This document shows positions 1 to 43,136 of a stretch of 43,136 bases of DNA, piece after piece. The notes beneath the pieces are model-generated. The model ran no database searches. It worked only from the letters and a program-made list of their open reading frames with translations, and was not told the origin of the DNA. The position numbers were made by a program, and so were the translations under genes. The stretch is from the NCBI GenBank assembly GCA_030611015.1, contig JAUWQP010000002.1, positions 1-43,136 of the forward strand. Direction: 5' to 3'. Source of the DNA: Chloroflexota bacterium. Lineage in GTDB: Bacteria > Chloroflexota > Dehalococcoidia > GIF9 > AB-539-J10. How positions within the stretch are numbered: the first letter of the stretch is position 1; every line of letters begins with the position of its first letter.

Positions 1-14
1 AAACTTCTTCATCA

Positions 15-326
15 TCATGAATCATCTTCAGGCTTATATGCTTGAGCAGCACAATCGAACTCCTCAAGCCTCTCCCTCAATGATTCCTCCACTTCACCTT
101 TTATATTATCAAGCTTTTCACAAAGTGTCAAGGGCAAAACTTCAGCTTCATGAGCAATTTGGTTCAGCTCACCCACGAACTTGGTATAGCCCTTGGCACC
201 CAGCTCATCGCGGTACCACTGGAGCACTGGACCTAAAAGGCACTCCCGGCAGATGCCTCTCGGGTCTTCCTCCTGAACCCACGTCGTCATAGGTTTCAGT
301 TCTACAGGGCACTTTTTCTCAGTCAT
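15..326 (-). CDS. hypothetical protein (103 aa)
   Basis: Open ORF. ATGA start/stop overlap with the upstream ORF (323-326) is typical of operon packing. No recognisable motif. Confidence 0.55.
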   Translation of the reverse strand: MTEKKCPVELKPMTTWVQEEDPRGICRECLLGPVLQWYRDELGAKGYTKFVGELNQIAHEAEVLPLTLCEKLDNIKGEVEESLRERLEEFDCAAQAYKPEDDS

Positions 327-550
327 TGTTTCCCCCCGCTTTTTGACACTTCTGCGGCTATAATCTGTAGTGCTGCGTCATTCGGCATGGAGCCGTAATT
401 GAGAAACTTATCAAGAGAGTTGGTTATAACGGGGCTGGGCTCCTTGGCGCCAAAGGCTTCAGCTAGTTTCTGGGCTGCTGCCTCCCGATTCCCCTGGTTG
501 TAGCTCTCCAAGGCTTCCAGGTACAGCCTCAGCGGCTTCGATGTCGGCAT
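323..550 (-). CDS. hypothetical small helical protein (75 aa)
   Basis: ORF 323..556 trimmed to the ATG at 550, which has AGAGGTGA about 7 nt upstream. Helical, Ala/Leu-rich composition. Confidence 0.5.
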   Translation of the reverse strand: MPTSKPLRLYLEALESYNQGNREAAAQKLAEAFGAKEPSPVITNSLDKFLNYGSMPNDAALQIIAAEVSKSGGKQ

Positions 551-857
551 GCTCAATCACCTCTGTTTCTACGACCGGATGAGCTCTGGCACTGACCTCT
601 CTCTCCTCCAGGAACTTTGGCAGACTCTCCGCAGCTTCAAGTTCGCCCAATTTAATCTCGGTCGCTCCATACCCCTGAGCCTTCAGATGGTCAATGTATT
701 CCTGGCAAATCGCATCGTCGCATGTGCATGTTTCACAGTATTTCTTTTCTTTTTCTTCAACACAGCTTGATATCAGGTTCCCGTCCCATAAGGTGAGTAG
801 GACTTTGCGTCCATCTTTCTCCAGCTCAACCAGCCGGCGGGCTTTGCTAATATCCAT
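459..857 (-). CDS. hypothetical protein with Cys cluster (CETCTCDDAIC)
   Basis: ORF 459..875 trimmed to the ATG at 857 preceded by GGGAGGTAAT. The 3' end overlaps the next gene by about 92 nt in another frame, so the true end is uncertain. Confidence 0.45.
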   Translation of the reverse strand: MDISKARRLVELEKDGRKVLLTLWDGNLISSCVEEKEKKYCETCTCDDAICQEYIDHLKAQGYGATEIKLGELEAAESLPKFLEEREVSARAHPVVETEVIEHADIEAAEAVPGSLGELQPGESGGSSPETS

Positions 858-871
858 ATTACCTCCCACAC

Positions 872-1171
872 TCACATTTTTAGACTCTGATACAAGGCAC
901 CTTCAAAATTTTGTATGGCCCAAAGCATTCCCTCTGCATTGGTTGCTCTATCTAAATCCCGTTTGACCTTCACTATTGGGCTACTTGGCGGAAGCTCACA
1001 AGTTGCTATAGCTGCCTCGAGACGTTTTCTAAGTTCAGTTTTCAGCGTCTCTATTTGGGCAAGAGAGGTATCGTCTAATCCAGCTTTACTGTAAAACCTA
1101 GTTAGGTCCTCAAATACAGCAAACGCTGCTAGGGTTTCAATTGTATTCAAAGCACATTTCTTGCATTCCAC
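872..1171 (-). CDS. hypothetical protein (99 aa)
   Basis: GTG start overlapping the upstream TAG (TAGTG). GGGGGAGGG Shine-Dalgarno (SD) about 6 nt upstream. Confidence 0.5.
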   Translation of the reverse strand: MECKKCALNTIETLAAFAVFEDLTRFYSKAGLDDTSLAQIETLKTELRKRLEAAIATCELPPSSPIVKVKRDLDRATNAEGMLWAIQNFEGALYQSLKM

Positions 1172-1833
1172 TAGTTCCCTCCCCCTTCTCTTTTTTTCTT
1201 CTCTATAAAGGAGCTGATGGTTTCGCTGAGCTCGTCACAGCCGGGGCAGTCCTTATCTCCTTTAAGTTCACCAAGCATGGACTGCACCTTCTTTCTGAAC
1301 TTGGAGGCGGTACCGCTCTCCTTGCGATAGGTTTCATTGTAGTCGCCACTCTGGACCTTCTCCGGGGTGTCGATTGCCTCAATGCCGGGTGCCCAATCTA
1401 CTATATCCTGGTAGATGGAAGTTTCCTTGTCCATCCTGGCGGCTATTGGAATGGTTTCCATAGCAAATGTGTGTGCTTGGAGAGCGTGCTTCCCACAACA
1501 ATCACAAGGAACGCCCATAATCTTACAGCCTTCGGAAAGGTGAATCTCAAGCTGGGTTAAGATGGCTACTAAGTGGCTTAGCTGGTAGAGGAGGGTATCC
1601 TTATCGCTGACACCCGTTGTAGGGCTTGATGTATGACTCTGTGGCGCAGTTCTAGGGGCTTTCTCGGTATCCTGAATAGTAGAGGTATTACCGCGGAGGT
1701 CTTCGGCAATAGAATGGATATTGTTACTAGCTTTCTCCAGTCGCTCACGACCCCCGCGGACTATTTCTCGCAGCGGCTCCAGGGGGGTTGTTAACTTAGG
1801 CAGCTTTGGTATTCTTGGCGGCATTCTCCTCAC
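1171..1833 (-). CDS. hypothetical Cys-rich protein (about 217-220 aa)
   Basis: Long ORF with CDCCG and CPGC motifs. The start is ambiguous (GTG 1833 or ATG 1824). Confidence 0.55.
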   Translation of the reverse strand: MRRMPPRIPKLPKLTTPLEPLREIVRGGRERLEKASNNIHSIAEDLRGNTSTIQDTEKAPRTAPQSHTSSPTTGVSDKDTLLYQLSHLVAILTQLEIHLSEGCKIMGVPCDCCGKHALQAHTFAMETIPIAARMDKETSIYQDIVDWAPGIEAIDTPEKVQSGDYNETYRKESGTASKFRKKVQSMLGELKGDKDCPGCDELSETISSFIEKKKREGGGN

Positions 1834-1867
1834 CTATAGTTAATTGTAACCCCGCTTCTGGGATGTG

Positions 1868-3109
1868 TCAACCCTGGGGAAAGAACATCCGCTGCCCGAG
1901 CTCCTCAATATCCTGGTCAGTTTTGATGGCTTTCTTCGTTCGCTGCTTTCTGGCTTCCCTCTCTTCGGCGCTTTTACCTGGGGGAAGTGCTGCCGAGCCG
2001 AGTGCTTCCTTAATATCCCTTCTCATCCCGGGAAGCTCTGTTTTGAGGAAATCCATGCCCCCAGTGGCAATTTCGTGAATGATGTCCATCTCAGTTCGGC
2101 CGGTACTTCCCTTCTGCAGGTCTGAGATTGTACCCAGCGTTTGCTTAAGAACATTGGATAGGTCCTGGATTTGCCTCTGCTGGCCGGCAAATTGTTCTCG
2201 ATATCTCTCCTCTTTCATCTCATTCAGGGATTGGCGCATTTCAGTCAGTGCTTCCTTCATTGCGCTGTCGCCCTCAGTCCCACCGGTGATCTTTCTTATC
2301 GCTTCAACAAAGGCAACTGGGTCTGTCATCCACGCGGGCTGAGCGCTGGCTCCAGCTCCAATGCCAAGCCCCTCTCGGAGAGTTTTCCAGGTTTCCGCGG
2401 CTCTGGTCATTGCCGTAATAGGGTCAACGGGTTCACCTTGCTGCTGTGCTTGTTGCATGAACTGAACGGCCATGAGCTCCACTCCAGAGACCCTGGCCTT
2501 GGGGTTTAGTATCCAGTGTCCTTCTCCATCCTGCATGAAGGGTGATTCGGTCCCTGCCTTTTCATCTTCTTCTGCCATTTTCTTTAACTCCTTTGCCTGG
2601 GCTAGTGTTCCTCCCCTCTCATCTTTCTTTGCCATTCGGACTTGGCGCGACTCAGGCTCATAGATGTACCTCACCTCAGCAGCTCCTTTTGGCTCCGCTT
2701 CTTCCTTCTGAATTTGCTCCGTTGTCATTCCTGCCTTTAGTTGGACCTCGGGGGAAATGGCTATACCCTTTTCGGCAAACCACTGCTCAATTATAAGCTT
2801 TCGTTTGGACGGGGTGATATCACTGCTCCAGGCAGTCATGCGTTTGAAGAGAAGATCAGGATCTTCAAAGACGCTGGGTCCACCAGTATGAGAGATATTC
2901 TCAGCGATATTGGCTGCCAGGTCACCTTTTATCTTGAACTTCCGGAGCAGAATGGCAAAGTCCTCCTCAACGATGGGGACTTCCCTGGCCGGGCCCTCGG
3001 TCTCCACAAATTCGGGATGTTTACTTCTGATATGGCTCTTTAACGCTGACGCTTTCTGAAACTCTTTTTCGCTATCCTCACATCCGGGTACAGGGCATTT
3101 TAACGCCAT
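1868..3109 (-). CDS. 413-aa protein with an N-terminal C2H2-like zinc finger and a long E/K/Q-rich helical region
   Basis: AAGGAGGTG SD upstream of the ATG at 3109. The N-terminus CPVPGC...HIRSKH has C-x4-C...H-x4-H spacing. The rest has charged coiled-coil-like composition. Confidence 0.65.
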   Translation of the reverse strand: MALKCPVPGCEDSEKEFQKASALKSHIRSKHPEFVETEGPAREVPIVEEDFAILLRKFKIKGDLAANIAENISHTGGPSVFEDPDLLFKRMTAWSSDITPSKRKLIIEQWFAEKGIAISPEVQLKAGMTTEQIQKEEAEPKGAAEVRYIYEPESRQVRMAKKDERGGTLAQAKELKKMAEEDEKAGTESPFMQDGEGHWILNPKARVSGVELMAVQFMQQAQQQGEPVDPITAMTRAAETWKTLREGLGIGAGASAQPAWMTDPVAFVEAIRKITGGTEGDSAMKEALTEMRQSLNEMKEERYREQFAGQQRQIQDLSNVLKQTLGTISDLQKGSTGRTEMDIIHEIATGGMDFLKTELPGMRRDIKEALGSAALPPGKSAEEREARKQRTKKAIKTDQDIEELGQRMFFPQG

Positions 3110-3202
3110 CTCAGCACCTCCTTATTTTATTGCAAGTTGGACCGGGCTCGCCAGCGACTCGCCAATTTTAGCTTCGTTGCGACTTGCACGGGGTAGTCCA
3201 TA

Positions 3203-3221
3203 GTAACCTCAACGAGGTTAC
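3203..3221. repeat. perfect 8-bp stem / 3-nt loop hairpin (GTAACCTC-aac-GAGGTTAC) in a 160-bp intergenic region
   Basis: Read directly. It lies between the stop of 3270..3509 and the start of 1868..3109. No U-tract follows. Confidence 0.5.
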
Positions 3222-3269
3222 TCGCTATACATACCAGACTCTTCCCATAAAACAAAGGCTTCTCACCGA

Positions 3270-3509
3270 TTATTGATAGCCAACGCGGGCAAGCCATTTT
3301 TGCTTTTGGATTTGTAGGCCGTAGCCTATAAAGAGATTCATCAGGTCAACTAGGTCGGGCTTGGTGATATCCCCCAGTTTGAAGGCGAGCTCAGCAGAAT
3401 CCTTGAGCATCTGCCTCATTTCAGCTGGGACTTTGATGTGAAGGTCATAGTCGGGCTTTTCAGCCAGCTCTAGAACCTCCGGTGTGGGAGTTTCTTTTTC
3501 TTGCACCAT
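3270..3509 (-). CDS. small protein (79 aa), possible DNA-binding/partition adaptor divergent from the ATPase gene
   Basis: ORF trimmed to the ATG at 3509 with a GAGGGGGG SD. It is divergently arranged with the P-loop ATPase gene. The function is a guess from position. Confidence 0.45.
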   Translation of the reverse strand: MVQEKETPTPEVLELAEKPDYDLHIKVPAEMRQMLKDSAELAFKLGDITKPDLVDLMNLFIGYGLQIQKQKWLARVGYQ

Positions 3510-3608
3510 AACACCCCCCTCTTTTAGAGTTACCGAAATTATAGCACCCTTTACGACAAACCACAAGAGGGGGGACTAGAAAAAAGCGACAAAGCCTCGG
3601 TGGGGGCA

Positions 3609-3637
3609 TTGACGGAGGGCTGACAACATGCTATTAT
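3609..3637 (+). promoter_or_regulatory. sigma70-like promoter TTGACG-17-TATTAT, 7 nt before the ATG at 3645 (leaderless arrangement)
   Basis: -35 at 3609-3614, 17-nt spacer, -10 at 3632-3637. There is no SD before the ATG. Confidence 0.55.
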
Positions 3638-3644
3638 AGGCAGA

Positions 3645-4526
3645 ATGAAGACGATAGCGGTGACCGCGTTGAAAGGGGGAGTGGGGAAAAGCTCTATAGT
3701 TGCTGGCTTAGGTTTAGCCCTCGTCAGCAAGGGCTATAAGGTTGGCTTCCTTGACCTGGATGTGACTGGCTCCAATCTCTATTCAGCACTTGGGCTTGCT
3801 CATTCACCGAAGTTCGGCCTTGATAGCGTGAATGAAAAGATAGTCGTGCCTGAGGTAGATGGTTACTGGCTTCTATCTATTGCTTCATATACCGGGGAGG
3901 ACTATGCCGTGCTGTGGGAGAGTGATCAGCACAAGGAGCTAAGCCAGATTAGGGACACCATGGAGACGGCTGACCTGAAAGCATTGAAAAAGCAGATTGA
4001 CGATATTCTGGCTTCCAGTAAATGGCGCTTTGTCGAAGAGTTACTTTCCCCAGATATAGTTACCTGGCCAGAGCCACTTGACTTTCTTATAGCTGATTTA
4101 CCCCCGAGTATTAGCCACGAGATGTTCTCCTTCTTTGACCAGGTCAAAGACCTCTTTGGTGTGTTTATCGTTTCCCAGCCATCAGCTATCTCAAACACCG
4201 GTTTACAGCGAACCATAGACTTATTGCGAGTCCAACAGATTCCTATCATCGGCTTGGTAGGTAATCAGGACGGCTTCCTCTGTAAGCACGGTGAGATAGA
4301 ATATCAATTCTTATCGCCCCGAGTTGACCTCAAAGAGATTGCCAGAAAAGCAGGGATACCCTTCCTGGCTTCAATACCTCAGACAGGAGACACCAATAAA
4401 ATAAAGCCCTATTTCTCGGAGCTAGCTGATAAAGTTGTCAGCTCGAAGCCGGTGGTCCTGAAAGATATCACCCTGGGCAAAAGACTTAAGAGGAAAATAG
4501 TAAAAGGAATAGCCAGGAGGCTGTAG
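3645..4526 (+). CDS. Mrp/NBP35/ApbC-like (ParA/MinD superfamily) P-loop ATPase
   Basis: Deviant Walker A ALKGGVGKSS near the N-terminus and a DLD Walker A' region. GLVGNQDGFLCKHGEIEYQFL aligns with the Mrp ENMS..C..C..F region, with CxxC degenerated to CKHG. Confidence 0.8.
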   Translation: MKTIAVTALKGGVGKSSIVAGLGLALVSKGYKVGFLDLDVTGSNLYSALGLAHSPKFGLDSVNEKIVVPEVDGYWLLSIASYTGEDYAVLWESDQHKELSQIRDTMETADLKALKKQIDDILASSKWRFVEELLSPDIVTWPEPLDFLIADLPPSISHEMFSFFDQVKDLFGVFIVSQPSAISNTGLQRTIDLLRVQQIPIIGLVGNQDGFLCKHGEIEYQFLSPRVDLKEIARKAGIPFLASIPQTGDTNKIKPYFSELADKVVSSKPVVLKDITLGKRLKRKIVKGIARRL

Positions 4527-4970
4527 ATGGCAGGATTGATTGAGCAAATGTTTCGCCGCTTTATGGCACGGCAGGCACACTTCTTTGATAGTCTATCCAA
4601 GGAGGCCAAAAGTAAGCTAGCTGAGGTCGAGAGCAAGTACGCTGAATTGCGAGTAACCGGTCCTGAAGGAGGCGTCCTATATTTTCAATACAAGGGGCAG
4701 CGTCTCCAAATACTTGACCAGGCTCCGCCAGTGCCCTATGAGAAACTGGATAAATTCTTAGTAGATGGTGATTTGGTGAACTATCCCAGTGGCGATGAGG
4801 TGCTCCTTGATGTTATTGATGGCAGCCTTTCCCCCAGGGCAGCAATCAGCAGGAAATACTTCCGGGCTAACACCGATAAGATAATATACGACACTGAAGA
4901 ATTCGCGCAAGCTTTCGAGCAGTTCCTCTCTGAGATGCGAATGATATTGGGAGGGCGAAGTGCTGGCTGA
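4527..4970 (+). CDS. hypothetical protein (147 aa), weak SCP2-like resemblance
   Basis: The ATG abuts the upstream TAG. IDGSLSPRAAISRKYFRANTDKII loosely recalls the C-terminal SCP2 lipid-carrier motif. The functional idea has low confidence. Confidence 0.5.
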   Translation: MAGLIEQMFRRFMARQAHFFDSLSKEAKSKLAEVESKYAELRVTGPEGGVLYFQYKGQRLQILDQAPPVPYEKLDKFLVDGDLVNYPSGDEVLLDVIDGSLSPRAAISRKYFRANTDKIIYDTEEFAQAFEQFLSEMRMILGGRSAG

Positions 4971-5604
4971 GGCGCCCTTTGCTCTCCTGATTGCCGGGGC
5001 AGCCCTATTAGGGCTATATCTGGCAAATATTTTTTATGACTACGACATTCCCCAGTACCTTTCTCGCAAATTAGGCCACTTAGGAGGGTGCGTCGGTTTC
5101 TTGTTATGCCCACTACTATTCAGCACTTTTTGGTGGCCACTAATCCTGACTACAGGATTCACTGCTCTACTCCTTTATGCCAGGTTCTTTAAACCAGATA
5201 CTTTTCGGGGAGTAGGCGGTTCTGGTAGGCCGCAGGCACTGGCTGAGATACACTTCCCGGCAACAGGAATTGTCCTCATTGGTATATGCTGGGGGTTATT
5301 AGATAAGCCTTGGCTAGCGATTGTTCCCCTTCTATATATGGGAGGAGGAGACGCAATAACTGGAATCATTCGAAGCAAGGTATATGGCAGAGAGGTCAAG
5401 GGTAACTGGGGTAGCCTGGGGATGCTTATCACCTGCCTAATTCTCGCCTACTTTGTCCAGCCTTATTGGATTGGTGTGGTTGGAGCTACTACTGCAGTGA
5501 TAGCCGAGAAATATACCAAAACAACAAAATACATAGACGACAACCTGACTATACCCCTAGCTAGTGCCATCGTGATGGTAGTTTTACACATTTACTTTGT
5601 TTAA
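4960..5604 (+). CDS. polytopic membrane protein, CTP-dependent polyprenol (dolichol/phytol) kinase / CdsA-CarS superfamily-like
   Basis: About 6 hydrophobic segments. GGGDAITGIIRSKVYG-x6-NWGSLG resembles the GD.A..G...G...W.GS signature of that superfamily. The GTG start overlaps the upstream stop. Confidence 0.6.
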   Translation: MLAEAPFALLIAGAALLGLYLANIFYDYDIPQYLSRKLGHLGGCVGFLLCPLLFSTFWWPLILTTGFTALLLYARFFKPDTFRGVGGSGRPQALAEIHFPATGIVLIGICWGLLDKPWLAIVPLLYMGGGDAITGIIRSKVYGREVKGNWGSLGMLITCLILAYFVQPYWIGVVGATTAVIAEKYTKTTKYIDDNLTIPLASAIVMVVLHIYFV

Positions 5605-5615
5605 GGAGGTCGAAA

Positions 5616-6548
5616 ATGAAAGCCAAACTTAAAGCACATCTCTGGACATCAGGAAGGTGGTTTGCCCTCCCCTTCTTTTGTGGGTCCGCCTTAATCGGCT
5701 CTTTACTCGCCGGTGGCACTCTTGGTGAACTCAATACTTGGCTTGGTTTCACAGCAGTAGCCCTATTTATGGCTTGTGGCCACTCCCAAAACAGTTACAT
5801 TGATTGGGCTTTTGGCCTTGATGAGCCTGAGGGAGGGGGTAGCGTTGAAAAAGGCTATACCGGGGGTTGTGGTATCCTCAAGATTCTCAGTGCTAAGGAG
5901 CTTATTCTAAACTTCGTTGGCTGGGGGGTCGCCGGCTTAATTGTATGTGCAGTAGTAGCCTCAAGAGTTACTCCCTATATCTTTATCCCTGCTGCTTTGG
6001 GGTTAGCAGTTCCCTACTTTTACACTAGAGGTAAGTTTTCCTGGTATCATGAGTTGGCACTGGCCTCTGGAGTGGTACTAGCTGGAATTACCGGTATGTT
6101 TGCTGTTAATCCTCACCCTGATTGGTGGCAGGCAATTATAGTAGTGTTGCCAGTAGCAGTTGTCCTCTCCTATCTCGGGCTGGCTTTTGATGAATACTTG
6201 GATGCGCATAGTAACCTCAAAAGGGGTGTTAAAAGCCTGGCCTATAAGGTGTGGCAGTACCACTTTGACCTTTCACTCTACATTCTCGCCTGGCTGGTTA
6301 TCATCTATGTCTTCCAAGTATTTCTAATAAATATTGGCTTGCTTAAGCCAATGACTATGTTGAGCCTGATTTGTTTCCCGCCCCTACTGGCCACTCTTGT
6401 CTTTCTAAAACCATACGCTGATTCTATCAGGGAAAATCCAACGGACAAAGCTGCTCAGGATGGGTTTAACCGCATCGGTAAGCTGTTTGTGCTGGTGGCA
6501 ATGTTTTATCCTGTGTTATTACTTGTAGGCCAAGCTGTAGGAGGCTAA
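5616..6548 (+). CDS. UbiA-superfamily prenyltransferase (divergent)
   Basis: 8-9 predicted TM helices. It has two Asp-rich motifs, QNSYIDWAFGLD (N-x3-D-x5-D) and FDEYLDAHSNLKRGVKSLA (D-x3-D...G.KS). GGAGG SD. Confidence 0.65.
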   Translation: MKAKLKAHLWTSGRWFALPFFCGSALIGSLLAGGTLGELNTWLGFTAVALFMACGHSQNSYIDWAFGLDEPEGGGSVEKGYTGGCGILKILSAKELILNFVGWGVAGLIVCAVVASRVTPYIFIPAALGLAVPYFYTRGKFSWYHELALASGVVLAGITGMFAVNPHPDWWQAIIVVLPVAVVLSYLGLAFDEYLDAHSNLKRGVKSLAYKVWQYHFDLSLYILAWLVIIYVFQVFLINIGLLKPMTMLSLICFPPLLATLVFLKPYADSIRENPTDKAAQDGFNRIGKLFVLVAMFYPVLLLVGQAVGG

Positions 6549-6549
6549 C

Positions 6550-7476
6550 ATGACGGTACTCGTAACTGGAGCATCAGGCTTTGTCGGTTCGGCTCTTATC
6601 CCTCTCTTGATAGAAAAGGGACATTGTGTGTTAGGGCTTTCGCGGCATCCCCCTATTGGCTCAAGAGACCTCATCCCCATCGTCGGTGATGTAATCGAGC
6701 CTAACCTCGGATTGAAGGATGTCCCCCAGGATATTGAGACTATCTATCACCTAGCAGGAATCCACGCTCTTAAACAGGAGGACAAGGACGGCTTGATATG
6801 GAAAACTAACGTGGATGGCACAAGGAATGTCCTCAAGTTCTGTCTTAAACACGATATCCCCAAGCTGATTTTTATTTCGACAGCCTACACCTGGCCGGTT
6901 AATCCCTATGGGTTAAGCAAAATCAGAAATGAGGAAGATATCCTTGCCTTTTGCGAGAAACACGGCCTCAAGGCAACCATCCTCAAGCCGTCAATAGTTA
7001 TGGGAACAGCTGAACATCCCTACCCAGGGCACTTCTCTCGGTTCATATCAGCGGTAATACAGACTCACCGCAGGGCGGAGCTTATCCGGAGAAAGATTGA
7101 GGGTTCACTGCGCCTGCCGGTAATCGAGCCTTTGTTTCGTATTAAGGGTAACCCGGAAGGTAAACTTAACCTCATTCAGATTGGCCAGGTGGCCTGGGGT
7201 ATAGCCAACATTGAGGAAGCCGGCACTTTCTGGCTGACCCACCCTGACCCCCCGACTCTGCAGCAACTAGCCGACTGGGTTGGCGAACTCATCATGGTCA
7301 GGATGAAGTTCGAGCCGGAGTTTAAGCCGACCCCCATTGAGGCAGCATTCCAGAAGATGACTGCTGCCTTTGCCCCTTATCTTCAGGGTGATAATTTCCC
7401 CAGCAACCTGCAGCTCTCCCCCCCAATCAACAAGAGCTTCATCCAGGAGACTGCCAAGAAAACTGTCCTTGACTAA
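6550..7476 (+). CDS. NAD(P)-dependent epimerase/dehydratase (extended SDR)
   Basis: N-terminal VTGASGFVGS Rossmann motif and the catalytic YGLSK (YxxxK). Starts 1 nt after the upstream stop. Confidence 0.85.
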   Translation: MTVLVTGASGFVGSALIPLLIEKGHCVLGLSRHPPIGSRDLIPIVGDVIEPNLGLKDVPQDIETIYHLAGIHALKQEDKDGLIWKTNVDGTRNVLKFCLKHDIPKLIFISTAYTWPVNPYGLSKIRNEEDILAFCEKHGLKATILKPSIVMGTAEHPYPGHFSRFISAVIQTHRRAELIRRKIEGSLRLPVIEPLFRIKGNPEGKLNLIQIGQVAWGIANIEEAGTFWLTHPDPPTLQQLADWVGELIMVRMKFEPEFKPTPIEAAFQKMTAAFAPYLQGDNFPSNLQLSPPINKSFIQETAKKTVLD

Positions 7477-7516
7477 ATTCCCTCTCGGGTTTAGAATTTT
7501 ATTAAGGAGGTACATC

Positions 7517-7819
7517 ATGGTGATGGAAAGGGTAGAAAAGGCGCTTGGCCTCCCCAAGCTCTCCGATCTTACCAAAACAATGGAGAAATTCCCCGACGAG
7601 AAGCAGCTCAAGGCAATCAAGCAGGTCCTTAGCATGGCCGAGCGAGTCTCTCAGAGTGCCCCAGAACTTGACCAGGTCGTCACGCTCATTAAAGAGATTA
7701 ACTCGATGCCTATTGAGAAGCTAGAAAAGTTGGAGAAGTTGCTAAAGCGCATCGAGGGGATAATGAAGAAGGCACCCGACGAGCTTGTGAGCTTCCTGAT
7801 GAGCTTGAAGGAGGAGTGA
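7517..7819 (+). CDS. hypothetical helical protein (100 aa)
   Basis: ORF 7370..7819 trimmed to the ATG at 7517 behind AAGGAGG. The longer version would overlap the SDR gene. Confidence 0.6.
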   Translation: MVMERVEKALGLPKLSDLTKTMEKFPDEKQLKAIKQVLSMAERVSQSAPELDQVVTLIKEINSMPIEKLEKLEKLLKRIEGIMKKAPDELVSFLMSLKEE

Positions 7820-7820
7820 G

Positions 7821-8027
7821 ATGCTTGACCCCGGGACGGGAGGCATTCTATTCGTTGTTGGAGGTATAGCGACTGTCGCAACCTTTACTCTCTTCAAGAC
7901 TGCCGAAGAAGCAGGCCCAAAGCTCACTATAGGTGATTTGAGACCTTGCTTACCATGGGAGGGGTTACCCCTGCCACGGTTCTTCTATACCAAGCCAGAA
8001 CTACTGGAGGAATTGAGAAGGAGGTAA
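7821..8027 (+). CDS. small membrane protein with C-terminal GLPLPRFF motif
   Basis: One hydrophobic helix (ILFVVGGIATVATFTLF). Starts 1 nt after the upstream stop. Carries the shared PLPR motif. Confidence 0.6.
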   Translation: MLDPGTGGILFVVGGIATVATFTLFKTAEEAGPKLTIGDLRPCLPWEGLPLPRFFYTKPELLEELRRR

Positions 8028-8033
8028 ATTATT

Positions 8034-8258
8034 ATGCCAGGACAAAATGGAATGGGTCCCAGAGGACAAGGACCAATGACAGGCCGAGGTCTAGGTTATT
8101 GTGTCCGACCAATACCCTTCATAAATCCGAACCCACAGGTAAATCCAAGTATGCCCTTGGTGTCACCAACACCATCTTATCCCTGCGGTCGCGGAAGAGG
8201 ATTACCACCGTGCGGTGGTGGGAGAGGATTTGGCAGAGGTTTTGGCCGGAGAAGATAG
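8034..8258 (+). CDS. DUF5320-like Gly/Arg-rich protein
   Basis: AAGGAGG SD. The N-terminus MPGQNGMGPRGQGPMTGRGLGYC and the GRGRG...GRGFGRGFGRRR tail match my recollection of the DUF5320 family. Preferred over the overlapping frame 7946..8266. Confidence 0.6.
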   Translation: MPGQNGMGPRGQGPMTGRGLGYCVRPIPFINPNPQVNPSMPLVSPTPSYPCGRGRGLPPCGGGRGFGRGFGRRR

Positions 8259-8283
8259 TAAACTGATAAAGGAGGAAATAATC

Positions 8284-8523
8284 ATGCCACTCGGTGTTCC
8301 CAGAACAGAAGCTGAAAGAGCCAAAAGACACGCAGAAATCTATGGTGAGGGCGAGCTGCCCCCAGCAGCCAGAAAGATGCTTGGGCCGGTAATGGAGACA
8401 CTCCCGGAGATAATCTTCGCAAATTTACCAGCCCCACCTATTGGACCTGATGGCAAGTTCCAGCTGCCACTACCTCGCTGGCTAATAGTCAAAATGAGAG
8501 GCGCTGGCCGACGCTTAAGCTAA
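8284..8523 (+). CDS. small protein with C-terminal QLPLPRWL motif
   Basis: ATG at 8284 behind AAAGGAGG. Carries the shared PLPR motif near the C-terminus. Confidence 0.55.
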   Translation: MPLGVPRTEAERAKRHAEIYGEGELPPAARKMLGPVMETLPEIIFANLPAPPIGPDGKFQLPLPRWLIVKMRGAGRRLS

Positions 8524-8546
8524 TATGAGACGCTAGGAGGAGATAA

Positions 8547-8888
8547 TTGAATACTTCTATTCCCAGCCTGCTTATCACTTCCATCAGCAAAGCCGCAGCC
8601 AATGCTACTATCTCACCGGGTACACTTCAGCCGTGGGTCAATGACATAAATAGGCGTGTAGCCGAAGAGGGTAAATTCCCCAAGCCAGCCGTAGCCTATA
8701 TACCATTTTCTCCGCCGCCAGTATTCTGGGATTATAAGTGCCGGAAGTGCCGTTTCTGGCAGGGGCCAGACTCCTGCACAGTAGTAGATGGCAAAATATC
8801 GCCGGGGGGTTGGTGCGCTATCTGGTTACCCCCGGACTCTTATAAGCCCTTTACCTGGCCTAATGAGCTTATGAGAGGTGACTGGTAA
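8547..8888 (+). CDS. HiPIP-like Cys-motif protein (possible 4Fe-4S binding)
   Basis: TTG start behind AGGAGGAG. CRKCRFWQGPDSCTVVDGKISPGGWCAIW has C-x2-C-x8-C-x12-C with the GWC hallmark of high-potential iron-sulfur proteins. Confidence 0.5.
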   Translation: MNTSIPSLLITSISKAAANATISPGTLQPWVNDINRRVAEEGKFPKPAVAYIPFSPPPVFWDYKCRKCRFWQGPDSCTVVDGKISPGGWCAIWLPPDSYKPFTWPNELMRGDW

Positions 8889-9874
8889 TGCCTGAACCTA
8901 AGACTTTGGGACGGGTAGATTGGATGCCCCGCTTGAAAATCTGGCGTGTTATCCGGTATAAAGGCGCAGCCGATATTCCGGCAGGCGATTATCCTACAAA
9001 GAAAGAAGCGGAAGATGCTTTGCGAGAACTTGTAGCTAGAGGCAATCCGGGCGATATAAAGGTCACTCCAGAGGTTACGATGATCTCAGCGAAGCTGGCA
9101 ACAATTGACTTACCTAATGTAAAGGTTTCTGGCAGTTACGCTACCGGAAGTGCTACACCAAAGAGCGATATAGATTTACTCATTGGTATCTCTAATGCTG
9201 AATGGGATAAAGTAACTTTGTATGATTTTCCAGATACAATAAAGAAATTGTATAGCACTTTACCAGAAGATAAGATGACTATTCATCTTTACAAATTGTC
9301 AGAGCCCAATAAATTGTGGCATTTCCAGAGACCTAGAGTAGAAGGAGGCAAACATTTTTCAGGTGTATTCCTTCCAGTGGATTATTCACAGGAAATGACA
9401 CAGGGATTGTGGGATAAGGCAATCAAACCTACTCTAATCCCCAAAGCCAGTGGTAATCCAGAGGTAGTTCTAAACCGAGATAGACGACTCTCAAGAGTTT
9501 CTTACAATGATGCCTATCAAGCTTGGGATGTAGGTATATTTATAAAAGAACCAAGGTATGGTGGCGGTTTTAAGTATGGGAGTAGAGTCCTTAGGAGATC
9601 CTTTGACACCAAAGATACGGCTCAGGCTTGGGTGGATGAGTTTATGAGTCTGGAGTATGGCGAAGTACCAAAAGAGGCCACAGGAGGTAATCCAATGCCA
9701 AAGACAGAAACACAGAGAATAGCATTCCACGAGCGGATATTCGGCAAGGGGTCAATACCGCCCCTTGAGAGGCTAAGGAGAGGGCAAACAGCTAACGAGC
9801 TTATGCCAATGTCGCCAGAAGAGGGACCTCCGTTGCCTAGAGCATTGGGTATTCGCTGGTTTTGGAAAAAATGA
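8888..9874 (+). CDS. Pol-beta-superfamily nucleotidyltransferase-domain protein with C-terminal PPLPRALGIRWFWKK
   Basis: VSGSYATGSATPKSDIDLLIGI fits the GS-x10-D-x-D NTase motif. TAATG overlap with the upstream gene. Confidence 0.65.
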   Translation: MPEPKTLGRVDWMPRLKIWRVIRYKGAADIPAGDYPTKKEAEDALRELVARGNPGDIKVTPEVTMISAKLATIDLPNVKVSGSYATGSATPKSDIDLLIGISNAEWDKVTLYDFPDTIKKLYSTLPEDKMTIHLYKLSEPNKLWHFQRPRVEGGKHFSGVFLPVDYSQEMTQGLWDKAIKPTLIPKASGNPEVVLNRDRRLSRVSYNDAYQAWDVGIFIKEPRYGGGFKYGSRVLRRSFDTKDTAQAWVDEFMSLEYGEVPKEATGGNPMPKTETQRIAFHERIFGKGSIPPLERLRRGQTANELMPMSPEEGPPLPRALGIRWFWKK

Positions 9875-9881
9875 AGTGCTT
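9857..9881. repeat. left copy of the direct repeat flanking the endonuclease gene (TGGTTTTGGAAAAAATGAAGTGCTT)
   Basis: About 21 of 25 positions match 10764-10787, with one 1-nt indel. It spans the stop of 8888..9874 and the start of 9876..10781. Confidence 0.6.
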
Positions 9882-10781
9882 ATTGAGATATTGCCAAGGA
9901 TAATTGAACTCTACTTTAAACAGGAATATTCAATTAAACAAGTAGCGATAACTTTAGGCACTTCTGAAACCTCCACACAACGTATTCTTAAAAAAGCAGG
10001 TTATAAGCTAAGAAGTCCTAGTGAAGCTACGAAGTTAGCCTTTAATAAAGGAAGAGCTATCCGTAATCATAGCCCCAAGACATTAGAGCATAAGAGAAAG
10101 CTATCTGTAGCACAAACCCAATACTTATTTGAACACGACCATCAATTTCTAGGCAGGCATCATAGTACAGCAACAAAAACAAAATTAAAGAGGCGGCAGG
10201 TATCCCTTGAAACTAGAGTTAAATTAAGTGCTAGTTGTAAAGATAGGCCAAGTTCTATGCTCGGTAAGCACCACTCAGAAGAATCTAAAACCAAAATGAG
10301 CCAGACTAGGAAGAAGATGTATGAAAATCCAACATTTAGAGCTGAGATGCTAAAAGTTTTGAAGGAGTGGAGTTCTCGCCCAGAGGTAATTGAAAAACGC
10401 AAACTTGCCATGGCTAGGCGTGTCAGAGATCCTATAGAACTAAGCAAGATGCTGAGTAGCCGGAGGCCAACGGATTTAGAAGCAAAATTGCTTGCTGTAA
10501 TAGAGAAATACCACTTACCCTATAAATATACTGGTGATGGAAGCTTTCTTATTGGCAGACTGAATCCTGATTTTGTTAATACCAACAGTGAGAAGATAGC
10601 CATTGAGGTTTTTGGGGGACACTGGCATCAGGATAAAACTGACTCTATACGAAGTGAGGATGGTAGAAGGAAGATTTTAAGGGAATACGGATGGGAACTT
10701 GTTGTTATCTGGGGTGATGAACTAAAATCAATGCTAGAAGAGGCAATAGTTGAGAAAATAAGGTGGCCTTGGAAAAAGTGA
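9876..10781 (+). CDS. free-standing homing-endonuclease-like protein (HTH + NUMOD3 repeats + Vsr/DUF559-like PD-(D/E)xK domain)
   Basis: Repeated GRHHS..TK.K / GKHHSEESKTKMS NUMOD3-type motifs. The C-terminus NPDF...IAIEVFGGHWH...ELVVIW resembles Vsr/DUF559 nuclease folds. Confidence 0.65.
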   Translation: MLIEILPRIIELYFKQEYSIKQVAITLGTSETSTQRILKKAGYKLRSPSEATKLAFNKGRAIRNHSPKTLEHKRKLSVAQTQYLFEHDHQFLGRHHSTATKTKLKRRQVSLETRVKLSASCKDRPSSMLGKHHSEESKTKMSQTRKKMYENPTFRAEMLKVLKEWSSRPEVIEKRKLAMARRVRDPIELSKMLSSRRPTDLEAKLLAVIEKYHLPYKYTGDGSFLIGRLNPDFVNTNSEKIAIEVFGGHWHQDKTDSIRSEDGRRKILREYGWELVVIWGDELKSMLEEAIVEKIRWPWKK

Positions 10782-10787
10782 ATGCTT
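10764..10787. repeat. right copy of the direct repeat flanking the endonuclease gene (TGGCCTTGGAAAAAGTGAATGCTT)
   Basis: Matches 9857-9881. It spans the stop of the endonuclease gene and the start of 10782..11147. Confidence 0.6.
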
Positions 10788-11147
10788 CTGCTACGAGAAG
10801 TCGACAAACCAAAGAGCCTGGGTGAGAAGATATCGGAGTACCTTGCCAGACCTCCTCAGCCTATTCTCAAGTTTTATGGTGATTTCAGCACTGAGCTGGC
10901 CAATGGCAAGAAGTACCTGCTCTTTGCGGTAAGAAACGGGTTACCCCTCCCCCTCGTCTACGGAATATACATCAAGGCTTCTTATGACTCCCTCACCGAC
11001 TACATTGAAAAAACCGACCATATCGGTCCGTTCAGCACTGATAACTGGAGGCTGACTCTTGACACCACCGCCCCCGCTGTGATAGAAATTAGAGTAGGGC
11101 TAGTCCCCTTTGAAATTATGACCGATAGGACTAAAATTGCTATTTAG
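10782..11147 (+). CDS. hypothetical protein (121 aa)
   Basis: The ATG abuts the upstream TGA. No motif recognised. Confidence 0.55.
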   Translation: MLLLREVDKPKSLGEKISEYLARPPQPILKFYGDFSTELANGKKYLLFAVRNGLPLPLVYGIYIKASYDSLTDYIEKTDHIGPFSTDNWRLTLDTTAPAVIEIRVGLVPFEIMTDRTKIAI

Positions 11148-11159
11148 GGGGTAAGATAA

Positions 11160-11378
11160 ATGGGGCTAATTCATTCGACAGAGGAGTTAAAAGGATGGCC
11201 CGAGGAGAAGCTATCAACCGTAGATAAAGCTAGAGTTGCACTAGGTAATGTCATCGAAGACCCAAAGTATCTTATCCGAGGGGACCCTATACCCACAATT
11301 ATATTTGGACCACCAATATTGCTAGTTGGAGCTGTAGCGGAGCTTGCATCTCGTGGCATAAGGGAGGTTCTCGGATGA
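11160..11378 (+). CDS. hypothetical small protein with a hydrophobic C-terminal segment
   Basis: ATG behind GGGGGTAAG. ATGA overlap with the next gene. Confidence 0.5.
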   Translation: MGLIHSTEELKGWPEEKLSTVDKARVALGNVIEDPKYLIRGDPIPTIIFGPPILLVGAVAELASRGIREVLG

Positions 11379-11740
11379 TTAAGTTACCTAAACTACCAGG
11401 GCAAAAGGAGTCCCCGAAACTATGGCCTCCAACGTTTCCTGAGACCACCATTCCTACGCCCTTTGGTTCTGTTTCCCTTCCTGAGTATAAACTAGGGCTA
11501 CCCAAATTGCCTTCTCTTGATAGCAGAACCCGAAGTGCTATGCTCCATGCCATCGCTATTGATGCCTCAATGTTGCCTGGAACGATTCCCTTGGTGGGGG
11601 ATGTGGTTGCTGATGTGGTAGAAGACTTGCACGCTGCTGAATTGCGGAAAATACTCACCTCCGAACAGTACGATCGGTTTTTAATTGAAGACAAGGTAGC
11701 CCCAGCGACAATAGCCATGATGCGGGCACTGACAAAATAG
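11375..11740 (+). CDS. hypothetical Pro-rich protein (121 aa)
   Basis: Coupled start (ATGA overlap). LPKLP repeats. Confidence 0.5.
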   Translation: MIKLPKLPGQKESPKLWPPTFPETTIPTPFGSVSLPEYKLGLPKLPSLDSRTRSAMLHAIAIDASMLPGTIPLVGDVVADVVEDLHAAELRKILTSEQYDRFLIEDKVAPATIAMMRALTK

Positions 11741-11776
11741 TCTGCTTGGGTAAAAATCTAAAGAGAGGTAGTTGAA

Positions 11777-12289
11777 ATGCCAGAGCTTGAAATAGATAAT
11801 TTAAAGTTAGAAGATTTCTGGCCAATGTTACCTAATATGGGGCCACCCTTACCACGATTCCTTAATATTTATTGGCCGTGGTATAAAAAGATATATGGGT
11901 TAGCCCAGACCTGCATTGAGGACCCGACAGGTTTCCCAGTTACAATTGACCCCAGCGTTGACCCAAGAAGTGATAAAATCAAAGCTGGGAAGCCAGTAAC
12001 ACTGTGGCAATATCTGCATAATGTCTCAGGAGAGCCAATGCCTTCATGGTCAATAACCATGTCAGTTACTTACCCTGATGGAACAATATTTGACCTTACT
12101 GAGGTTAGAAGAGATATATCAGCTGGTGAGGAATGGGGTTATACCGTATTTTCTCCTTTTATCCCCACCTTCGAGGATATTTACTCGGGAGATATCACAA
12201 AGCGCACTTACACTGTTAACGTTCAATTACTAATCGAGGGGCAGGTAGCAGATGAGCTCTCTCTCAAGCTACTAGCCCAAGTACCCTAA
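11777..12289 (+). CDS. hypothetical protein with N-terminal GPPLPRFLNIYWPWYKK motif
   Basis: ATG behind GAGAGGTAG. The full PLPR..W.WKK motif is at aa 21-38. Confidence 0.6.
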   Translation: MPELEIDNLKLEDFWPMLPNMGPPLPRFLNIYWPWYKKIYGLAQTCIEDPTGFPVTIDPSVDPRSDKIKAGKPVTLWQYLHNVSGEPMPSWSITMSVTYPDGTIFDLTEVRRDISAGEEWGYTVFSPFIPTFEDIYSGDITKRTYTVNVQLLIEGQVADELSLKLLAQVP

Positions 12290-12302
12290 GGAGAATGGTA
12301 GC

Positions 12303-12722
12303 ATGGCAGAACTTGAAGAGCTGGTAAAGATAGAGATAACCAAGCCCCTGCCTGAGATTGGCGGCATCGGTGTAACCTACAAGATTGAGGGCACGGTCAA
12401 GATGTTTGACGTCGTTGGTGCTCCCCCCTGGGTCTATGCCGAGGTGAGACGGAAGGAGTGGTGGAAGCCAGAAATCATTGAAGAGGTCAGCTATGAAAGA
12501 GGCTTCCCCATACCAGTAACCGGAAGCTTCAGCATCAATTTCAAGCCCGAAAAGGAAAGCGATTACGAAGTTACTGTTGTCGCAACACCTGCGCCGCTGT
12601 CTCTCCCCGTCGTTGGTGTGTTCCCAATCACCGGCAAAAGCGCTATGATGAAAGTAAAGGTAGAGAAATTGACTGAAGAGTTTACTAATCTTAAAATCGT
12701 ATCATACGCTAAAGTAGCGTAG
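12303..12722 (+). CDS. paralogue 1 of a tandem beta-rich protein family (C-terminus NLKIVSYAKVA)
   Basis: Shares its C-terminal peptide with 12735..13142. SD AAGGAG. Confidence 0.6.
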   Translation: MAELEELVKIEITKPLPEIGGIGVTYKIEGTVKMFDVVGAPPWVYAEVRRKEWWKPEIIEEVSYERGFPIPVTGSFSINFKPEKESDYEVTVVATPAPLSLPVVGVFPITGKSAMMKVKVEKLTEEFTNLKIVSYAKVA

Positions 12723-12734
12723 CCGGAGGTTAAA

Positions 12735-13142
12735 ATGGCAGTACGAGAAGTAAAGCTAGCACAGCTACCGGAGGTAATAACAGTAAGCCCAGGCGATACC
12801 ATACTTGTAAACAGTTCATTTAACTATATTGGGCCACCAGTTGACCTAGACCTCTACACCGCGATATGGAAGAAGGGTCTGATAGACCCACATGTTCCGA
12901 TCGCCAGTGGCAAAAGAGCATTTAGTATACCCGAAACTGTTCCTCCTCCGGGGATGAATTATACTTTTGGTGTCGAGATGGAAGTGCCTTTAGGAGAGGG
13001 TGGCTTCTTTGGTCTCTTTACCAGGATTTCGTCTATCCCTGGACCGGACATATTCTCCCCTTACTACGAAAATCTTATAGAGATTGTTGGTGCAGTGCCC
13101 GCATTTAGCAATCTGGAAATTGTAAGCTATGCTAAGGTTTAG
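12735..13142 (+). CDS. paralogue 2 of the tandem family (PGPDIFSPYYENLIEIV...NLEIVSYAKV)
   Basis: Clear similarity to 13143..13820 at the N-terminus (KLAQLPEVI / NLAIPPEVL; F.YIGP) and at GPDIFSP.YEN.IEIV. Its C-terminus is shared with 12303..12722. Confidence 0.65.
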   Translation: MAVREVKLAQLPEVITVSPGDTILVNSSFNYIGPPVDLDLYTAIWKKGLIDPHVPIASGKRAFSIPETVPPPGMNYTFGVEMEVPLGEGGFFGLFTRISSIPGPDIFSPYYENLIEIVGAVPAFSNLEIVSYAKV

Positions 13143-13820
13143 GTGGTGACAATTAAAGAGCTTAATCTAGCTATCCCACCAGAGGTATTAAAACTCAAGG
13201 TGGGTGAGATTTGTCGGATTTTAGTCTACTTTGACTATATAGGGCCAGCTATCTCGGGAAAGCTCTATGCTGCCATAGGCAGAGTGGGAATACTTGGCTT
13301 TGACGAGATTGTCAATGCGTCTTCGGATCTCAACGTTCCCGCTACAGCTACTAAAACAAAATATCAGGCACCTGTTAACATTTACATTTCATCAGCGATG
13401 AAAGTAGCTTCTGACTATGATATGTATGCCAAGATAATAGGTATTACCGGGCCTGATATCTTTTCTCCAACCTATGAGAACATTATAGAGATTGTTAGTC
13501 CACTCGCAGTCGAAGTCAAGCTTAAGAACGCACCTACTGCGGGTGAGCAGTGGTATCTCATGATTAGCGACCAAGCTAGGACACAAACTAGAATCGTTAC
13601 TGATGTCCCCATAACTCAGGCAATCACATTTGATAATGTGCCCCAAGACTGGCTTCCTCTGCCATTCTACATATTGATTTACAAGGCCGTAACAAGAGAA
13701 ACTGTAGCCATATATCAGTCCTGGGACTCTACTTTTGCTGGTTACATAAAAGGAGTCTATATTCCTTCCTTCGGGTCATACTACTTCAATTGCTCGACTA
13801 AACTGTTTGAGAAAATATAA
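13143..13820 (+). CDS. paralogue 3 of the tandem family with an extra C-terminal domain
   Basis: GTG start right after the upstream TAG. TGPDIFSPTYENIIEIV matches paralogue 2. Confidence 0.65.
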   Translation: MVTIKELNLAIPPEVLKLKVGEICRILVYFDYIGPAISGKLYAAIGRVGILGFDEIVNASSDLNVPATATKTKYQAPVNIYISSAMKVASDYDMYAKIIGITGPDIFSPTYENIIEIVSPLAVEVKLKNAPTAGEQWYLMISDQARTQTRIVTDVPITQAITFDNVPQDWLPLPFYILIYKAVTRETVAIYQSWDSTFAGYIKGVYIPSFGSYYFNCSTKLFEKI

Positions 13821-13839
13821 ACTGAGGCGGTGAGTAATC

Positions 13840-14106
13840 TTGGCTAGTTCGAAAGAATGGTGGCAGCAATATCAAGAAGCATTACGCCGTGGCGATAAGG
13901 CAGCGGCCGCTGATGCTTTTAAGAGCTATTTGGAAGCTAAAAAGGCTGAGGGGAAAGGTGGCTCTAAACCAACTCTAGTTAATTTGAGCAGCAAAGCTAA
14001 AGATTACCCGAATGCTGTGCCTTTGGAGGATATCCCTCGCCTTATGCAAGAGAAACCTGAGTTTTTTGACCTGATGAAACGCGTGGTGACCAAGGAGAAG
14101 AGCTAG
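13840..14106 (+). CDS. hypothetical small charged protein (88 aa)
   Basis: TTG start about 9 nt after GAGGCGG. No alternative in-frame ATG near the start. Confidence 0.45.
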   Translation: MASSKEWWQQYQEALRRGDKAAAADAFKSYLEAKKAEGKGGSKPTLVNLSSKAKDYPNAVPLEDIPRLMQEKPEFFDLMKRVVTKEKS

Positions 14107-14222
14107 TGCCTAGACGTGCTACTAGAACCAGTTTTAGGAAAGGACAGCCTAGTGCTTTTAAAGGTAGGCGCCATAAAGTGAAATTACCGATAAAATACGG
14201 CAGTTCTTTAGGAGGTGATTAA
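14106..14222 (+). CDS. possible 38-aa highly basic peptide (VPRRATRTSFRKGQPSAFKGRRHKVKL...)
   Basis: GTG overlaps the upstream TAG (TAGTG) with AAGGAG 9 nt upstream. Below the ORF-track size cut-off, so speculative. Confidence 0.25.
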   Translation: MPRRATRTSFRKGQPSAFKGRRHKVKLPIKYGSSLGGD

Positions 14223-16038
14223 AATTCCCGTTACTCTAGCGCTTGCGGATTTCGATTTGCCTACCAGATCGGCCAGCGGCTTCTGCTTAAGATACATCGC
14301 TCCCAGAGTTGAGCCATTCCAGCTTTTTGGTATGCTGGTGCGTCGGTTACCGTTCCAGCTGACAGCCCCCCAATCAGACATAATCATTGGGGTTGGCCAT
14401 GGTAGCGAGTGCTACTCCGAGGATACTGAAATCTTAACAGATAATGGCTGGAAACTATTCCCCGAACTTAGTGCTAATGAGCGAGTTGCTACTCTTAACC
14501 CAGAAACAAACGGGTTAGAATACCAAACAATAAAAAGGCAATTTAAGTATCCTTATAAAGGAAAAATGTTTTATCAAAACGGTGCTGTAGATTTGCTCGT
14601 TACACCTAACCACAATCTCTACTGTAGTTGGATGGTGCATGATGGCAAATATAGACCTTTTACCTTAATAAAGCCAGAGGATTTAGACAATGGTCTCGCC
14701 AGAAGCCCAGAAAATGGTCAATTTATATCTACAGGTAAAACCAAGTCAAGGCTGAAGTACAAAAGAGATGCAAAATGGTTTGGGGAAGATAGAGAATTCT
14801 TTATTCTGCCATCCGTTCAGCGCATCTTCGTAAACCAATCCGGTAAATGTGGCTCAAGGGAAATAGAAGCTAAAAGAATATTAATGGATAATTTCTTACG
14901 GTTCTTTGGTATTTGGTTAGCTGAAGGTTGCACATCCCTTGGCAAAGGTAGAAGAAAACGCAAGAACGGGAATATCGGCAGCTACCTATTTTATAGAGTT
15001 ACTATTGCCCAAAACAACGACCAAAAAAGAACATTGATAAAAGGGTGGCTTAAGCCAATAGCCGAAGAGGTCGGTTTTAAGTTCTGGGAACATAAAAACA
15101 AACATTCCCAAGGTTTTGAATTTAGGAATAAACAGCTATTCCAGTATTTAAGACAATTCGGGAAAGCTAAAAAGAAATACATGCCAAAAGATATAAAAGC
15201 CCTGTGCCCAAGGCAGTTGAAGATATTACTTGATGCTATGATAGTTGGAGATGGTTCTGGTAAAACCTATTCTACCTCATCAAAAAAGCTTGCAGATGAT
15301 GTTCAAGAGATAGCATTAAAAATAGGTTACGCTGCCTCTGTATATAAAAGCCCTGTGCCCCATAGTGGTTATTCTCCGTATAGCGAAATGTATCTCGTTA
15401 ATATTTGTGATGGTCCCCAAAGAGAACCTCTGTGTATGAAGAGCAAAAGGGGCTATGTTGATTATGAAGGCTATGTTTATTCAGTAGAAGTTCCTGAATA
15501 CCATACCTTATATGTGAGGAGGAATGGCAAACCTTGTTGGAGTGGCAATTCAACTTTTACCGGGCAAAATGAGGCAGTAATCCTTGAGGTAGGCAAGTAC
15601 GACCCCAAAGAAGTCAAAGGCAAGGTAATAAAACTACTATCATGCCAGACTGGAGTGGAGCTGGGACCTGACTTAATTAAGAATGGGGCAGCTAGCTTCG
15701 CTGGTTACACTGATGATTTTGTGTGGGTCTGTGATTCCGATTTGGCTTCAACGCCATGGGCTGATAAGGAGTTTGCCGGCAAGTGCTTAATGCCTGTTAT
15801 CGATGGGTTGAATGCCCTTCTTGATGGCAAGACAGCCAGGGAGGCATTTGCTATAGAATTAAATGGCTATTCGAGAAACGCCGAGGAGGAGGAGGATGAG
15901 CTGGTAAAAGCCTGTCTTGAGTTTAATCGAGATAACGCCGTGCTGCTGGGTGATGGAGGTGCTTCTATAAAAGCCAGGCCAGCTTTGGCCTTGCCATTCA
16001 AGCTCATTCCTCCGCCGCCAATAGTAATACCCTATTAG
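14215..16038 (+). CDS. intein-containing precursor; the spliced host protein (about 227 aa) is clan-CD (gingipain/caspase-like) cysteine-peptidase-like
   Basis: Extein junction GVGHGSE|C...SGN|STFTGQ, then LLSCQTG 35 residues after the His. This His-Gly...Ser-Cys spacing matches C25-type peptidases. The start codon is uncertain because GTG 14215 abuts the SD. Confidence 0.75.
   Translation: MIKIPVTLALADFDLPTRSASGFCLRYIAPRVEPFQLFGMLVRRLPFQLTAPQSDIIIGVGHGSECYSEDTEILTDNGWKLFPELSANERVATLNPETNGLEYQTIKRQFKYPYKGKMFYQNGAVDLLVTPNHNLYCSWMVHDGKYRPFTLIKPEDLDNGLARSPENGQFISTGKTKSRLKYKRDAKWFGEDREFFILPSVQRIFVNQSGKCGSREIEAKRILMDNFLRFFGIWLAEGCTSLGKGRRKRKNGNIGSYLFYRVTIAQNNDQKRTLIKGWLKPIAEEVGFKFWEHKNKHSQGFEFRNKQLFQYLRQFGKAKKKYMPKDIKALCPRQLKILLDAMIVGDGSGKTYSTSSKKLADDVQEIALKIGYAASVYKSPVPHSGYSPYSEMYLVNICDGPQREPLCMKSKRGYVDYEGYVYSVEVPEYHTLYVRRNGKPCWSGNSTFTGQNEAVILEVGKYDPKEVKGKVIKLLSCQTGVELGPDLIKNGAASFAGYTDDFVWVCDSDLASTPWADKEFAGKCLMPVIDGLNALLDGKTAREAFAIELNGYSRNAEEEEDELVKACLEFNRDNAVLLGDGGASIKARPALALPFKLIPPPPIVIPY
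14410..15549 (+). mobile_element. 380-aa intein with a LAGLIDADG homing endonuclease domain
   Basis: Block A is CYSEDTEILTDNGW. There are two LAGLIDADG motifs (FFGIWLAEGC and LLDAMIVGDGSG). The C-terminal block is VYSVEVPEYHTLYV..NGKPCWSGN followed by +1 Ser. The penultimate residue is Gly rather than His. Confidence 0.85.
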
Positions 16039-16065
16039 TTAGGAGGTGATGCTTTTAGGAAATAC

Positions 16066-16094
16066 TTGACAACATTAAAAAATCGTGTTTTACT
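16066..16094 (+). promoter_or_regulatory. candidate promoter TTGACA-17-TTTACT
   Basis: Perfect -35 at 16066-16071 and a 4/6 -10 at 16089-16094, in an intergenic region upstream of the capsid-candidate cluster. Confidence 0.35.
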
Positions 16095-16116
16095 TGAATT
16101 AGAGGTCAAATCAGAA

Positions 16117-16172
16117 ACGGGGGTTAGCAGCCTTTGATGAGAAGGCGGAACGGCTAACCCCCGTGCCTTTTT
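16117..16172 (+). terminator. intrinsic terminator-like hairpin (12-bp stem ACGGGGGTTAGC/GCTAACCCCCGT, 24-nt loop, then GCCTTTTT)
   Basis: Arms at 16117-16128 and 16153-16164. The T5 run is at 16168-16172. It lies between the candidate promoter and the next gene. Confidence 0.55.
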
Positions 16173-16191
16173 AGAGAGGGCTGCCAGCCCA

Positions 16192-16515
16192 GTGAAGGAG
16201 GACAAAGTGGAGCTTAAAGATCCTAAGGAAATTGTGGACTCAGTTGTAGATGGGGCCATAGGGGCATTACAGTTCTTCCCAAGAGCTGCCGAAAAGGTGG
16301 CTAAAGTAGCTGATGCTTATGCCGTCAGTGCTAATAAGAACATCAGTGACCTTAAGGCAAAAATGCCAGATGAGCCTACAGTTCTTCCTCGCCTAGCATT
16401 GAGTGTTGTCGGCGAGACTATTGGTGCTGGCATTGGCATGTTTGAGGCTTTAATCAGCGCTGGTGCTGAAACAGCTTCAGATATTAAATCTCAGATTAAA
16501 CGAGCAACAGGATAA
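16192..16515 (+). CDS. hypothetical amphipathic/Ala-Gly-rich small protein
   Basis: GTG start. A second GTG at 16207 follows AAGGAGG and may be the real start. Confidence 0.5.
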   Translation: MKEDKVELKDPKEIVDSVVDGAIGALQFFPRAAEKVAKVADAYAVSANKNISDLKAKMPDEPTVLPRLALSVVGETIGAGIGMFEALISAGAETASDIKSQIKRATG

Positions 16516-16525
16516 GGAGGGAGTT

Positions 16526-16858
16526 TTGAAGAACATCAGAGATTTTTTGACCCAAGCAACATTACTCCCGGCGGCAATAGAAGCCAAGCTACCCGCTGGG
16601 GCACCAACCATCTCCACGATGCTGTTAGATGCTACGGGAAGAATTCCCACAGTCCCCGACTTTCCAATTGAGATTCCTGACCTGCCGGCAATACCAGAGC
16701 TTCCCCAACTACCTGAGTTCCCTGGCGCACCTGCCGGCCTAGGGAGATATGTGAGCGGGGTTACGGTGACCCCGGTTGGTAATACAGTCAAAAGGGAAGT
16801 CATTCCCTCACCAGCCGTTGGAGTGGTTCCTGAAGTAAAAACAAGGAGGGGAATGTAA
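16526..16858 (+). CDS. hypothetical Pro-rich protein (about 110 aa)
   Basis: ORF 16463..16858 trimmed to the TTG at 16526, 4-5 nt after TAAGGAGGG. Contains a PDFPIEIPDLPAIPELPQLPEFP stretch. Confidence 0.45.
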   Translation: MKNIRDFLTQATLLPAAIEAKLPAGAPTISTMLLDATGRIPTVPDFPIEIPDLPAIPELPQLPEFPGAPAGLGRYVSGVTVTPVGNTVKREVIPSPAVGVVPEVKTRRGM

Positions 16859-17637
16859 TGCAGACATCAGTAGTAGAAGCACTAAAGGCTCAAAACCTTT
16901 ACAAGGAAACCGGGCGCATTATGGAGCAGATGGCAGTGACCATCACCGCCAGCGGAGAGCAAAAAGAACATAAGCTGGCAGAGATGGACTATCTCGACAT
17001 CAAGACCTTCGCCGACGAGATGGATATCGCCCTGAAGCTCCAGAATGAGTATGTCCAGAGCCTCTACGCCAAGAACGCAACCAAGCTGGTAGATCTTATC
17101 AGGGCAGTCAATGTTGAGAGTGCCTCTGGCTTCAAGGGCGCGGTTGGCTCCGGCAGGCAGCTTGACGCTATCATGCTCAGGGCTGAGCAGTTCCAGGACC
17201 CGGATATATTCCCGATTGTCCCTACCTATAGAACAAGCTGGATAAGAACCATCACCGCGCCTATGGCAGCCGCCGGCCCAACCGTTTTCATTGAAAGTGA
17301 TGTGGCTGGTGCGGCAGCCGGCACAGAGCTCGCAATGGCCGATGAGGAGGGCTTAGCTATTCTCGGTTTTGCCAACCCGGGGGCAACACTATATGTAGAT
17401 GCCATCCAGCTTACCTACATCGCGCAGGCGTACAATATCCAGAACCTTGACTTTGAAATGGCCAACCCATTCGTCGGCGATTCCATCGTTGAGCTGAAGC
17501 AGCCGTTGCTCATCTTCCCTAAGGAGACGGGGCTGGTTAGGGTCAAATATTACCGGGCAGGTGTTGCTGACGAGCTGAGGCCGATAGGACTCTGGGTAAA
17601 GATGAGCTCGAACCTGAGGAACTTACTCACAAGCTAA
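16858..17637 (+). CDS. candidate major structural (capsid) protein, 259 aa
   Basis: TAATG-coupled start and a stable hairpin directly downstream. Its position is central in the structural-like block. No sequence motif was recognised, so the role is inferred from context only. Confidence 0.45.
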   Translation: MQTSVVEALKAQNLYKETGRIMEQMAVTITASGEQKEHKLAEMDYLDIKTFADEMDIALKLQNEYVQSLYAKNATKLVDLIRAVNVESASGFKGAVGSGRQLDAIMLRAEQFQDPDIFPIVPTYRTSWIRTITAPMAAAGPTVFIESDVAGAAAGTELAMADEEGLAILGFANPGATLYVDAIQLTYIAQAYNIQNLDFEMANPFVGDSIVELKQPLLIFPKETGLVRVKYYRAGVADELRPIGLWVKMSSNLRNLLTS

Positions 17638-17659
17638 TAGCTTAAGAGTATCCCTATAC

Positions 17660-17686
17660 CGGCACTGAAAATCTTAATCAGTGCCG
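17660..17686 (+). terminator. 9-bp perfect hairpin CGGCACTGA-N9-TCAGTGCCG after the capsid-candidate gene (no U-tract)
   Basis: Read directly. Could be an attenuating terminator or an mRNA-stabilising stem. Confidence 0.35.
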
Positions 17687-17738
17687 TGCCAGTGGGTGCT
17701 TTAGCATCTGCTGAGACCTAACATAGGAGGTGTTAGAG

Positions 17739-18650
17739 ATGGGAGCAGGATTTAGATGGGTTAAATTTATCTACGCGTGGTGCAAGGCTTTTAGCACACA
17801 AATTCTGGGGGCCATCAAGGCTAGCGTAATGGGAGGGGGTACCACCTACTTCGTTGAAGGTAATACCGGCCTCGACACCAACAACGGTCTCACCCGGGAG
17901 GCGCCGTTACTGACGATAGCCCACGCCCTGGATCTGTGCGTAGCCGGTAACGACGACACTATCATCGTTCTGGACCACTACCAGGAGACCTTCCCAATCA
18001 CTGTAAGCAAGGCGAAGGTACATATCATCGGGGTCAATGTAGGTCAGCCAATGGTATGGTTAACCGCTGCCCTCGATACCGCCATCTTCGAAATTGAAGC
18101 GGATAACGTCGAGATTGCGGGCTTTGAGTTCGGTGCTGGAGCAACCCATGCCGCAATCGAGTTTACCGATCTTGTCACCGAAAGGGGTTACGGCCGTATT
18201 CATGACTGTGCATTCGGATGGATGCAGGCGGGGCAGGATGGAATTAGGGTGCCAGCGACCGCCGACGCTGCGGAGACCATCATCGAGAAGTGCTTCTTTG
18301 GTAATAACCTGACTCGTGATGGCATCCGCATCGAGCATAACATGACCCGTGGGATAATTCAGAATAACATCTTCCGTTCAGTGACGGGTGTAGGCATCAA
18401 TGTTCTGGGGCAGATGGCTTTGGGGATTCTCAAAGGCAACAAGTTCAAGCTTCCTGCGAACAACGCCGGAGGAGCTATCACACTGAGTGCAGCAGCCGAC
18501 GTCGCTGGTGAAATATATATTGTGGACAACGATGCTAACTTTGGGAATACCACTATGGTTGCGATACCATGGGTGGTAACTGGTGGGTCTACCATCGGTT
18601 GCACATGGGATAACAATAGGCGAGATGGTGCGGTAGTTTCGCCAGCGTAA
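17739..18650 (+). CDS. right-handed parallel beta-helix protein (pectate-lyase-fold; spike/depolymerase-like)
   Basis: ATG behind AGGAGG. The N-terminal cap motif is YFVEGNTGLDTNNGLTREAPLLTIAHAL. Repeated NN.F/GN.F-type PbH1-like turns are present (NNIFRSVTGVGINV, GNKFKL, DNDANFGN). Confidence 0.65.
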   Translation: MGAGFRWVKFIYAWCKAFSTQILGAIKASVMGGGTTYFVEGNTGLDTNNGLTREAPLLTIAHALDLCVAGNDDTIIVLDHYQETFPITVSKAKVHIIGVNVGQPMVWLTAALDTAIFEIEADNVEIAGFEFGAGATHAAIEFTDLVTERGYGRIHDCAFGWMQAGQDGIRVPATADAAETIIEKCFFGNNLTRDGIRIEHNMTRGIIQNNIFRSVTGVGINVLGQMALGILKGNKFKLPANNAGGAITLSAAADVAGEIYIVDNDANFGNTTMVAIPWVVTGGSTIGCTWDNNRRDGAVVSPA

Positions 18651-18676
18651 CCTTAGTAGCAAACTGAATAGTAAAC

Positions 18677-18699
18677 GGGGGAGGGCTCATCCCTCCCCC
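18677..18699. terminator. GC-rich 9-bp hairpin GGGGGAGGG-ctcat-CCCTCCCCC
   Basis: Read directly. It lies after the beta-helix gene. There is no clear U-tract on the plus strand, and the flank on the minus strand is moderately T-rich. Confidence 0.35.
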
Positions 18700-18747
18700 A
18701 AAGAAATAAACTTACTCTCCGGAGAGGAGAGAGAAGGAGTGTGAGTT

Positions 18748-19371
18748 ATGCTGGAACTCAAACCTATGCCCGAGGCGACTGTTACGCCCGGGGTCCCAAA
18801 ACTTCTCCAGGAGGGGTTCTATGTGAGGTTCACCGACCAGTGGCCTCTCACATTACCCCACGTCAAGGGTAAGACCTTTCAGATTGAAAGGACCAACCAA
18901 GTCCCCTACGACATAACCCGCATAATTCCAGGTGGGCATTATGTAGATATTGACCTTTCCAATTCTGCAGGTGGGGAGAACATCTACCCTGAGAACACCA
19001 AGACCCTCTATGAGACGCTCATCGGATTTAAACCTGGTAATTATTTAGTCCACTTCTATATTCCCGCTGGTGAGTATGTCCACCGGCTTGAGCAGGCAGG
19101 GATGGTACCCAATGTTGCCTCAGCTACTAGACGCTATCTTGGTGCCCGCAAGCCCGAAGACAGCCCCTACGATGACAAGAGGATATTCACGTACTCAGTG
19201 AAGGATCTTGAACCACTTAGCCTGCGGCTTCTGGTCGATAATGGGGTAGCCTGGGAGAAGATGGTTTTGGGGCTAATTGTAAATAAGTGTTACCTGAAGG
19301 AGATAACACCAACGCCTGAGCAACTTGCCAGAGCCAAAAAAATTGATTACTACACTGAATTGAGATGGTGA
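18748..19371 (+). CDS. hypothetical beta-rich structural-like protein (207 aa)
   Basis: GAAGGAG SD. Composition suggests a beta-sandwich. No motif recognised. Confidence 0.55.
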   Translation: MLELKPMPEATVTPGVPKLLQEGFYVRFTDQWPLTLPHVKGKTFQIERTNQVPYDITRIIPGGHYVDIDLSNSAGGENIYPENTKTLYETLIGFKPGNYLVHFYIPAGEYVHRLEQAGMVPNVASATRRYLGARKPEDSPYDDKRIFTYSVKDLEPLSLRLLVDNGVAWEKMVLGLIVNKCYLKEITPTPEQLARAKKIDYYTELRW

Positions 19372-19398
19372 GCTTAACACAGTTATAGGGAGGTAAAC

Positions 19399-19773
19399 AT
19401 GCCTAGTATAGTGGTAGATATGGGTACGTTGACAACCGAACCTTTAGTAACCGAGAAGCGTAATGCTAAGGTTAAACCCAGCCTGATCATGGTGGATAAC
19501 GTCGATGCCCTTGCCGACTCTGAGCTGACTTTCCAGGACATCTTCAACACAGACGCCAGCATAGTAGCCGCGACCGGTGCAGCGGTAGCTGCAGTAGCAG
19601 GACAAGTAGTTAACCGCCTGAGAATAAATGTCTCAATGGCTGCCTGCGTCTCCATAAGAGATGAGCTGGAAGACATTAAGTTTTTAGGTGGAGCTCAGGT
19701 CCTAAGAGAGGAGGCCGGGGCACCGGCCCTGGATGGCGGTTGCCATGTGACACTCGGCTATGATTTAGAATAG
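19399..19773 (+). CDS. hypothetical protein (124 aa)
   Basis: ATG behind GGGAGG. Confidence 0.55.
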   Translation: MPSIVVDMGTLTTEPLVTEKRNAKVKPSLIMVDNVDALADSELTFQDIFNTDASIVAATGAAVAAVAGQVVNRLRINVSMAACVSIRDELEDIKFLGGAQVLREEAGAPALDGGCHVTLGYDLE

Positions 19774-19791
19774 CTCTAAAGGGGGGAATTG

Positions 19792-20268
19792 ATGGTATAT
19801 CCAGTGAAAAAATCCCTCTTCGAGGGGTTAACCACTATTGATGAGCGTGTGGACTTTGTTCACAACCAAGTCCTCTCTGTTCAGCTTGCGCTGAATCAAC
19901 TATTAGAAAAGGAAGGTGTTCCAACTATGGCCGTAGTCACTAGAGAGGTTAATTTAAGAGCAAGCGTCCAGCCACTAACCGGTACCAAGGTGACCAAACC
20001 CTCACCTCTCACCGGGAAGATAGTCCAACTTATCCCACATTGGCCTGATGGCGCAGATGCCCTTGTAGATGTGGCTGTGGGGCACAAGGATACCTGGATC
20101 CTCCCCAACGAGGTTGACACTTTTATCGCCTTGAATGATGCTACCCCGGTTCTCACTGTTAATGAGTCCATCGAGAAAGGCGAAGAAGTCTGGATGATAT
20201 TGAGGAACACCGATGGGGCAAACCCCCATGCAATAAGCTGCACTGTAACAATCATAGGAGTACCCTAA
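19792..20268 (+). CDS. hypothetical beta-rich protein (158 aa)
   Basis: ATG at 19792, 5 nt after AAAGGGGGG. Confidence 0.55.
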   Translation: MVYPVKKSLFEGLTTIDERVDFVHNQVLSVQLALNQLLEKEGVPTMAVVTREVNLRASVQPLTGTKVTKPSPLTGKIVQLIPHWPDGADALVDVAVGHKDTWILPNEVDTFIALNDATPVLTVNESIEKGEEVWMILRNTDGANPHAISCTVTIIGVP

Positions 20269-21143
20269 TGCCAAAGATATTTACCGTTGAGCAAAGAGGC
20301 GTAGGCAAGCCTGATTACTCCAAGGAGATTTCCTTAGGGCAAATTAGACCGGGGCTTACCTTAAAATACAATCAAGGACTAAAGATTTGTGGACGGGCTT
20401 TTTCTGCCGTCAACACTGGCACGCATACCGCTGCTCCCCACGCAACCATTATGACCGATGCTGCCGCCTACTTCACTCCCAATACGCTGATAGGATTAAC
20501 CATAGTAAATGTTACCGATGGCTGCTCCGGCGTCATCTTTGCCAATACCGAGACCACGGTTACTGTAGCTGCTTTGACTGGTGGCATCACCAATCAGTGG
20601 AATACCGGTGATGCTTACAATATACCATCGCCATTTAGTCATGTTACATTGCCCCTTGCAGCAGGTGCGACAGCTCATTTTATTGATTCCGAGACTGGCC
20701 TGGAGCTGCCCTTTACTGTCCCTGCAGGCTATACCCTATCTAGTATAAGCGCTGGTTTCTCTTTTACCCAAGATGCAATAATGTGGGGCTATTACGAAGG
20801 CTTCCTGCGTAATACTATTGGGGCACCCATTGGCGGCAATATGTTTTATGAATCAGAAGTTGTTACATGGGGGACGTCCCTTCTTGACCCAACTGCGGAA
20901 AGTGCTCACCCGGTCGATTTCCAGATAATCAATAAGGGGGGTGCTGATTTGGAGGGTGGTGTTGTTATTTTTGGCATACTTGAAGCGGTGGGGACTCCAC
21001 CATTTCCAACCACTAAGACAGTAAGGTGTAAATTCTGTGACCATAGGGAGACGGTTCCGCGGGAAACAACAAAATGGATATGCCCCAAGTGTGGTAAACT
21101 GAATTTCTACTATAACCTGGCTAATTTCAGAGGGACAGTGTGA
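20268..21143 (+). CDS. hypothetical structural-like protein with a C-terminal zinc ribbon (CKFC...CPKC)
   Basis: TAATG-coupled start. The CxxC-x18-CxxC motif lies within the C-terminal ~45 residues. Confidence 0.6.
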   Translation: MPKIFTVEQRGVGKPDYSKEISLGQIRPGLTLKYNQGLKICGRAFSAVNTGTHTAAPHATIMTDAAAYFTPNTLIGLTIVNVTDGCSGVIFANTETTVTVAALTGGITNQWNTGDAYNIPSPFSHVTLPLAAGATAHFIDSETGLELPFTVPAGYTLSSISAGFSFTQDAIMWGYYEGFLRNTIGAPIGGNMFYESEVVTWGTSLLDPTAESAHPVDFQIINKGGADLEGGVVIFGILEAVGTPPFPTTKTVRCKFCDHRETVPRETTKWICPKCGKLNFYYNLANFRGTV

Positions 21144-21201
21144 AAAAAACAATCTTATCGGTTATATTGCCAGAGTCAAGGCGTTTTTAGGAGATAGTTA
21201 A

Positions 21202-21564
21202 ATGCTTGAAGCTGTATTGAGAAAAATATTACAGACCTTCTTTGGTAGTGGCGCCGATATAAGCGAGACCAATCCACTTCCGGTCACCACTGAATATGCC
21301 TTCCCCGGCACGCCATACAGTAACACTGATACAGCCGTTAATGATGACGCCAGGCGTTTTGAGGCTGCTGAACTGAAACTTAGGGATGTTGTGATAAAGG
21401 TTACTGATAATAATCAGTTATTAGGGGATGTCACTGCCCAGAACTTTGAACTGGCTGCCGGCGGGTCTATTGGTATTAGCTTCCTAGATTTGTCTCTATT
21501 CTACTTCCGTAATGCTACCCCCGGGTCAGATGGCACTGTCAGCGTATTTGGGACGAGGTGCTAA
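21202..21564 (+). CDS. hypothetical protein (120 aa)
   Basis: ATG behind AGGAGA. Confidence 0.55.
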   Translation: MLEAVLRKILQTFFGSGADISETNPLPVTTEYAFPGTPYSNTDTAVNDDARRFEAAELKLRDVVIKVTDNNQLLGDVTAQNFELAAGGSIGISFLDLSLFYFRNATPGSDGTVSVFGTRC

Positions 21565-21950
21565 CCGTGAGAGTGATTAGAGAAAACCTGGTAGGCTTAT
21601 TCAAGTTCCTATTCATTCTCCTAGGTATTCTGTTCCCATTCAGGCTAAAAAGGGAGAGACCATCACAGACACGATACAGAAAAGAAACTAGCAGGGAAGA
21701 GCCTGTTAATCATAAATATGCTAGCTTCATTGGCCCCAGTGAGCCTCTCATCCCGACTGAACCCTGCTTCTGCCCTAAATGCCATGTGCTTGTGGCTTCT
21801 TTGAGGCGCACCAAAGAGGGTATCAAGATAATTCAGAATAATAGGGTGCTTGTTACTGTAGGGGGCAACTTTACGACTAGCGAGGGAGGAAAGGTTAGGA
21901 CGGGCTTCCCAATGAAATGCCCTAACGGGCACACGGTGGAGGTGCAATAG
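21558..21950 (+). CDS. membrane-anchored zinc-ribbon protein
   Basis: N-terminal hydrophobic helix (LVGLFKFLFILLGILFPF), then CFCPKCH...CPNGH. The GTG start is uncertain. Confidence 0.45.
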   Translation: MLTVRVIRENLVGLFKFLFILLGILFPFRLKRERPSQTRYRKETSREEPVNHKYASFIGPSEPLIPTEPCFCPKCHVLVASLRRTKEGIKIIQNNRVLVTVGGNFTTSEGGKVRTGFPMKCPNGHTVEVQ

Positions 21951-23776
21951 TGGCTTGGATTAAGGAACTTGGACTATTCCAGACGGCTACTGCCATTGTA
22001 TTGTCTAATGATACCCCGGCAATAGTGAGGGCTCTAGCTAGGGTAGCTAAGGTGGCTCTTGGTGCCCTGATACAAGTGTGTGATGAAGTCGCTGACCAAG
22101 TTGAAATAAATGCCGCCATTAATGCCTTGCCTGTCTATGCAGGTAAAAGACATGGCAGGATTGTTTTCGTAGGTGGAATGTTCCGCACTTCTGATACTAT
22201 CAACGTTGATGGTGACATTACCCTTGAAGGGCAGATGATGCCTATACCTACTTATGACTCGGGAACTACCATACGGAATGAGAACATAGCCGGGGCAGAT
22301 GCCTTTCACCTCTTGGCTCCTGGTGGCTTTCCTGACCACGTGATAAAAGTTGTCCTCAGGAATATGTGTATTAGAGGCAATGCTGCCTCTGGGCACGGAG
22401 TATATGCTGATAAGGTTCACTTCACCCTCTATAACATAGTGCTTTTGTCTCATGGTGGAGATGGAATATATGTAGAGGCTTGCTGGGGTGGGAGTATTAT
22501 AGAGAGTGACATCAGAAATAACGAGGGTGCTGGAGTTTCTTATAATAGGGATGCTGTTACTGGGCATACCTGTACCTGGCAGCTCATAGACCACTGTAAT
22601 ATCGGCCATAACCACACAAATGCTGACATCTACATGCCTGACTACACAGCGGAGCTGATAGTCCGAGCCTGTTACTTTGAGCATGGTGATGACATTGGTG
22701 CGATACACCACATAGAGATAGGTGGAGGCTCGAATGTTACAATATGTGATGGCTGCCGGCTCGCTGCCAATTACAATATTGCCGCTACTCCTATCCATAT
22801 TAGTAACGGTGGCCGTGTCAGGATTACGGATAACTTTATAGGTGGCGATGCAGCCAGGTGCATAGAAATAGCCATTGGAGTATCTACTGACATTATCGGG
22901 AACGACTTTATTGCGGGCTGGACAGAGTGGTGTATCCACTGTTCTGTCACTGGCGGCTCGGTGCTGATTGATGATAACTACTTCCCTCTTGACCAGGACA
23001 CATACCCTGATTGCATCATAGCAAGGCTTGTGGCTGATAACGCAATCTTCACTAATAATAGGGCAATAGCCACAGGTACAGGCAACAACAGGACTGCGGT
23101 GCACCTCATCAATGTTGACAACTGCGTTGTAAGTGATAATATCCTCCTTGGTCCATTCGATAATACCTGGATACGACTGGATCCTGGGAATTACTGCACA
23201 TTAGAAGGTAACACTATTGAGGGTGCCAGTGGACTAGGCATCTACTTGGCCTCAACAAGTTCTTACAACACAGTAGTAGGCGATATCTGCCGTGGCAACA
23301 ACATCGGGATTGAGCTGGGTGCAGACTCACATCATAACACAGCAAAGAGCAATAGCTGTCCGAACAATGCTACAGTAGGGATTAGTAACAATGGTACGGA
23401 TAACATAACTGATGTAGCTGCCCACTCAATTGCCCTTGACCTCTCTGGAGGAGCAACGGACATAGAGGTCTACCATGCCAAGGTAGCATGCTCCTTCTTT
23501 GGCTACGAGATACTCTATACTGAGGCATCTTCTGTCAATGCTGGTGTCAATGTGAGGATAGGCAGGTATCAGGATGGGGTAGCCTTAGATGATGATTATT
23601 TTGATGTTTCTGTTTCTGAGGTCAGTAAGAACAAGGGCTACTCAAAGCAGTTCGATCGTGCTGATTTGACCCAATCAGTGATTGCTGCTGGAGACACAAT
23701 AACAGCTGGTATTGCTGGTGGGAAGGTAGGTACTGGTGAGGTATTACTCATCCTACAGATAGCGGAGACGGGGTGA
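21950..23776 (+). CDS. large right-handed beta-helix repeat protein (608 aa; receptor-binding/depolymerase-like)
   Basis: GTG overlaps the upstream TAG, with GGAGGTG 6 nt upstream. Many PbH1-like repeats are present (IRGNAASGHGVYAD, NNEGAGVSY, GNTIEGASGLGIYL, GNNIGIEL, NNATVGISNNG). Confidence 0.75.
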   Translation: MAWIKELGLFQTATAIVLSNDTPAIVRALARVAKVALGALIQVCDEVADQVEINAAINALPVYAGKRHGRIVFVGGMFRTSDTINVDGDITLEGQMMPIPTYDSGTTIRNENIAGADAFHLLAPGGFPDHVIKVVLRNMCIRGNAASGHGVYADKVHFTLYNIVLLSHGGDGIYVEACWGGSIIESDIRNNEGAGVSYNRDAVTGHTCTWQLIDHCNIGHNHTNADIYMPDYTAELIVRACYFEHGDDIGAIHHIEIGGGSNVTICDGCRLAANYNIAATPIHISNGGRVRITDNFIGGDAARCIEIAIGVSTDIIGNDFIAGWTEWCIHCSVTGGSVLIDDNYFPLDQDTYPDCIIARLVADNAIFTNNRAIATGTGNNRTAVHLINVDNCVVSDNILLGPFDNTWIRLDPGNYCTLEGNTIEGASGLGIYLASTSSYNTVVGDICRGNNIGIELGADSHHNTAKSNSCPNNATVGISNNGTDNITDVAAHSIALDLSGGATDIEVYHAKVACSFFGYEILYTEASSVNAGVNVRIGRYQDGVALDDDYFDVSVSEVSKNKGYSKQFDRADLTQSVIAAGDTITAGIAGGKVGTGEVLLILQIAETG

Positions 23777-24147
23777 TGGGTAGGATAGTATATGTAGACA
23801 ATGCAGGAAATCTAGTCCCGCCCTCAGGTCTTGGGTTCACTTTCACAGAGCTAGACGGTACTGATACCCATTCAGTGGGGGTTGCCGCCACTTTTGAAGA
23901 TTGGGATTTGGCAGCTATTATTGGTGCAGGAGCTAAATATGTTAAGATTGCCATTTACAACGCAACGGGTGGCTTTCTTACCTTTGGCCACCGGAAGGAT
24001 GGCAGTGGGCTAGTTAGGACAGATGTAATACAGGCTGCTTCCAACCGAGATGGTGTATGTGAATGTGACGCAAGTAGGGTTATTGAGTGCTATGACAGCA
24101 GTGCAACCTTTGACCTAATTTTCAGGATAACGGGTTATTGGAGCTAG
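23773..24147 (+). CDS. hypothetical beta-rich protein (124 aa)
   Basis: ATGA-type overlap with the upstream gene. Confidence 0.55.
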   Translation: MMGRIVYVDNAGNLVPPSGLGFTFTELDGTDTHSVGVAATFEDWDLAAIIGAGAKYVKIAIYNATGGFLTFGHRKDGSGLVRTDVIQAASNRDGVCECDASRVIECYDSSATFDLIFRITGYWS

Positions 24148-24149
24148 GA

Positions 24150-24455
24150 ATGACCAAAGAAGCGATAGACCAGAAGTATCTTGAGCTACACAGCCAGCTG
24201 GGGCTTGAGTTCTTTGATATTGTTGACGAGGATTTACCTACCCAACATAGGGTATTGAAAGCTGGTAAGTCTATTGGTAAGTTCAACTTAGCGCATGGCG
24301 AGTTATGGCGAAACCACGAAGCTGAGTTGATTGCGGGTGGCTTTATGGAAGCACCACCTCCACCTCTAGAACCTGTTCCTCCCTTCGAACCTCCGCCAGG
24401 GGTAAGTGAGAAAGTTGGCTATATTGAGCAGTTCCTCAAAAGGTTATATGGGTGA
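24150..24455 (+). CDS. hypothetical protein with a Pro-rich C-terminal half
   Basis: Trimmed to the ATG at 24150, just after the upstream TAG. Confidence 0.5.
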   Translation: MTKEAIDQKYLELHSQLGLEFFDIVDEDLPTQHRVLKAGKSIGKFNLAHGELWRNHEAELIAGGFMEAPPPPLEPVPPFEPPPGVSEKVGYIEQFLKRLYG

Positions 24456-24466
24456 GGAGATAATCA

Positions 24467-25051
24467 GTGGCAGCTGGTGTAATCTATAAGGACAATGCTG
24501 GTAGACAAGGGAAACCAGTCCTCCTTAAGGGTGAGGGGCTGGTCTATATTGAGCTTCGTCCCGACCTGGACTTTGAGACCATCAGGGGCAATGTTGGCAT
24601 CCCGACGCTAGAAACACAAGGGATATTCCGTGGTTTCAGCTTACCCCTATGGGTTGCTGATAATAACGAGGAGCTGTTTGCCACTATCTGTGTGCCTAGC
24701 AGGTGGGATGGTGCCAGCGATATCTATGTCCATCTCGATTGCTGGCTGGCTTTGGCAGAGGTCAACAAAAACTTCAATCTACAGGTGACATGGGAGCACT
24801 ATAATCCAGGGACGGATGCTATCCCAGCTACATCAGCTAATGTTGAGGTAGAGACAGTAGCTAATGCAGCTCAGTTCCAGAGCTATACGGTCGAATTTAC
24901 GCTGGCCTACGGTGACTTGTTGGCTGACGACATTATAGGTCTGCGGATACGAAGGATTGCCGCAGTAGGAGCCGAGTGTGTTGGAGAAATAGTAATTAAC
25001 CACTATGGAGTAATATTCAGAAGGGATAAACTGGGGGTGGCAACACCATAA
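24467..25051 (+). CDS. hypothetical beta-sandwich-like protein (194 aa)
   Basis: GTG start behind GAGGAG. Confidence 0.55.
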   Translation: MAAGVIYKDNAGRQGKPVLLKGEGLVYIELRPDLDFETIRGNVGIPTLETQGIFRGFSLPLWVADNNEELFATICVPSRWDGASDIYVHLDCWLALAEVNKNFNLQVTWEHYNPGTDAIPATSANVEVETVANAAQFQSYTVEFTLAYGDLLADDIIGLRIRRIAAVGAECVGEIVINHYGVIFRRDKLGVATP

Positions 25052-25063
25052 GAGAGAGGTTAG

Positions 25064-25399
25064 ATGAAATTGCTTAATTCGCCAATAAAGTTTATGGTAT
25101 ATGCAGTCTCTCACGCAATCCGGCATCCACGGACACCGATAACCTACTGTTATTGTTCTTCCTGTAAGCTGCGCTTTAACGGAATAGAGTGTCCCCAGTG
25201 CCGTTCTAAGGTTGGTCATTCACCTGAGAATACGCAGGAGTCACCTATTCCCTGGTGGGGTTCCATAGGGGTTATTATTCTTGGAATTACTTGCTGGATT
25301 TTAGGTGCTTCAATACCAGTAGCAGGGTTGGACGAAGCTGGCAGGGCTTTGGTCTACATCCCCTTGGGGAACATCTTCGGGATGAGCCTAAGGCGCTAA
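25064..25399 (+). CDS. zinc-ribbon protein with a C-terminal TM helix (holin-like position)
   Basis: CSSC...CPQC followed by WWGSIGVIILGITCWILGA. It is the last gene of the plus block and converges on the amidase-like gene. Confidence 0.5.
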   Translation: MKLLNSPIKFMVYAVSHAIRHPRTPITYCYCSSCKLRFNGIECPQCRSKVGHSPENTQESPIPWWGSIGVIILGITCWILGASIPVAGLDEAGRALVYIPLGNIFGMSLRR

Positions 25400-25972
25400 G
25401 AGCTCCTCCGATAATTGACCTCTCCAAACCTCCTCCAGTAAAGGGCTATAAACAAAGTCACTAGGTAGAGGCACAATATTCTTAGGCAATATCCTCAACT
25501 TTGCTCGCCAGAATATCTCAGCACAAGCCTCAGAACAAATTTGGCGTTCGTCCCGATGCCAAGCTAGAGGAATTGGTAAGTGCAGCTTCCCCATGATAAT
25601 TCGGGGCAGCACCCACCTGGCTATAGCATAGTAATCATAATAGCTCTGGGAGTCGCTAGCTAGCTTGACTGCTTCTTTCAAGACTTTAGGAATCACCTGC
25701 CGGTACCCCCTCTTTAGCCGGAGGACCACAACTTCCTGCCCATAACGGTTAGAGAGGGATTGAATTACCGCTCCACGGCCATTCGACTCAAATAAAAATG
25801 GGAACCTCAGTGTTTGATGCTGCTCGGGGCTAGTAATTATCCGAACCTTTCCCAGATACATAAACACATGTTCATAGGGACTGCCCATTGCCCACCGCTT
25901 TATTATGGACCAGGGGTCTTTACGAAGGTTGGCATTTACCAGAACATCACCTGGCTCAAGTTTGAAGCTCAT
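25388..25972 (-). CDS. permuted papain-like (YiiX/C92, NlpC/P60 superfamily) amidase/peptidase; endolysin candidate
   Basis: LEPGDVLV...SPYEHVFMYLG (His before Cys) and a later ICSEACAEIF, as in permuted NlpC/P60 enzymes. 12-nt convergent overlap with 25064..25399. Confidence 0.5.
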   Translation of the reverse strand: MSFKLEPGDVLVNANLRKDPWSIIKRWAMGSPYEHVFMYLGKVRIITSPEQHQTLRFPFLFESNGRGAVIQSLSNRYGQEVVVLRLKRGYRQVIPKVLKEAVKLASDSQSYYDYYAIARWVLPRIIMGKLHLPIPLAWHRDERQICSEACAEIFWRAKLRILPKNIVPLPSDFVYSPLLEEVWRGQLSEELLAP

Positions 25973-25998
25973 TTCTCACCTCCGAAAGATAATCGCTA

Positions 25999-26790
25999 TT
26001 ATTTTCCCTCGAGCTTCTTCAGCTCCGCGTAGGTTTTGAGCCACTCTATCTTTACTGGGGCTAACCAGCTCTCACTAAACGCCGGGAAGATTGGCAGGGC
26101 GCCGGCAGCTAGAGCGACCCCTAACCCTGGCGCCATAGACTTTTTGGGAATCCCTAGCAGATCCCTAACCTTCGCCCACTGGCTACTGGAAATATGCCAG
26201 GCTTTGAAGAAGTCCCTTATGGTCATCGCCTGGTAATCGGCCATTAGCTTTTCACGATTCTCTCCCCAGTACTCTAGGGAGCGCCTCTTGAGATAATGTC
26301 TTTTCTCCCCTGGCGCCGGAGTGGGAGCTGGCTCCTCCTTAATAACTTCTGCCGGTCTATCAGTAAAAGCAGCGGGGATAACAACGCCGGCTTTCTCCCA
26401 TTTTCTCCTTAAGTAATAGAATCGCCCCCTCGGCATACCCCATTTCTTCTCTACCTCAACGATTGACATCTGCCCATAGTCGGCCAGTATTTCTTGCCTG
26501 TGATCATCTTTCGGTTCGCGGCAATAAGTACCAACCCAGGCTCGCAACGTCGTCATCGGGATCCGGGTCCAACCCTCCACTTCTCTAACACCTTCGGCCT
26601 TCGCCAGCCGAGCAATCTCAGCTTTATCCACAGCAGGCAATTCCTTAAGATCCACCTGGCTATGTTTATCCTGCCAAAGAATTTTGGGCTGAACCTTACT
26701 ATCAGCAGGGAAAGTTCTTATTTGCCCACATGATAAACATGCCCTGGTTACATCACCCGAGCTCCATTCATGGTTACAATCTATGCTCAC
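25999..26790 (-). CDS. DNA-binding-like protein with an N-terminal Cys motif and two internal HTH-like repeats
   Basis: GTG start behind AAAGGAGG. It has duplicated segments ILADYGQMSIVEVEKKWGM and LMADYQAMTIRDFFKAWHI. Confidence 0.55.
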   Translation of the reverse strand: MSIDCNHEWSSGDVTRACLSCGQIRTFPADSKVQPKILWQDKHSQVDLKELPAVDKAEIARLAKAEGVREVEGWTRIPMTTLRAWVGTYCREPKDDHRQEILADYGQMSIVEVEKKWGMPRGRFYYLRRKWEKAGVVIPAAFTDRPAEVIKEEPAPTPAPGEKRHYLKRRSLEYWGENREKLMADYQAMTIRDFFKAWHISSSQWAKVRDLLGIPKKSMAPGLGVALAAGALPIFPAFSESWLAPVKIEWLKTYAELKKLEGK

Positions 26791-26802
26791 TTTTCCTCCT
26801 TT

Positions 26803-26824
26803 GCGTATAACGCCAATTACACGC
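26803..26824. repeat. family-A palindrome copy 1 (GCGTATAA-cgccaa-TTACACGC)
   Basis: Read directly. Its TTA (26817-26819) is the stop of 26817..27035. The SD of 25999..26790 lies immediately downstream on the minus strand. Confidence 0.8.
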
Positions 26825-27035
26825 CCCCACTTTCCCCCAGCATCTTCACCAGCCGTATCTCATGGGCTGATTTCAGCTTCTCCAGCTCCTCGAGCGTGGA
26901 CTCAGCCACCTTGATAGATATATTGTCTGCAGTCCCCAGGACTTCATTCTTGGCCATTATTATCCGGGGTCCGAGATCCACCGACATATTGGTCACCTTA
27001 TCAACTGGACCTATAATCCCGTTACTCATCTTCAC
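26817..27035 (-). CDS. hypothetical small protein (72 aa)
   Basis: ATGA-coupled to the upstream gene. Ends in GV-stop inside the palindrome. Confidence 0.5.
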   Translation of the reverse strand: MKMSNGIIGPVDKVTNMSVDLGPRIIMAKNEVLGTADNISIKVAESTLEELEKLKSAHEIRLVKMLGESGGV

Positions 27036-27472
27036 CCTCCTTCTCTTTCACCTACCAGCTTATCCCACCGGTCAGGCTCTATATAGACAAAGGGCAATCC
27101 CCAGTTCTTCTGGGCATATTGCTGTAAGTCCCCTGGGTCTAACTTTCGCTCCTCTCCACCAGCCTCCTTATAAAGTCGTGCCAACCCTTCCTCAGTGTAG
27201 TCCAAAATTACAGCTCCCTTTTCACCAAGCCCGGTGACTCTCACTATCCCCTCGGAGATTGCCCAGGGAACACCAAAAGGAATCTCCTTGACCTCGGTAA
27301 CCACTGCCGGCGCCGCTGGAATCGGTATCTTGATAGTTATCGCTGGCAGAGGGTTATCGGGAATCTCTAAATCCACCCGAAAGACATACTCTAGGGGGCT
27401 TGCCGACGAGCTCTTTCTAATTTTGCACTCCCCAGTCTGAGAATTAACAATTAGGTATACTATCCGTTTCAC
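27032..27472 (-). CDS. hypothetical protein (146 aa)
   Basis: Tight packing with its neighbours. No motif recognised. Confidence 0.55.
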   Translation of the reverse strand: MKRIVYLIVNSQTGECKIRKSSSASPLEYVFRVDLEIPDNPLPAITIKIPIPAAPAVVTEVKEIPFGVPWAISEGIVRVTGLGEKGAVILDYTEEGLARLYKEAGGEERKLDPGDLQQYAQKNWGLPFVYIEPDRWDKLVGEREGG

Positions 27473-27473
27473 T

Positions 27474-27926
27474 TTAGTCCTCCTTCTCTCCAGGCCCGAG
27501 CAAAAAGCCCTTCCCTGACATTACTTCAAACATGGTTTTCCCCTCTCCAATAAGCACATAACCCAAGAATATCTCCTCCATCTTCACCATTTCCGTCTCG
27601 AGGAGTGCCATCTGAGCTGATACCCAATGGAATATATTTCGCCAGGCTACTCGGTAAGCATGGTCATCCCTAGCATACCCAGCTGGTATCTCCCGGTCAG
27701 CTACCTGCCTCTTTAACACTCTCAGGGTAGATGCAGCATCAATAGGTAACCGGATAGGCAGCTTTTTCCCGTCAGGCATCGGGACCTCAAAGGAGAGCGC
27801 CTTGATCCTGCCATCGTCGCCATATTCCATCATTACCGCCCTGGCTCCATGCTCAACGAGCTTAGCCTGTATCTGTGATATTGTCCTGGAGACAGGAACC
27901 TTAGTCGAATAATCGAGCAAACCCAT
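27474..27926 (-). CDS. hypothetical phage-type protein (150 aa)
   Basis: SD GGAGGAAG. No family could be named from memory. Confidence 0.55.
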   Translation of the reverse strand: MGLLDYSTKVPVSRTISQIQAKLVEHGARAVMMEYGDDGRIKALSFEVPMPDGKKLPIRLPIDAASTLRVLKRQVADREIPAGYARDDHAYRVAWRNIFHWVSAQMALLETEMVKMEEIFLGYVLIGEGKTMFEVMSGKGFLLGPGEKED

Positions 27927-27929
27927 AAC

Positions 27930-28391
27930 TTACTTCCTCCTTCGCTTCCGTTTTTTGTCTCGTTCCCGCCTACAAGCTCTGCAATAACGCATGCCCCTAT
28001 AATAGATAGTGTTGAATAAGTCAAACGGATGCCCATGAATACAATGCGTCTGCCGAGCATGGCGCGCCGCAGTTGTTTCTCCTCTAAGTATGTGGACCTG
28101 CCTTGTTACAGGTTCTTGATGGTCCGGTCGGACGCACCAGCGGTTCCTGCAAAGATGATCCAACTCCTTGCCATCTGGTATAGGCCCGATAACCAGCTCA
28201 TAGAGAAGCCGGTGGACAAGAAACTTCCCACCTTTCCGACCGTCCACACCCAAATAGGCGTAGCCATCCTTTGAGAGGATATCTGTCCATTCCCAACAGT
28301 CATCCTCGCCCGGGCCTTTCACCACCTTGCTCCATAGGCGATTAAGGTCTTTCTCAGTCAGAACAGGACTCATCTTACTCAAAAGTGGCAT
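27930..28391 (-). CDS. HNH homing endonuclease
   Basis: CWEW...DGYAY...VHRLLYE...LDHLCRNRWCVRPDHQ is the classic HNH_3 signature. Confidence 0.8.
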   Translation of the reverse strand: MPLLSKMSPVLTEKDLNRLWSKVVKGPGEDDCWEWTDILSKDGYAYLGVDGRKGGKFLVHRLLYELVIGPIPDGKELDHLCRNRWCVRPDHQEPVTRQVHILRGETTAARHARQTHCIHGHPFDLFNTIYYRGMRYCRACRRERDKKRKRRRK

Positions 28392-28393
28392 AG

Positions 28394-28873
28394 CTACCCC
28401 CTTTCCTCCGGGCGCTGATACGGCAATCCCAGTGCCTTATATATTGATTCCTCAGTGTCGCCGGCGATCCTCTCCCCATTCTCATTAAAGAGGCCTTCAC
28501 CCGAAGCAGCCAAGTGCCAGCCTTTCTTCTTGGCCAAGCTACATAGGCGAATATTCGACTCTTTACTCCCAGTCCTAATGAGGAGCAGTGTTGCCCAAGT
28601 CCCAGGTGAAGCGAAATACAAGTCAACTTGGGCGCCGTTGTAATCGAACCGCTTCAGCTTCTCACCACTCAGCTTGGGCTGGAAGGGACGGGCCAGAGCT
28701 AGCACCTCGCTCTCCAGGTTCCAGGGATCAGAGGGGATAAGGACGATATCAATATCTCCAATAGAAGCCTTTTGCCTCCGAATAGAGCCGGCCACCTCAA
28801 TTTTCTGGCAGTAAGGTTTAAGCCTAGCAACAACCTCATTTGCTATTTCTACTGCTTGTTCCAGTCGCATCAT
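28394..28873 (-). CDS. minimal family-X DNA polymerase / Pol-beta-like nucleotidyltransferase (159 aa, palm + thumb only)
   Basis: GSIRRQKASIGDIDIVLI (GS.RRGK...GD.D motif), a third acidic site at VDLYF, then LLIRTGSKESNIRL and EESIYKALGLPYQRPEER (PolX thumb, ...PE.R end). Confidence 0.75.
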   Translation of the reverse strand: MMRLEQAVEIANEVVARLKPYCQKIEVAGSIRRQKASIGDIDIVLIPSDPWNLESEVLALARPFQPKLSGEKLKRFDYNGAQVDLYFASPGTWATLLLIRTGSKESNIRLCSLAKKKGWHLAASGEGLFNENGERIAGDTEESIYKALGLPYQRPEERG

Positions 28874-29484
28874 ATTAGCCTCCGTTGTTCCTCTGAAAAT
28901 CTTTGCTGTAAGCCAGTTACCGGGATACCCCGCTCATTCAGAACCTTCATCTTTTGCCAATAAGCCAAATCCTCCTCTGGTATCTGGGTTTTTAAATGCC
29001 CCAGGAATCTACCATGCTCATCATGCAAAGCTGTACCTGGAATCAGCCGCCTATCGTGCTTATTTTCATAAAATTCCAGTAAAAGCTCAGCTTGCTCTCT
29101 TTTCAGCACTAAGTGTGGAAGACAATTCTTGAGGATAACTAATATAATGGGCCAAGCTACAGCCTGCCACCTATAAATCACTTTCCTTCTTCCTCCCCTC
29201 GTTGTTCTCACTATAGAGCTGTGAGCAATCCTTGTATTGAGATAGTCGACCAACCTATATTGGGTATTGCTTACTAAAATATAAGGGTTCAGAGACTTTG
29301 TATTATCTCTCTTATCACTGACGAGGCTTAAGCCGATTGTTCCTTCAGAATCTATAACCCCAGCAACATAAGCCCATGTAGTATCCTCAACGAGAGCTTG
29401 AGTCAGTTCGGCTTCAATAAGTCGTTCCTTGTGAGCCTCATGCGGATTTTGGGTGGCTATTTTCCGTGCTATTTCCAGTTTCAA
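28870..29484 (-). CDS. free-standing single-motif LAGLIDADG homing endonuclease
   Basis: WAYVAGVIDSEGTIGL motif. ATGA overlaps on both sides. Confidence 0.7.
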   Translation of the reverse strand: MKLEIARKIATQNPHEAHKERLIEAELTQALVEDTTWAYVAGVIDSEGTIGLSLVSDKRDNTKSLNPYILVSNTQYRLVDYLNTRIAHSSIVRTTRGGRRKVIYRWQAVAWPIILVILKNCLPHLVLKREQAELLLEFYENKHDRRLIPGTALHDEHGRFLGHLKTQIPEEDLAYWQKMKVLNERGIPVTGLQQRFSEEQRRLI

Positions 29485-29666
29485 TAATTTACCTCCTTGT
29501 CACTTTCAATTTCCGCCCTTCTTAGATTCTCGTTCCCGATCTCCCTCTCATGCAGAGGGCAAACATGCAACCACACCTTCCTGCCATTAGGATAGGTCTT
29601 GAACAGCCCATACTTGGCCTCGTTTTGACAGCCCTTCACCTCACATTGACCTAATTTCTTCATCAC
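29481..29666 (-). CDS. small Cys/His zinc-binding protein (61 aa)
   Basis: CEVKGC...HVCPLH motif. SD AGGAGGAG. Confidence 0.5.
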   Translation of the reverse strand: MMKKLGQCEVKGCQNEAKYGLFKTYPNGRKVWLHVCPLHEREIGNENLRRAEIESDKEVNY

Positions 29667-29680
29667 TTCTCCTCCTTTCT

Positions 29681-29702
29681 GCGTGTAACAGCCCTTATAC
29701 GC
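29681..29702. repeat. family-A palindrome copy 2 (GCGTGTAA-cagccc-TTATACGC)
   Basis: Its TTA at 29695-29697 is the stop of 29695..29898. The SD of 29481..29666 is adjacent. Confidence 0.8.
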
Positions 29703-29898
29703 TTAGCTCTAGAAACGACTTCATCGCCATCCTCAGGTCATCAGCCTCTCGTTTAGGGATAAGATAGGCTTCGATGGTTTCCTCGCCACCCTCTGGTAGC
29801 TCATGGCACCAATCAGTCAGTTCATGAGATTCAATAAACTCAGCGACGAAGCCGATAAGCTTTCTTATCAAAGCTGCTTTCTCTTTCGAGTACTCCAA
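29695..29898 (-). CDS. hypothetical small acidic protein (67 aa)
   Basis: TTG start after GAAGGAG. Bracketed by two family-A palindromes. Confidence 0.45.
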   Translation of the reverse strand: MEYSKEKAALIRKLIGFVAEFIESHELTDWCHELPEGGEETIEAYLIPKREADDLRMAMKSFLELSV

Positions 29899-29911
29899 CT
29901 CAATCTCCTTC

Positions 29912-29933
29912 GCGTGTAACGTAGGTTATACGC
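29912..29933. repeat. family-A palindrome copy 3 (GCGTGTAA-cgtagg-TTATACGC)
   Basis: Its TTA at 29926-29928 is the stop of 29926..30465. Confidence 0.8.
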
Positions 29934-30465
29934 CAGTGTGCCCCGGCACAAATTCAGGCTGCTTTACTCTTGGTACATTTGGGCCGGGCAGCTTCATCAG
30001 CTCCTGCGCCCAGTATGACACGCTGCTGGGACAGACCTGGCACCAGGACCCCTCAGGATTGCTCAGGCAGCTCTTGGTCTTTTTACCATTCTCAATGTAA
30101 AGGCAATCATGATAGCCCTTCGCTTTTAGCTCCAGGCAAAGGTGGTGAAGCCTCTCCTGAGCCTCGTTCCAACGGTCCCACTGGTATTCTTTCTCCTCCC
30201 CCTCTTCCATCTCCTGAATTTGGAACCTGACCTTGGAGAGTTTATCATTGCCCTTTATCACCCTATCCCTCAGGGCAAGGATTTCAAGAGCATAACTAGG
30301 TGGTTCACTAGGTGGTTCATTAGCTAGTACATTAGGCCCTTCTTCACCAGGGTTCGACCCCGGGTTAGGGTTGGGATGACATTTTCCACAAAACCAGTGG
30401 CCATCCGGAGTCAGCCACCAGTTGTCTGAGCCACAGGCAAAGCAGGCTTTGGTCGGTCTTTCCAT
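29926..30465 (-). CDS. zinc-ribbon protein (179 aa)
   Basis: N-terminal CFACGS...CGKCH motif. Ends in GV-stop inside the palindrome. Confidence 0.55.
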   Translation of the reverse strand: MERPTKACFACGSDNWWLTPDGHWFCGKCHPNPNPGSNPGEEGPNVLANEPPSEPPSYALEILALRDRVIKGNDKLSKVRFQIQEMEEGEEKEYQWDRWNEAQERLHHLCLELKAKGYHDCLYIENGKKTKSCLSNPEGSWCQVCPSSVSYWAQELMKLPGPNVPRVKQPEFVPGHTGV

Positions 30466-30471
30466 CTTATC

Positions 30472-30738
30472 TCACCCCTTAAATTTATCTTCAGCCTCAA
30501 CCAGATAATAAGTGAGCAGGTTGATTGCTCTGGCTACTTTGCGTTTGACTAACAAGTGAACCTTCTTCCTATCTGCTTCCATAGTTTCTCTGGTTTCCCC
30601 CGGGTATAGCTTCTCTCTCCCATAAAGCAACGAATGATGCTTTTGGCATAGGTAAACACCCACCTCATAAATTTGGGGTATTGGGTGATGCCAGTCTATT
30701 TGTCCCTCGGCCGAACCGCAAAATTCACATTTATGCAT
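30472..30738 (-). CDS. small HNH-like Cys/His protein (88 aa)
   Basis: CEFCGS...WHHPIP...CQKHH pattern. Confidence 0.5.
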   Translation of the reverse strand: MHKCEFCGSAEGQIDWHHPIPQIYEVGVYLCQKHHSLLYGREKLYPGETRETMEADRKKVHLLVKRKVARAINLLTYYLVEAEDKFKG

Positions 30739-30747
30739 TTTTAGCCC

Positions 30748-31007
30748 GTAGTATAGATTTCCCTCAAAATCGCCCCGGTAGTATAGCGTAGTATAGTTTT
30801 CCTAGGCACGACTTAGCTTTGTAGTATAGATTTCGCTCTCTCTTTAATTATACTATTCCCTCTCTCTCTTTTTTTTACCTCTTTTATTCAAATTTCAAAA
30901 AACTCTCCTTAGGAACATAAAAAACTATACTACCTAGCTGGCTTGTAGCTAAGAAAACTATACTACGGAGGCCTAAAACTATACTACGGAGGCAAAAACT
31001 ATACTAC
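30748..31007. repeat. origin-like iteron array: 4x GTAGTATAG(A/T)TTT, AT/pyrimidine-rich core, 4x AAAACTATACTAC in inverted orientation
   Basis: Copies at 30748, 30778, 30788 and 30821 face copies at 30925, 30958, 30979 and 30999. The core at 30832-30920 is CT/AT-rich. The array ends 5 nt from the primase-helicase stop. Confidence 0.7.
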
Positions 31008-31011
31008 CGTT

Positions 31012-33312
31012 TTAGATCTCCATGTCGATTTCCTTTTCTCCTTGCTCCTTCAATTGGATTCCTGTCCAGCCGGTTGTTTGTGCTCCCCTGGGGCCTCTCC
31101 TCTGGAATGTGGCATGTACATTCTTGGCATTCTTCAATGCTCGACCAAAGCTCTCTTTCCCAATCCGAGGGATGTTTTGTTTATCACAGTAATCAATGAA
31201 AGCGTCATAAAGCTCGTCTTTTGATATCCATGCCAAGTCACTCGTTTCACATACATCTTCAACAAAGGCGTAGAGGGGGTCAGAGGCCCTTTGATGCCAT
31301 TCAGCAATTTCATCCGGGCTAGCTTCGTAGCTATATCCTTGCTTCTTAAGTAGTCTTTCTAACCCCTGCAGGGCTATATTCAATAAGCCACTCATCTCAC
31401 TTTTCTGGGTTAATTTCTGGATTAAACGCTTATCCGCCTTGCCTCCCTCAAATTTGTTTGGGAAGTTGATAAAAATCCACCTTCTCCAGAAAGCAAGGCT
31501 ATCCTCATCTACCTTGGGTGGTTTATTGGTGGAATAGATAAGGCGGGCTGTATTATTAAAGCCAAAACGGTCCTTGAATTTCTTTTCAGCGCCTATGGTG
31601 TCACCCCCGGTCAGCATCTTGAATAGTCCCACATGTGGCATCTTAGTTGAGGGGATATCAGCGTATATGTTAGCCAGTTTGCCAAAAAGGTCAGCTACAG
31701 CGAATCGTTGGCTCTCAATAGTTTGCAGCGCTATATTGCTGCAGTTTTCCATGCCCAGGAAGTGTTTTAATAACTCTAGAAGAGAACTCTTTCCATTAGC
31801 CCCATCTCCCAGAAAGAGGAAAGCGCGTTGTACTGTATAGTCAGGAATCAGGCAGTAGCCGAAGAGTTCCTCTATTATCGGGATATCCTTTTCTCTCAGG
31901 ACCTCGGTGAAGAATTGTTGAACCCGGGGACAATCAACCTGGGGGTCATAGGTCACTGGAATTCTGATGGTAGATAGAAGTTCTGGGGTGTGAGAGCTAA
32001 GTTCACTGGTACGGATGTCGTAAAGTCCATTCTGTAAATTCAGGACCCATTTCTCCTGGTTAAACTTCCTGCGGGCGACATAGGTGCTACGTTTGATATG
32101 CCCAATGACTTCATTGACATTATGGATAGTCATAAACTTTTTGGGTACCCGCTTTTCACATTCTTCTTTAATGGTTGCTTCCCCTAGTTGTATATAGATA
32201 CCATCTTCATAGATGAGGCATTCCTCATTATCTCTGAATGTTTTAAAGGAATACTCAGCGAGCAAATCATTAACTAACTTCGGTAGATCCAGGTGCCAGC
32301 CGGTTTTATCATGATAGAGGTAAATGCCGTATTCCTCTTTGGTTGCCAGTCTGAAAGCTAAACCAGCGGGAGACTTGAGGCCCAATTTCTTTGCCAGGCA
32401 ATCCTTTGAACAAGTAAAGCCTATATTGTCGCAGAGATGGGGGCTTTTCCCCTGCTTTCTTTGCTCGTGGGCTTCCTCTATTTTTTGGTTTGTTTCTGCC
32501 TCTGTGTACTGGGGGTATGGCTTAGATAATTCATGGGCTGTTTCTTCCCCCACCTGGCCGAAAACGGCCAGGTTATGAACCATCGCCCACCAGTATGGCT
32601 CGGTTAAAGTGGCGGCATTGTCGCGGCAATACTGAACGAAAGCACAATTCTCTAAGAGCTTCTTTACTGCTATTTCATTGAATTTGGCTGACTGCTTTCC
32701 TTCTATGTGTTCCTCGGCTGGGGCAGGTTTCTTGGGGGCTTCTTGGGCTAGCCGTGCTTTCAGACCAAGCTCAGCCACGCACTGCTCTATGAAAGCGGGC
32801 AGATTCTTGGGCCTGGCTATAGACTCAACGCCGATAGCTTCATAGAGAACACCCGAGGGGTGTAATGAAGGGGGGACAGCGATATAGTTGCCATCTGCAC
32901 GAATCTCAAGCCATGACTTATTATCCCCCCTGGCAATGATTTGGCTCGGGATTAGAGTGTTTGACCGTAAATATACATGCACCCCTCTGGGAGTTTTGAC
33001 AACGAAGGTAGAGGCTAAGAGCTTATCCCACAGCTTTTGGCCGAAGAACTCACTGGCGCCATCTGGGGCATTGAAACAAAGAGCGACAAGCCCATTGGAA
33101 GCACCCCCGCAGATTATGGCGACATTAGTTGGTTTACCTTCCTGAAACCATTCGGCCAGTTCAGTAAAGGTAGGAGCTCTACTTTGGGATGGTTCCCATT
33201 TAACTGTGCCTTTTTTTTGTCCCCACAGTAAAGGGAAGTATCGCAGCCGCTCTTTTTCATAGAATTGAAGAGCCTTCTGTAGTGCTTCCCAATTGAATTT
33301 AGGAATAGCCAT
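31012..33312 (-). CDS. bifunctional primase-polymerase (AEP) / D5-P4-type SF3 helicase
   Basis: The N-terminus KTPRGVHVYL and EIRADGNYIAVPPSLHPSG fits prim-pol. It has a central Cys-containing PriCT-like region. Walker A FLGDGANGKSS and the following region are typical of the P4/D5 primase C-terminal helicase. Confidence 0.85.
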   Translation of the reverse strand: MAIPKFNWEALQKALQFYEKERLRYFPLLWGQKKGTVKWEPSQSRAPTFTELAEWFQEGKPTNVAIICGGASNGLVALCFNAPDGASEFFGQKLWDKLLASTFVVKTPRGVHVYLRSNTLIPSQIIARGDNKSWLEIRADGNYIAVPPSLHPSGVLYEAIGVESIARPKNLPAFIEQCVAELGLKARLAQEAPKKPAPAEEHIEGKQSAKFNEIAVKKLLENCAFVQYCRDNAATLTEPYWWAMVHNLAVFGQVGEETAHELSKPYPQYTEAETNQKIEEAHEQRKQGKSPHLCDNIGFTCSKDCLAKKLGLKSPAGLAFRLATKEEYGIYLYHDKTGWHLDLPKLVNDLLAEYSFKTFRDNEECLIYEDGIYIQLGEATIKEECEKRVPKKFMTIHNVNEVIGHIKRSTYVARRKFNQEKWVLNLQNGLYDIRTSELSSHTPELLSTIRIPVTYDPQVDCPRVQQFFTEVLREKDIPIIEELFGYCLIPDYTVQRAFLFLGDGANGKSSLLELLKHFLGMENCSNIALQTIESQRFAVADLFGKLANIYADIPSTKMPHVGLFKMLTGGDTIGAEKKFKDRFGFNNTARLIYSTNKPPKVDEDSLAFWRRWIFINFPNKFEGGKADKRLIQKLTQKSEMSGLLNIALQGLERLLKKQGYSYEASPDEIAEWHQRASDPLYAFVEDVCETSDLAWISKDELYDAFIDYCDKQNIPRIGKESFGRALKNAKNVHATFQRRGPRGAQTTGWTGIQLKEQGEKEIDMEI

Positions 33313-33321
33313 CTAAAGCCC

Positions 33322-34203
33322 CTAAAACTCCAAATCCAGCGGTGCTTTAGTTGGTTCCTGCTTCTCCTCCTTATTTTCTGGTGTTTTTGTTGGGGCCTCA
33401 GCTGTCGGGATTTTTGGCGGTGATAGTTCCACCGGAGCTGCCTCTTTAGCCATCAACCTATCCCTTTCTTCTTCGTTATAGAAGGGGGTACCCGTTGAGG
33501 TATAGCCGAGAGGCTCGGGTCCAGCTTCCTCCTCAGGCCTTCCTACCGGTAGTGAGATTGGTGCACCAAGTAACTTGTTGGACTCAATTTGTAGTTCCTT
33601 AACCCTGGATTCATCGGTGATGAGCTGGACAATTTTGGGGTGGATAACATAGGTCGTGCCAAACGACGTGTTCTTTTCCTGGCACTTGATGTTTACGAGC
33701 GCTCGATAGTATTCCCCGCGCAGAGCCCGGTTCATCTTAAGCTGGGTTATGAGGTGCCTCGATGCCAGAGCAGAAGTGCCGTGCGCCCTAAGTATAACCG
33801 GCATGAGATCGTGATCAATGTCTATCCCTAATATCGTGTAGTTTAAGCAGCATTTTGTTCTTCTCTCTGCCGCATCAACACTCCAGGGCGCGTCAAGCCT
33901 GTCGGGGCACTGGAGGCAATCATCATTATAAATACTGATGTTGTTTTTGGCGTCCATTGAGGCACATACTGGGCCGGCGTCGCTTATCTCAGTGCCCCAT
34001 TTTGTCCTGCCCATCATGATATCCACTACTACTATGTTGAGTTCATCGGCCAGCTCGTCTGTGGTCTTGTTGAAGAATTGCCCTGGTTTCCCACCGAGCC
34101 CTTTGGCCCAATCTCCGCCTACCTTCTGTAGTAGAGTCCAAGATGGAATTGCCATTTCATTTGGTCCATACTCGTCTAAACTTCGTCTAGGTTGTTCACT
34201 CAC
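33322..34203 (-). CDS. hypothetical replication/recombination-module protein (293 aa) with Cys cluster
   Basis: It sits between a Gp157-like coiled-coil ORF and the primase-helicase. It contains C...CLQC...CC residues. No family could be named. Confidence 0.55.
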   Translation of the reverse strand: MSEQPRRSLDEYGPNEMAIPSWTLLQKVGGDWAKGLGGKPGQFFNKTTDELADELNIVVVDIMMGRTKWGTEISDAGPVCASMDAKNNISIYNDDCLQCPDRLDAPWSVDAAERRTKCCLNYTILGIDIDHDLMPVILRAHGTSALASRHLITQLKMNRALRGEYYRALVNIKCQEKNTSFGTTYVIHPKIVQLITDESRVKELQIESNKLLGAPISLPVGRPEEEAGPEPLGYTSTGTPFYNEEERDRLMAKEAAPVELSPPKIPTAEAPTKTPENKEEKQEPTKAPLDLEF

Positions 34204-34236
34204 TGTAGAATTTCCTCCCTTTTATTTTGTTATTGT

Positions 34237-34671
34237 TTAGCTACCGGCAAAGAAAGCGATCTGCTGGGTCTTGAGTGCCAGTACTGCTGTTGCACCAGCT
34301 AGTCGGCGCCTGGCCATATCACTTTTTATTTCATTGTTCTCCAGTAGAAACGCAATGTCTTTTTGCTTGGCGATGGCCGCTACGAGGTCCTCGTTCTCCG
34401 TTCTCTGCTTCTGGAGCCAATCTTCTTTATCTGCCAGGGTTAATTTTTTGCCAGCTCCATTTGCCTCGGGTGACTGAGCCCGAATCTCCGCCAGAAGCCT
34501 TTTTACCTCCTGACAGTCTCCCGTTGAGGAGAGGTAGCCCCGGTTCAAGTCTTTGAAAGAAGCTGCCTCCCTTAGTGCTGTTTCGAGTTCGTCCTCATAT
34601 TTATGCAGCTTCTCAATCAGGTTTTTGGTGTCCAGGCTTTTCAGTACCCTTATTTTTTCTTCTGGTTCCAT
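34237..34671 (-). CDS. coiled-coil protein (144 aa), Gp157-like by size and position
   Basis: Charged heptad-like composition at the head of the replication module. The assignment is by analogy only. Confidence 0.45.
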   Translation of the reverse strand: MEPEEKIRVLKSLDTKNLIEKLHKYEDELETALREAASFKDLNRGYLSSTGDCQEVKRLLAEIRAQSPEANGAGKKLTLADKEDWLQKQRTENEDLVAAIAKQKDIAFLLENNEIKSDMARRRLAGATAVLALKTQQIAFFAGS

Positions 34672-34695
34672 CTTTTACCTCCTTTCTTAGATTAT

Positions 34696-34932
34696 TTAAC
34701 ACTCGAGAAGATAATGTTTGCTCCCCGGATTGTCAGGGCAGTCATGCGGGTTATCTTTGCCATCCGGGAACTTATCTTCTGATAGTTGCCACCTGCTTGA
34801 GATCCCCGTAGGGCCGATACTGTTGGCATGAGCTATTGCTTCTTCCTGGGGCATGTTCGTGCAAATTGCCCAAGACACCAGTCCTTGATGTCCAAGTGTA
34901 AAGAAAGTCACTTCTGCCTTTTTCTTCCCCAT
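34696..34932 (-). CDS. hypothetical small protein (78 aa)
   Basis: SD AAGGAGG upstream of the ATG at 34932. Confidence 0.5.
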   Translation of the reverse strand: MGKKKAEVTFFTLGHQGLVSWAICTNMPQEEAIAHANSIGPTGISSRWQLSEDKFPDGKDNPHDCPDNPGSKHYLLEC

Positions 34933-34960
34933 GGTTACCTCCTTTAATTCTCAACCGGTA

Positions 34961-35242
34961 TCATCCTTGGCTTTCTAGCTTAGCCAAAAGTGCTGCCTTG
35001 CAGATGGATTCGGGGAATGCTCTTCCAGGGCTTAGTTCTGCCAACAACTTGTAGAAATTCTTAGTGAGATTACTCATGAGTAATTGCTCTATTATTTCAC
35101 CGGCGAATTGAATGTCTGTAGAGTATGCTTTAATCCTCTGATTCCTCTTTATTTCCCCAACACCAAAAATTTCCCTAGCTATTAAACTGTCAAATTCATG
35201 TCCTACTTTCATTGCCAAGATCTCATCTCGGTTGACTTCCAT
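34961..35242 (-). CDS. hypothetical small protein (93 aa)
   Basis: SD GAAGGAGG upstream of the ATG at 35242. Confidence 0.5.
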   Translation of the reverse strand: MEVNRDEILAMKVGHEFDSLIAREIFGVGEIKRNQRIKAYSTDIQFAGEIIEQLLMSNLTKNFYKLLAELSPGRAFPESICKAALLAKLESQG

Positions 35243-35375
35243 GGTTTGCCTCCTTCACTTCATCAATGACTAACTCCCACACTCCTGCTTGCTGTCGAGC
35301 TACTCTAAGTACCTTAATTGTGAGTATCTCTCCTTCCTTCCATACTCTAGGATGAACTACTATTAGCTTTATCAC
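35223..35375 (-). CDS. possible 50-aa ORF (VIKLIVVHPRVWKEGEILTIKVL...)
   Basis: GTG at 35375, 7 nt after GAGGAG. It fills an otherwise empty 148-nt gap and overlaps the next gene by 20 nt. Below the ORF-track cut-off. Confidence 0.3.
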   Translation of the reverse strand: MIKLIVVHPRVWKEGEILTIKVLRVARQQAGVWELVIDEVKEANHGSQPR

Positions 35376-35390
35376 GTCAAACTCCTCTCT

Positions 35391-35573
35391 TTAGTCGATG
35401 GTCTCACCTGGTAGTAGAGGGATACGATAGTTGTGAGATTTACTACGCAATCGGTCAACGCATTTCATGGCTTCAATGCCTAGCTGGTGAGCTTCGTTTC
35501 TCTCAGCATCAGTAAAGTTTGGATTATGGTCATTGTGGATAGTTTCGATTTCAATAGCTTTTTCCAGTCTCAT
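35391..35573 (-). CDS. hypothetical small protein (60 aa)
   Basis: Trimmed to the ATG at 35573 behind AAGGAGA. Bracketed by a 16-bp direct repeat. Confidence 0.45.
   Translation of the reverse strand: MRLEKAIEIETIHNDHNPNFTDAERNEAHQLGIEAMKCVDRLRSKSHNYRIPLLPGETID
35401..35416. repeat. 16-bp direct repeat GTCTCACCTGGTAGTA, copy 1
   Basis: Identical to 35588-35603. Here it encodes the C-terminus LLPGET of 35391..35573. Confidence 0.7.
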
Positions 35574-35587
35574 TTCGGTCTCCTTTC

Positions 35588-35603
35588 GTCTCACCTGGTA
35601 GTA
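35588..35603. repeat. 16-bp direct repeat GTCTCACCTGGTAGTA, copy 2
   Basis: Identical to 35401-35416. Here it is non-coding, between the stop at 35615 and the SD of 35391..35573. Confidence 0.7.
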
Positions 35604-35614
35604 ATGTTTCAGGC

Positions 35615-35941
35615 TTAATCTCGGTACTTCAATTGCTCACCATCATAAAGCAGGTCCAGATTGAAGTCCTTGAGTGAGAATCCGGGGTTGCTCTTGAGCT
35701 TCTCAAAGACCTGGGCGCTGACAAAATTAACCAGGCTGCTCGGCATATTTTTATTCCAGATTAAAGGCGGGTCTTCCATTGCGCCAGCTAACTTGCAGAT
35801 GGTCTTGGTTATGTTCAAGCCCCGTATCAGGATGTTTGCATCGTATTCAGATACTCCCAGAAATTTGGCAAACTCCTCGAGAGGAACTTCTACTTGCTCC
35901 CCCTCCTCATTCAACTTATAAGCTCGGTAATCAGGCATCAT
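35615..35941 (-). CDS. hypothetical protein (108 aa)
   Basis: Open ORF in the operon. No motif recognised. Confidence 0.5.
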   Translation of the reverse strand: MMPDYRAYKLNEEGEQVEVPLEEFAKFLGVSEYDANILIRGLNITKTICKLAGAMEDPPLIWNKNMPSSLVNFVSAQVFEKLKSNPGFSLKDFNLDLLYDGEQLKYRD

Positions 35942-35985
35942 AAGCTCCTATTCTTCGTAGGATGTTGAGCTATACTCTAAACCTT

Positions 35986-36183
35986 CTAGCCAACTATGAT
36001 TTCAACCGGCACTCCAAGTAAGGCTAAATCACCAGTGTCCAACTCTGCAGAACACTCGGGGCAGCGGATGGCTCGGGTTGCTTTATCATCTTTCTGCCAG
36101 CTCTCTCCGTCCCATGTCATCTCCTCTTTTACGACCTCGAGATAATCCATCTCGCAGCCGCAGTAAGGACAAATATTGCTCAT
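35986..36183 (-). CDS. zinc-ribbon protein (65 aa)
   Basis: CPYCGC...CPEC motif. SD GGAGGAAC. Confidence 0.5.
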   Translation of the reverse strand: MSNICPYCGCEMDYLEVVKEEMTWDGESWQKDDKATRAIRCPECSAELDTGDLALLGVPVEIIVG

Positions 36184-36219
36184 TACTCCTGTTCCTCCTT
36201 TCTATTCTCAAAGGAATGT

Positions 36220-36408
36220 TTAGCGTTCTGCCTCGGAACGCTGCTTCTTCCATTCAATTTCATGCCAATGCTTCCTGGCTTCTGGGTCAGGTTCGGCCAG
36301 TTCAAAATTCTGGCAAACCATAATTTCTGCTAGTATAAAGCCACCACCTTGTTTACCGACTGCATCAAAAACCTCTCTTTTCTGTGTTTTAATGAACATT
36401 CTATACAT
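36220..36408 (-). CDS. hypothetical small protein (62 aa) ending RSEAER
   Basis: SD GAAGGAGGAAG. Its C-terminus is encoded by a family-B palindrome. Confidence 0.45.
   Translation of the reverse strand: MYRMFIKTQKREVFDAVGKQGGGFILAEIMVCQNFELAEPDPEARKHWHEIEWKKQRSEAER
36222..36242. repeat. family-B palindrome copy 1 (AGCGTTC-tgcctcg-GAACGCT)
   Basis: Read directly. It is followed toward the next gene by the mini-palindrome ATTCTCAAAGGAAT (36204-36217) and then the SD. Confidence 0.8.
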
Positions 36409-36422
36409 TGCTTCCTCCTTCT

Positions 36423-36442
36423 AGCGTTCTCGATAAGAACGC
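36423..36442. repeat. family-B palindrome copy 2 (AGCGTTCT-cgata-AGAACGC)
   Basis: It lies between the stop of 36445..37011 and the SD of 36220..36408. The 18 nt at 36425-36442 are identical to 40119-40136. Confidence 0.8.
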
Positions 36443-36444
36443 CT

Positions 36445-37011
36445 CTATATCCAGGTGAATTGAATACGATAAAAAGTGTAATTCTCAATAGGCTGAAAGC
36501 GATAGCCGGCTCTTTTCAGTGCCAGTGCCAGTTCGCTAATACTGTCAAAGCCACCCCGCCGGGCATCGTCTATGGTGAGGCCATCCAAGATAACCACGTC
36601 CATAGAGACGAGCTCTACAGTGCCTAATACTATGCCATCCAGGACGACTTCCAGCCGGTCGCCGGCACTAACTCGCCCATTGATGATGGCATTGGTGATA
36701 CTGCCGCTCTCAGCTCGCAGCGTTTGGGTAACCTGGCGTTGCTCTAGCTTGTAGGCGGCAGCAGGACCAAGTACCCGGGTGGTAAAACGAATTTCTTCAT
36801 TAGGCATTAGGCTACCTCCAACGGTAGCTTTGTCTGCTCGATGTAGGCTGTGCTGTTCGAGGATCCCCTTGACTTCTTCTTCGGTGGTCTGGTGCAGTGC
36901 CTCTCGGTTGACAGCTCCGGCACTTCCATGGTAAAAGCCCTGACAAACACACTTGCATCGAGTGCCATGCGCCTCATGGCATCTACTCGAGCAGGTTCTT
37001 TTTCTACCCAT
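36445..37011 (-). CDS. ASCH-domain-like protein with an N-terminal Cys/His-rich segment
   Basis: The C-terminal half (GDRLEVV..G..LGTVELVS...LTIDDARRGGF.S..EL...L...Y) resembles the ASCH/PUA-like fold. The N-terminus is CSSRCHEAHGTRCKCVC. Confidence 0.5.
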   Translation of the reverse strand: MGRKRTCSSRCHEAHGTRCKCVCQGFYHGSAGAVNREALHQTTEEEVKGILEQHSLHRADKATVGGSLMPNEEIRFTTRVLGPAAAYKLEQRQVTQTLRAESGSITNAIINGRVSAGDRLEVVLDGIVLGTVELVSMDVVILDGLTIDDARRGGFDSISELALALKRAGYRFQPIENYTFYRIQFTWI

Positions 37012-37027
37012 AATATTGTCTCCTTTC

Positions 37028-37056
37028 TAAAACCAGCACCGGGAGCACCAGTCGCC
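37028..37056. repeat. left arm of a 29-bp imperfect inverted repeat bracketing 37062..37592
   Basis: TAAAACCAGCACCGGGAGCACCAGTCGCC matches the reverse complement of 37616-37644 at 25/29 positions, with a 12-bp perfect core CGGGAGCACCAG. Confidence 0.75.
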
Positions 37057-37061
37057 TTAAT

Positions 37062-37592
37062 TTAGGGTGCAGGGACGTTTGAGAAGGCGATTTTGAAACC
37101 GGTTGAAGCTTCTCCGGCAGCGACCCCTGTCGTACAATTGATAAATTCGTCAAAGATGTAAGTTCCAGCGGCACCGAGAGGAATACTCGTCCTCCAGTTA
37201 GTCATATCTACAATTATCGTGGTGCCAACAGGAACAACTGCCTCGTCTGTGCTTGTCCTACACACGAGTTTGACCTCATACTCAGCGTATAGGGGGTCCT
37301 CATCCAGTTCCAGCCAGAGGTGCATGCCCGCGCCATCGGGGCCTAGCGCTACCGCAACATGATTTGGCCAGACTCCACTAAAACCTTGACCTCCAGCCAC
37401 TAAGTTTTGAAGCTCAATGTCGGGTGCGATAACAGTGCCATAATCCTTGGGTTCTGGAGGTTCGGTGATGGTCTGGGTGATGGTCTGAGTGATGCTAAAG
37501 TATAAAGCTGCCACAACTACTGTTCCGACAAGAACGCTGGCGATTATGCCAAGGGGTATTCCGTGCCATGTCTTTTTGAAAAGTTTCTTCAT
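37062..37592 (-). CDS. secreted or membrane-anchored protein (176 aa) with an N-terminal signal-anchor
   Basis: KKLFKKTWHGIPLGIIASVLVGTVVVAALYF is a TM/signal segment. It is followed by ITQTITQTIT and a beta-rich domain. SD AAGGAGA. Confidence 0.65.
   Translation of the reverse strand: MKKLFKKTWHGIPLGIIASVLVGTVVVAALYFSITQTITQTITEPPEPKDYGTVIAPDIELQNLVAGGQGFSGVWPNHVAVALGPDGAGMHLWLELDEDPLYAEYEVKLVCRTSTDEAVVPVGTTIIVDMTNWRTSIPLGAAGTYIFDEFINCTTGVAAGEASTGFKIAFSNVPAP
37464..37494. repeat. 12-nt tandem repeat x2.6 (GGTGATGGTCTG) encoding ITQTITQTIT
   Basis: Read directly inside 37062..37592. Confidence 0.7.
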
Positions 37593-37615
37593 ACATTGTC
37601 TCCTTTCTTATTTTT

Positions 37616-37644
37616 TGCGCCTGGTGCTCCCGCTGCCGGTTTTA
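37616..37644. repeat. right arm of the 29-bp inverted repeat
   Basis: TGCGCCTGGTGCTCCCGCTGCCGGTTTTA. It overlaps the -10 and the predicted transcription start of the promoter for 37062..37592. Confidence 0.75.
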
Positions 37645-37669
37645 TATCTGTTACCATCCCTCTTGACAA
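37641..37669 (-). promoter_or_regulatory. sigma70-like promoter TTGTCA-17-TATAAA for 37062..37592
   Basis: On the minus strand the -35 is at 37669-37664 and the -10 at 37646-37641. Confidence 0.5.
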
Positions 37670-37736
37670 TGTGGGGTAATTAGGGATAAAATCAAATAGT
37701 GATTGGGTTTTTTGTTTTTCCCTAATCACCTCCTTT

Positions 37737-37943
37737 CTAAGGGGCTGCTGTCTTTTCCACAGCAGCCTTCTCTTTATTTAGCCTCTCTATTTCGCTCTGG
37801 GGGATAAACAAAATACCGCCGAAGTTGATGTTAAGAATCGTCCCAGCATCAATCCAGCGGTAGACGGTAGTAAAGTGTACGCCGATTTGCTTTGCAGCTT
37901 GGCGCACTGTCATGAAGTCAGTAGTTTGCTTTTGTGTAACCAC
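37737..37943 (-). CDS. excisionase/MerR-type helix-turn-helix DNA-binding protein
   Basis: MTVRQAAKQIGVHFTTVYRWIDAGTI is a typical Xis-family HTH. The start is either GTG 37943 (leaderless) or ATG 37913. Confidence 0.65.
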   Translation of the reverse strand: MVTQKQTTDFMTVRQAAKQIGVHFTTVYRWIDAGTILNINFGGILFIPQSEIERLNKEKAAVEKTAAP

Positions 37944-37949
37944 GCAACT

Positions 37950-37978
37950 ATGATAGCATAGCTAATATGGTATGTCAA
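37950..37978 (-). promoter_or_regulatory. strong sigma70-like promoter TTGACA-17-TATCAT directly upstream of the HTH gene
   Basis: -35 at 37978-37973 and -10 at 37955-37950. Six nt separate the -10 from GTG 37943. Confidence 0.55.
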
Positions 37979-38167
37979 GCCCCCTGAGGACAATTTTTAA
38001 GAGGGGTTTTTTAGAGGTTTAACCTTGCTAAGTCCTCCAACCGCCTCTTTTGGCTGATTTTTACCCCCAGCAGCTTGTCACTTGAATAGGAGACGCACTA
38101 GAATTGAAATCTAGGCGTTTTGGAGGGTGGTCAATGGTTATTCTACCTTGGCTCTCACTCTTGAGTT

Positions 38168-38323
38168 TTACCGGGAGACAAAAGTCGGGAATCGCTTGCC
38201 TTGGCTCCGAGCTAAAATCTGCCCCAGTGTGAGCTGCCCCCAATTTCGGGCATAGTAATCTAATAGGCTGAATACTCTCTCGGCTTTGCCGCTGAGATGT
38301 AGAACAACTGTTCTTTTCCCCAT
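38168..38323 (-). CDS. possible 51-aa ribbon-helix-helix-like protein (MGKRTVVLHLSGKAERVFSLLDYYARNWG...)
   Basis: ATG at 38323, 8 nt after AAAGGAGG, immediately after a family-B palindrome. Preferred over the track ORF 38061..38243, which is in another frame and has no SD. Confidence 0.45.
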   Translation of the reverse strand: MGKRTVVLHLSGKAERVFSLLDYYARNWGQLTLGQILARSQGKRFPTFVSR

Positions 38324-38340
38324 TTTAATTTACCTCCTTT

Positions 38341-38363
38341 CAGCGTTCCCCCTTAGAACGCTG
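38341..38363. repeat. family-B palindrome copy 3 (CAGCGTTC-cccctta-GAACGCTG)
   Basis: 8-bp arms. The stop codon of 38353..39024 lies in the loop (38353-38355). Confidence 0.8.
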
Positions 38364-39024
38364 CAGCGACCGCCATTACCCGACCATCAATAACCCGCCG
38401 GCTCAACCCGTGACGGATATAGTAATCACCCTTATCGGTCGGCCAAGTTTTATGGGTTCGCTTTGGCCTGGTCAGTATCTCCTTCGCTTCTGGAGTAAGG
38501 TCTTTGAGGTCTATCTGCCAGCGATTCCGGAGCCGGTCATAGCGTCCCTTAATCTTGCCTACAGCCAGGGCCTGGCGGATGCGGTGGCAAGAGCAGTTAT
38601 ACTCATTGGCCAGTGCAGCTGCCGATAGATAGCCTTGGTTATGCCTGGAGGCAATCCCTTTTATCCTGAGCTGCCCTCTCACAGCTCCATAGGACCGTCC
38701 CAATTTTCGGGCTATCCGCTCTAATGTATGGTTGCCGGCATACTCGAGCAAATATGCTCTCTCTTCTTCCGTCCATGGCACATTGTGGAATGAGACTCGG
38801 GACATCGGCTCGCCCGTAGCCAGCCAGCCTCTTGACATGGCGCCAAAATACTCGAGTACCCGGGTTGCCGGTGGCCAGTCTAAATGCCCTTTCTTTACCC
38901 GACTATAAGAAGCATCAAGGCAGGGCAACGGGCCTTCTATCTCCCCGGCCGCAGCGGCCAGGCCGGCTATCACCTTTTCCTTTGTCCATAGACGCTTCCT
39001 ACCTATCCAATTTGGGAATGGCAA
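38353..39024 (-). CDS. DNA-binding protein with Myb/SANT-like and HTH-like segments (223 aa)
   Basis: WTEEERAYLLEYAGNHTLERIARKLGRSYGAVRGQ and a later YLSAAALANEYNCSCHRIRQAL. The function is inferred from motif resemblance. Confidence 0.5.
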   Translation of the reverse strand: MPFPNWIGRKRLWTKEKVIAGLAAAAGEIEGPLPCLDASYSRVKKGHLDWPPATRVLEYFGAMSRGWLATGEPMSRVSFHNVPWTEEERAYLLEYAGNHTLERIARKLGRSYGAVRGQLRIKGIASRHNQGYLSAAALANEYNCSCHRIRQALAVGKIKGRYDRLRNRWQIDLKDLTPEAKEILTRPKRTHKTWPTDKGDYYIRHGLSRRVIDGRVMAVAAAF

Positions 39025-39036
39025 TCCTTCCTCCCT

Positions 39037-39897
39037 TCATTGTTCTGCCTCGGAACGGGGCAACCATAAAGGATCGCTCATAGCAAAGAGTTTAATCCTC
39101 TCCTGTTTATAGAACTCGAAGGGTAATTGCCCCTTATCCTCCGGTGTTCTTAAATCTATCTCCCGCAAAGGCTTGAATGACCTATGTAGGTATTGGGTAT
39201 AGGCAGACGTTGTTTCACTGCCATGTCTTATTGTATCGTCAACTAGAATAGCATCTGCCCACTCATCGGAGTTAGCATAGACCTCCTGCCATTCCTTTTT
39301 GCCATGATAAGGGCAGCCTATACAGGAGCTTTTAGCGACAGACATCCCCTCATAGTTATCATGTAGCCATTTTATACAGTCATTTCTTGACATCATGCGT
39401 TCTACTAATGGGTATCGTTTCCCTAACCACTTGCTATGGGATAACGACATACGCTGAGCCTCATCAATACTAATGCCAATCCACATTTCTACTGCCCCTT
39501 CCTTTATCCTTGCTCGCCTTGATACATCAAGTAATTCACGAATCTTATGGAAGATGGGCTGTAGTTTATACCTGTCTGTGCACTGACGTTTACCCATCAA
39601 ATGTTTACCACCCTTATCCATGTAAAGAGGCATGAGATAGTAGCCCTTGTTTAACTCAGCAGCGTTCAAGCTATCATCCCTGATATTCCTCTCCTGAACG
39701 ATTATCACGGGGATGCCATGCTGTTCTGCCTCAACCTTTAACCACGCAAGATGCTTATATGTAGCCTTGCTCTCCCATCCCGTGTCGGCAAAGATAGCTA
39801 CATCAGGCTGGGGTAATTCCCCCTTGATAGCCATAAGTAGTATTGTCGTAGACTGGACACCAGCTCCTAATGATAATACTGTCAGCCTATTCACCAT
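39037..39897 (-). CDS. PAPS-reductase-family (PP-loop ATP pyrophosphatase) protein, phage type
   Basis: The N-terminus LSLGAGVQSTTILLMA...AIFADTGWE is the phage PAPS-reductase-like signature (SGG.DS-type PP-loop variant). Confidence 0.75.
   Translation of the reverse strand: MVNRLTVLSLGAGVQSTTILLMAIKGELPQPDVAIFADTGWESKATYKHLAWLKVEAEQHGIPVIIVQERNIRDDSLNAAELNKGYYLMPLYMDKGGKHLMGKRQCTDRYKLQPIFHKIRELLDVSRRARIKEGAVEMWIGISIDEAQRMSLSHSKWLGKRYPLVERMMSRNDCIKWLHDNYEGMSVAKSSCIGCPYHGKKEWQEVYANSDEWADAILVDDTIRHGSETTSAYTQYLHRSFKPLREIDLRTPEDKGQLPFEFYKQERIKLFAMSDPLWLPRSEAEQ
39040..39058. repeat. family-B palindrome copy 4 (degenerate; TTGTTC-tgcctcg-GAACGG)
   Basis: The 16 nt at 39042-39057 are identical to 36225-36240. 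It encodes the C-terminus RSEAEQ of 39037..39897. Confidence 0.65.
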
Positions 39898-39909
39898 CTG
39901 TGTTTCCCT

Positions 39910-40080
39910 TCAAGCGTTCTTGATTATTTTGTCTATGGCTTTTTGAATAGTTCTAAGCGAATGAATGTTACGACGGGTCATTCCATCTTTGTCTATCCAG
40001 CCTCCATGGTCAAGACCATCATTCCTGTTATCACCGGAAGCAGCGTCCACATAATAGATTTTGCCTTTTTCTTTACCCAT
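39910..40080 (-). CDS. 56-aa ORF resembling the N-terminal cap of beta-helix (pectate-lyase-fold) proteins
   Basis: Trimmed to the ATG at 40080 behind GGAGGAGA. KIYYVDAASGDNRNDG...LRTIQKAIDKI matches the cap motif also seen at the N-terminus of 17739..18650. The AGCGTTC half-site at 39913-39919 overlaps its 3' end. Confidence 0.45.
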   Translation of the reverse strand: MGKEKGKIYYVDAASGDNRNDGLDHGGWIDKDGMTRRNIHSLRTIQKAIDKIIKNA

Positions 40081-40117
40081 CTTGTCTCCTCCTAGTATTC
40101 TCAAAAGAATATCTCCT

Positions 40118-40137
40118 ACGTTCTCGATAAGAACGCT
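40118..40137. repeat. family-B palindrome copy 5 (ACGTTCT-cgata-AGAACGCT)
   Basis: It lies after the stop of 40141..40374. It is followed by the mini-palindrome ATTCTCAAAAGAAT (40097-40110) and the SD of 39910..40080. Confidence 0.8.
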
Positions 40138-40140
40138 GTT

Positions 40141-40374
40141 TTACTGACCAAAACTCCCTGGGTGGCGTATCTTTTCAATCTTAAGTTTTGCTAGTTTCAC
40201 TACATCTAAAAATGGATTCCTCTGATGGCAACGGTGAATGCGATTAAGGGTAACCCATATAGCAGCATGATAACCAAACATGATGAATTTATACTTGCTG
40301 AGCGAATCCCATGCTGCTGTTTCTTTCGCACTCAATTCATCGAGAACCTTTCTATCTAGCTGCATTGTCTTCAT
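40141..40374 (-). CDS. hypothetical small protein (74-77 aa)
   Basis: Bracketed by a family-A and a family-B palindrome. The start is ATG 40374 or the ATG 9 nt downstream. Confidence 0.45.
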   Translation of the reverse strand: MKTMQLDRKVLDELSAKETAAWDSLSKYKFIMFGYHAAIWVTLNRIHRCHQRNPFLDVVKLAKLKIEKIRHPGSFGQ

Positions 40375-40389
40375 CTCCTTTCCCCCTCT

Positions 40390-40411
40390 GCGTATAACAG
40401 CCGTTATACGC
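40390..40411. repeat. family-A palindrome copy 4 (GCGTATAA-cagccg-TTATACGC; perfect arms)
   Basis: Its TTA at 40404-40406 is the stop of 40404..41201. Confidence 0.8.
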
Positions 40412-41201
40412 TTTTGTTCTCCCCCAGCTTCTCTGCTATTTGGTGGAGCTTTTCATCTAGCCTATAAGCTCCACGCCCCTCAAATAAGTTGAGCGCAATG
40501 TCTACTAAGCCAGCTGCCTCTTCGGCGTATTTCCTCTTACCGAGTAAGAGCTCGACTTCTTTTCTCAACCAATACACGGCATCGCTAACATGTAGGAACT
40601 CCTGCCCAGCCAGCGCATTGACCTCCTCGATCAGCTTGTGGGCTCGCTCTATGTATTCTCTGCTTTCCACAATGTCTCTCGATAGCTTTAATCCAAATTG
40701 ATAAGTAGCTTCCCTCAACCCCCTGTATTCTTGGAACCTCTCGGCTTCCAGCCGGCGGTATTCCTTGAAATGGTTCTGGTAGCCCTTCATCAGTAAGGCC
40801 ATCATCAGATCTCGGGACAATTCAAAATCACGCCGCGGGGCGGTCTTAACAGACCTCCATCCGCTAGGGCCACATGTTATAAGACCGCAGCCTTCAGGAA
40901 CTTCACTCTTGCTTATCACACCGGCTGGCGCCGCGAAATAAAGCTGGTTGCAGTGTTCCATATATTTCAGGTATTTCCCCTGGGTTACATCCTGGAGGAA
41001 ATCGCTCCGGCTTCTCTTCACTTCATAAATCCTGACAGCCTGGTTAGAGTAGCTCTTGAAGATGGCCATAACATCCACGATCCCAGGATGGCCCCACAAC
41101 ACGGAGCCCAGGGGCTGATTCGTCCAGGTCATCCAGTTGCCACCCTGTAGGAAGCGGGCAAGACTCTCTGCTAGTTCTCGGCCTTTAGTCAACCGATTCA
41201 C
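40404..41201 (-). CDS. MmcB-like PD-(D/E)xK nuclease-fold protein with a helical C-terminal extension
   Basis: VDVMAI...RIYEVKRSRSDFLQD..GKYLKYMEHCNQLYFAAPAGVI...VPEGCGLI follows the D...E.K + Y..y.d..y.v.P pattern I recall for the MmcB/DUF1052 family. Confidence 0.55.
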   Translation of the reverse strand: MNRLTKGRELAESLARFLQGGNWMTWTNQPLGSVLWGHPGIVDVMAIFKSYSNQAVRIYEVKRSRSDFLQDVTQGKYLKYMEHCNQLYFAAPAGVISKSEVPEGCGLITCGPSGWRSVKTAPRRDFELSRDLMMALLMKGYQNHFKEYRRLEAERFQEYRGLREATYQFGLKLSRDIVESREYIERAHKLIEEVNALAGQEFLHVSDAVYWLRKEVELLLGKRKYAEEAAGLVDIALNLFEGRGAYRLDEKLHQIAEKLGENKSV

Positions 41202-41218
41202 TATATACTATCTCCTCT

Positions 41219-41240
41219 GCGTGTAATGTAGCTTATACGC
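41219..41240. repeat. family-A palindrome copy 5 (GCGTGTAA-tgtagc-TTATACGC)
   Basis: Its TTA at 41233-41235 is the stop of the 46-aa ORF 41233..41373. Confidence 0.8.
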
Positions 41241-41373
41241 CTGGTATATTCTCTGGCTTTGAGGTGCCGAGATAGCGGATGAATTTTTGCACCACCTTTT
41301 TGCCCTGGCGTTTGCTCTCTACCAGTTCGTAATAGACTCTATTGCCCCGTTTCCTTTTCCGTATGAATGCCAT
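41233..41373 (-). CDS. 46-aa basic protein (MAFIRKRKRGNRVYYELVESKRQGKKVVQKFIRYLG...), first gene of the early operon
   Basis: ATG 9 nt after a TTGACA-17-TATAGT promoter. The motif R..G..YY.LVES.R.GKKV.Q....YLG recalls N-terminal DNA-binding segments of IS1634-type transposases and some recombinases. Below the ORF-track cut-off. Confidence 0.45.
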   Translation of the reverse strand: MAFIRKRKRGNRVYYELVESKRQGKKVVQKFIRYLGTSKPENIPGV

Positions 41374-41382
41374 CTCCCCACT

Positions 41383-41411
41383 ACTATATACCCACTACGG
41401 GGCGTTGTCAA
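41383..41411 (-). promoter_or_regulatory. sigma70-like promoter TTGACA-17-TATAGT for the minus-strand early operon
   Basis: -35 at 41411-41406 and -10 at 41388-41383. There are 9 nt to the ATG at 41373. Confidence 0.55.
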
Positions 41412-41476
41412 GCCTTTTCTTACCAAGAAACTCCAGAGGATTCGAACCCCCGGCCCCGACCTGATATAATGCTGGT

Positions 41477-41566
41477 GCCGGGGTGGCGGAATGCGGAGAC
41501 GCTAGCGAATTGGTCAGGGAGGACAGGCTGCGGTTGTTAGTTAGCGGAGTTTACCGCTAAGCGTTT
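41477..41566 (+). ncRNA. candidate small RNA with a tRNA-like 5' end (truncated tRNA-Leu/Ser-type acceptor + D-arm) and a 3' hairpin
   Basis: TTCGAA-18-TATAAT (41441-41470) places the transcription start at G41477. GCCGGGGTGGCGGAATGCGGAGACGC looks like tRNA positions 1-26, but no anticodon or T arm follows. The hairpin TTAGCGG-N6-CCGCTAA at 41541-41560 is followed by GCGTTT. Confidence 0.25.
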
Positions 41567-41583
41567 GAGCCAAAGATACCCCC

Positions 41584-41612
41584 TTGACAAATGTCAAGTA
41601 TTGTGCTACTAT
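41584..41612 (+). promoter_or_regulatory. sigma70-like promoter TTGACA-17-TACTAT, 7 nt before the ATG at 41620; the -35 is part of the palindrome TTGACAAATGTCAA
   Basis: -35 at 41584-41589 and -10 at 41607-41612. The palindrome is at 41584-41597. Confidence 0.55.
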
Positions 41613-41619
41613 TCAAATT

Positions 41620-41850
41620 ATGCCGAATCGTAAGTTAGAGTTAACCCTGAAATACTCGACAGCTTCGATGGTGCGCAAGAGACTGGGGCTTAGTCGCTTT
41701 CAGTTTGATGTGCGCCTGCAACGAGGCATCTTTCCCAAGCCGACCTTCACTGATGTAACAGGCGTTCGTTATTTTGATGAAAGCTGGGGTAGTATAGCAC
41801 AATCGATTTTGGGGGCGTCTGCTGGACAGGAGAAGGTGAGGAGGTGGTGA
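41620..41850 (+). CDS. AlpA/Xis-family helix-turn-helix regulator (76 aa)
   Basis: Trimmed to the ATG at 41620. MVRKRLGLSRFQFDVRLQRGIFPKPTF..TGVRYFDESW fits the AlpA pattern (...G.FP.P......r.W.esev). Confidence 0.55.
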   Translation: MPNRKLELTLKYSTASMVRKRLGLSRFQFDVRLQRGIFPKPTFTDVTGVRYFDESWGSIAQSILGASAGQEKVRRW

Positions 41851-41868
41851 ATTAGATTCAAAAAAGAA

Positions 41869-41892
41869 AGAGACCTGCGGCAGCAGGTCTCT
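41869..41892. terminator. perfect 10-bp hairpin AGAGACCTGC-ggca-GCAGGTCTCT; an A-run upstream gives a U-tract on the minus strand
   Basis: Read directly. It sits between the AlpA-like gene and the TRAP gene, so it is a possible bidirectional terminator and element boundary. Confidence 0.6.
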
Positions 41893-41998
41893 TCCCAGGA
41901 AAAGTGAGTGATTGAGTTAGAGTATCTTTTACATGGGCTACCGAACCCTAATTAGAGGGGAAGGAGCAAAAAACTAATATAGAAGGAGGAATAGCATA

Positions 41999-43075
41999 GT
42001 GAAAAACAAAAAGGTGGTAATCTTAAGTCTGTTTCTTGTGTTGGCGTTGCTCTTGGGGGGGGTCATAGGCTGTGCCCCTAAGGAGGAGGAACCTGCGGTG
42101 CCTGGCGCACCAGCCGCACCAGTAACAGAGGTACAGCAGTGGCGGCTTCAGCACGAGTGGACTGCTGCCGAGAGCTACTATTACGAGTATTTTGCTGACG
42201 TAGTTAGTGAGCTGACTGATGGGCAAATTGATATCTTGGTTTTTGCCGATGCTCAGTTGATCCCCAGGGAAGATATCCCCAAGGCCCTAAAGCTGGGAAC
42301 GATTGACATAGCCCACTCGTCCCCATCTCAGTATAAGGGTTCTGTCCCGGCAACTACTATCGACGCAATTCCCTTTATGTGGGAAAGCTTCGAGCAGTAT
42401 CATACTCTCTTCAGGCGATTCGGACTCGCAGAGCACTACACGAGTGTCTTAAGAGAAACGCTTGGTATTCAAATGGTGGGCCATGGGACTTGTGATATGT
42501 GCACCACTATATGGGTAGAGGAATTTTCTTGCCTGGCGGACCTTGCCGGCAGAACAACTAGTTCTTCCGGGCCTACAGCGGAATTTTACCAGCAGTATAA
42601 CGTAGCACCAGTTTATATTGCCGTAGGTGATTTGTACACTTCGGTAGCCCTCGGTATACTCGATGGCATCAGCTATGGTGGGGCCCAGTGTGCCGTTGAC
42701 ATGGGAACGTTTGAAGTTGCCAAATATTACCAATTACCGTACCTACCAATTGGATACTCCGTGTGCTACTTTATAGCTCCTCAGCTGTGGGACTCGCTTC
42801 CCACTGCCACTCGGGCCATTATCAGGTCGGCTACCGATACCGCTTATTTGTATATGAGGACTACTTTTCTTAGGGGCGAGGAGGAAGCCCTGCGAATGCT
42901 TGTCAATGACTTTGGTGGGAAGGTTATTACCTTGCCTGATGAGGATGTGCAAGCAATAAGGGATTTCGGGATACAGTATCTGGCGGGCTTAACGGAGAAA
43001 TTTCCTGATGCTGCCACAGCCAGGGCGGTAGAGATTGCTTATGATTTCTGGCGTGTCTTCGGTAAAATTGATTAA
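41999..43075 (+). CDS. TRAP-transporter solute-binding protein (DctP family) lipoprotein
   Basis: GTG start behind GAAGGAGG. The signal peptide has the lipobox LLGGVIGC. WRLQHEW...TDGQIDILVF...ALKLGTIDIAHS...IPFMW is typical of DctP-type periplasmic binding proteins. Confidence 0.8.
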   Translation: MKNKKVVILSLFLVLALLLGGVIGCAPKEEEPAVPGAPAAPVTEVQQWRLQHEWTAAESYYYEYFADVVSELTDGQIDILVFADAQLIPREDIPKALKLGTIDIAHSSPSQYKGSVPATTIDAIPFMWESFEQYHTLFRRFGLAEHYTSVLRETLGIQMVGHGTCDMCTTIWVEEFSCLADLAGRTTSSSGPTAEFYQQYNVAPVYIAVGDLYTSVALGILDGISYGGAQCAVDMGTFEVAKYYQLPYLPIGYSVCYFIAPQLWDSLPTATRAIIRSATDTAYLYMRTTFLRGEEEALRMLVNDFGGKVITLPDEDVQAIRDFGIQYLAGLTEKFPDAATARAVEIAYDFWRVFGKID

Positions 43076-43136
43076 GAGTGCATTTTTGGGGGGATGACTC
43101 AGTCATGTGTGGAGGCTGAGATACATAGGTAACACT

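Follow-up and report, generated by a model that had tools for sequence, protein, structure and literature searches.

A virus-borne five-gene cassette predicted to encode an isoprenoid-lipid pathway in Dehalococcoidia

A conserved five-gene operon carried by virus-like elements may install a membrane-associated isoprenoid-lipid pathway in infected Dehalococcoidia, with a prenylated phenolic or quinone-like lipid as its product; from the sequence comparisons we put the probability of this reading at about one half. If it is true, the prenylated lipid would change the membrane or the redox physiology of the infected host. The operon occupies positions 3645-7476 on the + strand of the window (the whole stretch of DNA analysed, 43,136 nt) and consists of five tightly packed ORFs, listed here with two promoter-like sites:

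3605-3637, + strand: sigma-70-like promoter-like element GGCA-TTGACG-17 nt-TG-TATTAT (hexamers 3609-3637)
3645-4526, + strand: Mrp/NBP35-family P-loop ATPase, 293 aa
4527-4970, + strand: soluble SCP2-fold protein, 147 aa
4960-5604, + strand: PKL, a polytopic membrane protein and remote member of the polyprenol (phytol/dolichol) kinase family, 214 aa
5616-6548, + strand: divergent MenA-like UbiA-superfamily prenyltransferase, 310 aa
6550-7476, + strand: extended SDR of a new subfamily, 308 aa
7469-7497, + strand: second promoter-like site TTGACT-17 nt-TAGAAT, overlapping the SDR stop codon and starting the next transcription unit

The ORFs lie where a preliminary description had placed them, and their coordinates, junctions and promoter-like site agree with the co-transcribed architecture under a single leaderless-type promoter that it proposed. 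Successive genes are spaced by +0, -11 (an overlap), +11 and +1 nt, the 214-aa gene starts with GTG, and the operon-internal genes are translationally coupled. A strong Shine-Dalgarno sequence (AGGAGG or GGGAGGG) stands 4-6 nt 5' of each of genes 2-5. None is present upstream of gene 1, the ATG of which lies 7 nt past the end of the -10 hexamer in a leaderless geometry. Promoter-like sites are not in excess in the region (4 found against 5.1 expected by chance). Three other lineages (L024, L009 and L001) also have a GGCATTGAC...TAtAAT element 5' of their orthologous gene, and in two of these the spacing is leaderless. Downstream of the second promoter-like site are AAGGAGG and then an ATG at about 7514; since this site and Shine-Dalgarno sequence open the next gene, the operon is a discrete unit. 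Every one of the five proteins has a large conserved metagenomic family, and the ORFs are therefore regarded as real genes.

The prenyltransferase can be assigned at the level of the UbiA superfamily, as first proposed, through PF01040, which is matched by 16 of 19 family members (best 1.9e-17); the window's copy itself matches no Pfam model. The protein has about 8-9 TM segments and the invariant Asp-rich motifs N59-x3-D63-x5-D69 and D192-E-x2-D196, the first of which aligns without gaps to E. coli MenA and keeps the MenA spacing. The best NCBIfam matches of the family are MenA models, far below cut-off, the family profile has no PDB match, and hhalign comparisons with E. coli MenA and UbiA give probabilities of 0.7% and 5%. 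Judged by these profiles, the viral protein is remote from every characterised subfamily.

PKL has at least 5 TM segments and the family invariants D131, E183 and D194. It has no direct Pfam, NCBIfam or PDB match, no structural match was found for its model, and PF01148 is touched by just 1 of 70 family members. A viral-clade profile searched against 1.8e9 proteins does find proteins named as phytol kinase, dolichol kinase and diacylglycerol/polyprenol kinase family members (E 1e-14 to 4e-7), and a DUF92/VTE6 gene adjoins one distant PKL member. Kinase activity for PKL would be an extrapolation from these relatives. Of the CdsA/dolichol-kinase-like character originally suggested, the polyprenol-kinase link is retained, through remote profile hits only, and the CdsA part is dropped, as no profile gives a CarS or CdsA signal.

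The preliminary description had also compared this pair of genes to the CarS and DGGGP-synthase steps of ether-lipid synthesis. Such a pair, or one prenylating a glycerol-type acceptor, could supply an ether or other membrane lipid for a membrane virion or a replication compartment. DGGGP-synthase models are indeed touched weakly by 2-3 of the 19 UbiA relatives (E 7e-4 to about 1e-3), and the cassette stands at the head of a long array of unrecognisable genes that are possibly structural. However, the remote relatives of PKL are polyprenol kinases, GGGP synthase was not found, Dehalococcoidia MAGs, sigma-70-like promoters and Shine-Dalgarno sites all point to a bacterial host, weak tail-fibre/baseplate-like PHROG hits of one window protein hint at a tailed virion, and the PKS and ACP genes of related cassettes (see below) better fit phenolic lipids. 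The ether-lipid analogy therefore finds little place here, and we consider it very unlikely.

The extended SDR was correctly recognised from the start, with direct profile matches to PF01370 (3e-25), NAD_binding_4 (1.2e-17), HpnA (5e-17) and a thioester-reductase domain (2.4e-13). Its invariants, taken from the alignment, include TGASGFVGS and the catalytic Y120-x3-K124. PDB matches are confined to residues 1-115, and the C-terminal, substrate-binding half has no known match. Could the cassette instead make a sugar donor? PKL would then provide polyprenyl-P, an Rv3806c-like UbiA protein would add phosphoribose, the SDR would epimerise the product, and the remodelled envelope glycan would block superinfection. 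The SDR does match the Pfam family "epimerase" and numerous structures of NDP-sugar epimerases, the monophosphate expected from a polyprenol kinase is what DPPR synthase uses as acceptor, and a second kinase is absent from the cassette. Yet the likeness to sugar enzymes is limited to the generic Rossmann half, decaprenyl-phosphate phosphoribosyltransferase (DPPR-synthase) models are matched by 0 of 19 UbiA relatives, with MenA models the best, and no cassette variant contains a glycosyltransferase, flippase or PAP2 phosphatase. Type III PKS, ACP and the SCP2/UbiJ-like protein would also be left without a role. The Rv3806c/DprE2 analogy is abandoned on these grounds, and a sugar-donor function is quite unlikely.

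The 147-aa gene was given no assignment in the preliminary description. An AF2 model of its product (pLDDT 70) was compared with the PDB using Foldseek, and nearly all of the top ~28 matches are proteins with the SCP2 fold or domains resembling SCP2, the best being UbiJ-SCP2 (6h6p, E 7.9e-4, prob 1.0). Pfam SCP2 scores E 0.15 against the sequence, and a close homologue (P0442) bears the UniRef name "SCP2 domain-containing". On the modelled fold, the protein is a putative carrier of a hydrophobic or isoprenoid lipid.

The decisive new evidence on cassette chemistry is the co-occurrence of PKS and ACP genes in sister cassettes. At least 8 of about 13 cassette variants (L007, L008, L009, L011, L024, L037, L038 and L040) include a type III PKS (Pfam Chal_sti_synt_N/C; best PDB match Pks11, 3e-28), and an ACP is encoded in those of L001-3 and L040; gene order is variable among these loci. 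An ACP-linked supply of starters for the PKS is plausible. This co-occurrence suggests that the product is a prenylated lipid of phenolic or quinone-like type and, together with the SCP2/UbiJ-like fold, redirects the predicted chemistry toward such lipids. Neither PKS nor ACP is encoded in the window, so the argument for an aromatic acceptor leans on relatives in the case of its own cassette.

Profiles place the first gene product directly in the Mrp family, as originally proposed (PF10609 9.4e-34, 117 bits; MrpORP 1.2e-30), with a deviant Walker A motif (KGGVGKS), a Walker B motif and no TM segment. In the alignment, only L024 keeps an intact CxxC Fe-S motif; most lineages have lost it, as has the window, where the motif is degenerate (FLCKHG). 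A basic C-terminal tail, KRLKRKIVKGIARRL in the window, is conserved.

The analysis establishes the anatomy of the genes, their family placements, the synteny, the paralogous pair in the host and the co-occurrence with PKS and ACP; from these we infer every step of the pathway. Free polyprenol would be phosphorylated by PKL to salvage a prenyl donor, the MenA-like UbiA protein would prenylate an aromatic head group, and the SCP2/UbiJ-like protein would hold the hydrophobic intermediate for redox tailoring, or thioester reduction, by the extended SDR. The probable role of the Mrp/MinD-type ATPase, with its Fe-S ligands lost and its basic tail, is to organise or energise this complex at the membrane. 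The type III PKS, sometimes with ACP, would make the phenolic head group within the cassette in most of the sister viruses; the window's five-gene version lacks the PKS and would therefore have to draw its acceptor from the host.

Syntenic copies of the cassette occur on virus-like contigs of 45-85 kb, among them five IMG/VR UViGs; the contigs of 78-85 kb carry many ORFans together with RusA, UvrD and PD-(D/E)XK genes. The window also encodes a D5 primase-helicase (1094 phage hits) and HNH and homing endonucleases. These features uphold the viral or mobile-element context first described, and the absence of PKL or UbiA homologues from 50,697 phage genomes agrees with its view that the combination is not known as a phage module. 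Genes for capsid, portal or terminase were not recognised, so the label "virus" rests on the IMG/VR classification and on replication and accessory genes. The carriers, viruses or virus-like elements of 45-85 kb, form an uncultivated lineage. Its contigs are binned mostly with Dehalococcoidia MAGs (10 of 16 GTDB hits), and from binning and homology the host is most likely sediment Dehalococcoidia. That the window represents two separate contigs in one ENA assembly, with virion hallmark genes unrecognised, might suggest a host island or chimeric assembly. This is highly improbable, since independent JGI, ENA, Logan, NCBI and IMG/VR assemblies repeat this cassette together with its flanks, on contigs up to 85 kb, and the cellular copies form a distinct clade with other flanks.

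In Dehalococcoidia chromosomes only an adjacent PKL-UbiA pair is present, about 47% and 42% identical to the window's proteins, among housekeeping neighbours (FtsZ, FtsA, MraW, TrmD and PriA genes); conservation across these loci is limited to the pair. Host housekeeping homologues and flanks, or unsupported motifs, had been named beforehand as grounds for rejecting a viral module, and the nearest non-viral homologues are indeed this host pair, although identities this low speak for an ancient capture of host genes and against mis-assembly. The virus probably took the pair from its host and then added three genes of its own. A simpler role would be to boost the host pathway by duplicating this pair, the Mrp, SCP2 and SDR genes being unrelated neighbours, for example in ParA-type plasmid-prophage partition; the Mrp-like protein does match the PHROG "ParA-like partition protein" family (1.7e-14). 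We regard this as unlikely, because PF10609 scores far better than ParA-type models, no ParB gene follows, the internal genes are translationally coupled, and all five remain linked at identities of 28% to 90%, although gene order has been shuffled and UbiA alleles replaced.

How does the proposed prenylated-lipid pathway compare with known systems? The likeness to gtrABC drawn in the preliminary description is conceptual only (phage-borne genes and a polyprenyl-lipid-linked process) and has no component support: the cassette lacks the GtrA flippase, the GtrB GT2 glycosyltransferase and a GtrC homologue, with no sign of lysogeny or a glycan target. With Mrp/ApbC/NBP35 Fe-S carriers and MinD-type membrane ATPases, the viral ATPase shares PF10609 and the Walker motifs, but the cluster-bridging CxxC of the carriers is missing in the window protein; by analogy, we infer that its basic tail resembles the MinD membrane-targeting helix. 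UbiJ and UbiT are SCP2-domain lipid carriers of the Ubi metabolon in ubiquinone biosynthesis. The 147-aa model is closest to the UbiJ SCP2 domain and its gene shares an operon with a UbiA-family prenyltransferase, although TM-scores are only 0.4-0.5, sequence similarity is negligible and the cassette has no quinone-pathway hydroxylases or methyltransferases.

UbiA enzymes normally use diphosphate donors. In phytol salvage, VTE5 phytol kinase and VTE6 phytyl-P kinase precede VTE2 or MenA on the way to tocopherol and phylloquinone (PMC9965820). The viral pairing of a polyprenol-kinase-family protein with a MenA-like UbiA protein, and the DUF92/VTE6 neighbour of the distant PKL relative, recall this route, but the viral cassette has no VTE6-like second kinase, its PKL and UbiA proteins are too divergent for curated models, and it is virus-borne in anaerobic Dehalococcoidia. 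In actinobacteria, type III PKS genes co-cluster with UbiA-family prenyltransferases (PMC7587189), and polyketide quinones are known from mycobacteria and Streptomyces (PMC9927152). The pairing of PKS and membrane prenyltransferase in actinobacterial phenolic-lipid clusters recurs in the PKS-bearing sister cassettes, though not in the window's own. The methyltransferase and monooxygenase found in the agq and pkq clusters have no counterpart in the viral cassettes, which add PKL, SCP2, SDR and Mrp genes in the setting of a virus rather than a bacterial chromosome.

The five open reading frames of the cassette were recovered at exactly the coordinates of the preliminary description, all on the + strand, and are bracketed by two promoter-like sites.

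3609-3637, + strand: promoter-like site TTGACG-17-(TG)TATTAT, in the sole sizeable upstream intergenic gap
3645-4526, + strand: gene 1, Mrp/NBP35-type ATPase
4527-4970, + strand: gene 2, 147-aa protein (hereafter p147)
4960-5604, + strand: gene 3, 214-aa membrane protein of remote polyprenol-kinase type (hereafter PKL), with a GTG start
5616-6548, + strand: gene 4, 310-aa UbiA-family protein
6550-7476, + strand: gene 5, 308-aa short-chain dehydrogenase/reductase (SDR)
7469-7497, + strand: second promoter-like site, followed by AAGGAGG-ATG and opening the next gene

The junctions between these genes measure 0, -11, +11 and +1 nt, and in each of genes 2-5 an AGGAGG or GGGAGGG sequence sits 4-6 nt 5′ of the start codon. 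No Shine-Dalgarno sequence is present 5′ of gene 1, where the end of the -10 hexamer and the ATG are 7 nt apart. There are 4 promoter-like sites where 5.1 are expected, no excess over chance. The extended element GGCATTGAC...TAtAAT also precedes the orthologous gene in three related loci (L024, L009, and L001), the first two with leaderless spacing, and is replaced in other lineages by a terminator hairpin and a Shine-Dalgarno sequence. As the second promoter-like site opens the following gene, the cassette is a discrete operon. The extended -35 element itself, GGCATTGAC (window 3605-3613), occurs 24 times in the window at ≤1 mismatch (9.35 expected; 0 of 100 shuffles reached 24), and most copies are intragenic, on both strands.

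PKL is far more conserved than its neighbors; between the window and L024 identity is 72% for PKL, 40% for the Mrp-like ATPase, 35% for p147, 25% for UbiA and 38% for the SDR. It has no match in Pfam, NCBIfam, PHROG or the PDB, single-sequence and profile searches against PDB sequences returned nothing meaningful, and Foldseek gave nothing below E = 1 for its AlphaFold model (pLDDT 72), so that the kinase fold is a prediction. An exhaustive profile search of 1.84 billion representatives gave only 241 relatives. The profile of the viral clade reaches proteins named phytol kinase (6e-14, 1e-8) and dolichol kinase (4e-7), with “diacylglycerol/polyprenol kinase family protein” among the PGAP names of its matches, all of these names being annotations rather than assays. 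The gene for a distant member, P0388, lies directly upstream of, and adjacent to, a DUF92/VTE6-family gene (PF01940). Residues D131, E183, and D194 are invariant in the family, and R36 and N195 nearly so. The family HMM PF01148 (CTP_transf_1) matches neither the window PKL nor 69 of 70 broad-family members, the remaining one scoring 2.5e-6. By its homology to annotated members and the DUF92/VTE6 association of a distant member, PKL is a remote clade of the polyprenol-kinase family (COG0170) and a predicted kinase. Of the earlier “CdsA/dolichol-kinase-like” assignment the second half thus stands, and an identity with CdsA or CarS is rejected for want of any Pfam or NCBIfam match and any sequence or fold match in the PDB library, in which CdsA and CarS structures are presumably represented. 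On one cellular contig (L030, 6001-7456) a distant PKL-family gene extends into the start of a DUF92/VTE6-family gene, the two forming a bacterial kinase pair similar to VTE5-VTE6 of plants.

The UbiA protein of the window does not match PF01040 at E ≤ 1. The model is matched by 16 of its 19 close relatives (best 1.9e-17) and by a host paralog in the cellular locus L015 (48.6 bits, cut-off 34.2), and the window copy is therefore assigned to the family by homology. Two Asp-rich motifs, N59-x3-D63-x5-D69 and D192-E-x2-D196, are invariant in the 19 sequences and accompany ~8-9 hydrophobic segments, the arrangement typical of the superfamily. Single-sequence and profile searches against PDB sequences again gave nothing meaningful. 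The best NCBIfam models for the relatives are of MenA type (11 of 19, best E 2e-13, far below cut-off); the window copy has no NCBIfam MenA match and the MenA equivalog cut-off is not reached. Motif 1 aligns gap-free with E. coli MenA (NDYGDAVKGSDKPD) and needs a gap against E. coli UbiA, in hhalign alignments of such low probability (0.7% and 5%, respectively) that they were used for motif spacing only.

Two pathway analogies proposed earlier for this enzyme fall away. The DPPR-synthase model (decaprenyl-phosphate phosphoribosyltransferase, Rv3806c type) is absent among the 14 NCBIfam families matched by the 19 relatives, and membership of that family is rejected. The DGGGP-synthase and chlorophyll-synthase models are marginal, the former being matched by 2+1 of 19 relatives at E ~7e-4, and no GGGPS or CarS gene occurs in any cassette; DGGGPS membership is likewise rejected, and with it the comparison to the CarS and DGGGP-synthase steps. 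The same gaps bear on the idea that the operon makes ether lipids or lipids for a virion membrane, which would have to operate without CarS and GGGPS and in a host whose signal is bacterial, and which is quite improbable.

Gene 5 is an extended SDR: it matches PF01370 at 3e-25 (89.5 bits, cut-off 20.9), and TGASGFVGS and the Y120-x3-K124 pair (Y120, K124) are invariant. The “epimerase/dehydratase” part of its first description is a family label only, because every PDB and NCBIfam alignment ends at about residue 115-175, after the Rossmann half, and because lipid-acting relatives (HpnA, thioester reductase/MxaA, OleD, NSDHL) score equal to sugar epimerases. Similarity to NDP-sugar epimerases or dehydratases across the C-terminal substrate-binding domain was not found. 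That label, with a monophosphate logic, is what would fit a polyprenyl-phosphate-sugar product; such a product is nevertheless unlikely, since the operon has no glycosyltransferase, no flippase and no similarity to DPPR synthase, and since the polyketide synthase (PKS), acyl carrier protein (ACP) and SCP2 genes described below would be left unexplained. Nor does any of the five proteins match GtrA (flippase), GtrB (bactoprenol glucosyltransferase) or GtrC, and the suggested analogy to gtrABC-type lysogenic conversion is abandoned.

p147 had no assignment in the preliminary description. Its family is 72-93% conserved, and one member is labeled “SCP2 domain-containing”. The sequence match to SCP2 (PF02036) is sub-threshold (E 0.15, 12.8 bits, cut-off 21.3), and a PDB search with the family profile retrieves no SCP2 entry. 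The AlphaFold model (pLDDT 70) gives about 28 top Foldseek matches in the PDB that are almost all SCP2-fold proteins or SCP2-like domains, most at probability 0.95-1.0. The best is the SCP2 domain of UbiJ, with E 7.9e-4, probability 1.0 and TM-scores of 0.43/0.51 for a model of this pLDDT. As modeled, p147 thus has the alpha/beta SCP2 fold, with the caveats of pLDDT 70 and TM-scores of 0.4-0.5. UbiJ is a lipid carrier of ubiquinone biosynthesis, and SCP2 proteins such as UbiJ and UbiT chaperone prenylated quinone intermediates.

Gene 1 belongs to the Mrp/ApbC/NBP35 ATPases, matching PF10609 at 9.4e-34 (117.4 bits, cut-off 27.1) and MrpORP at 1.2e-30, with a deviant Walker A motif, KGGVGKS, of which KGGVGK is invariant among viral orthologs. 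The conserved CxxC motif for cluster binding is missing in the window protein, which has a single Cys at this position (FLCKHG, C-K-H-G); in the alignment of viral orthologs this Fe-S cluster-bridging motif is kept only in L024, the most divergent lineage, as CPSC. A basic tail (…KRLKRKIVKGIARRL) is conserved among the viral orthologs. From these sequence features the protein has probably lost the Fe-S carrier role, and the tail is predicted to be a membrane tether. ParA-type partition was rejected as its main role, given the much higher score of the Mrp model and the lack of a ParB gene downstream.

Sister cassettes carry additional genes. A type III PKS is found in eight loci (L007, L008, L009, L011, L024/L039, L037, L038, and L040), recognized by Pfam Chal_sti_synt_N/C. 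In the PDB it is closest to M. tuberculosis Pks11 (3.3e-28), and THN synthase (1U0M) is matched as well. An ACP (PP-binding, 1.2e-17) occurs in L001-3 and L040, in the latter next to the PKS gene. Two positions are seen for the PKS, one between UbiA and the SDR and the other between PKL and UbiA. The linkage of the genes thus survives rearrangement and speaks for a functional module. The window itself lacks both PKS and ACP. Further inserts (L023 6232-6747, L008 1887-2444, L024 10627-11424) are an amidase of the C92 permuted-papain type, an HTH regulator, and an ORF that is Zn-ribbon or endonuclease-like. The amidase is YiiX-like, and the annotation of YiiX in E. coli is putative lipid-binding hydrolase.

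What, then, could such an operon make? Head groups of alkylresorcinol, pyrone or naphthalene type are products of type III PKSs. These enzymes also yield polyketide quinones, which serve as alternative electron carriers (PMC9927152), and in actinobacteria they cluster with UbiA-like prenyltransferases, according to a passage of PMC7587189 that cites the Actinoplanes agq cluster. A known coupling of polyprenol kinase and UbiA is phytol salvage, in which VTE5 and then VTE6 yield phytyl-PP for aromatic prenylation by VTE2 or a MenA-type enzyme (PMC9965820). On the precedents of phytol salvage, SCP2 carriers and type III PKS/UbiA clusters, the operon may direct synthesis of a prenylated phenolic or quinone-like lipid in the host membrane, a reading by analogy to which we give a probability of about 0.5. 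The PKS-less operon of the window would use a host-derived acceptor. The cassette holds no second kinase for making the diphosphate.

A tblastn map separated the loci into two classes. Viral-type loci (PKL 54-88% identical) carry Mrp, p147, PKL, UbiA, and SDR, and cellular-type loci (PKL 47-50%, UbiA 37-43%) only an adjacent PKL-UbiA pair. In L015 the pair is flanked by FtsZ-FtsA-MraW-TrmD on one side and by a two-component system, PriA and a CCA-adding enzyme on the other; across the cellular loci compared, conservation is limited to the pair itself. In neighbor-joining trees nearly all viral PKLs form one clade, sister to the cellular clade. The UbiA tree is a mosaic in which several viral types surround the cellular clade, and UbiA alleles of at least four types (25-90% identity) have replaced one another across lineages. 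Most simply, a host gene pair would have been captured long ago, with exchange of UbiA alleles afterwards. A simple boost of a host pathway, with neighboring genes of unrelated function, is weakened by the persistent linkage of all five genes and is rather unlikely.

The surroundings of the operon in the window include the following features.

1868-3109, - strand: divergently transcribed 413-aa protein with an N-terminal C2H2-like zinc finger, seen by eye in the translation
9876-10781: ORF with weak homing-endonuclease PHROG matches (E 7e-4 to 4e-3)
14215-16038, + strand: 607-aa ORF with a LAGLIDADG domain (PF14528) at residues 350-385
17730-18650, + strand: right-handed beta-helix protein (Beta_helix/NosD) with weak PHROG baseplate-wedge and tail-fiber matches
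21950-23776, + strand: right-handed beta-helix protein (Beta_helix/NosD)
28870-29484: HNH endonuclease
31012-33312, - strand: PrimPol/D5-type primase-helicase (phrog_864, 6e-88; 1094 phage matches), in the leftward replication module
39037-39897, - strand: PAPS-reductase-like protein (phrog_424, 9e-43), in the leftward replication module
41999-43075, + strand: DctP-type TRAP solute-binding protein (PF03480, 4e-33; PHROG of unknown function, 5e-12)

The cassette and the same divergent upstream genes recur on 78-85 kb ORFan-rich contigs with RusA, UvrD, and PD-(D/E)XK genes, and five IMG/VR UViGs of 45-85 kb also carry the cassette. Ten of 16 matches in GTDB genomes fall in Dehalococcoidia or Dehalococcoidales MAGs. 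Host paralogs exist, yet the cassette is neither a host island nor a mis-assembly, the outcomes the preliminary description had named as fatal to its proposal, and an assembly artefact is very improbable. The 413-aa protein has a weak BAR-domain Pfam match (E 0.0015, below cut-off), and an ORF of similar size (376-447 aa) occupies its position beside the cassette in L001, L004, L025, and L034.

Among 30 window ORFs compared with PHROGs none was recognized as a capsid, portal or terminase gene, and a further 10 tested downstream on the + strand had no PHROG match; the baseplate-wedge and tail-fiber matches of the 17730-18650 protein are the only virion-type hint. A 499-aa ORF of L004 resembles a GHKL ATPase and not a terminase, and a 385-aa ORF has no phage match. 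The N-terminus of the 607-aa ORF matches PHROGs annotated as thymidylate synthase and ribonucleotide reductase, which are probably intein splice-region matches; as L001 has only ORFs of ~100 aa at the syntenic position, a large intein inside a small virion-module protein is suggested. The DctP gene, at the right window edge with the contig ending just beyond in the source assembly, could be a viral auxiliary gene or host flank and is not demonstrable as a host junction. No tRNA genes and no terminal or att-like repeats were found in the window, and megablast of the region against phage genomes gave no match.

The impression that this is not a described phage module was borne out: no PKL or UbiA homolog occurs in 50,697 GenBank phage records, and literature searches on Dehalococcoidia viruses with UbiA, phage type III PKS auxiliary metabolic genes, and Dehalococcoides prenyltransferase or quinone biosynthesis returned nothing relevant. 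Should the product be a prenylated phenolic or quinone-like lipid, viruses would be interfering with the membrane redox carriers or envelope lipids of energy-starved anaerobes. In marine and subsurface sediments the likely hosts count among the bacteria that are most abundant and least tractable. More tentatively, it is possible that a whole lineage of uncultivated subsurface-Dehalococcoidia viruses encodes a self-contained pathway to a novel prenylated polyketide quinone or phenolic lipid that rewires membrane electron transport or the envelope. In it the ACP and type III PKS would supply the head group, and the polyprenol kinase and MenA-like prenyltransferase the tail, alongside the SCP2 carrier, the SDR and a membrane ATPase. 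Such a pathway would be the first virus-encoded biosynthesis of a quinone-like or meroterpenoid lipid, and would reveal the function of the uncharacterized Dehalococcoidia PKL-UbiA pair.

The cassette points to that unstudied host pair, a new polyprenol-kinase clade with a new MenA-like UbiA clade, and defines a new extended-SDR subfamily and an Mrp-derived ATPase without Fe-S ligands. Metabolic genes of viruses mostly encode lone enzymes that reinforce a pathway of the host; here, a putative membrane-lipid pathway of 5-7 genes is conserved throughout a deep viral lineage whose members share 25-90% protein identity. The superfamily of every enzyme, and virus-borne metabolic modules as a concept, are already known; what is new relative to them is the unusual, proposed multi-gene lipid pathway and several new sub-families.

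Follow-up and report, generated by a model that had tools for sequence, protein, structure and literature searches.

A probable non-tailed bacterial virus of an undescribed kind, marked by an 18-kb particle-building gene block without recognizable tailed-phage parts in a Dehalococcoidales element

The window analyzed here is a whole contig of 43,136 nt, carrying an integrated mobile element of about 44 kb from a Dehalococcoidales bacterium. Positions 7517 to 25399 (18 kb) hold 31 open reading frames (ORFs), all on the plus strand and almost all preceded by a strong Shine-Dalgarno sequence of the AGGAGG type. About 24 of the 30 ORF junctions overlap or are spaced by no more than 27 nt. The block lies co-oriented within a long plus-strand operon whose first gene encodes a ParA/MinD-like ATPase. 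Just two block proteins exceed 330 aa: a 607-aa product that includes an intein (14215 to 16038) and a 608-aa beta-helix protein (21950 to 23776). The ORF calls thus agree with the first-pass annotation, which described about 30 co-oriented, coupled ORFs and named these two proteins as the only ones above 330 aa.

The ParA/MinD-like P-loop ATPase (3645 to 4526, plus strand) matches Pfam ParA (NUBPL-type; 1.3e-32), CbiA, and AAA_31 as well as a ParA-like PHROG (1.6e-13), and its C terminus is basic and amphipathic (KRLKRKIVKGIARRL). It is the sole conserved NTPase upstream of the block and is syntenic in the relatives L005, L010, and L024. A lipid-type cassette follows (4527 to 7476, plus strand), encoding a 147-aa protein with a weak SCP2 match, a 214-aa protein with five transmembrane (TM) segments, a 310-aa UbiA-like polytopic protein, and a 308-aa SDR/epimerase-reductase. 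The last of these matches Epimerase (2.5e-24), NAD_binding_4 (2e-16), and HpnA/OleD-like proteins, and orthologues of the UbiA-like gene in L005, L010, and L018 match PF01040 (UbiA). Relatives have an additional gene in the cassette, either type III PKS/FabH-like or of the B12-radical SAM kind. The ATPase gene and the cassette are syntenic with the block in every relative examined; the cassette could equally be read as an accessory or lysogenic-conversion module.

The block opens with genes for a helical conserved 100-aa protein and a 68-aa single-TM protein (7517 to 8027; 64 to 66% identity to L005 and L014), the latter ending in a PLPR peptide. A 74-aa Gly/Arg/Pro-rich protein with a pI of 11.8 (8034 to 8258) matches Pfam DUF5320 above the cut-off (1.1e-7), and we infer that it is a candidate DNA-condensing protein. 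The small protein encoded at 8215 to 8523, whose true start is probably an ATG near position 8284, has a C-terminal PLPR docking module recognized by its motif and is homologous to the C-terminal 60 aa of the 8888 to 9874 product. Next to it, a conserved 113-aa protein (8547 to 8888; 74% identity to L005) carries a HiPIP-like CxxC...C...GWC cysteine motif, with a Pfam HIPIP score below the cut-off (0.0026). The 8888 to 9874 product itself is a 328-aa minimal nucleotidyltransferase (NTP_transf_2, 3.2e-5) with a C-terminal PPLPR...IRWFWKK peptide. A free-standing homing endonuclease gene (9876 to 10781; NUMOD3, 1.3e-7, plus a Vsr/MTES-like nuclease) is inserted within the last 27 nt of the nucleotidyltransferase gene, leaving duplicated ...IRW(F/P)WKK ends before the stop. 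Relatives are without this endonuclease, which is outside the particle module. Four small conserved proteins of 121, 72 (TM), 121, and 170 aa follow (10782 to 12289; 61 to 83% identity to relatives), the 170-aa protein bearing a PPLPR...WPWYKK peptide near its N terminus. Across the block, a peptide of about 20 residues, P-x-x-P-x-E-G-P-P-L-P-R-x-L-x-x-x-W-P-W-K-K, is shared by several unrelated proteins; it was found 4 times where 0.04 would be expected, and in relatives other proteins carry it too.

Three tandem beta-rich proteins (12303 to 13820) share the C-terminal tail ...NL(K/E)IVSYAKV, and two of them (12735 to 13142 and 13143 to 13820) are paralogues (BLASTP, 1.2e-15). An orthologue from this region in L005 matches Flg_new_2, and in L018 the corresponding position is filled by a 721-aa protein. 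These are likely surface or decoration proteins. A basic 88-aa conserved protein (13840 to 14106; 47 to 69% identity to relatives) lies between them and a string of genes whose order is kept across relatives: a protease, two small proteins, p259, a variable slot, p207, p124, p159, p291, and then beta-helix spikes.

The first gene of this string (14215 to 16038) encodes a putative His-Cys, clan-CD-like maturation protease of 227 aa once spliced. Directly after the GHG motif of the protease lies a predicted 380-aa LAGLIDADG intein (approximately 14410 to 15549), which begins with Cys (...GHGSE|CYSEDTEIL...) and finishes as ...WSGN|STFTGQ. Pfam LAGLIDADG_3 matches it at 9.9e-5, an intein-bearing PHROG family matches its N-terminal splicing region at 3e-9, and protease orthologues of 216 to 226 aa are intein-less. 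Judged by sequence, the insert thus has the marks of an intein, namely Cys1, a C-terminal Asn followed by Ser, an endonuclease domain, and intein-less orthologues. Clan CD cysteine peptidases of the caspase, gingipain, and legumain type have a His-Gly and an (Ala/Ser)-Cys dyad with a hydrophobic strand before each. Five orthologues share invariant IIIGxGHG and (K)LLSCQ motifs, each after a hydrophobic strand. Neither the spliced protein nor its profile matched a C11, C13, C14, or C25 peptidase profile in Pfam, NCBIfam, or PDB sequences, and the putative assignment draws on motif and gene position rather than on an HMM match. In the distant subfamily represented by L021, the place of the protease is taken by a subtilisin, a non-orthologous displacement that leaves p259 and p207 paired.

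Two small proteins (16192 to 16858) separate the protease from p259, and their position makes them scaffold-like candidates. The one is helical and about 105 aa long; the other is Pro-rich, has about 115 to 130 aa, and ends in a conserved ...PEVxTRRGM. The pair is kept in L005, L013, and L015 to L017, and L021 has proteins of 85 and 138 aa in the same position. Further along, p207, p124, p159, and p291 (18748 to 21143) share 62 to 72% identity with their counterparts in L005, L014, and L017, and p291 has a Zn ribbon at its C terminus.

The most conserved block protein is p259 (16858 to 17637), a candidate major structural (capsid) protein. It has 205 homologues at 57 to 90% identity, most of which come from Dehalococcoidales or from metagenomes of the subsurface or of sediments. 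The wider superfamily comprises 77 clusters (at 50% identity) in three main subfamilies, and one homologue is filed under "viral metagenome" in UniRef. The AlphaFold (AF2) model of p259 (pLDDT 77, pTM 0.80) shows an N-terminal part made of a helix, a hairpin, and three helices, a conserved Gly-rich loop, and a predicted C-terminal jelly-roll beta-sandwich of the TNF/C1q-like type. The fold is a single 8-strand sandwich plus helices, with no double jelly-roll. A search of the model with Foldseek, a check that the first-pass annotation had proposed for this gene, returned solely jelly-roll, TNF/C1q, and CBM-type matches, and none to an HK97 fold in PDB or BFVD; p259 is not HK97-like. The HHIV-2 and SH1 capsid proteins are matched at an E value of about 0.016 and TM scores of 0.2 to 0.4, and CBM35, TNF/C1q, and haemagglutinin heads score equally. 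The jelly-roll match is generic, with full-length TM scores of at most 0.3 and many non-viral proteins among the matches.

The partner protein p207 (18748 to 19371) gave no usable model from single-sequence AF2 (pLDDT 36), and hhalign found no relation between it and p259. The pairing of p207 with p259 extends to distant subfamilies: p207 shares 28% identity with the L021 and L023 proteins whose genes follow a p259-like gene.

Variable proteins of the beta-helix and Ig-like types lie on either side of this conserved core. The variable slot after p259 holds a 306-aa right-handed beta-helix protein (17730 to 18650), likely a spike or receptor-binding protein, whose N terminus has PHROG baseplate and tail-fibre matches (9e-9). 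In relatives the slot holds a 169-aa protein or five paralogues of about 150 aa, and the beta-helix protein is not conserved. The distal part (21202 to 25399) shows little or no conservation in relatives and encodes proteins of 120 aa, 130 aa (TM/Zn-ribbon), 608 aa (beta-helix), 124, 105, and 194 aa, and 111 aa (Zn-ribbon/TM); it is likely a host-recognition and exit module. Two beta-helix proteins had been noticed at first reading: the 608-aa one is clear (Pfam NosD, 1.5e-10; Beta_helix, 3.3e-10), whereas the 17730 to 18650 product reaches just 1.5e-3 with Beta_helix. The Zn-ribbon/TM protein at 25064 to 25399 is as described there, and the adjacent "amidase" (25388 to 25972) has no Pfam or NCBIfam match. 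No signal peptides were found on the structural candidates.

To the left of the window, relatives have a conserved 67-aa ORF, genes of 71 and 115 aa, and two of about 180 aa, followed by a ParB-methylase, an HTH gene, a tyrosine integrase (seen in L009 and L024), and then host genes. The right arm of the element is a typical replication module of viruses and mobile elements, with a PHROG DNA primase (6e-88), a PAPS reductase (1.5e-41), HNH endonucleases, an excisionase-like HTH protein, and an MmcB-like nuclease; the right end carries a host DctP gene. The operon thus sits between a replication and an integration module, as it would in a provirus. P4/D5-type primases, integrases, and HNH genes are also frequent in non-viral integrative elements.

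We searched the block and its flanks for packaging, head, and tail genes. Among the 31 block ORFs and the flanking ORFs, Pfam and PHROGs gave no terminase, portal, capsid, tail, or tape measure match, and no packaging ATPase in the block or the rest of the window. TerL, which ranks with the most easily detected phage proteins, had no Pfam or PHROG match in any ORF of the contig, and no HMM matched a portal; the two block ORFs above 330 aa are the intein-bearing protease and the beta-helix protein. Similarly, no PHROG family for tail tube, sheath, or tape measure was matched beyond generic beta-helix N-terminal matches, and no ORF encodes a long coiled coil. A six-frame scan of the window for Walker A motifs found only a D5-like primase-helicase (31012 to 33312) and a chance match in 1868 to 3109; the block contains none, and the deviant Walker A of the ParA/MinD-like ATPase lies outside it. 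No FtsK/HerA (A32-like) packaging ATPase was matched by Pfam or PHROGs, the window and the relatives having no Walker A beyond the ParA/MinD and D5 proteins, and no Zot/pI match or P-loop is present in the block. To our knowledge, a packaging NTPase is present in all icosahedral dsDNA viruses that have been well studied. The first-pass annotation had likewise seen no Walker A ATPase and no portal- or tape-measure-sized gene in the block, but it allowed for packaging genes to the left of the window. That caveat is now largely removed: the left end reconstructed from relatives consists of small genes, a methylase, and an integrase, and packaging genes are therefore not hidden there. These data support the view that the element as a whole, beyond the block alone, has no TerL, portal, HK97 capsid protein, or tape measure.

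An 18-kb particle-building block without recognizable tailed-phage parts probably belongs to an undescribed kind of non-tailed bacterial virus. We favor, at roughly 55%, the reading that the block serves as the late, particle-forming module of an integrated temperate element that is virus-like and non-tailed, spans about 44 kb, and represents a new lineage in a Dehalococcoidales genome. A virion module is supported by the size and strong conservation of the p259 family and by its near restriction to Dehalococcoidales and subsurface metagenomes. Against it stand the generic jelly-roll match, the missing packaging NTPase, and the absence of relatives from IMG/VR and GenBank phage records; the evidence for particles is indirect, and p259 is the one block protein modelled. 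Of the original proposal of a non-tailed lineage, the missing hallmarks, the jelly-roll p259 without an HK97 match, and the syntenic lipid-type cassette hold. Its suggested sphaerolipovirus- or tectivirus-like, membrane-containing affinity is not supported, given the missing FtsK/HerA ATPase, the single sandwich of p259, and the small number of membrane proteins. Hydrophobic segments occur in just 4 of the 31 block proteins, which makes a lipid-containing virion a guess.

In the mechanism that we propose, p259, possibly together with p207, would build a shell in the cytoplasm, assisted by the two small scaffold-like proteins. Maturation would be carried out by a dedicated protease, the intein-split His-Cys enzyme here and the subtilisin in the distant subfamily, which possibly cuts in the invariant Gly-rich loop (K93/R100/D103) joining the halves of p259. 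The shared PPLPR...WPWKK peptide of about 20 residues may recruit several unrelated proteins, including the nucleotidyltransferase, to the particle, and the beta-helix proteins would serve as spikes. DNA entry would be independent of terminase and FtsK/HerA ATPases; the basic DUF5320 protein might compact the DNA, and the ParA/MinD ATPase might position it.

The whole absence of packaging machinery bears on several alternatives. It would be expected of a non-viral integrative element, a plasmid-like island whose operon builds another assembly, such as a peptide-targeted protein compartment, or combines lipid or surface modification with adhesins. Cargo loading into bacterial protein compartments also uses a terminal peptide shared by unrelated proteins, the same operon holds the lipid-type cassette, the Fe-S-like protein, and the DUF5320 protein, the family is missing from IMG/VR and phage records, and non-viral proteins are common among the p259 matches. 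Nevertheless, a protease, small proteins, a conserved major protein, and a variable beta-helix/Ig tail form the usual layout of a virion module. Several homing endonucleases and an intein, both enriched in viruses, the "viral metagenome" filing, and the provirus-like boundaries of the operon also argue against an island, which we regard as unlikely. An enveloped, pleomorphic or filamentous virus that buds in the manner of IME1, pleolipoviruses, or plasmaviruses would need no motor, with p259 as nucleoprotein or as matrix or spike protein. Dehalococcoidia are without peptidoglycan and budding viruses have already been proposed in that host class; further, a membrane-directed MinD-like ATPase and the lipid cassette are conserved upstream, and the Trp/Lys-rich shared peptide could anchor at a membrane interface. 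However, besides the scarcity of hydrophobic segments, there is no outstanding small hydrophobic major protein, the pI/Zot-like ATPase that is an IME1 hallmark was not found, the varying content of the lipid cassette resembles that of accessory genes, and a maturation protease with scaffold-like proteins better suits a proteinaceous shell. We consider budding quite improbable.

A helper-dependent satellite, with its own shell proteins and a packaging motor borrowed from a co-resident virus, would also have no packaging NTPase of its own, and a P4-type primase with an integrase is the classic satellite backbone. Its likelihood is small: about 44 kb with an 18-kb morphogenesis-like module is far above known satellite size, no known helper type has related structural proteins, and a terminase/portal system would be unusable for a jelly-roll shell. 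A very divergent tailed phage, with terminase, portal, and HK97 capsid undetected, is close to refuted. Although HK97-type head modules share the order of protease, scaffold-like proteins, and major protein, and the beta-helix proteins are tailspike-like, all ORFs of terminase or portal size are identified as other proteins, the block has no Walker A, and Pfam and PHROGs are silent on the easily detected TerL. The p259 model without an HK97 match and the relatives' left flank without large genes also speak against a tailed phage.

Building on the non-tailed virus reading, we tentatively suggest a broader one. The element may belong to a widespread, so far undescribed lineage of temperate dsDNA viruses whose hosts are Dehalococcoidales, and more distant kin of the lineage would occur in other organisms of sediments. 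Its particles would consist of p207 and jelly-roll p259 with a helical N-terminal domain, be matured by a recruited cellular-type protease, and carry enzymes loaded by the PPLPR...WPWKK peptide. Its genome of about 44 kb would have no known packaging NTPase (terminase, FtsK/HerA, or pI/Zot), so that the lineage would fall outside the existing dsDNA virus realms as their hallmark genes define them and go unseen by current virus-detection pipelines. Virus discovery in metagenomes leans on hallmark genes, and an abundant provirus family without any would be overlooked. Indeed, IMG/VR, PHROGs, and GenBank phage records do not contain this family, and the element has no relatives in IMG/VR or GenBank phage records. 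If the suggestion is right, part of the subsurface virosphere is systematically missed (about 200 close p259 homologues, 77 clusters). Dehalococcoidia are relevant to bioremediation and deep-sediment carbon cycling and have an archaeal-like, peptidoglycan-free envelope; a second non-tailed virus type beside IME1 would suggest that envelope type shapes the architectures of infecting viruses. A motor-less capsid-like system with a swappable maturation protease and a cargo peptide tag would offer a new model of virion evolution, and the tag has potential for engineering.

Among known systems, the Sphaerolipoviridae and Matshushitaviridae (Helvetiavirae; SH1, HHIV-2, and Thermus phage P23-77) are likewise non-tailed dsDNA viruses, temperate or provirus-forming, and spiked. 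They encode small beta-sandwich capsid proteins side by side, as p259 and p207 form a conserved pair here, and HHIV-2 and SH1 capsid chains are among the weak Foldseek matches of p259, with no significant structural or sequence similarity. Helvetiavirae have an internal membrane, a feature that would be a guess for the element, and differ from it in the FtsK/HerA packaging ATPase adjoining their capsid genes; they have no maturation protease, whereas a putative one is present here, and p259 has an extra helical N-terminal part of 90 residues compared with their capsid proteins. Tectiliviricetes (PRD1, PM2, Bam35, and autolykiviruses) are also non-tailed, built from jelly-rolls, able to integrate, and equipped with vertex spikes. 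They differ in their double jelly-roll, internal membrane, and A32-like ATPase, against the one sandwich of p259, the few membrane proteins, and the missing ATPase here, and the element genome is 3 to 4 times that of most bacterial members.

A precedent for non-tailed viruses comes from the IME1 elements of Dehalococcoides, candidate filamentous or budding viruses that are without tailed-phage hallmarks, span 21 to 28 kb, and encode a pI/Zot-like ATPase and, after it, small hydrophobic SSV1-VP1-like proteins (bioRxiv 10.64898/2026.09.15.751708). Our element differs in its size of about 44 kb and in having neither of these features, and its protease-p259-p207 string is not in the IME1 description. 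In common with IME1 it has the host class, the integrated state, and the lack of tailed-phage hallmarks, as well as an archaeal/viral-type primase-helicase, HNH endonucleases, a central conserved block of uncharacterized small proteins, and, as seen in relatives, a tyrosine recombinase at one end. From Caudoviricetes, the element is distinguished by the missing TerL, portal, HK97 fold, tail tube, and tape measure. Their HK97-type head modules nevertheless resemble the block in the order of protease, scaffold-like proteins, and major protein, in beta-helix spikes, and in peptide-targeted internal proteins, for which the T4 capsid targeting sequence offers a comparison.

The structural-like block comprises 31 ORFs on the plus strand of a complete metagenomic contig of 43,136 nt (7517-25399), nearly all of them preceded by AGGAGG-type ribosome-binding sites. 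About 24 of its 30 junctions are overlaps or gaps of at most 27 nt, and a promoter and terminator scan returned sites no more numerous than in shuffled sequences. The true operon start lies left of the block, at a ParA/MinD-like ATPase gene (3645-4526; Pfam ParA, 1.3e-32). Next to it is a lipid-type cassette, whose genes encode a weakly SCP2-like protein, a 5-TM and a UbiA-like protein, and an SDR. To the right, a minus-strand replication and regulation arm of viral or mobile-element type (25388-41201) encodes a Prim-Pol/D5 primase-helicase (PHROG DNA primase, 6e-88), a PAPS reductase-like protein, HNH and LAGLIDADG endonucleases, a small Pol-beta-like protein, an excisionase-type HTH protein, and an MmcB-like nuclease; a host TRAP-transporter DctP gene follows at 41999-43075. 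Within this arm, an HNH_3 endonuclease (27930-28391), a 159-aa minimal Pol-beta-like protein (28394-28873; DNA_pol_B_thumb, 7.7e-15), and a LAGLIDADG-type endonuclease (28870-29484) are encoded side by side. The element has four homing-type endonucleases, counting an intein and a NUMOD3 gene in the block.

Searches of every ORF of the contig against Pfam and PHROGs found no terminase, portal, capsid, scaffold, tail, or tape-measure family, and a six-frame scan detected no Walker-A motif in the block, bearing out the first-pass annotation on the absence of terminase, portal, and tape measure. Hits inside the block are few: a DUF5320 protein, a minimal nucleotidyltransferase, a NUMOD3/Vsr-like homing endonuclease, a LAGLIDADG intein, and the beta-helix repeats of two proteins. 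The ORF sizes and orientation and the zinc-ribbon/TM protein described there were also reproduced. The neighboring "amidase" was not, as this minus-strand gene (25388-25972) matches nothing in Pfam or NCBIfam; its sole match is a weak PHROG "enoyl-CoA hydratase-like" hit across the gene, which is kept at the same position in two relative loci (L014 and L018) at 46%. The block has no megablast match among GenBank phages, tblastn of p259 and p207, two conserved block proteins, finds none in GenBank phage records, and IMG/VR scans with a 413-aa left-arm protein and the p259 alignment returned no relatives.

Because the element extends beyond the contig's left end, packaging genes might have lain there, and we turned to relatives. 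Searching viral and genome collections for exact copies of the left end gave nothing; metagenome contigs do contain an exact copy of a 50-mer taken at the contig start. The close relative SDBU01003095 shares 98% identity with the initial 155 nt and about 85% with the initial 866 nt, and leftward from the window start it encodes a 67-aa conserved ORF, 71-aa and 115-aa proteins, a 291-aa tyrosine recombinase, and two proteins of about 180 aa. A relative on a 46.9-kb contig preserves the full left border: outermost are host glycine-reductase and thioredoxin genes, then an HTH gene, a ParB-N6-methylase gene, two small genes, an integrase gene, 102-aa and 71-aa genes, a minus-strand module, and ParA. 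In a more distant relative, the small early genes at this place form a longer array. None of these left flanks holds a gene that by size or type could encode a terminase or portal, indicating that the absence of tailed-phage machinery holds for the whole element, whose size we place at about 44 to 46 kb from the same flanks.

A putative conserved noncoding RNA left of the window proved to be the 67-aa ORF itself. This minus-strand ORF (3551-3778 of relative locus L009, just left of position 1; MAQVAGLPVRTLRRMVGIPAHRPSAFNACIGA...) is more conserved than its neighbors and recurs in L002, L003, L010, and L024, with variation mostly at third codon positions (36 versus 12 and 11). tRNA and Rfam scans of the window and metagenome loci L002 to L004 were empty, and tRNA scans of L009, L010, and other relatives gave one tRNA-Met, inside L010. 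A tRNA-like 3' fragment at about 41.45 kb was unsupported on checking. The contig ends do not overlap, leaving circularity unsupported, and no att-like repeat is shared between a relative's integrase side and the window's right end.

Gene order is conserved across an 85-kb contig, a 41.4-kb Dehalococcoidales MAG contig and its 48.3-kb metagenome twin, and shorter contigs: ParA with the lipid-type cassette, small proteins, a putative protease, two small proteins, p259, a variable slot, then p207, p124, p159, p291, and beta-helix proteins. In two contigs of a distant subfamily, a p207 homologue (28% identity) lies one gene after the p259-like gene. The protease candidate in the window (14215-16038) has no HMM support; it carries invariant IIIGxGHG and LLSCQ motifs, which we take to be of clan-CD type. 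A 380-aa LAGLIDADG intein (14410-15549) directly follows the invariant GHG of this putative His-Cys protease, and orthologues of 216 to 226 aa in relatives lack it. Inteins usually sit in active sites. In L021, one of the two distant-subfamily contigs, two small genes and an S8 subtilisin gene (7400-8851) precede the p259-like gene. This non-orthologous displacement of the protease speaks for proteolysis as part of what the module does.

The candidate major structural protein, p259 (16858-17637), has 205 homologues at an E value of ≤1e-3, the top 120 being 57 to 90% identical, from Dehalococcoidales MAGs, from subsurface, groundwater, and marine-sediment metagenomes, and from one UniRef "viral metagenome" entry. 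An exhaustive profile search resolves its superfamily into 77 clusters at 50% identity and three main subfamilies. By sequence, the family clusters match nothing in Pfam, PHROGs, or the PDB, and PDB sequences yielded only chance matches to the p259, wider-superfamily, p207, and spliced-protease profiles. The AlphaFold2 model of p259, the sole protein modeled with an alignment (53 sequences), has a pLDDT of 77 and a pTM of 0.80. Residues 1 to 85 form a short helix, a beta-hairpin, and three helices; an invariant Gly-rich loop of low confidence (residues 89 to 99) leads into an eight-strand beta-sandwich. Foldseek searches of the PDB and BFVD returned jelly-roll-type sandwiches only (CBM35, TNF/C1q heads, influenza HA heads, Ena3A), including HHIV-2 and SH1 capsid chains at an E value of about 0.016. 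Locally, the strongest match is a C1q-like domain (121 columns, probability 1.0, TM 0.53 on the target). The predicted fold is therefore a single jelly-roll with a helical extension, and the model resembles no particular virus family significantly. No HK97-fold protein is among these matches; the first-pass annotation had named an HK97-fold capsid plus tail proteins as evidence against its proposal. hhalign finds no relation between p207 and p259, and a single-sequence AlphaFold2 model of p207 is unusable (pLDDT 36).

Beta-helix repeats are weak at 17730-18650 and strong at 21950-23776; searches of both proteins against PDB sequences were uninformative. A highly conserved 113-aa protein (8547-8888) with a CxxC-x9-C-x13-C...GWC pattern resembles high-potential iron-sulfur proteins (Pfam HIPIP, 0.0026, under the cut-off). 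Such a protein is odd for a structural operon; nearby are a DUF5320 protein (8034-8258; pI 11.8) and an Mrp/NUBPL-type ATPase. Three tandem beta-rich proteins (12303-13820), two of them clear paralogues, share the C-terminal tail NL(K/E)IVSYAKV. At this position, relatives encode either one 280-aa Flg_new_2 protein or a 721-aa protein, suggesting rapid turnover of a surface component.

A peptide of about 20 residues, P(M/C)xPxEG(P/L)PLPRxLxxxWPW(K/Y)K, lies near the end of four unrelated block proteins: those at 7821-8027 (peptide at 7971-8027), 8215-8523 (8467-8523), and 11777-12289 (11837-11905), and a minimal nucleotidyltransferase at 8888-9874 (9809-9874). It is C-terminal in all except one, where it is N-terminal. 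Its core motif has 4 matches versus 0.04 expected from shuffles, and the peptide occurs on other small proteins of relatives (L002, three proteins in L005, L013, and two in L014). It resembles a tag for docking or targeting, such as the known T4 capsid targeting sequence or encapsulin cargo peptides; alternatively, it could be an interfacial membrane anchor. A free-standing NUMOD3/Vsr-like homing endonuclease gene (9876-10781) interrupts the nucleotidyltransferase gene within its final 27 nt. The two ORFs terminate alike in IRW(F/P)WKK (9848-9874 and 10755-10781), indicating that the target's 3' end was duplicated on insertion and that the host gene kept its C-terminal tag.

The lipid-type cassette upstream of the block is syntenic but variable in content (window 3645-7476; relative loci L010 15369-20339 and L018 1-3758). 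Its first gene always encodes the ParA/MinD-like ATPase, with a basic amphipathic helix at the end, and the 5-TM and UbiA-like proteins are present every time; in relatives, a type III PKS/FabH-like or a B12-radical SAM gene joins them. The product may be a prenylated or long-chain lipid, and the cassette may serve either the virion or an accessory function.

On balance, we favor a temperate, non-tailed virus-like element with the block as its virion module and a shell that uses the jelly-roll protein (probability about 0.55). This is the most economical reading. A non-viral island building some other assembly is the leading competitor, though unlikely. The family's only particle-related record is the "viral metagenome" label, which may derive from a DNase-treated groundwater fraction of <0.22 µm that, according to its authors, also held small cells (PMC7940616). 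The structural candidates are devoid of signal peptides, and hydrophobic segments occur in just four block proteins, which points to cytoplasmic assembly and speaks against a pilus or S-layer. A budding or pleomorphic virus, to which a lipid cassette might be suited, seems improbable to us given so few membrane segments. We give little credence to a helper-dependent satellite, and a cryptic tailed phage, its machinery missing even from the left flanks of relatives, is the least credible of these.

The preferred reading, a non-tailed virion module, differs from the membrane-containing virion first proposed by analogy to sphaerolipoviruses and tectiviruses. Those viruses are defined by an FtsK/HerA ATPase; here that ATPase is absent, no double jelly-roll was seen, and few membrane proteins are encoded, so the analogy is not supported. 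Another comparison is IME1, described in a 2026 preprint as proposed non-tailed virus elements of Dehalococcoides that likewise lack hallmark genes and whose defining features are a pI-like ATPase and small hydrophobic proteins (bioRxiv 10.64898/2026.09.15.751708). Although those defining genes are not in the present element, the two share the same host class and type of backbone.

Follow-up and report, generated by a model that had tools for sequence, protein, structure and literature searches.

A LAGLIDADG intein in the putative catalytic loop of a probable clan CD-like cysteine peptidase from Dehalococcoidia-associated mobile elements

The DNA analysed here, a 43,136-nucleotide stretch from a Chloroflexota bacterium (referred to below as the window), carries a gene whose product is very probably a small clan CD-like cysteine peptidase, interrupted in loop L3 by a 380-residue homing-endonuclease intein that would splice itself out of the precursor and spread between alleles of the same gene. 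The open reading frame (14215..16038, forward strand) is unbroken over its 1824 nucleotides and encodes 607 residues when counted from the GTG at 14215, ending with a TAG at 16036-16038. A Shine-Dalgarno sequence, AGGAGG, occupies positions 14210-14215 of the start region (14210..14226); it overlaps the GTG and lies 8 nt upstream of an ATT at 14224, where the alignment puts the ATG or GTG start codon of every homologue, and either ATT 14224 or GTG 14215 is likely to be the start of the protease. A chance reading frame was rejected, the sequence features and homologue matches being far beyond chance. The precursor consists of an N-extein of 65 residues ending in GHGSE (14215..14409), the intein (14410..15549; precursor residues 66-445) and a C-extein of 162 residues (15550..16035), the first of which, at 15550-15552, is the +1 Ser; the spliced extein would have 227 residues. 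The putative catalytic His-Gly is part of Gly61-His62-Gly63 (14395..14403), with the CAT codon of His62 at 14398-14400 and the intein inserted three residues after it, and the putative catalytic Cys (residue 97 of the spliced protein, TGC at 15643-15645) lies in KVIKLLSCQTG (15622..15654), 35 residues C-terminal to His62.

The insert has the organisation of a class-1-type LAGLIDADG intein, running from Cys1 to Asn380. Block A (CYSEDTEILTDNGW, 14410..14451) begins CYSEDTEILT, in which Cys1 (Cys66 of the precursor) is the nucleophile, and block B, LLVTPNHNL (14593..14619), has the T-x-x-H motif in the form TPNH. Of the two LAGLIDADG motifs, FFGIWLAEG (14902..14928) keeps its acidic Glu and LLDAMIVGDG (15226..15255) its acidic Asp; the latter adjoins a match to Pfam LAGLIDADG_3 (PF14528) that covers precursor residues 350-385 and scores 24.6 bits against a curated cutoff of 22.5. 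Blocks F and G (YVYSVEVPEYHTLYVRRNGKPCWSGN, 15472..15549) retain the block F His and end NGKPCWSGN, with the terminal Asn followed by the +1 Ser. At the penultimate position (block G:6), where His would be expected, the intein has Gly, and block F has a Ser at the position where Asp is commonest. Besides Cys1, a conserved Cys is found four residues from the C-terminus (C-W-S-G-N). The N-terminal Hint block also matched phrog_85 (8e-9).

Alleles lacking the intein allowed its ends to be placed precisely. In one such allele (L001), a tblastn search aligned precursor residues 4-65 with nt 10001-10186 and residues 446-589 with nt 10187-10615, so that the two pieces abut exactly, and 19 aligned intein-less homologue proteins were continuous across the splice junction. 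Since the intein-less alleles, from Dehalococcoidia metagenome-assembled genomes (MAGs), match on directly adjoining nucleotides, the intein boundaries must be exact. Sequence comparison thus confirmed that the 380-residue insert is a LAGLIDADG intein with boundaries correct to the residue. The +1 residue is Ser in the window's C-extein, whereas most intein-less alleles have Asp there. The original prediction, made from the letters of this DNA, had described an intein from 14410 to 15549 with Cys1, two LAGLIDADG motifs, a C-terminal block and a +1 Ser, had proposed a Pfam search as a check, and had joined GHGSE to STFTGQ with a Cys 35 residues past the His; every element of this description held, the Pfam match lay above its cutoff and the intein-less alleles are contiguous at precisely that junction.

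The same prediction had treated the penultimate Gly as a departure from the norm. The residue is indeed Gly, but a survey of the intein's relatives showed that it is no oddity. The family comprises at least 795 homologues, with full-length matches reaching E = 1e-175, and its hosts include dCTP deaminase, thymidylate synthase (ThyA), NDP-sugar 4,6-dehydratases, PAPS reductase, DNA methylases and PolB. Among the 116 members with mapped boundaries, all begin with Cys, the block B T-x-x-H is likewise conserved, and 114 end in [GS]N (GN in 85, SN in 29), and the residue after the intein is Cys in 53, Ser in 52 and Thr in 10, so that 115 of 116 have one of these three. As GN or SN termini occur family-wide, a Gly in this position is characteristic of the family, and we rejected it as an anomaly; the penultimate His of inteins is an assisting residue, not a defining one. 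For the intein found in the gp51 RDF of mycobacteriophage Bethlehem, splicing can be efficient with Gly before the terminal Asn, and a block F His can stand in for the missing penultimate His (PMC5050341); that intein shares with ours its class 1 type, the Gly before the terminal Asn and the block F His. Full-length identity to inteins in other hosts is 32-45%, and they have in common a CY..TE[IV]LT start, VTPxH, two LAGLIDADG motifs and the family C-terminal consensus RRNGKxxW[CS][GS]N. What differs is the host and the insertion site, here a protease of predicted caspase fold with the insertion in the catalytic loop. The window's intein has lost none of the positions conserved to 90% or more across the family, and both acidic residues of the endonuclease are among those kept.

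Several observations bear on whether the intein is mobile. Its GC content is 0.385, some 10 points below that of the surrounding DNA, compared with 0.518 and 0.481 for the two exteins and 0.476 for the window, and it coincides with the lowest-GC stretch of 1140 nt in the window (the minimum starts at 14420). When distant alleles were compared, the inteins were 46-55% identical and the exteins only 29-35%. Furthermore, the best 120 intein matches included 31 proteins of this protease family, the window's being one of them, with their inteins inserted at one and the same position of the profile; as counted among these 120 matches, no fewer than 30 further alleles thus have a homologous intein in this loop, where it begins one to three residues past the invariant His-Gly. 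The low GC content, the conservation of the intein above that of the extein and its presence in the loop of at least 30 alleles fit spread by homing, and the first two are indirect signs of mobility. The LAGLIDADG endonuclease would bring the intein to alleles of the gene that lack it, in elements present in the same cell. The original view of an intein in a protease-like gene as unusual was right to a small degree, the situation being a little unusual in itself and shared by those other alleles of the protease family. A precedent for an intein within a protease gene is the ClpP intein of Chlamydomonas eugametos (Wang & Liu 1997, as described in PMC4031507). Both hosts are proteases, ClpP a serine protease and ours a Cys/His enzyme resembling clan CD. 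A full-text literature search returned, among the matches listed, no report of a clan CD enzyme that harbours an intein.

The host protein is one of a large family. The spliced extein matched more than 500 proteins some 225 residues long, the best 120 listed being 72-85% identical to it, and the family forms 882 clusters at 50% identity. In an alignment of 115 members, with identities down to about 23%, His62, Gly63 and Cys97 were the only invariant columns (115/115), which answered the doubt as to whether intein-less homologues would conserve the proposed His and Cys; Gly61 was kept in 114. Inteins tend to be found in conserved functional loops, and the insertion beside the His-Gly therefore lends independent support to this being the active site. 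At position 14, in loop L1, 105 out of 110 members had an acidic residue (Asp or Glu), a pattern suggestive of cleavage on the C-terminal side of Arg or Lys. The extein matched nothing in Pfam, NCBIfam, PHROGs or PADLOC, and comparison of the family profile with the sequences of the PDB found no protease. With hhalign, the family profile gave a probability of 0.4% against caspase-3, which is not significant; the sole alignment placed the GHG on the caspase SHG, to which we attach no weight.

Evidence for the fold came from structure prediction. An AlphaFold (AF2) model built on the 115-sequence alignment reached a pLDDT of 94.6 and a pTM of 0.89, whereas 20 close homologues alone gave a pLDDT of 42, which was unusable. 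In the model a strand at residues 56-60 leads into G61-H62-G63 and another at 91-95 into S96-C97. The original prediction had raised the concern that the region preceding the His was too short for this fold; the model dispels it, fitting β1-α1-β2-α2-β3 into the 61 residues N-terminal to His62. A small β-hairpin lies between His62 and β4, the chain ends with three helices and a Pro-rich tail, and the order of elements along the chain is compatible with the clan CD sheet order 2-1-3-4-5-6 with an antiparallel β6. Clan CD enzymes are recognised by a His at the end of β3, a Gly beside it and a Cys at the end of β4 (PMC4357240). In the model the invariant His-Gly ends β3 and the invariant Cys ends β4, with the His preceding the Cys. 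Foldseek searches of the PDB pointed the same way, as 11 of the 14 best matches were clan CD enzymes (probability 0.96-1.00, query-normalised TM 0.38-0.57), among them separase at the top (5u1s/5u1t, E = 4e-4), SAVED-CHAT (8tl0, TM 0.54-0.57), the Craspase TPR-CHAT (7y84), caspase-7 and CED-3; matches in BFVD included a giant-virus caspase. The similarity is moderate (TM 0.46-0.57), and flavodoxin-like folds appeared further down the list.

With separase (C50), the CHAT proteases (SAVED-CHAT and Craspase TPR-CHAT/Csx29) and the caspases (C14), the extein would share the α/β/α caspase-haemoglobinase fold, a His-Gly ending β3 and a Ser-Cys ending β4, each after a hydrophobic strand and with the His N-terminal to the Cys, and the β-hairpin between the His and β4. 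It differs from them in being a single domain of about 225 residues without prodomain or sensor domain, in its three C-terminal helices and Pro-rich tail, and in having no detectable sequence kinship with them. The original prediction had named gingipain/C25-type peptidases. Its caspase-like fold stands, with separase, CHAT and caspase structures nearest; C25 as the specific family was rejected, gingipain being absent among the 50 PDB fold matches listed and Peptidase_C25 (PF01364) silent on the extein itself and weak in 2 of the 115 family members (E = 0.066). The likeness that led to it is real, GHG(S) being followed about 35 residues on by a hydrophobic strand and then the Cys, and the distance from His211 to Cys244 in gingipain R is similar. 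Membership of C11, C13, C14, C25, C50, C80 or CHAT was not found with the Pfam, NCBIfam and PHROGs models. If the extein belongs to the clan, the lack of a sequence match to any existing clan CD family makes it a new family; this is a probable new cysteine peptidase family within clan CD, and the host protein is most likely an active cysteine protease.

The gene lies within a compact block of small conserved ORFs that all point the same way and whose products match no known family. An 88-aa ORF (13840..14106, forward strand) is directly 5' of the protease gene; of 12 related loci compared, 11 show this arrangement, and in the relatives the stop codon of the ORF touches or overlaps the start of the protease gene. 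Further conserved neighbours are at 16192-16515, 16463-16858 and 16858-17637, along with paralogues at 12303-13820. The close relatives are all on Dehalococcoidia or Chloroflexota MAG contigs with conserved gene order around the gene, and one relative is on an IMG/VR viral contig. Where the contigs of family members were examined, they were virus-like or mobile-element contigs on which the gene is surrounded by ORFs that match nothing in the databases; members P0105, P0272 and P0280 are on contigs of 51-104 kb, and the contigs of two distant members, P0182 and P0227, were too short for gene context. The carrier is a virus-like mobile element, with relatives binned with Dehalococcoidia. Genes of lipid or glycan type (UbiA, CTP-transferase, polyketide-synthase-like and epimerase) lie 6-8 kb from the protease gene; the UbiA-like and epimerase genes keep their upstream position in relatives, and L001 additionally bears a CTP_transf_like gene, a type III PKS-like gene and glycosyltransferases. 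The tRNAs that a tRNA-flanked prophage would have are absent, and that candidate was rejected. The scan of about 46 window ORFs gave no model match to a capsid, portal or terminase, and the only structural hints in the window are beta-helix or fibre-like ORFs at 17730-18650 and 21950-23776. The terms "structural block", "late gene" and "maturation protease" in the original prediction thus found no support, as with no detectable capsid, portal or terminase a maturation role has nothing direct behind it.

The intact motifs suggest the following course of events. The gene would be translated into a precursor of about 69 kDa with the intein in loop L3, just past the catalytic His-Gly. Because the active-site loop is broken at this stage, the precursor should be inactive. 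Cys66 would begin an N-S acyl shift, Ser446 would accept the N-extein, and Asn445 would cyclise, a last step that, given the Gly in penultimate position, probably has the help of the conserved His of block F. Departure of the 44-kDa intein would join ...GHGSE-STFTGQ... and yield a protein of about 25 kDa with the His62/Cys97 dyad intact. This protease may process the proteins of the surrounding conserved gene block in the virus-like element, a suggestion we make tentatively. We consider it very unlikely that it is the core processing enzyme of an unclassified Dehalococcoidia virus lineage without recognisable capsid or terminase and that the intein is a redox- or condition-gated switch delaying its activation, although an intein that splits the catalytic loop and holds a conserved Cys near its end besides Cys1 could gate the protease.

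Two other readings would deny the element a working protease. The intein could have decayed and ceased to splice, leaving the protease gene inactivated, as might be suspected from the missing penultimate His, the Ser at the usual Asp position of block F and the non-standard start, either ATT or a GTG overlapping the Shine-Dalgarno sequence. We regard this as extremely improbable, in view of a frame open throughout, the retention of all the highly conserved family positions with both endonuclease acidic residues, the normality of GN and SN termini across many essential host genes, and the change at the +1 position, where the customary Asp has given way to Ser, a nucleophile. Alternatively, the extein might be a flavodoxin-like, non-proteolytic protein, with its invariant His and Cys serving as metal or cofactor ligands. 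The FMN reductases SsuE and WrbA are indeed among the weaker fold matches, but with TM values of 0.25-0.33 against 0.46-0.57 for the clan CD enzymes; the extein lacks a flavin-binding motif and matched no Pfam flavodoxin model, and a His-Gly after one strand with Ser/Ala-Cys after the next, the His first, is the clan CD signature. This reading we rate lowest of all.

Other explanations accept the caspase-like fold and differ as to its use. A real clan CD-like protease could serve in host takeover, defence or counter-defence, with the element's own proteins left unprocessed. CHAT proteases occur in CRISPR type III-E and CBASS-like systems, SAVED-CHAT and the Craspase TPR-CHAT are among the best fold matches, and one distant family member (P0202) has, as a fusion partner, an MBL-fold domain with matches to Lamassu LmuA, Avs1a and DRT effector models. 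However, PADLOC was silent on the extein and on eight other single-domain members, the gene encodes no sensor domain, and its place in the packed block, beside the same 88-aa gene in nearly all loci compared, speaks against such a role, which we hold to be unlikely. The Cys/His site could also be that of a transpeptidase or ligase, which might attach proteins of the element to lipid or glycan made by the nearby genes. Acyl-transfer chemistry is known within the clan, from the GPI-transamidase subunit PIGK and the legumain ligases; the fold search also listed PIGK (7wld_K), a Pro-rich linker and hydrophobic tail form the C-terminus of many family members, and the conserved position of the UbiA-like and epimerase genes, together with the additional genes of L001, would suit it. 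Yet PIGK comes only in 21st place (E = 0.028), after the hydrolases of separase, CHAT and caspase type, the neighbouring proteins showed no identifiable signal for lipid attachment, and the lipid and glycan genes are not adjacent to the protease gene; we find this reading distinctly improbable, and a hydrolytic cysteine protease remains our preferred interpretation of the extein.

An intein and a caspase-like protease are both known kinds of thing, and current understanding is not overturned by their combination. The analysis does define a large protein family for which no Pfam, NCBIfam, PHROGs or PADLOC model exists, and gives a probable identity to a gene that was formerly unannotated. It extends the range of intein hosts by what is probably an enzyme of the caspase fold, and points to a natural system in which splicing should turn a protease on. 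For the poorly understood mobile elements of Dehalococcoidia MAGs, it would provide a handle in the form of a conserved gene with an activity that can be checked.

The ORF at 14215-16038 (+) is open over 607 codons, and excision of residues 66-445 (nt 14410-15549; CYSEDTEILT...NGKPCWSGN) leaves a 227-aa protein in which ...IIIGVGHGSE is joined to STFTGQNE.... Every motif named in the original prediction was found in place on the forward strand: intein block A (14410-14451), block B (14593-14619; LLVTPNHNL with T-x-x-H), two LAGLIDADG motifs (14902-14928 and 15226-15255), blocks F and G (15472-15549), the +1 Ser (15550-15552) and the codons of His62 (14398-14400) and, in spliced numbering, Cys97 (15643-15645). 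A search with the spliced extein returned 503 proteins, the best 120 of which are 218-252 aa long with 72-85% identity, and the 19 homologues that were aligned run unbroken through the junction (GHG[DS][VE]D.FTGQNE). When intein-less loci were compared with the whole precursor by tblastn, they always matched as two abutting pieces; in the related locus L001, for example, precursor residues 4-65 correspond to nt 10001-10186 and residues 446-589 to nt 10187-10615. By these sequence comparisons, the insert is an intein with exact boundaries. The +1 position is mostly Asp in intein-less alleles and Ser in the window, as splicing requires. Pfam LAGLIDADG_3 was matched at 24.6 bits against a curated cutoff of 22.5, and the N-terminal Hint block matched the intein-bearing phrog_85 (8e-9). 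The generic models Intein_splicing, TIGR01443 and TIGR01445 scored under their cutoffs for this intein, so it is divergent from the curated seed sequences.

The start of the gene is less clear-cut. Homologues open with M/V-P-T-V-L from an ATG or GTG; the aligned codon in the window is ATT (14224), with a perfect AGGAGG 8 nt upstream (14210-14226 region), and the annotated in-frame GTG (14215) overlaps this Shine-Dalgarno sequence. Initiation may be at ATT 14224, perhaps as a rare start codon, or at GTG 14215, which would add three residues.

Searching with the intein alone returned 795 proteins, whose hosts include dCTP deaminase, thymidylate synthase, NDP-sugar dehydratases, PAPS reductase, methyltransferases, a ligase and PolB. 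Boundaries were mapped in 116 of these; all 116 inteins begin with Cys, the C-terminus reads RRNGKxxW[CS][GS]N, and the +1 residue is Cys (53), Ser (52) or Thr (10). Since the inteins end in GN in 85 of the 116 cases (SN in 29), a penultimate Gly is the norm for the family. Efficient splicing of the Bethlehem RDF intein is compatible with a penultimate Gly, and a block F His can replace the missing penultimate His (PMC5050341); this His is at least 90% conserved across the family and is kept in the window intein. The intein also keeps both acidic residues of the endonuclease, which makes an active homing endonuclease probable.

The extein itself matched no Pfam, PHROGs, NCBIfam or PADLOC model. 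When 1.84 billion representative proteins were scanned with a profile built from 18 close intein-less homologues, 882 clusters matched (E ≤ 1e-3). In a 115-sequence alignment reaching down to ~23% identity just three columns are invariant: His62, Gly63 and Cys97. Gly61 was found in 114 of the 115, and Cys97 is preceded by Ser, Ala or Thr. An AF2 model on a shallow alignment reached a pLDDT of 42; the model used here rests on a deep alignment (pLDDT 94.6, pTM 0.89). It runs beta1 (5-10), alpha1 (15-27), beta2 (33-38), alpha2 (44-53) and beta3 (56-60) into G-H-G, followed by a hairpin (67-69 and 75-78), beta4 (91-95) ending in S-C, alpha3 (103-109), beta5 (114-118), three helices and a final strand (195-199). 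In the caspase/haemoglobinase fold the His ends beta3, with a conserved Gly beside it, the Cys ends beta4, and a small sheet lies between beta3 and alpha3 (PMC4357240); the order of elements in the model is that described for this fold. Foldseek placed separase (5u1s/5u1t; E = 4e-4 to 6e-4) among the top PDB matches, with SAVED-CHAT 8tl0 at TM 0.54-0.57; human separase (9hma), Craspase TPR-CHAT (7y84/8d9h), caspase-7 and CED-3 were near the top, DdvA, PIGK and C11 enzymes were lower, and flavodoxin-like proteins reached a TM of only 0.25-0.33. In BFVD, the fold matched an uncharacterised myovirus protein (E = 1.9e-6) and a Fadolivirus caspase. Model and alignment together show a predicted caspase-like fold whose His/Cys pair is invariant.

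The original prediction had likened the extein to gingipain/C25 peptidases. No gingipain is among the PDB matches listed, and Peptidase_C25 matches only faintly, in 2 of the 115 family members; the assignment is therefore supported at the level of clan CD, and C25 as the specific family was rejected. L1 is one of the regions that set S1 specificity in this clan (PMC4357240), and the acidic residue there is nearly invariant, 105 of 110 sequences having Asp or Glu at position 14, which points to cleavage after Arg or Lys.

Residues 200-227 of the spliced extein (window 15952-16035) form a Pro-rich tail, RPALALPFKLIPPPPIVIPY, modelled with lower confidence, in which Arg208 is invariant in close homologues and makes an isolated beta-bridge in the AF2 model. 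The tail may occupy the substrate cleft, an arrangement that would point to autoinhibition or autoprocessing. In many distant family members the tail here is instead hydrophobic and TM-like. Two distant members are fusions: P0202 carries the protease domain behind an N-terminal MBL-fold domain matching Lamassu LmuA, Avs1a and DRT models, and P0237 carries it ahead of a long repeat-rich C-terminal region, Kelch-like by eye. These fusions raise the idea that the family may be recruited to defence-like settings elsewhere.

The intact intein occupies the loop bearing the invariant His-Gly. Interruption of this loop (L3) would leave the precursor inactive, and an acyl shift at Cys66, transesterification by Ser446 and cyclisation of Asn445 would then release an active enzyme of ~25 kDa.

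The intein has a GC content of 0.385, compared with 0.518 and 0.481 in the exteins and 0.476 across the window. Of all 1140-nt stretches in the window it is the poorest in GC (minimum beginning at 14420; only 0.12% of windows are equally low). Of its best 120 matches, 31 (30 without the window's own) split the same protease family at the same profile position. In distant alleles the inteins are 46-55% identical and the exteins 29-35%, a pattern that lateral homing fits better than co-descent. Homologous inteins in related proteins (P0276-P0305) lie 1, 2 or 3 residues past His-Gly, depending on the allele (GHG|C, GHGx|C, GHGxx|C), reflecting either several independent invasions of one loop or gain and loss of extein residues beside the intein.

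The sole other patch with 1140-nt windows under a GC of 0.41 (0.404-0.41) is 8888-10781, which looks like a free-standing homing-endonuclease insertion. Relatives match just the last ~60 residues of its NTP_transf_2-like ORF (8888-9874), a separate 62-aa gene in L001; the second ORF (9876-10781; NUMOD3 and REase_MTES_1575) has a homologue immediately downstream of the L001 protease gene (10840-11346).

All 10 close relatives found in genome collections belong to MAGs of Dehalococcoidia, Dehalococcoidales or Chloroflexota; a 64.9-kb IMG/VR contig carries one relative, and a Methanofastidiosa tailed virus carries a distant one. Gene order in relatives is conserved: ParA, two small ORFs, a UbiA-like gene, an epimerase, variable paralogues, an 88-aa ORF whose stop abuts the protease start, the protease, and ORFs of 107, 131 and 259 aa. 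The window encodes ParA (3645-4526), the epimerase (6550-7476), beta-helix proteins (17730-18650 and 21950-23776), an HNH endonuclease (28870-29484), Prim-Pol/D5 (31012-33312), a Pam3 gp34-like protein (33322-34203), PAPS-reductase-like (39037-39897) and MmcB-like (40404-41201) proteins, and DctP (41999-43075), which may be host flank. Nothing in the window matched a capsid, portal, terminase or integrase model, and no tRNAs were found in it. From this content and these absences, the element is judged virus-like or plasmid-like.

Three neighbouring ORFs (12303-12722, 12735-13142 and 13143-13820), without database matches, are paralogous, partly sharing GPDIFSPxYENxIEIV...NLxIVSYAKV: GPDIFSP is found in the last two, the SYAKV end in the first two. 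The set differs among relatives, and L001 has one 1084-aa ORF there. A further motif, GPPLPRxLxIxWxWxKK, possibly a shared signal for targeting or processing, lies at the C-terminus of ORF 8888-9874 (9811-9874), near the N-terminus of ORF 11777-12289 (11830-11890), and three times in the related locus L011 (5977-6051, 18044-18121 and 18811-18900).

The distant intein-bearing alleles lie on contigs of ~47-52 kb, mostly of ORFs without database match, one with an integrase. Both contigs have a second gene with an intein-domain match: a 425-aa ORF in L019 (2615-3892), with only a faint Intein_splicing match, and a 1034-aa ORF in L020 (16868-19972), with an unmarked one. Virus-like elements carrying such alleles may be intein-rich.

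The labels "structural block" and "maturation protease" in the original prediction are guesses. Processing of co-encoded neighbours is the role that we rate most likely, if tentatively; behind it we rank defence or takeover, which seems unlikely.

Among the papers listed by full-text literature searches, none describes an intein in a clan CD enzyme; ClpP is a precedent for an intein inside a protease (cited in PMC4031507). Judged by its relatives, the window intein adds a new member to a populous family that has already been sampled. By sequence the extein belongs to no existing clan CD family; it is a new unannotated family predicted to fold and work like clan CD peptidases. The finding of an intein in a protease is solid and modestly surprising, and leaves the understanding of inteins and clan CD proteases unchanged.

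Follow-up and report, generated by a model that had tools for sequence, protein, structure and literature searches.

Several kinds of intergenic DNA site resemble the one described here. Stoperators act in one orientation, and we know of no report of them as mosaic joints; integron attC sites are about 57 bp or longer. Promoter-early stem-loops (PeSLs) are found in T4-type phages (Arbiol et al. 2010, PMC2839356; Comeau et al. 2014, PMC4122927). For the palindrome of cluster O mycobacteriophages, the authors predicted binding by one or more dimeric proteins and reported few if any copies at rearrangement boundaries (PMC4351075). Among Xer sites, the XerC arms of Acinetobacter pdif are ATTGCGTATAA and ATTGCGTGTAA, with a 6-nt center (PMC12907356), and E. 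coli dif reads GGTGCGCATAA-TGTATA-... (PMC3025954). Here we describe five palindromes that are members of a widespread family marking the swap points of small accessory genes in uncultured sediment phages.

RESULTS

A sequence-only reading of the window (the whole 43,136-nt stretch of DNA analyzed) had reported five copies of GCGTRTAA-N6-TTAYACGC, here called family A, and none in the plus-strand late block. Our scan of the 43-kb window recovered five exact copies at the same places (Table 1), compared with 0.00 expected from dinucleotide shuffles, and allowing up to 3 mismatches added none across the entire window (0.31 expected), the plus-strand block and the host-like flanks included. On the mRNA (minus) strand, all five copies read xGC GTR TAA(stop)-N6-TTAYACGC and are followed 3 to 5 nt on by GGAG or GGAGG, each overlapping a TAA stop codon and adjoining the next Shine-Dalgarno (SD) sequence. 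The upstream ORFs end in G-V, S-V, G-V, S-V, and G-V, matching the Gly/Ser-Val-stop ending that had been described, and the A.C mismatch that had been noted in the mRNA-sense hairpin of three copies is present in those at 29681, 29912, and 41219; the copy at 26803 has a G.U pair, and that at 40390 is perfect. Copy 5, the first of the joints in the early operon, separates the 46-aa first gene (41233-41373) from a 265-aa gene, and copy 1 lies between a 72-aa ORF (26817-27035) and a 263-aa ORF (25999-26790). Copies 5 and 4, and likewise copies 3 and 2, flank a cassette. No palindrome is present at the early promoter, and none of the five copies has a promoter on it.

Table 1. Family-A palindromes, bracketed cassettes, and early promoter in the window
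Feature	Coordinates	Strand	Description
Family-A copy 1	26803..26824	-	mRNA sense GCGTGTAA-TTGGCG-TTATACGC
Family-A copy 2	29681..29702	-	mRNA sense GCGTATAA-GGGCTG-TTACACGC
Cassette between copies 3 and 2	29695..29898	-	67-aa ORFan
Family-A copy 3	29912..29933	-	mRNA sense GCGTATAA-CCTACG-TTACACGC
Family-A copy 4	40390..40411	-	mRNA sense GCGTATAA-CGGCTG-TTATACGC, perfect dyad
Cassette between copies 5 and 4	40404..41201	-	265-aa MmcB-like / PD-(D/E)XK-type protein (PF06319, phrog_5429)
Family-A copy 5	41219..41240	-	mRNA sense GCGTATAA-GCTACA-TTACACGC
Early promoter, strong, sigma-70 type	41383..41411	-	TTGACA-17-TATAGT; drives the operon with all five joints

In a metagenome scan, the motif was present in at least 120 phage contigs among the matches listed, with more than 200 copies. 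The contigs listed (598 kb) hold 201 exact, 28 one-mismatch, and 15 two-mismatch copies; shuffles of the same 598 kb gave no exact or one-mismatch copy and about 1 two-mismatch copy per shuffle. Across the 185,579 species genomes scanned, the motif is nearly missing, with only 4 loci. The family is real and phage-borne, and the membership of the window's copies in it, and their position, are demonstrated. Family A occurs in phages whose replication modules differ, and its invariant 8-mer arm is common to phages without detectable protein similarity in the stretch compared. One contig (L036) carries a 22-mer identical to copy 3 in the same context. Among close relatives, the distribution is patchy: L191 (84% primase) has 10 kb of early genes without a copy, L064 and L066 have zero copies, and L060 to L063 carry copies at other places, the copy 1 segment being missing from L060.

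The sequence-only reading had offered a recombination boundary as one interpretation, and comparison between phages bears this out, since homology breaks at or inside the palindrome. At copy 3, homology to relatives with an 80% primase (L060 to L063) ends no more than 3 nt from the copy's first base. At copy 5, the upstream gene is shared with L145 (220 nt, 90% DNA identity) and the downstream sequence has diverged, with the L145 spacer CCTACG replacing GCTACA; at copy 1, homology to L133 covers the upstream gene and stops 7 nt beyond the palindrome. Both flanks were shared in 14 of 276 site-contig pairs; for other junctions the figure was 50 of 363 (P = 2.8e-4). Where only one flank was shared, the spacer differed in 27 of 40 pairs, indicating crossovers on both sides of the center. 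These breakpoints at the sites are demonstrated, and the palindromes are cassette joints between exchangeable units.

The spacer had been called nonconserved, a description that did not hold: spacers fall into recurrent types with a fixed order. All five window spacers (mRNA sense) are among the family's nine commonest recurrent types, and GCTACA is the top type (24/161). GCTACA is followed by CGGCTG in 8 contigs (0.96 expected), and TAGGAG by GCTACA in 7 cases (0.66 expected), with 0 occurrences of either pair in reverse, and none of 5,000 shuffles reached the observed counts. Along the operon, the order is TAGGAG>GCTACA>CGGCTG>CCTACG. The genes between the ordered spacers are demonstrably unrelated to one another, in 28 of 28 pairs for GCTACA>CGGCTG and 21 of 21 for TAGGAG>GCTACA. 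In the GCTACA>CGGCTG slot, which copies 5 and 4 delimit in the window, the MmcB-like gene is one among 8 nonhomologous occupants. Adjacent copies with the same spacer, the signature of simple insertion, occur in 6 contigs, about what we estimate for random draws of spacer types. The 67-aa gene recurs in L159 together with the upstream palindrome and a downstream site one base shorter, amid unrelated flanks; in L158, only a left arm is present at its end, with a tRNA gene after it.

A dimeric protein acting on duplex DNA had been slightly favored over a plain RNA stem. The evidence points the same way, toward recognition of double-stranded DNA by a symmetric dimer and away from an RNA stem; binding by a protein is inferred. 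Symmetric conservation is demonstrated: the arms are invariant and the center is variable, and within the arms only mirror positions 5 and 17 vary. They do so independently (A/T 71, A/C 47, G/T 33, G/C 10; r2 = 0.024), A.C being the second commonest combination (29% of copies), with no deficit relative to independence. The lack of covariation is likewise demonstrated, with a score between the arms of 0.048 versus 0.049 in shuffles (294 of 500 shuffles were as high), and variant copies carry 35 one-sided mismatches versus 2 compensated changes. At the spacer edges, across 48 types, the first base is A in 1 and the last base is T in 0, an exclusion that is symmetric and base specific, not pairing specific.

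The sense-strand hairpins nevertheless fold, at -4.0 to -10.7 kcal/mol and with in-context pair probabilities of 0.5 to 1.0, and this would suit a structural linker of the PeSL type whose sequence has no dedicated reader. An RNA or single-stranded-DNA hairpin would then attenuate upstream transcription or insulate and stabilize the downstream cistron, and the sequence would be uniform because identical linkers keep exchanging between co-infecting phages by general or short-homology recombination. T4-type PeSLs share the architecture (stop, sigma-70 promoter with a stem-loop at -35/-10, SD), adjoin ORFans in plastic regions, and recombine with each other (PMC2839356). In addition, two other, unrelated palindrome families, CGTTC-N7-GAACG and ATTCT-N4-AGAAT, sit at this position just upstream of the SD in this and related operons. 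We consider such a linker unlikely, however. Neither covariation nor compensation was found, 29% of copies carry the A.C mismatch in midstem, and the spacer-edge exclusion does not follow pairing. No U-tract follows the stem, which is thus not a canonical terminator. Moreover, ordinary homologous recombination requires arms longer than 8 bp, and still the spacer is different in two-thirds of one-flank pairs, and transcripts from promoter-type copies (see below) would miss the left arm.

A hairpin could also act in translation, by holding the upstream stop, abutting the SD, and coupling or gating translation of the next cistron, or, in a variant, by serving as the binding or cleavage site of a phage RNA-binding protein or RNase. 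In SD-oriented copies (orientation assigned by that SD), the SD begins 0 to 4 nt past the right arm, the start codon is mostly 12 to 17 nt past it, and the base following the arm is A in 94% of copies, all of which would fit. So would the embedded stop, at which 63 of 141 upstream ORFs (45%) end, compared with 33% expected by frame; 35 more ORFs end 2 to 5 nt before the palindrome. The built-in stop had been presented as part of the element; it holds for all five window copies and is not invariant in the family. Given the 63 of 141 and the copies that sit after tRNA genes, it is frequent but not defining, a consequence of packing. Other copies sit before terminators or inside promoters, and the family is not tied to translation. 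Moreover, the metagenome seed pattern demanded an SD, so the SD association outside the window is inflated; an invariant stem with a variable loop is the opposite of what is typical when proteins recognize RNA hairpins; covariation is lacking; and no Rfam family matched the palindrome. We judge a device of this kind quite improbable. The observation made in the sequence-only reading is confirmed and its overall interpretation is supported; the translational operator or RNA-processing hairpin that it had left as an alternative is weakened but not excluded.

On other contigs, TTGACA lies exactly 8 nt upstream of 15 copies (0.13 expected), with the -10 element supplied by the spacer. In these promoter-type copies (15 to 17), the dyad covers roughly positions -22 to -1 in a consensus sigma-70 promoter, and RNA started there would lack the left arm. 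The subclass, in which a sigma-70 promoter wraps the palindrome, substantiates the likeness to T4-type promoter/stem-loop boundaries that had been drawn. It is also classic operator geometry, and the DNA-dimer signature also fits a dimeric transcription regulator (phage or host repressor) that uses the dyad as an operator or "stoperator." At promoter copies the bound repressor would occlude RNA polymerase; at promoterless intercistronic copies it would block elongation or silence read-through, on the model of the mycobacteriophage L5 repressor at its stoperators, and recombination would be a by-product of site conservation. The intergenic dispersal resembles that of stoperators (PMC9283540) and of the invariant 17-bp palindromes of cluster O (PMC4351075). 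Small HTH proteins are encoded nearby in the window, at 37737-37943 (HTH_17) and 38353-39024, and a putative LuxR-type HTH gene (translation read by eye) lies directly upstream of the L036 copy. This explanation remains doubtful, as the window's early promoter has no copy and its five copies have no promoter, the motif is patchy in close relatives, and no regulator family co-occurs with it. It also leaves unexplained both the conserved, ordered spacer types amid full gene turnover and the crossovers between sites with only 8-bp arms in common.

The palindrome is 22 bp long, each half has 9 specified positions, and the 4 central bases are free, a layout that matches the targets of I-CreI-type homodimers. 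A homodimeric homing-type endonuclease, encoded by the 204-aa ORF at 28870-29484 or a similar gene, might cut the 22-bp dyad and lead to break-induced exchange. That ORF has one LAGLIDADG-like motif by eye, undetected by profile search, and an HNH gene lies in the same operon. We give this possibility very little credence, because an enzyme cutting its own genome at several sites would be self-destructive, genes of this kind do not recur in motif-bearing contigs, and L066 has a LAGLIDADG match but no palindrome.

DISCUSSION

Our tentative best guess is that the palindrome is an Xer-like tyrosine-recombinase site, because its arm is identical to the 8 innermost nt of XerC-type half-sites and its center is 6 bp long. 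The arm identity is demonstrated; the identity of the recombinase and strand exchange are inferred. We propose that the site consists of two inverted GCGTRTAA half-sites, each with a ninth position that is "not A," around the 6-bp center, and that these joints separate small exchangeable units (accessory genes, tRNA genes, and promoter units), each unit running from the right arm through the SD and ORF to the next left arm. An Xer-like recombinase, host encoded or from some of the phages, would most likely be the reader, binding both arms and exchanging strands at the edges of the center, and flanking content would be swapped between co-infecting genomes or between a genome and a circularized cassette. 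Because the center is asymmetric and comes in recurrent types with a fixed operon order, such exchanges may keep genes in register. Tight operon packing would make the left-arm TAA often double as the stop and put the SD directly behind the right arm, and at copies built into promoters the bound protein would occlude the promoter too.

Of the 120 motif contigs among the matches listed, 12 encode Xer-like recombinases, including 210-aa proteins with only the catalytic domain within the arrays; temperate phages are expected to carry integrases in any case. In the window, neither a tyrosine or serine recombinase nor any protein known to bind the palindrome was found. Both arms are XerC-like and the XerD-type arm (TTATGTNAANT) is absent, and two-protein Xer systems are not known to act on a C/C site. 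Each arm has only 8 to 9 conserved bp versus 11 in dif. The XerC match may be coincidental: the two other SD-adjacent palindrome families do not look Xer-like and argue for a more generic role of a dyad there. Spacer type is linked more tightly to the left-arm than to the right-arm variant, which a symmetric exchange mechanism does not predict.

Family A shares features with each of the known systems. Like cluster A stoperators (L5 gp71; PMC9283540), it places many copies of a short site in small intergenic operon gaps and also at promoters; in contrast, stoperators are 13-bp, asymmetric, and monomer bound (PMC9283540), family A is dyad symmetric, and the window's main promoter has no family-A site. 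The cluster O 17-bp palindrome (PMC4351075) is likewise a dispersed, near-invariant dyad with a variable center, and the cluster K SAS/ESAS repeats (PMC3203893) are SD associated with inverted repeats upstream; both are mostly intergenic and of unknown function. They are limited to one phage cluster, however, whereas family A spans different replication modules and, unlike the cluster O repeats, lies preferentially at breakpoints. Integron cassettes are also arrays of promoterless ORFs that follow a single strong promoter, and an imperfect palindrome bounds each ORF, with the stop often in or beside it, but attC sites act as folded single strands with extrahelical bases and 7-bp cores (RYYYAAC/GTTRRRY), and neither intI nor attI is present here.

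In dif and pdif modules (PMC12907356; PMC3025954), the genes are likewise flanked by short sites with inverted arms and a 6-bp center, modules are shuffled between replicons, and centers vary by site; the two pdif arms contain the family-A arm exactly, R variant included. Family A differs in having two XerC-like arms and no XerD arm, with 8 to 9 conserved bp in each, in its location within a phage operon, where it is fused with stop codons and SDs, and in lacking a recombinase gene in the window and experimental evidence. Relative to PeSLs, the window's five copies are promoterless, the arms are a single invariant 8-mer, the stem is short, A/U rich, and often mismatched instead of a G/C-rich terminator, the centers come in discrete types with a conserved order, and the phages are an unrelated group (temperate and sediment derived). 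Like PeSLs, family A is a short conserved intergenic motif between one gene's stop and the next SD, is concentrated beside small ORFans in plastic early regions, in its promoter-type copies places a stem-loop between or over the sigma-70 -35 and -10 boxes, and provides exchange points between otherwise unrelated sequences. It is an unusually clear case of the conserved boundary sequences long proposed to lie behind phage mosaicism.

Five family-A copies in one early operon

The sequence-only reading had described five copies of a 22-bp palindrome, GCGTRTAA-N6-TTAYACGC (family A; two 8-nt arms and a 6-nt spacer, or centre), at early-gene junctions. All five are exact and lie where it had placed them, and dinucleotide-preserving shuffles led us to expect 0.00. 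Allowing up to three mismatches added nothing across all 43,136 bases, leaving the plus-strand block without copies, as had been claimed. On the minus (coding) strand, the upstream ORF terminates xGC-GTR-TAA within the first arm at all five copies, and in 5 of 5 a GGAG-type Shine-Dalgarno (SD) sequence lies 3 to 5 nt past TTAYACGC and is followed by a start codon. The reported bracketing of single genes by pairs of copies also held. In the mRNA-sense stem, position 5 is an A.C mismatch in three copies, as the reading had it, with G.U in one and one perfect stem. Its description of the spacer as non-conserved did not survive: the spacers are recurrent types that occur in a fixed order.

One minus-strand operon, spanning the early promoter to about 25.4 kb, holds all five copies. 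ORFans are numerous in it, and the genes beside the copies mostly have no family match. Because host-like genes occupy the window ends, the element is probably a prophage. The region from about 41430 through the DctP gene is probably a prophage/host junction. No integrase or recombinase was found in the window with Pfam, PHROGs, NCBIfam, tblastn or inspection of translations, neither a tRNA gene nor an att repeat was found there, and Rfam gave no window match at the gathering score.

Features of the window and of related contigs (coordinates refer to the window unless a contig is named)
Feature	Location	Strand	Remarks
Family-A copies 1 to 5	26803-26824, 29681-29702, 29912-29933, 40390-40411, 41219-41240		minus-strand early operon
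Early promoter, near-consensus	41411-41383	minus	TTGACA-17-TATAGT
265-aa gene	40404-41201	minus	bracketed by copies 5 and 4
67-aa gene	29695-29898	minus	bracketed by copies 3 and 2
Primase-helicase	31012-33312	minus	early operon
Four direct repeats of GTAGTATAGTTTT	30739-31011		273-nt gap after primase-helicase gene; resemble iterons; may be a replication origin or regulator array
204-aa ORF	28870-29484	minus	early operon; LAGLIDADG-like motif AYVAGVIDSEGTIGL seen by eye in translation, no profile hit
Pol-beta-like nucleotidyltransferase	28394-28873	minus	early operon; flanked by HNH gene and 204-aa ORF
HNH gene	27930-28391	minus	early operon; Pfam HNH_3
PAPS-reductase-like gene		minus	early operon
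tRNA 3'-end-like fragment GGGGGTTCGAATCCTCTGG	~41430-41460	minus	upstream of early promoter; no intact tRNA gene
Dyad TTAGCGG-N6-CCGCTAA	about 41541-41560		between divergent promoters, upstream of early promoter
Strong hairpin terminator	about 41865-41896		upstream of early promoter, before DctP gene
DctP gene	41999-43075		host-type
Mrp/ApbC-like ATPase and SDR epimerase	3.6-7.5 kb		host-like
607-aa late-block protein	14215-16038		mid-protein LAGLIDADG_3 match; weak matches to thymidylate-synthase and RNR PHROGs; possibly an intein-containing structural or packaging protein
Late hairpin CTAACA-taggagg-TGTTAG	17718-17736		SD inside loop; homologous position in L060 (minus)
Late hairpin CTCTCC-ggaga-GGAGAG	18715-18731		just upstream of SD; homologous position in L060 (minus)
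Family B, CGTTC-N7-GAACG	36224-36240, 36425-36441, 38344-38360, 40119-40135		early-gene junctions
Family C, (AAG)YATTCT-N4-6-AGAATR (also ATTCT-N4-AGAAT)	40097-40110		one copy, ahead of SD
Family C in L191	L191 6471-8735		several (about five) junctions; dominant linker
Phage-borne tRNA genes	L081 1177-1253; L110 275-347; L158 1019-1093, 1330-1405
Tyrosine recombinases, ~210 aa	L123 1006-1638; L098 6705-7340; L077 218-892		catalytic domain only; inside arrays
GCGTGTAA-TTTATA-TTACACGC	L003, L011, L014, L015, L017, L022, L024, L028, L029, L039, L042, L043, L045, L048, L058		AT-rich IMG/VR prophage contigs

Family A is widespread in phages

Megablast found nothing similar to the window early region among 50,697 phage records. 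A scan of IMG/VR for the plain palindrome returned 59 single matches, approximately the number estimated for chance. The sole true relative among them was L036, a viral contig in which AGAGGAGG-ATG comes after the identical 22-mer and a degenerate second copy lies 238 nt downstream; its two spacers are identical to those of window copies 3 and 5. Window proteins compared with L036 gave nothing at E < 1e-4, tblastn of window proteins against the plain-scan IMG/VR loci gave no match, and a protein-pattern search of IMG/VR for primase relatives found none. About 15 of the IMG/VR prophage contigs have one common site, whose arms are those of family A and which, like an operator, directly precedes TATAAT; the flanks of these contigs show no apparent relation to the window family.

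An SD-anchored pattern, used to scan JGI metagenomes, matched at least 120 contigs, most of them from samples of marine sediment or the deep subsurface, and those listed hold 194 exact palindromes in 425 kb. All related loci together (598 kb, including the listed JGI matches) carry at least 201 exact, at least 28 one-mismatch and at least 15 two-mismatch copies, and five pooled shuffles of the 598 kb had 0, 0 and 4, respectively. A similar density of the 22-mer in unrelated host DNA would have counted against the sequence-only reading; in 185,579 species genomes the SD-anchored pattern occurred at only four loci, all on short MAG contigs. A REP-like host-genome repeat was rejected on this count and on the absence of copies (up to three mismatches) from the host-like flanks of the window. 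Because the anchored pattern is almost missing from species genomes, family A is phage-borne and not a host repeat. Two weak hints of a host are an Anaerolineales MAG that includes one family-A contig and a homologue of the window primase named Dehalococcoidia.

Homology between relatives ends at the palindrome

The window primase has many metagenomic relatives. In four contigs with 80% primase identity (L060 to L063), the operon is syntenic and the window copies fall within or border on segments that are missing there; these contigs have their own copies elsewhere, upstream of a small gene with which a convergent block, probably a late one, ends (from its flank, the L063 copy was judged to be of the promoter type described below). 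We found no family-A copy in L064 and L066 (74% primase identity) or in 10 kb of early genes of L191 (84%).

The proposal that family A marks a recombination boundary was supported in several relatives in which homology ends at the palindrome. Homology of L060 to L063 with the window stops no more than 3 nt from the first base of copy 3, and the nucleotide homology of contig L133 stops 7 nt beyond copy 1. Between contig L145 and the window, similarity covers the first gene (46 aa) and the arms of the palindrome, and the two sequences diverge beyond them. In L159, the 67-aa gene, its upstream palindrome and a one-base-shorter downstream site stand between unrelated flanks; in L158 the same gene ends in a left arm without the rest of the site, and a tRNA gene comes next. 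Both flanks were common in 14 of 276 informative site-contig pairs, compared with 50 of 363 pairs at other junctions between same-strand genes (Fisher p = 2.8e-4) and with 26-42% at intragenic control points. Among the matches listed, the spacer differed in 27 of the 40 pairs with one common flank and was identical in 6 of 6 with both. Since one-flank pairs often change spacer, the crossovers would have occurred on both sides of the centre, inside the 8-bp arms or adjacent to them. As far as comparison of sequences can establish it, family-A sites mark cassette boundaries at recombination breakpoints; exchange at the site itself is inferred.

Spacer types keep their order while the genes between them change

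The most frequent spacers among the matches listed were GCTACA (24 copies), CGGCTG (12), CCTACG (11), TGGGTA (10), GAGAGG and TATTGG (9 each), and TTGGCG, GGGCTG and TAGGAG (8 each), with others less common. In the contigs listed, GCTACA preceded CGGCTG 8 times (0.96 expected) and TAGGAG preceded GCTACA 7 times (0.66 expected); the reversed orders occurred 0 times, and the observed counts were not reached in 5000 shuffles. The window order (GCTACA, CGGCTG, then CCTACG, GGGCTG, TTGGCG) agrees. Comparison of gene content between copies, which had been suggested as a check for cassette shuffling, showed that the occupants of given slots are unrelated: for the two spacer pairs, 0 of 28 and 0 of 21 gene pairs were related in the contigs listed, and lengths ranged from 160 to 1154 nt. 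The fixed order of spacers, with unrelated genes between them, implies that the linkers outlived everything around them. Adjacent copies with the same spacer, the signature of simple insertion, were present in 6 of the contigs listed, roughly the estimate for random draws.

The arrays also include phage tRNA genes (Gly, Trp), each unit delimited either by family-A palindromes or by a left arm on its own. Two further palindromes occupy similar places. Family B stands just upstream of the SD (..cTAGAAGGAGG) and is also present in L141 and, with three copies, in L098; the family-B copies of L145 lie in tandem immediately downstream of family-A copies. In L191, where family C predominates, there are neither family-A nor family-B copies.

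The evidence favors duplex DNA over an RNA stem

A hairpin linker resembling the promoter-early stem-loops (PeSLs) of T4-type phages would have an architecture with experimental precedent (PMC2839356), but this explanation is weakened because covariation and a U-tract are absent and A.C mismatches are frequent. Across the matches listed, the arms are essentially invariant and the centre is variable, and since an invariant stem with a variable loop reverses most protein-recognised RNA hairpins, DNA is favored over RNA. Arm variation is common only as transitions at positions 5 and 17, which mirror each other. Among 161 non-redundant oriented copies in those matches, these positions read A/T in 71, A/C in 47, G/T in 33 and G/C in 10; they are statistically independent (r2 = 0.024), and only one state is commoner than the unpaired A.C. 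Counts for pair 5 (matches listed) were AU 76, GU 23, GC 7 and unpaired 35. Listed copies with one or two mismatches had 35 pair-breaking changes, 11 giving G.U and 2 compensated, and the covariation score was 0.048 compared with 0.049 in shuffles (294 of 500 shuffles as high). A covariance-model search revealed no hidden population of compensated relatives. We therefore rejected a hairpin under selection for pairing, for which compensatory changes are lacking and covariation is at the shuffle level. At the spacer edges, only 1 of the 48 spacer types listed begins with A and 0 end with T; this exclusion is mirror-symmetric and base-specific but not pairing-specific, with C/G and T/A common there.

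An intrinsic terminator was also ruled out: there is no G+C-rich stem with a U-tract, and the mRNA strand continues A(A/G)AGGAG. As regards a PeSL-like role of the stem-loop as terminator or attenuator, the family-A stem has no U-tract after it and a sense-strand folding energy of just -4 to -10.7 kcal/mol (predicted values for the window copies, -4.0 to -10.7). Of 141 upstream ORFs in the matches listed, 63 terminate at the embedded TAA and another 35 end 2 to 5 nt ahead of the palindrome, the expected outcome of tight packing around an intergenic site. Some copies precede terminators and others follow tRNA genes (in contigs L081 and L110), so the site is not tied to translation. Several independent lines, among them the common A.C state, the missing covariation and the mirror-symmetric exclusion, thus favor the earlier suggestion that family A bears the signature of duplex-DNA recognition by a symmetric dimer over a plain RNA stem; protein binding remains an inference.

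Promoter-type copies and a possible regulator

An exact TTGACA ends 8 nt before the left arm in 15 of the copies listed and 7 nt before it in two (chance expectation, 0.13 per offset). In these promoter-type copies, the -10 element consists of spacer bases 2 to 6 and the first T of the right arm, with 17-nt spacing. RNA initiated at these copies would not include the left arm, although neither arm departs from the family sequence. In junction-type spacers, the adenine that is critical to a -10 element is very rare (spacer base 3 is A in 1% of the matches listed), and the five window copies have no -35 or -10 element. Promoter-type copies cluster in five contigs (L105, L078, L154, L148 and L084), in regions that, from translations, apparently encode tail-fibre-like repeat proteins, and precede small genes with a common DPLxxLxRDxxRIRKA-like motif.

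The promoter-embedded copies fit a dimeric regulator, with family A as its operator, more naturally than any other explanation. Left unexplained, however, are the patchy distribution, the conserved and ordered centres and the missing site at the window's own early promoter, which a stoperator or repressor operator would be expected to overlap. Candidate HTH proteins exist in the window, and no regulator tracks family A across the contigs listed. We regard this explanation as unlikely, though not negligible.

Three other identities were rejected. An NtcA/CRP-type site (TGTA-N8-TACA) would require a GTA that is broken in 6 of 10 window half-sites, where A at position 5 gives TATAA; for CGTATA as an ECF-sigma -10 element, no -35 element lies at the right distance; and integron attC core sites do not fit in size or core sequence.

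A possible Xer-like recombinase as the reader of family A

All exact copies have inverted 8-bp arms (with a ninth position partly specified) around a 6-bp centre, and sites of Xer-type tyrosine recombinases likewise have inverted arms around a 6-bp centre. Acinetobacter pdif sites have the XerC arms ATTGCGTATAA and ATTGCGTGTAA and 6-nt centres, TGGCTG and TACACG among them (PMC12907356), and E. coli dif is GGTGCGCATAA-TGTATA-TTATGTTAAAT (PMC3025954). GCGTATAA and GCGTGTAA are the inner 8 nt of the pdif arms ATTGCGTATAA and ATTGCGTGTAA, and the family-A arm matches E. coli GGTGCGCATAA at 7 of 8 positions. By the pdif comparison, the family-A arm, including its R variant, corresponds to an inner XerC-type half-site on both sides; the XerD-type half-site TTATGTNAANT is absent, and the right arm TTAYACGC mirrors the left.

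Among the 120 short motif contigs listed, 12 code for Xer-like recombinases, and when the 1,089 ORFs of all motif contigs listed were clustered, the top families were an AAA+ protein (labelled from reading the sequence, without a profile search) and Xer-like integrases, neither of which is in the window. The ~210-aa recombinases within the arrays have XerA/XerC as best NCBIfam matches, below cut-off, and a family-A or family-B palindrome marks the end of each gene. One 210-aa recombinase gene ends 5 nt before a GCTACA site.

The reader of family A that we consider most likely is an Xer-like recombinase, a tentative identification in which binding, identity and strand exchange are all inferred. 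For strand exchange, the evidence is comparative only, in the form of breakpoints on either side of the centre. Against an Xer-like reader stand the absence of an encoded recombinase from the window and of an XerD-type arm, the conservation of only 8 to 9 bp per arm, and the occupation of the same pre-SD place by families B and C, which do not look Xer-like.

We speculate further, with considerable doubt, that these sites serve a programmed cassette exchange. Ordered heterospecific sites with common arms and differing 6-bp crossover centres would provide addressable slots behind an early promoter, and accessory genes, tRNAs and promoter units would be swapped between otherwise unrelated phages by an Xer-type enzyme supplied by the host or by some phages of the pool.

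Implications and relation to known systems

The origin of phage mosaicism is an old question. Random illegitimate recombination followed by selection is the alternative to boundary sequences, and the boundary model fell out of favor since such sequences could not be found at most junctions (PMC3029335). Here, one 22-bp sequence stands at hundreds of junctions in phages sharing little else, and with breakpoints on the 22-mer, a fixed order of centres and genes between them that all differ, the boundary-sequence model becomes directly testable. From sequence comparison, family A is a phage-specific dyad-symmetric motif with ordered centre types at cassette boundaries. Protein binding and exchange at the site are inferred, and there is a sizeable chance that the motif belongs to a dedicated cassette-exchange system. 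The slot genes would stand out as a rapidly exchanged accessory pool in which anti-defence or host-takeover functions would be expected. If the Xer-like identification is correct, gene mobility of the dif-module type would extend from plasmids to phage operons.

The slot system proposed here would be a natural analogue of cassette exchange with lox variants. Like T4-type PeSLs, family A lies between stop and SD in plastic ORFan regions and at the end-points of indels or replacements between related phages. PeSLs, however, contain a sigma-70-like early promoter within the motif, whereas family A does so only in a subclass found elsewhere than in the window (at least 15 copies with TTGACA at the 8-nt offset). 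The arms of dif are 11 bp, compared with 8 to 9 bp conserved per arm in family A. The closest known kinds are T4-type PeSLs and plasmid dif modules, and by feature tests family A fits neither.
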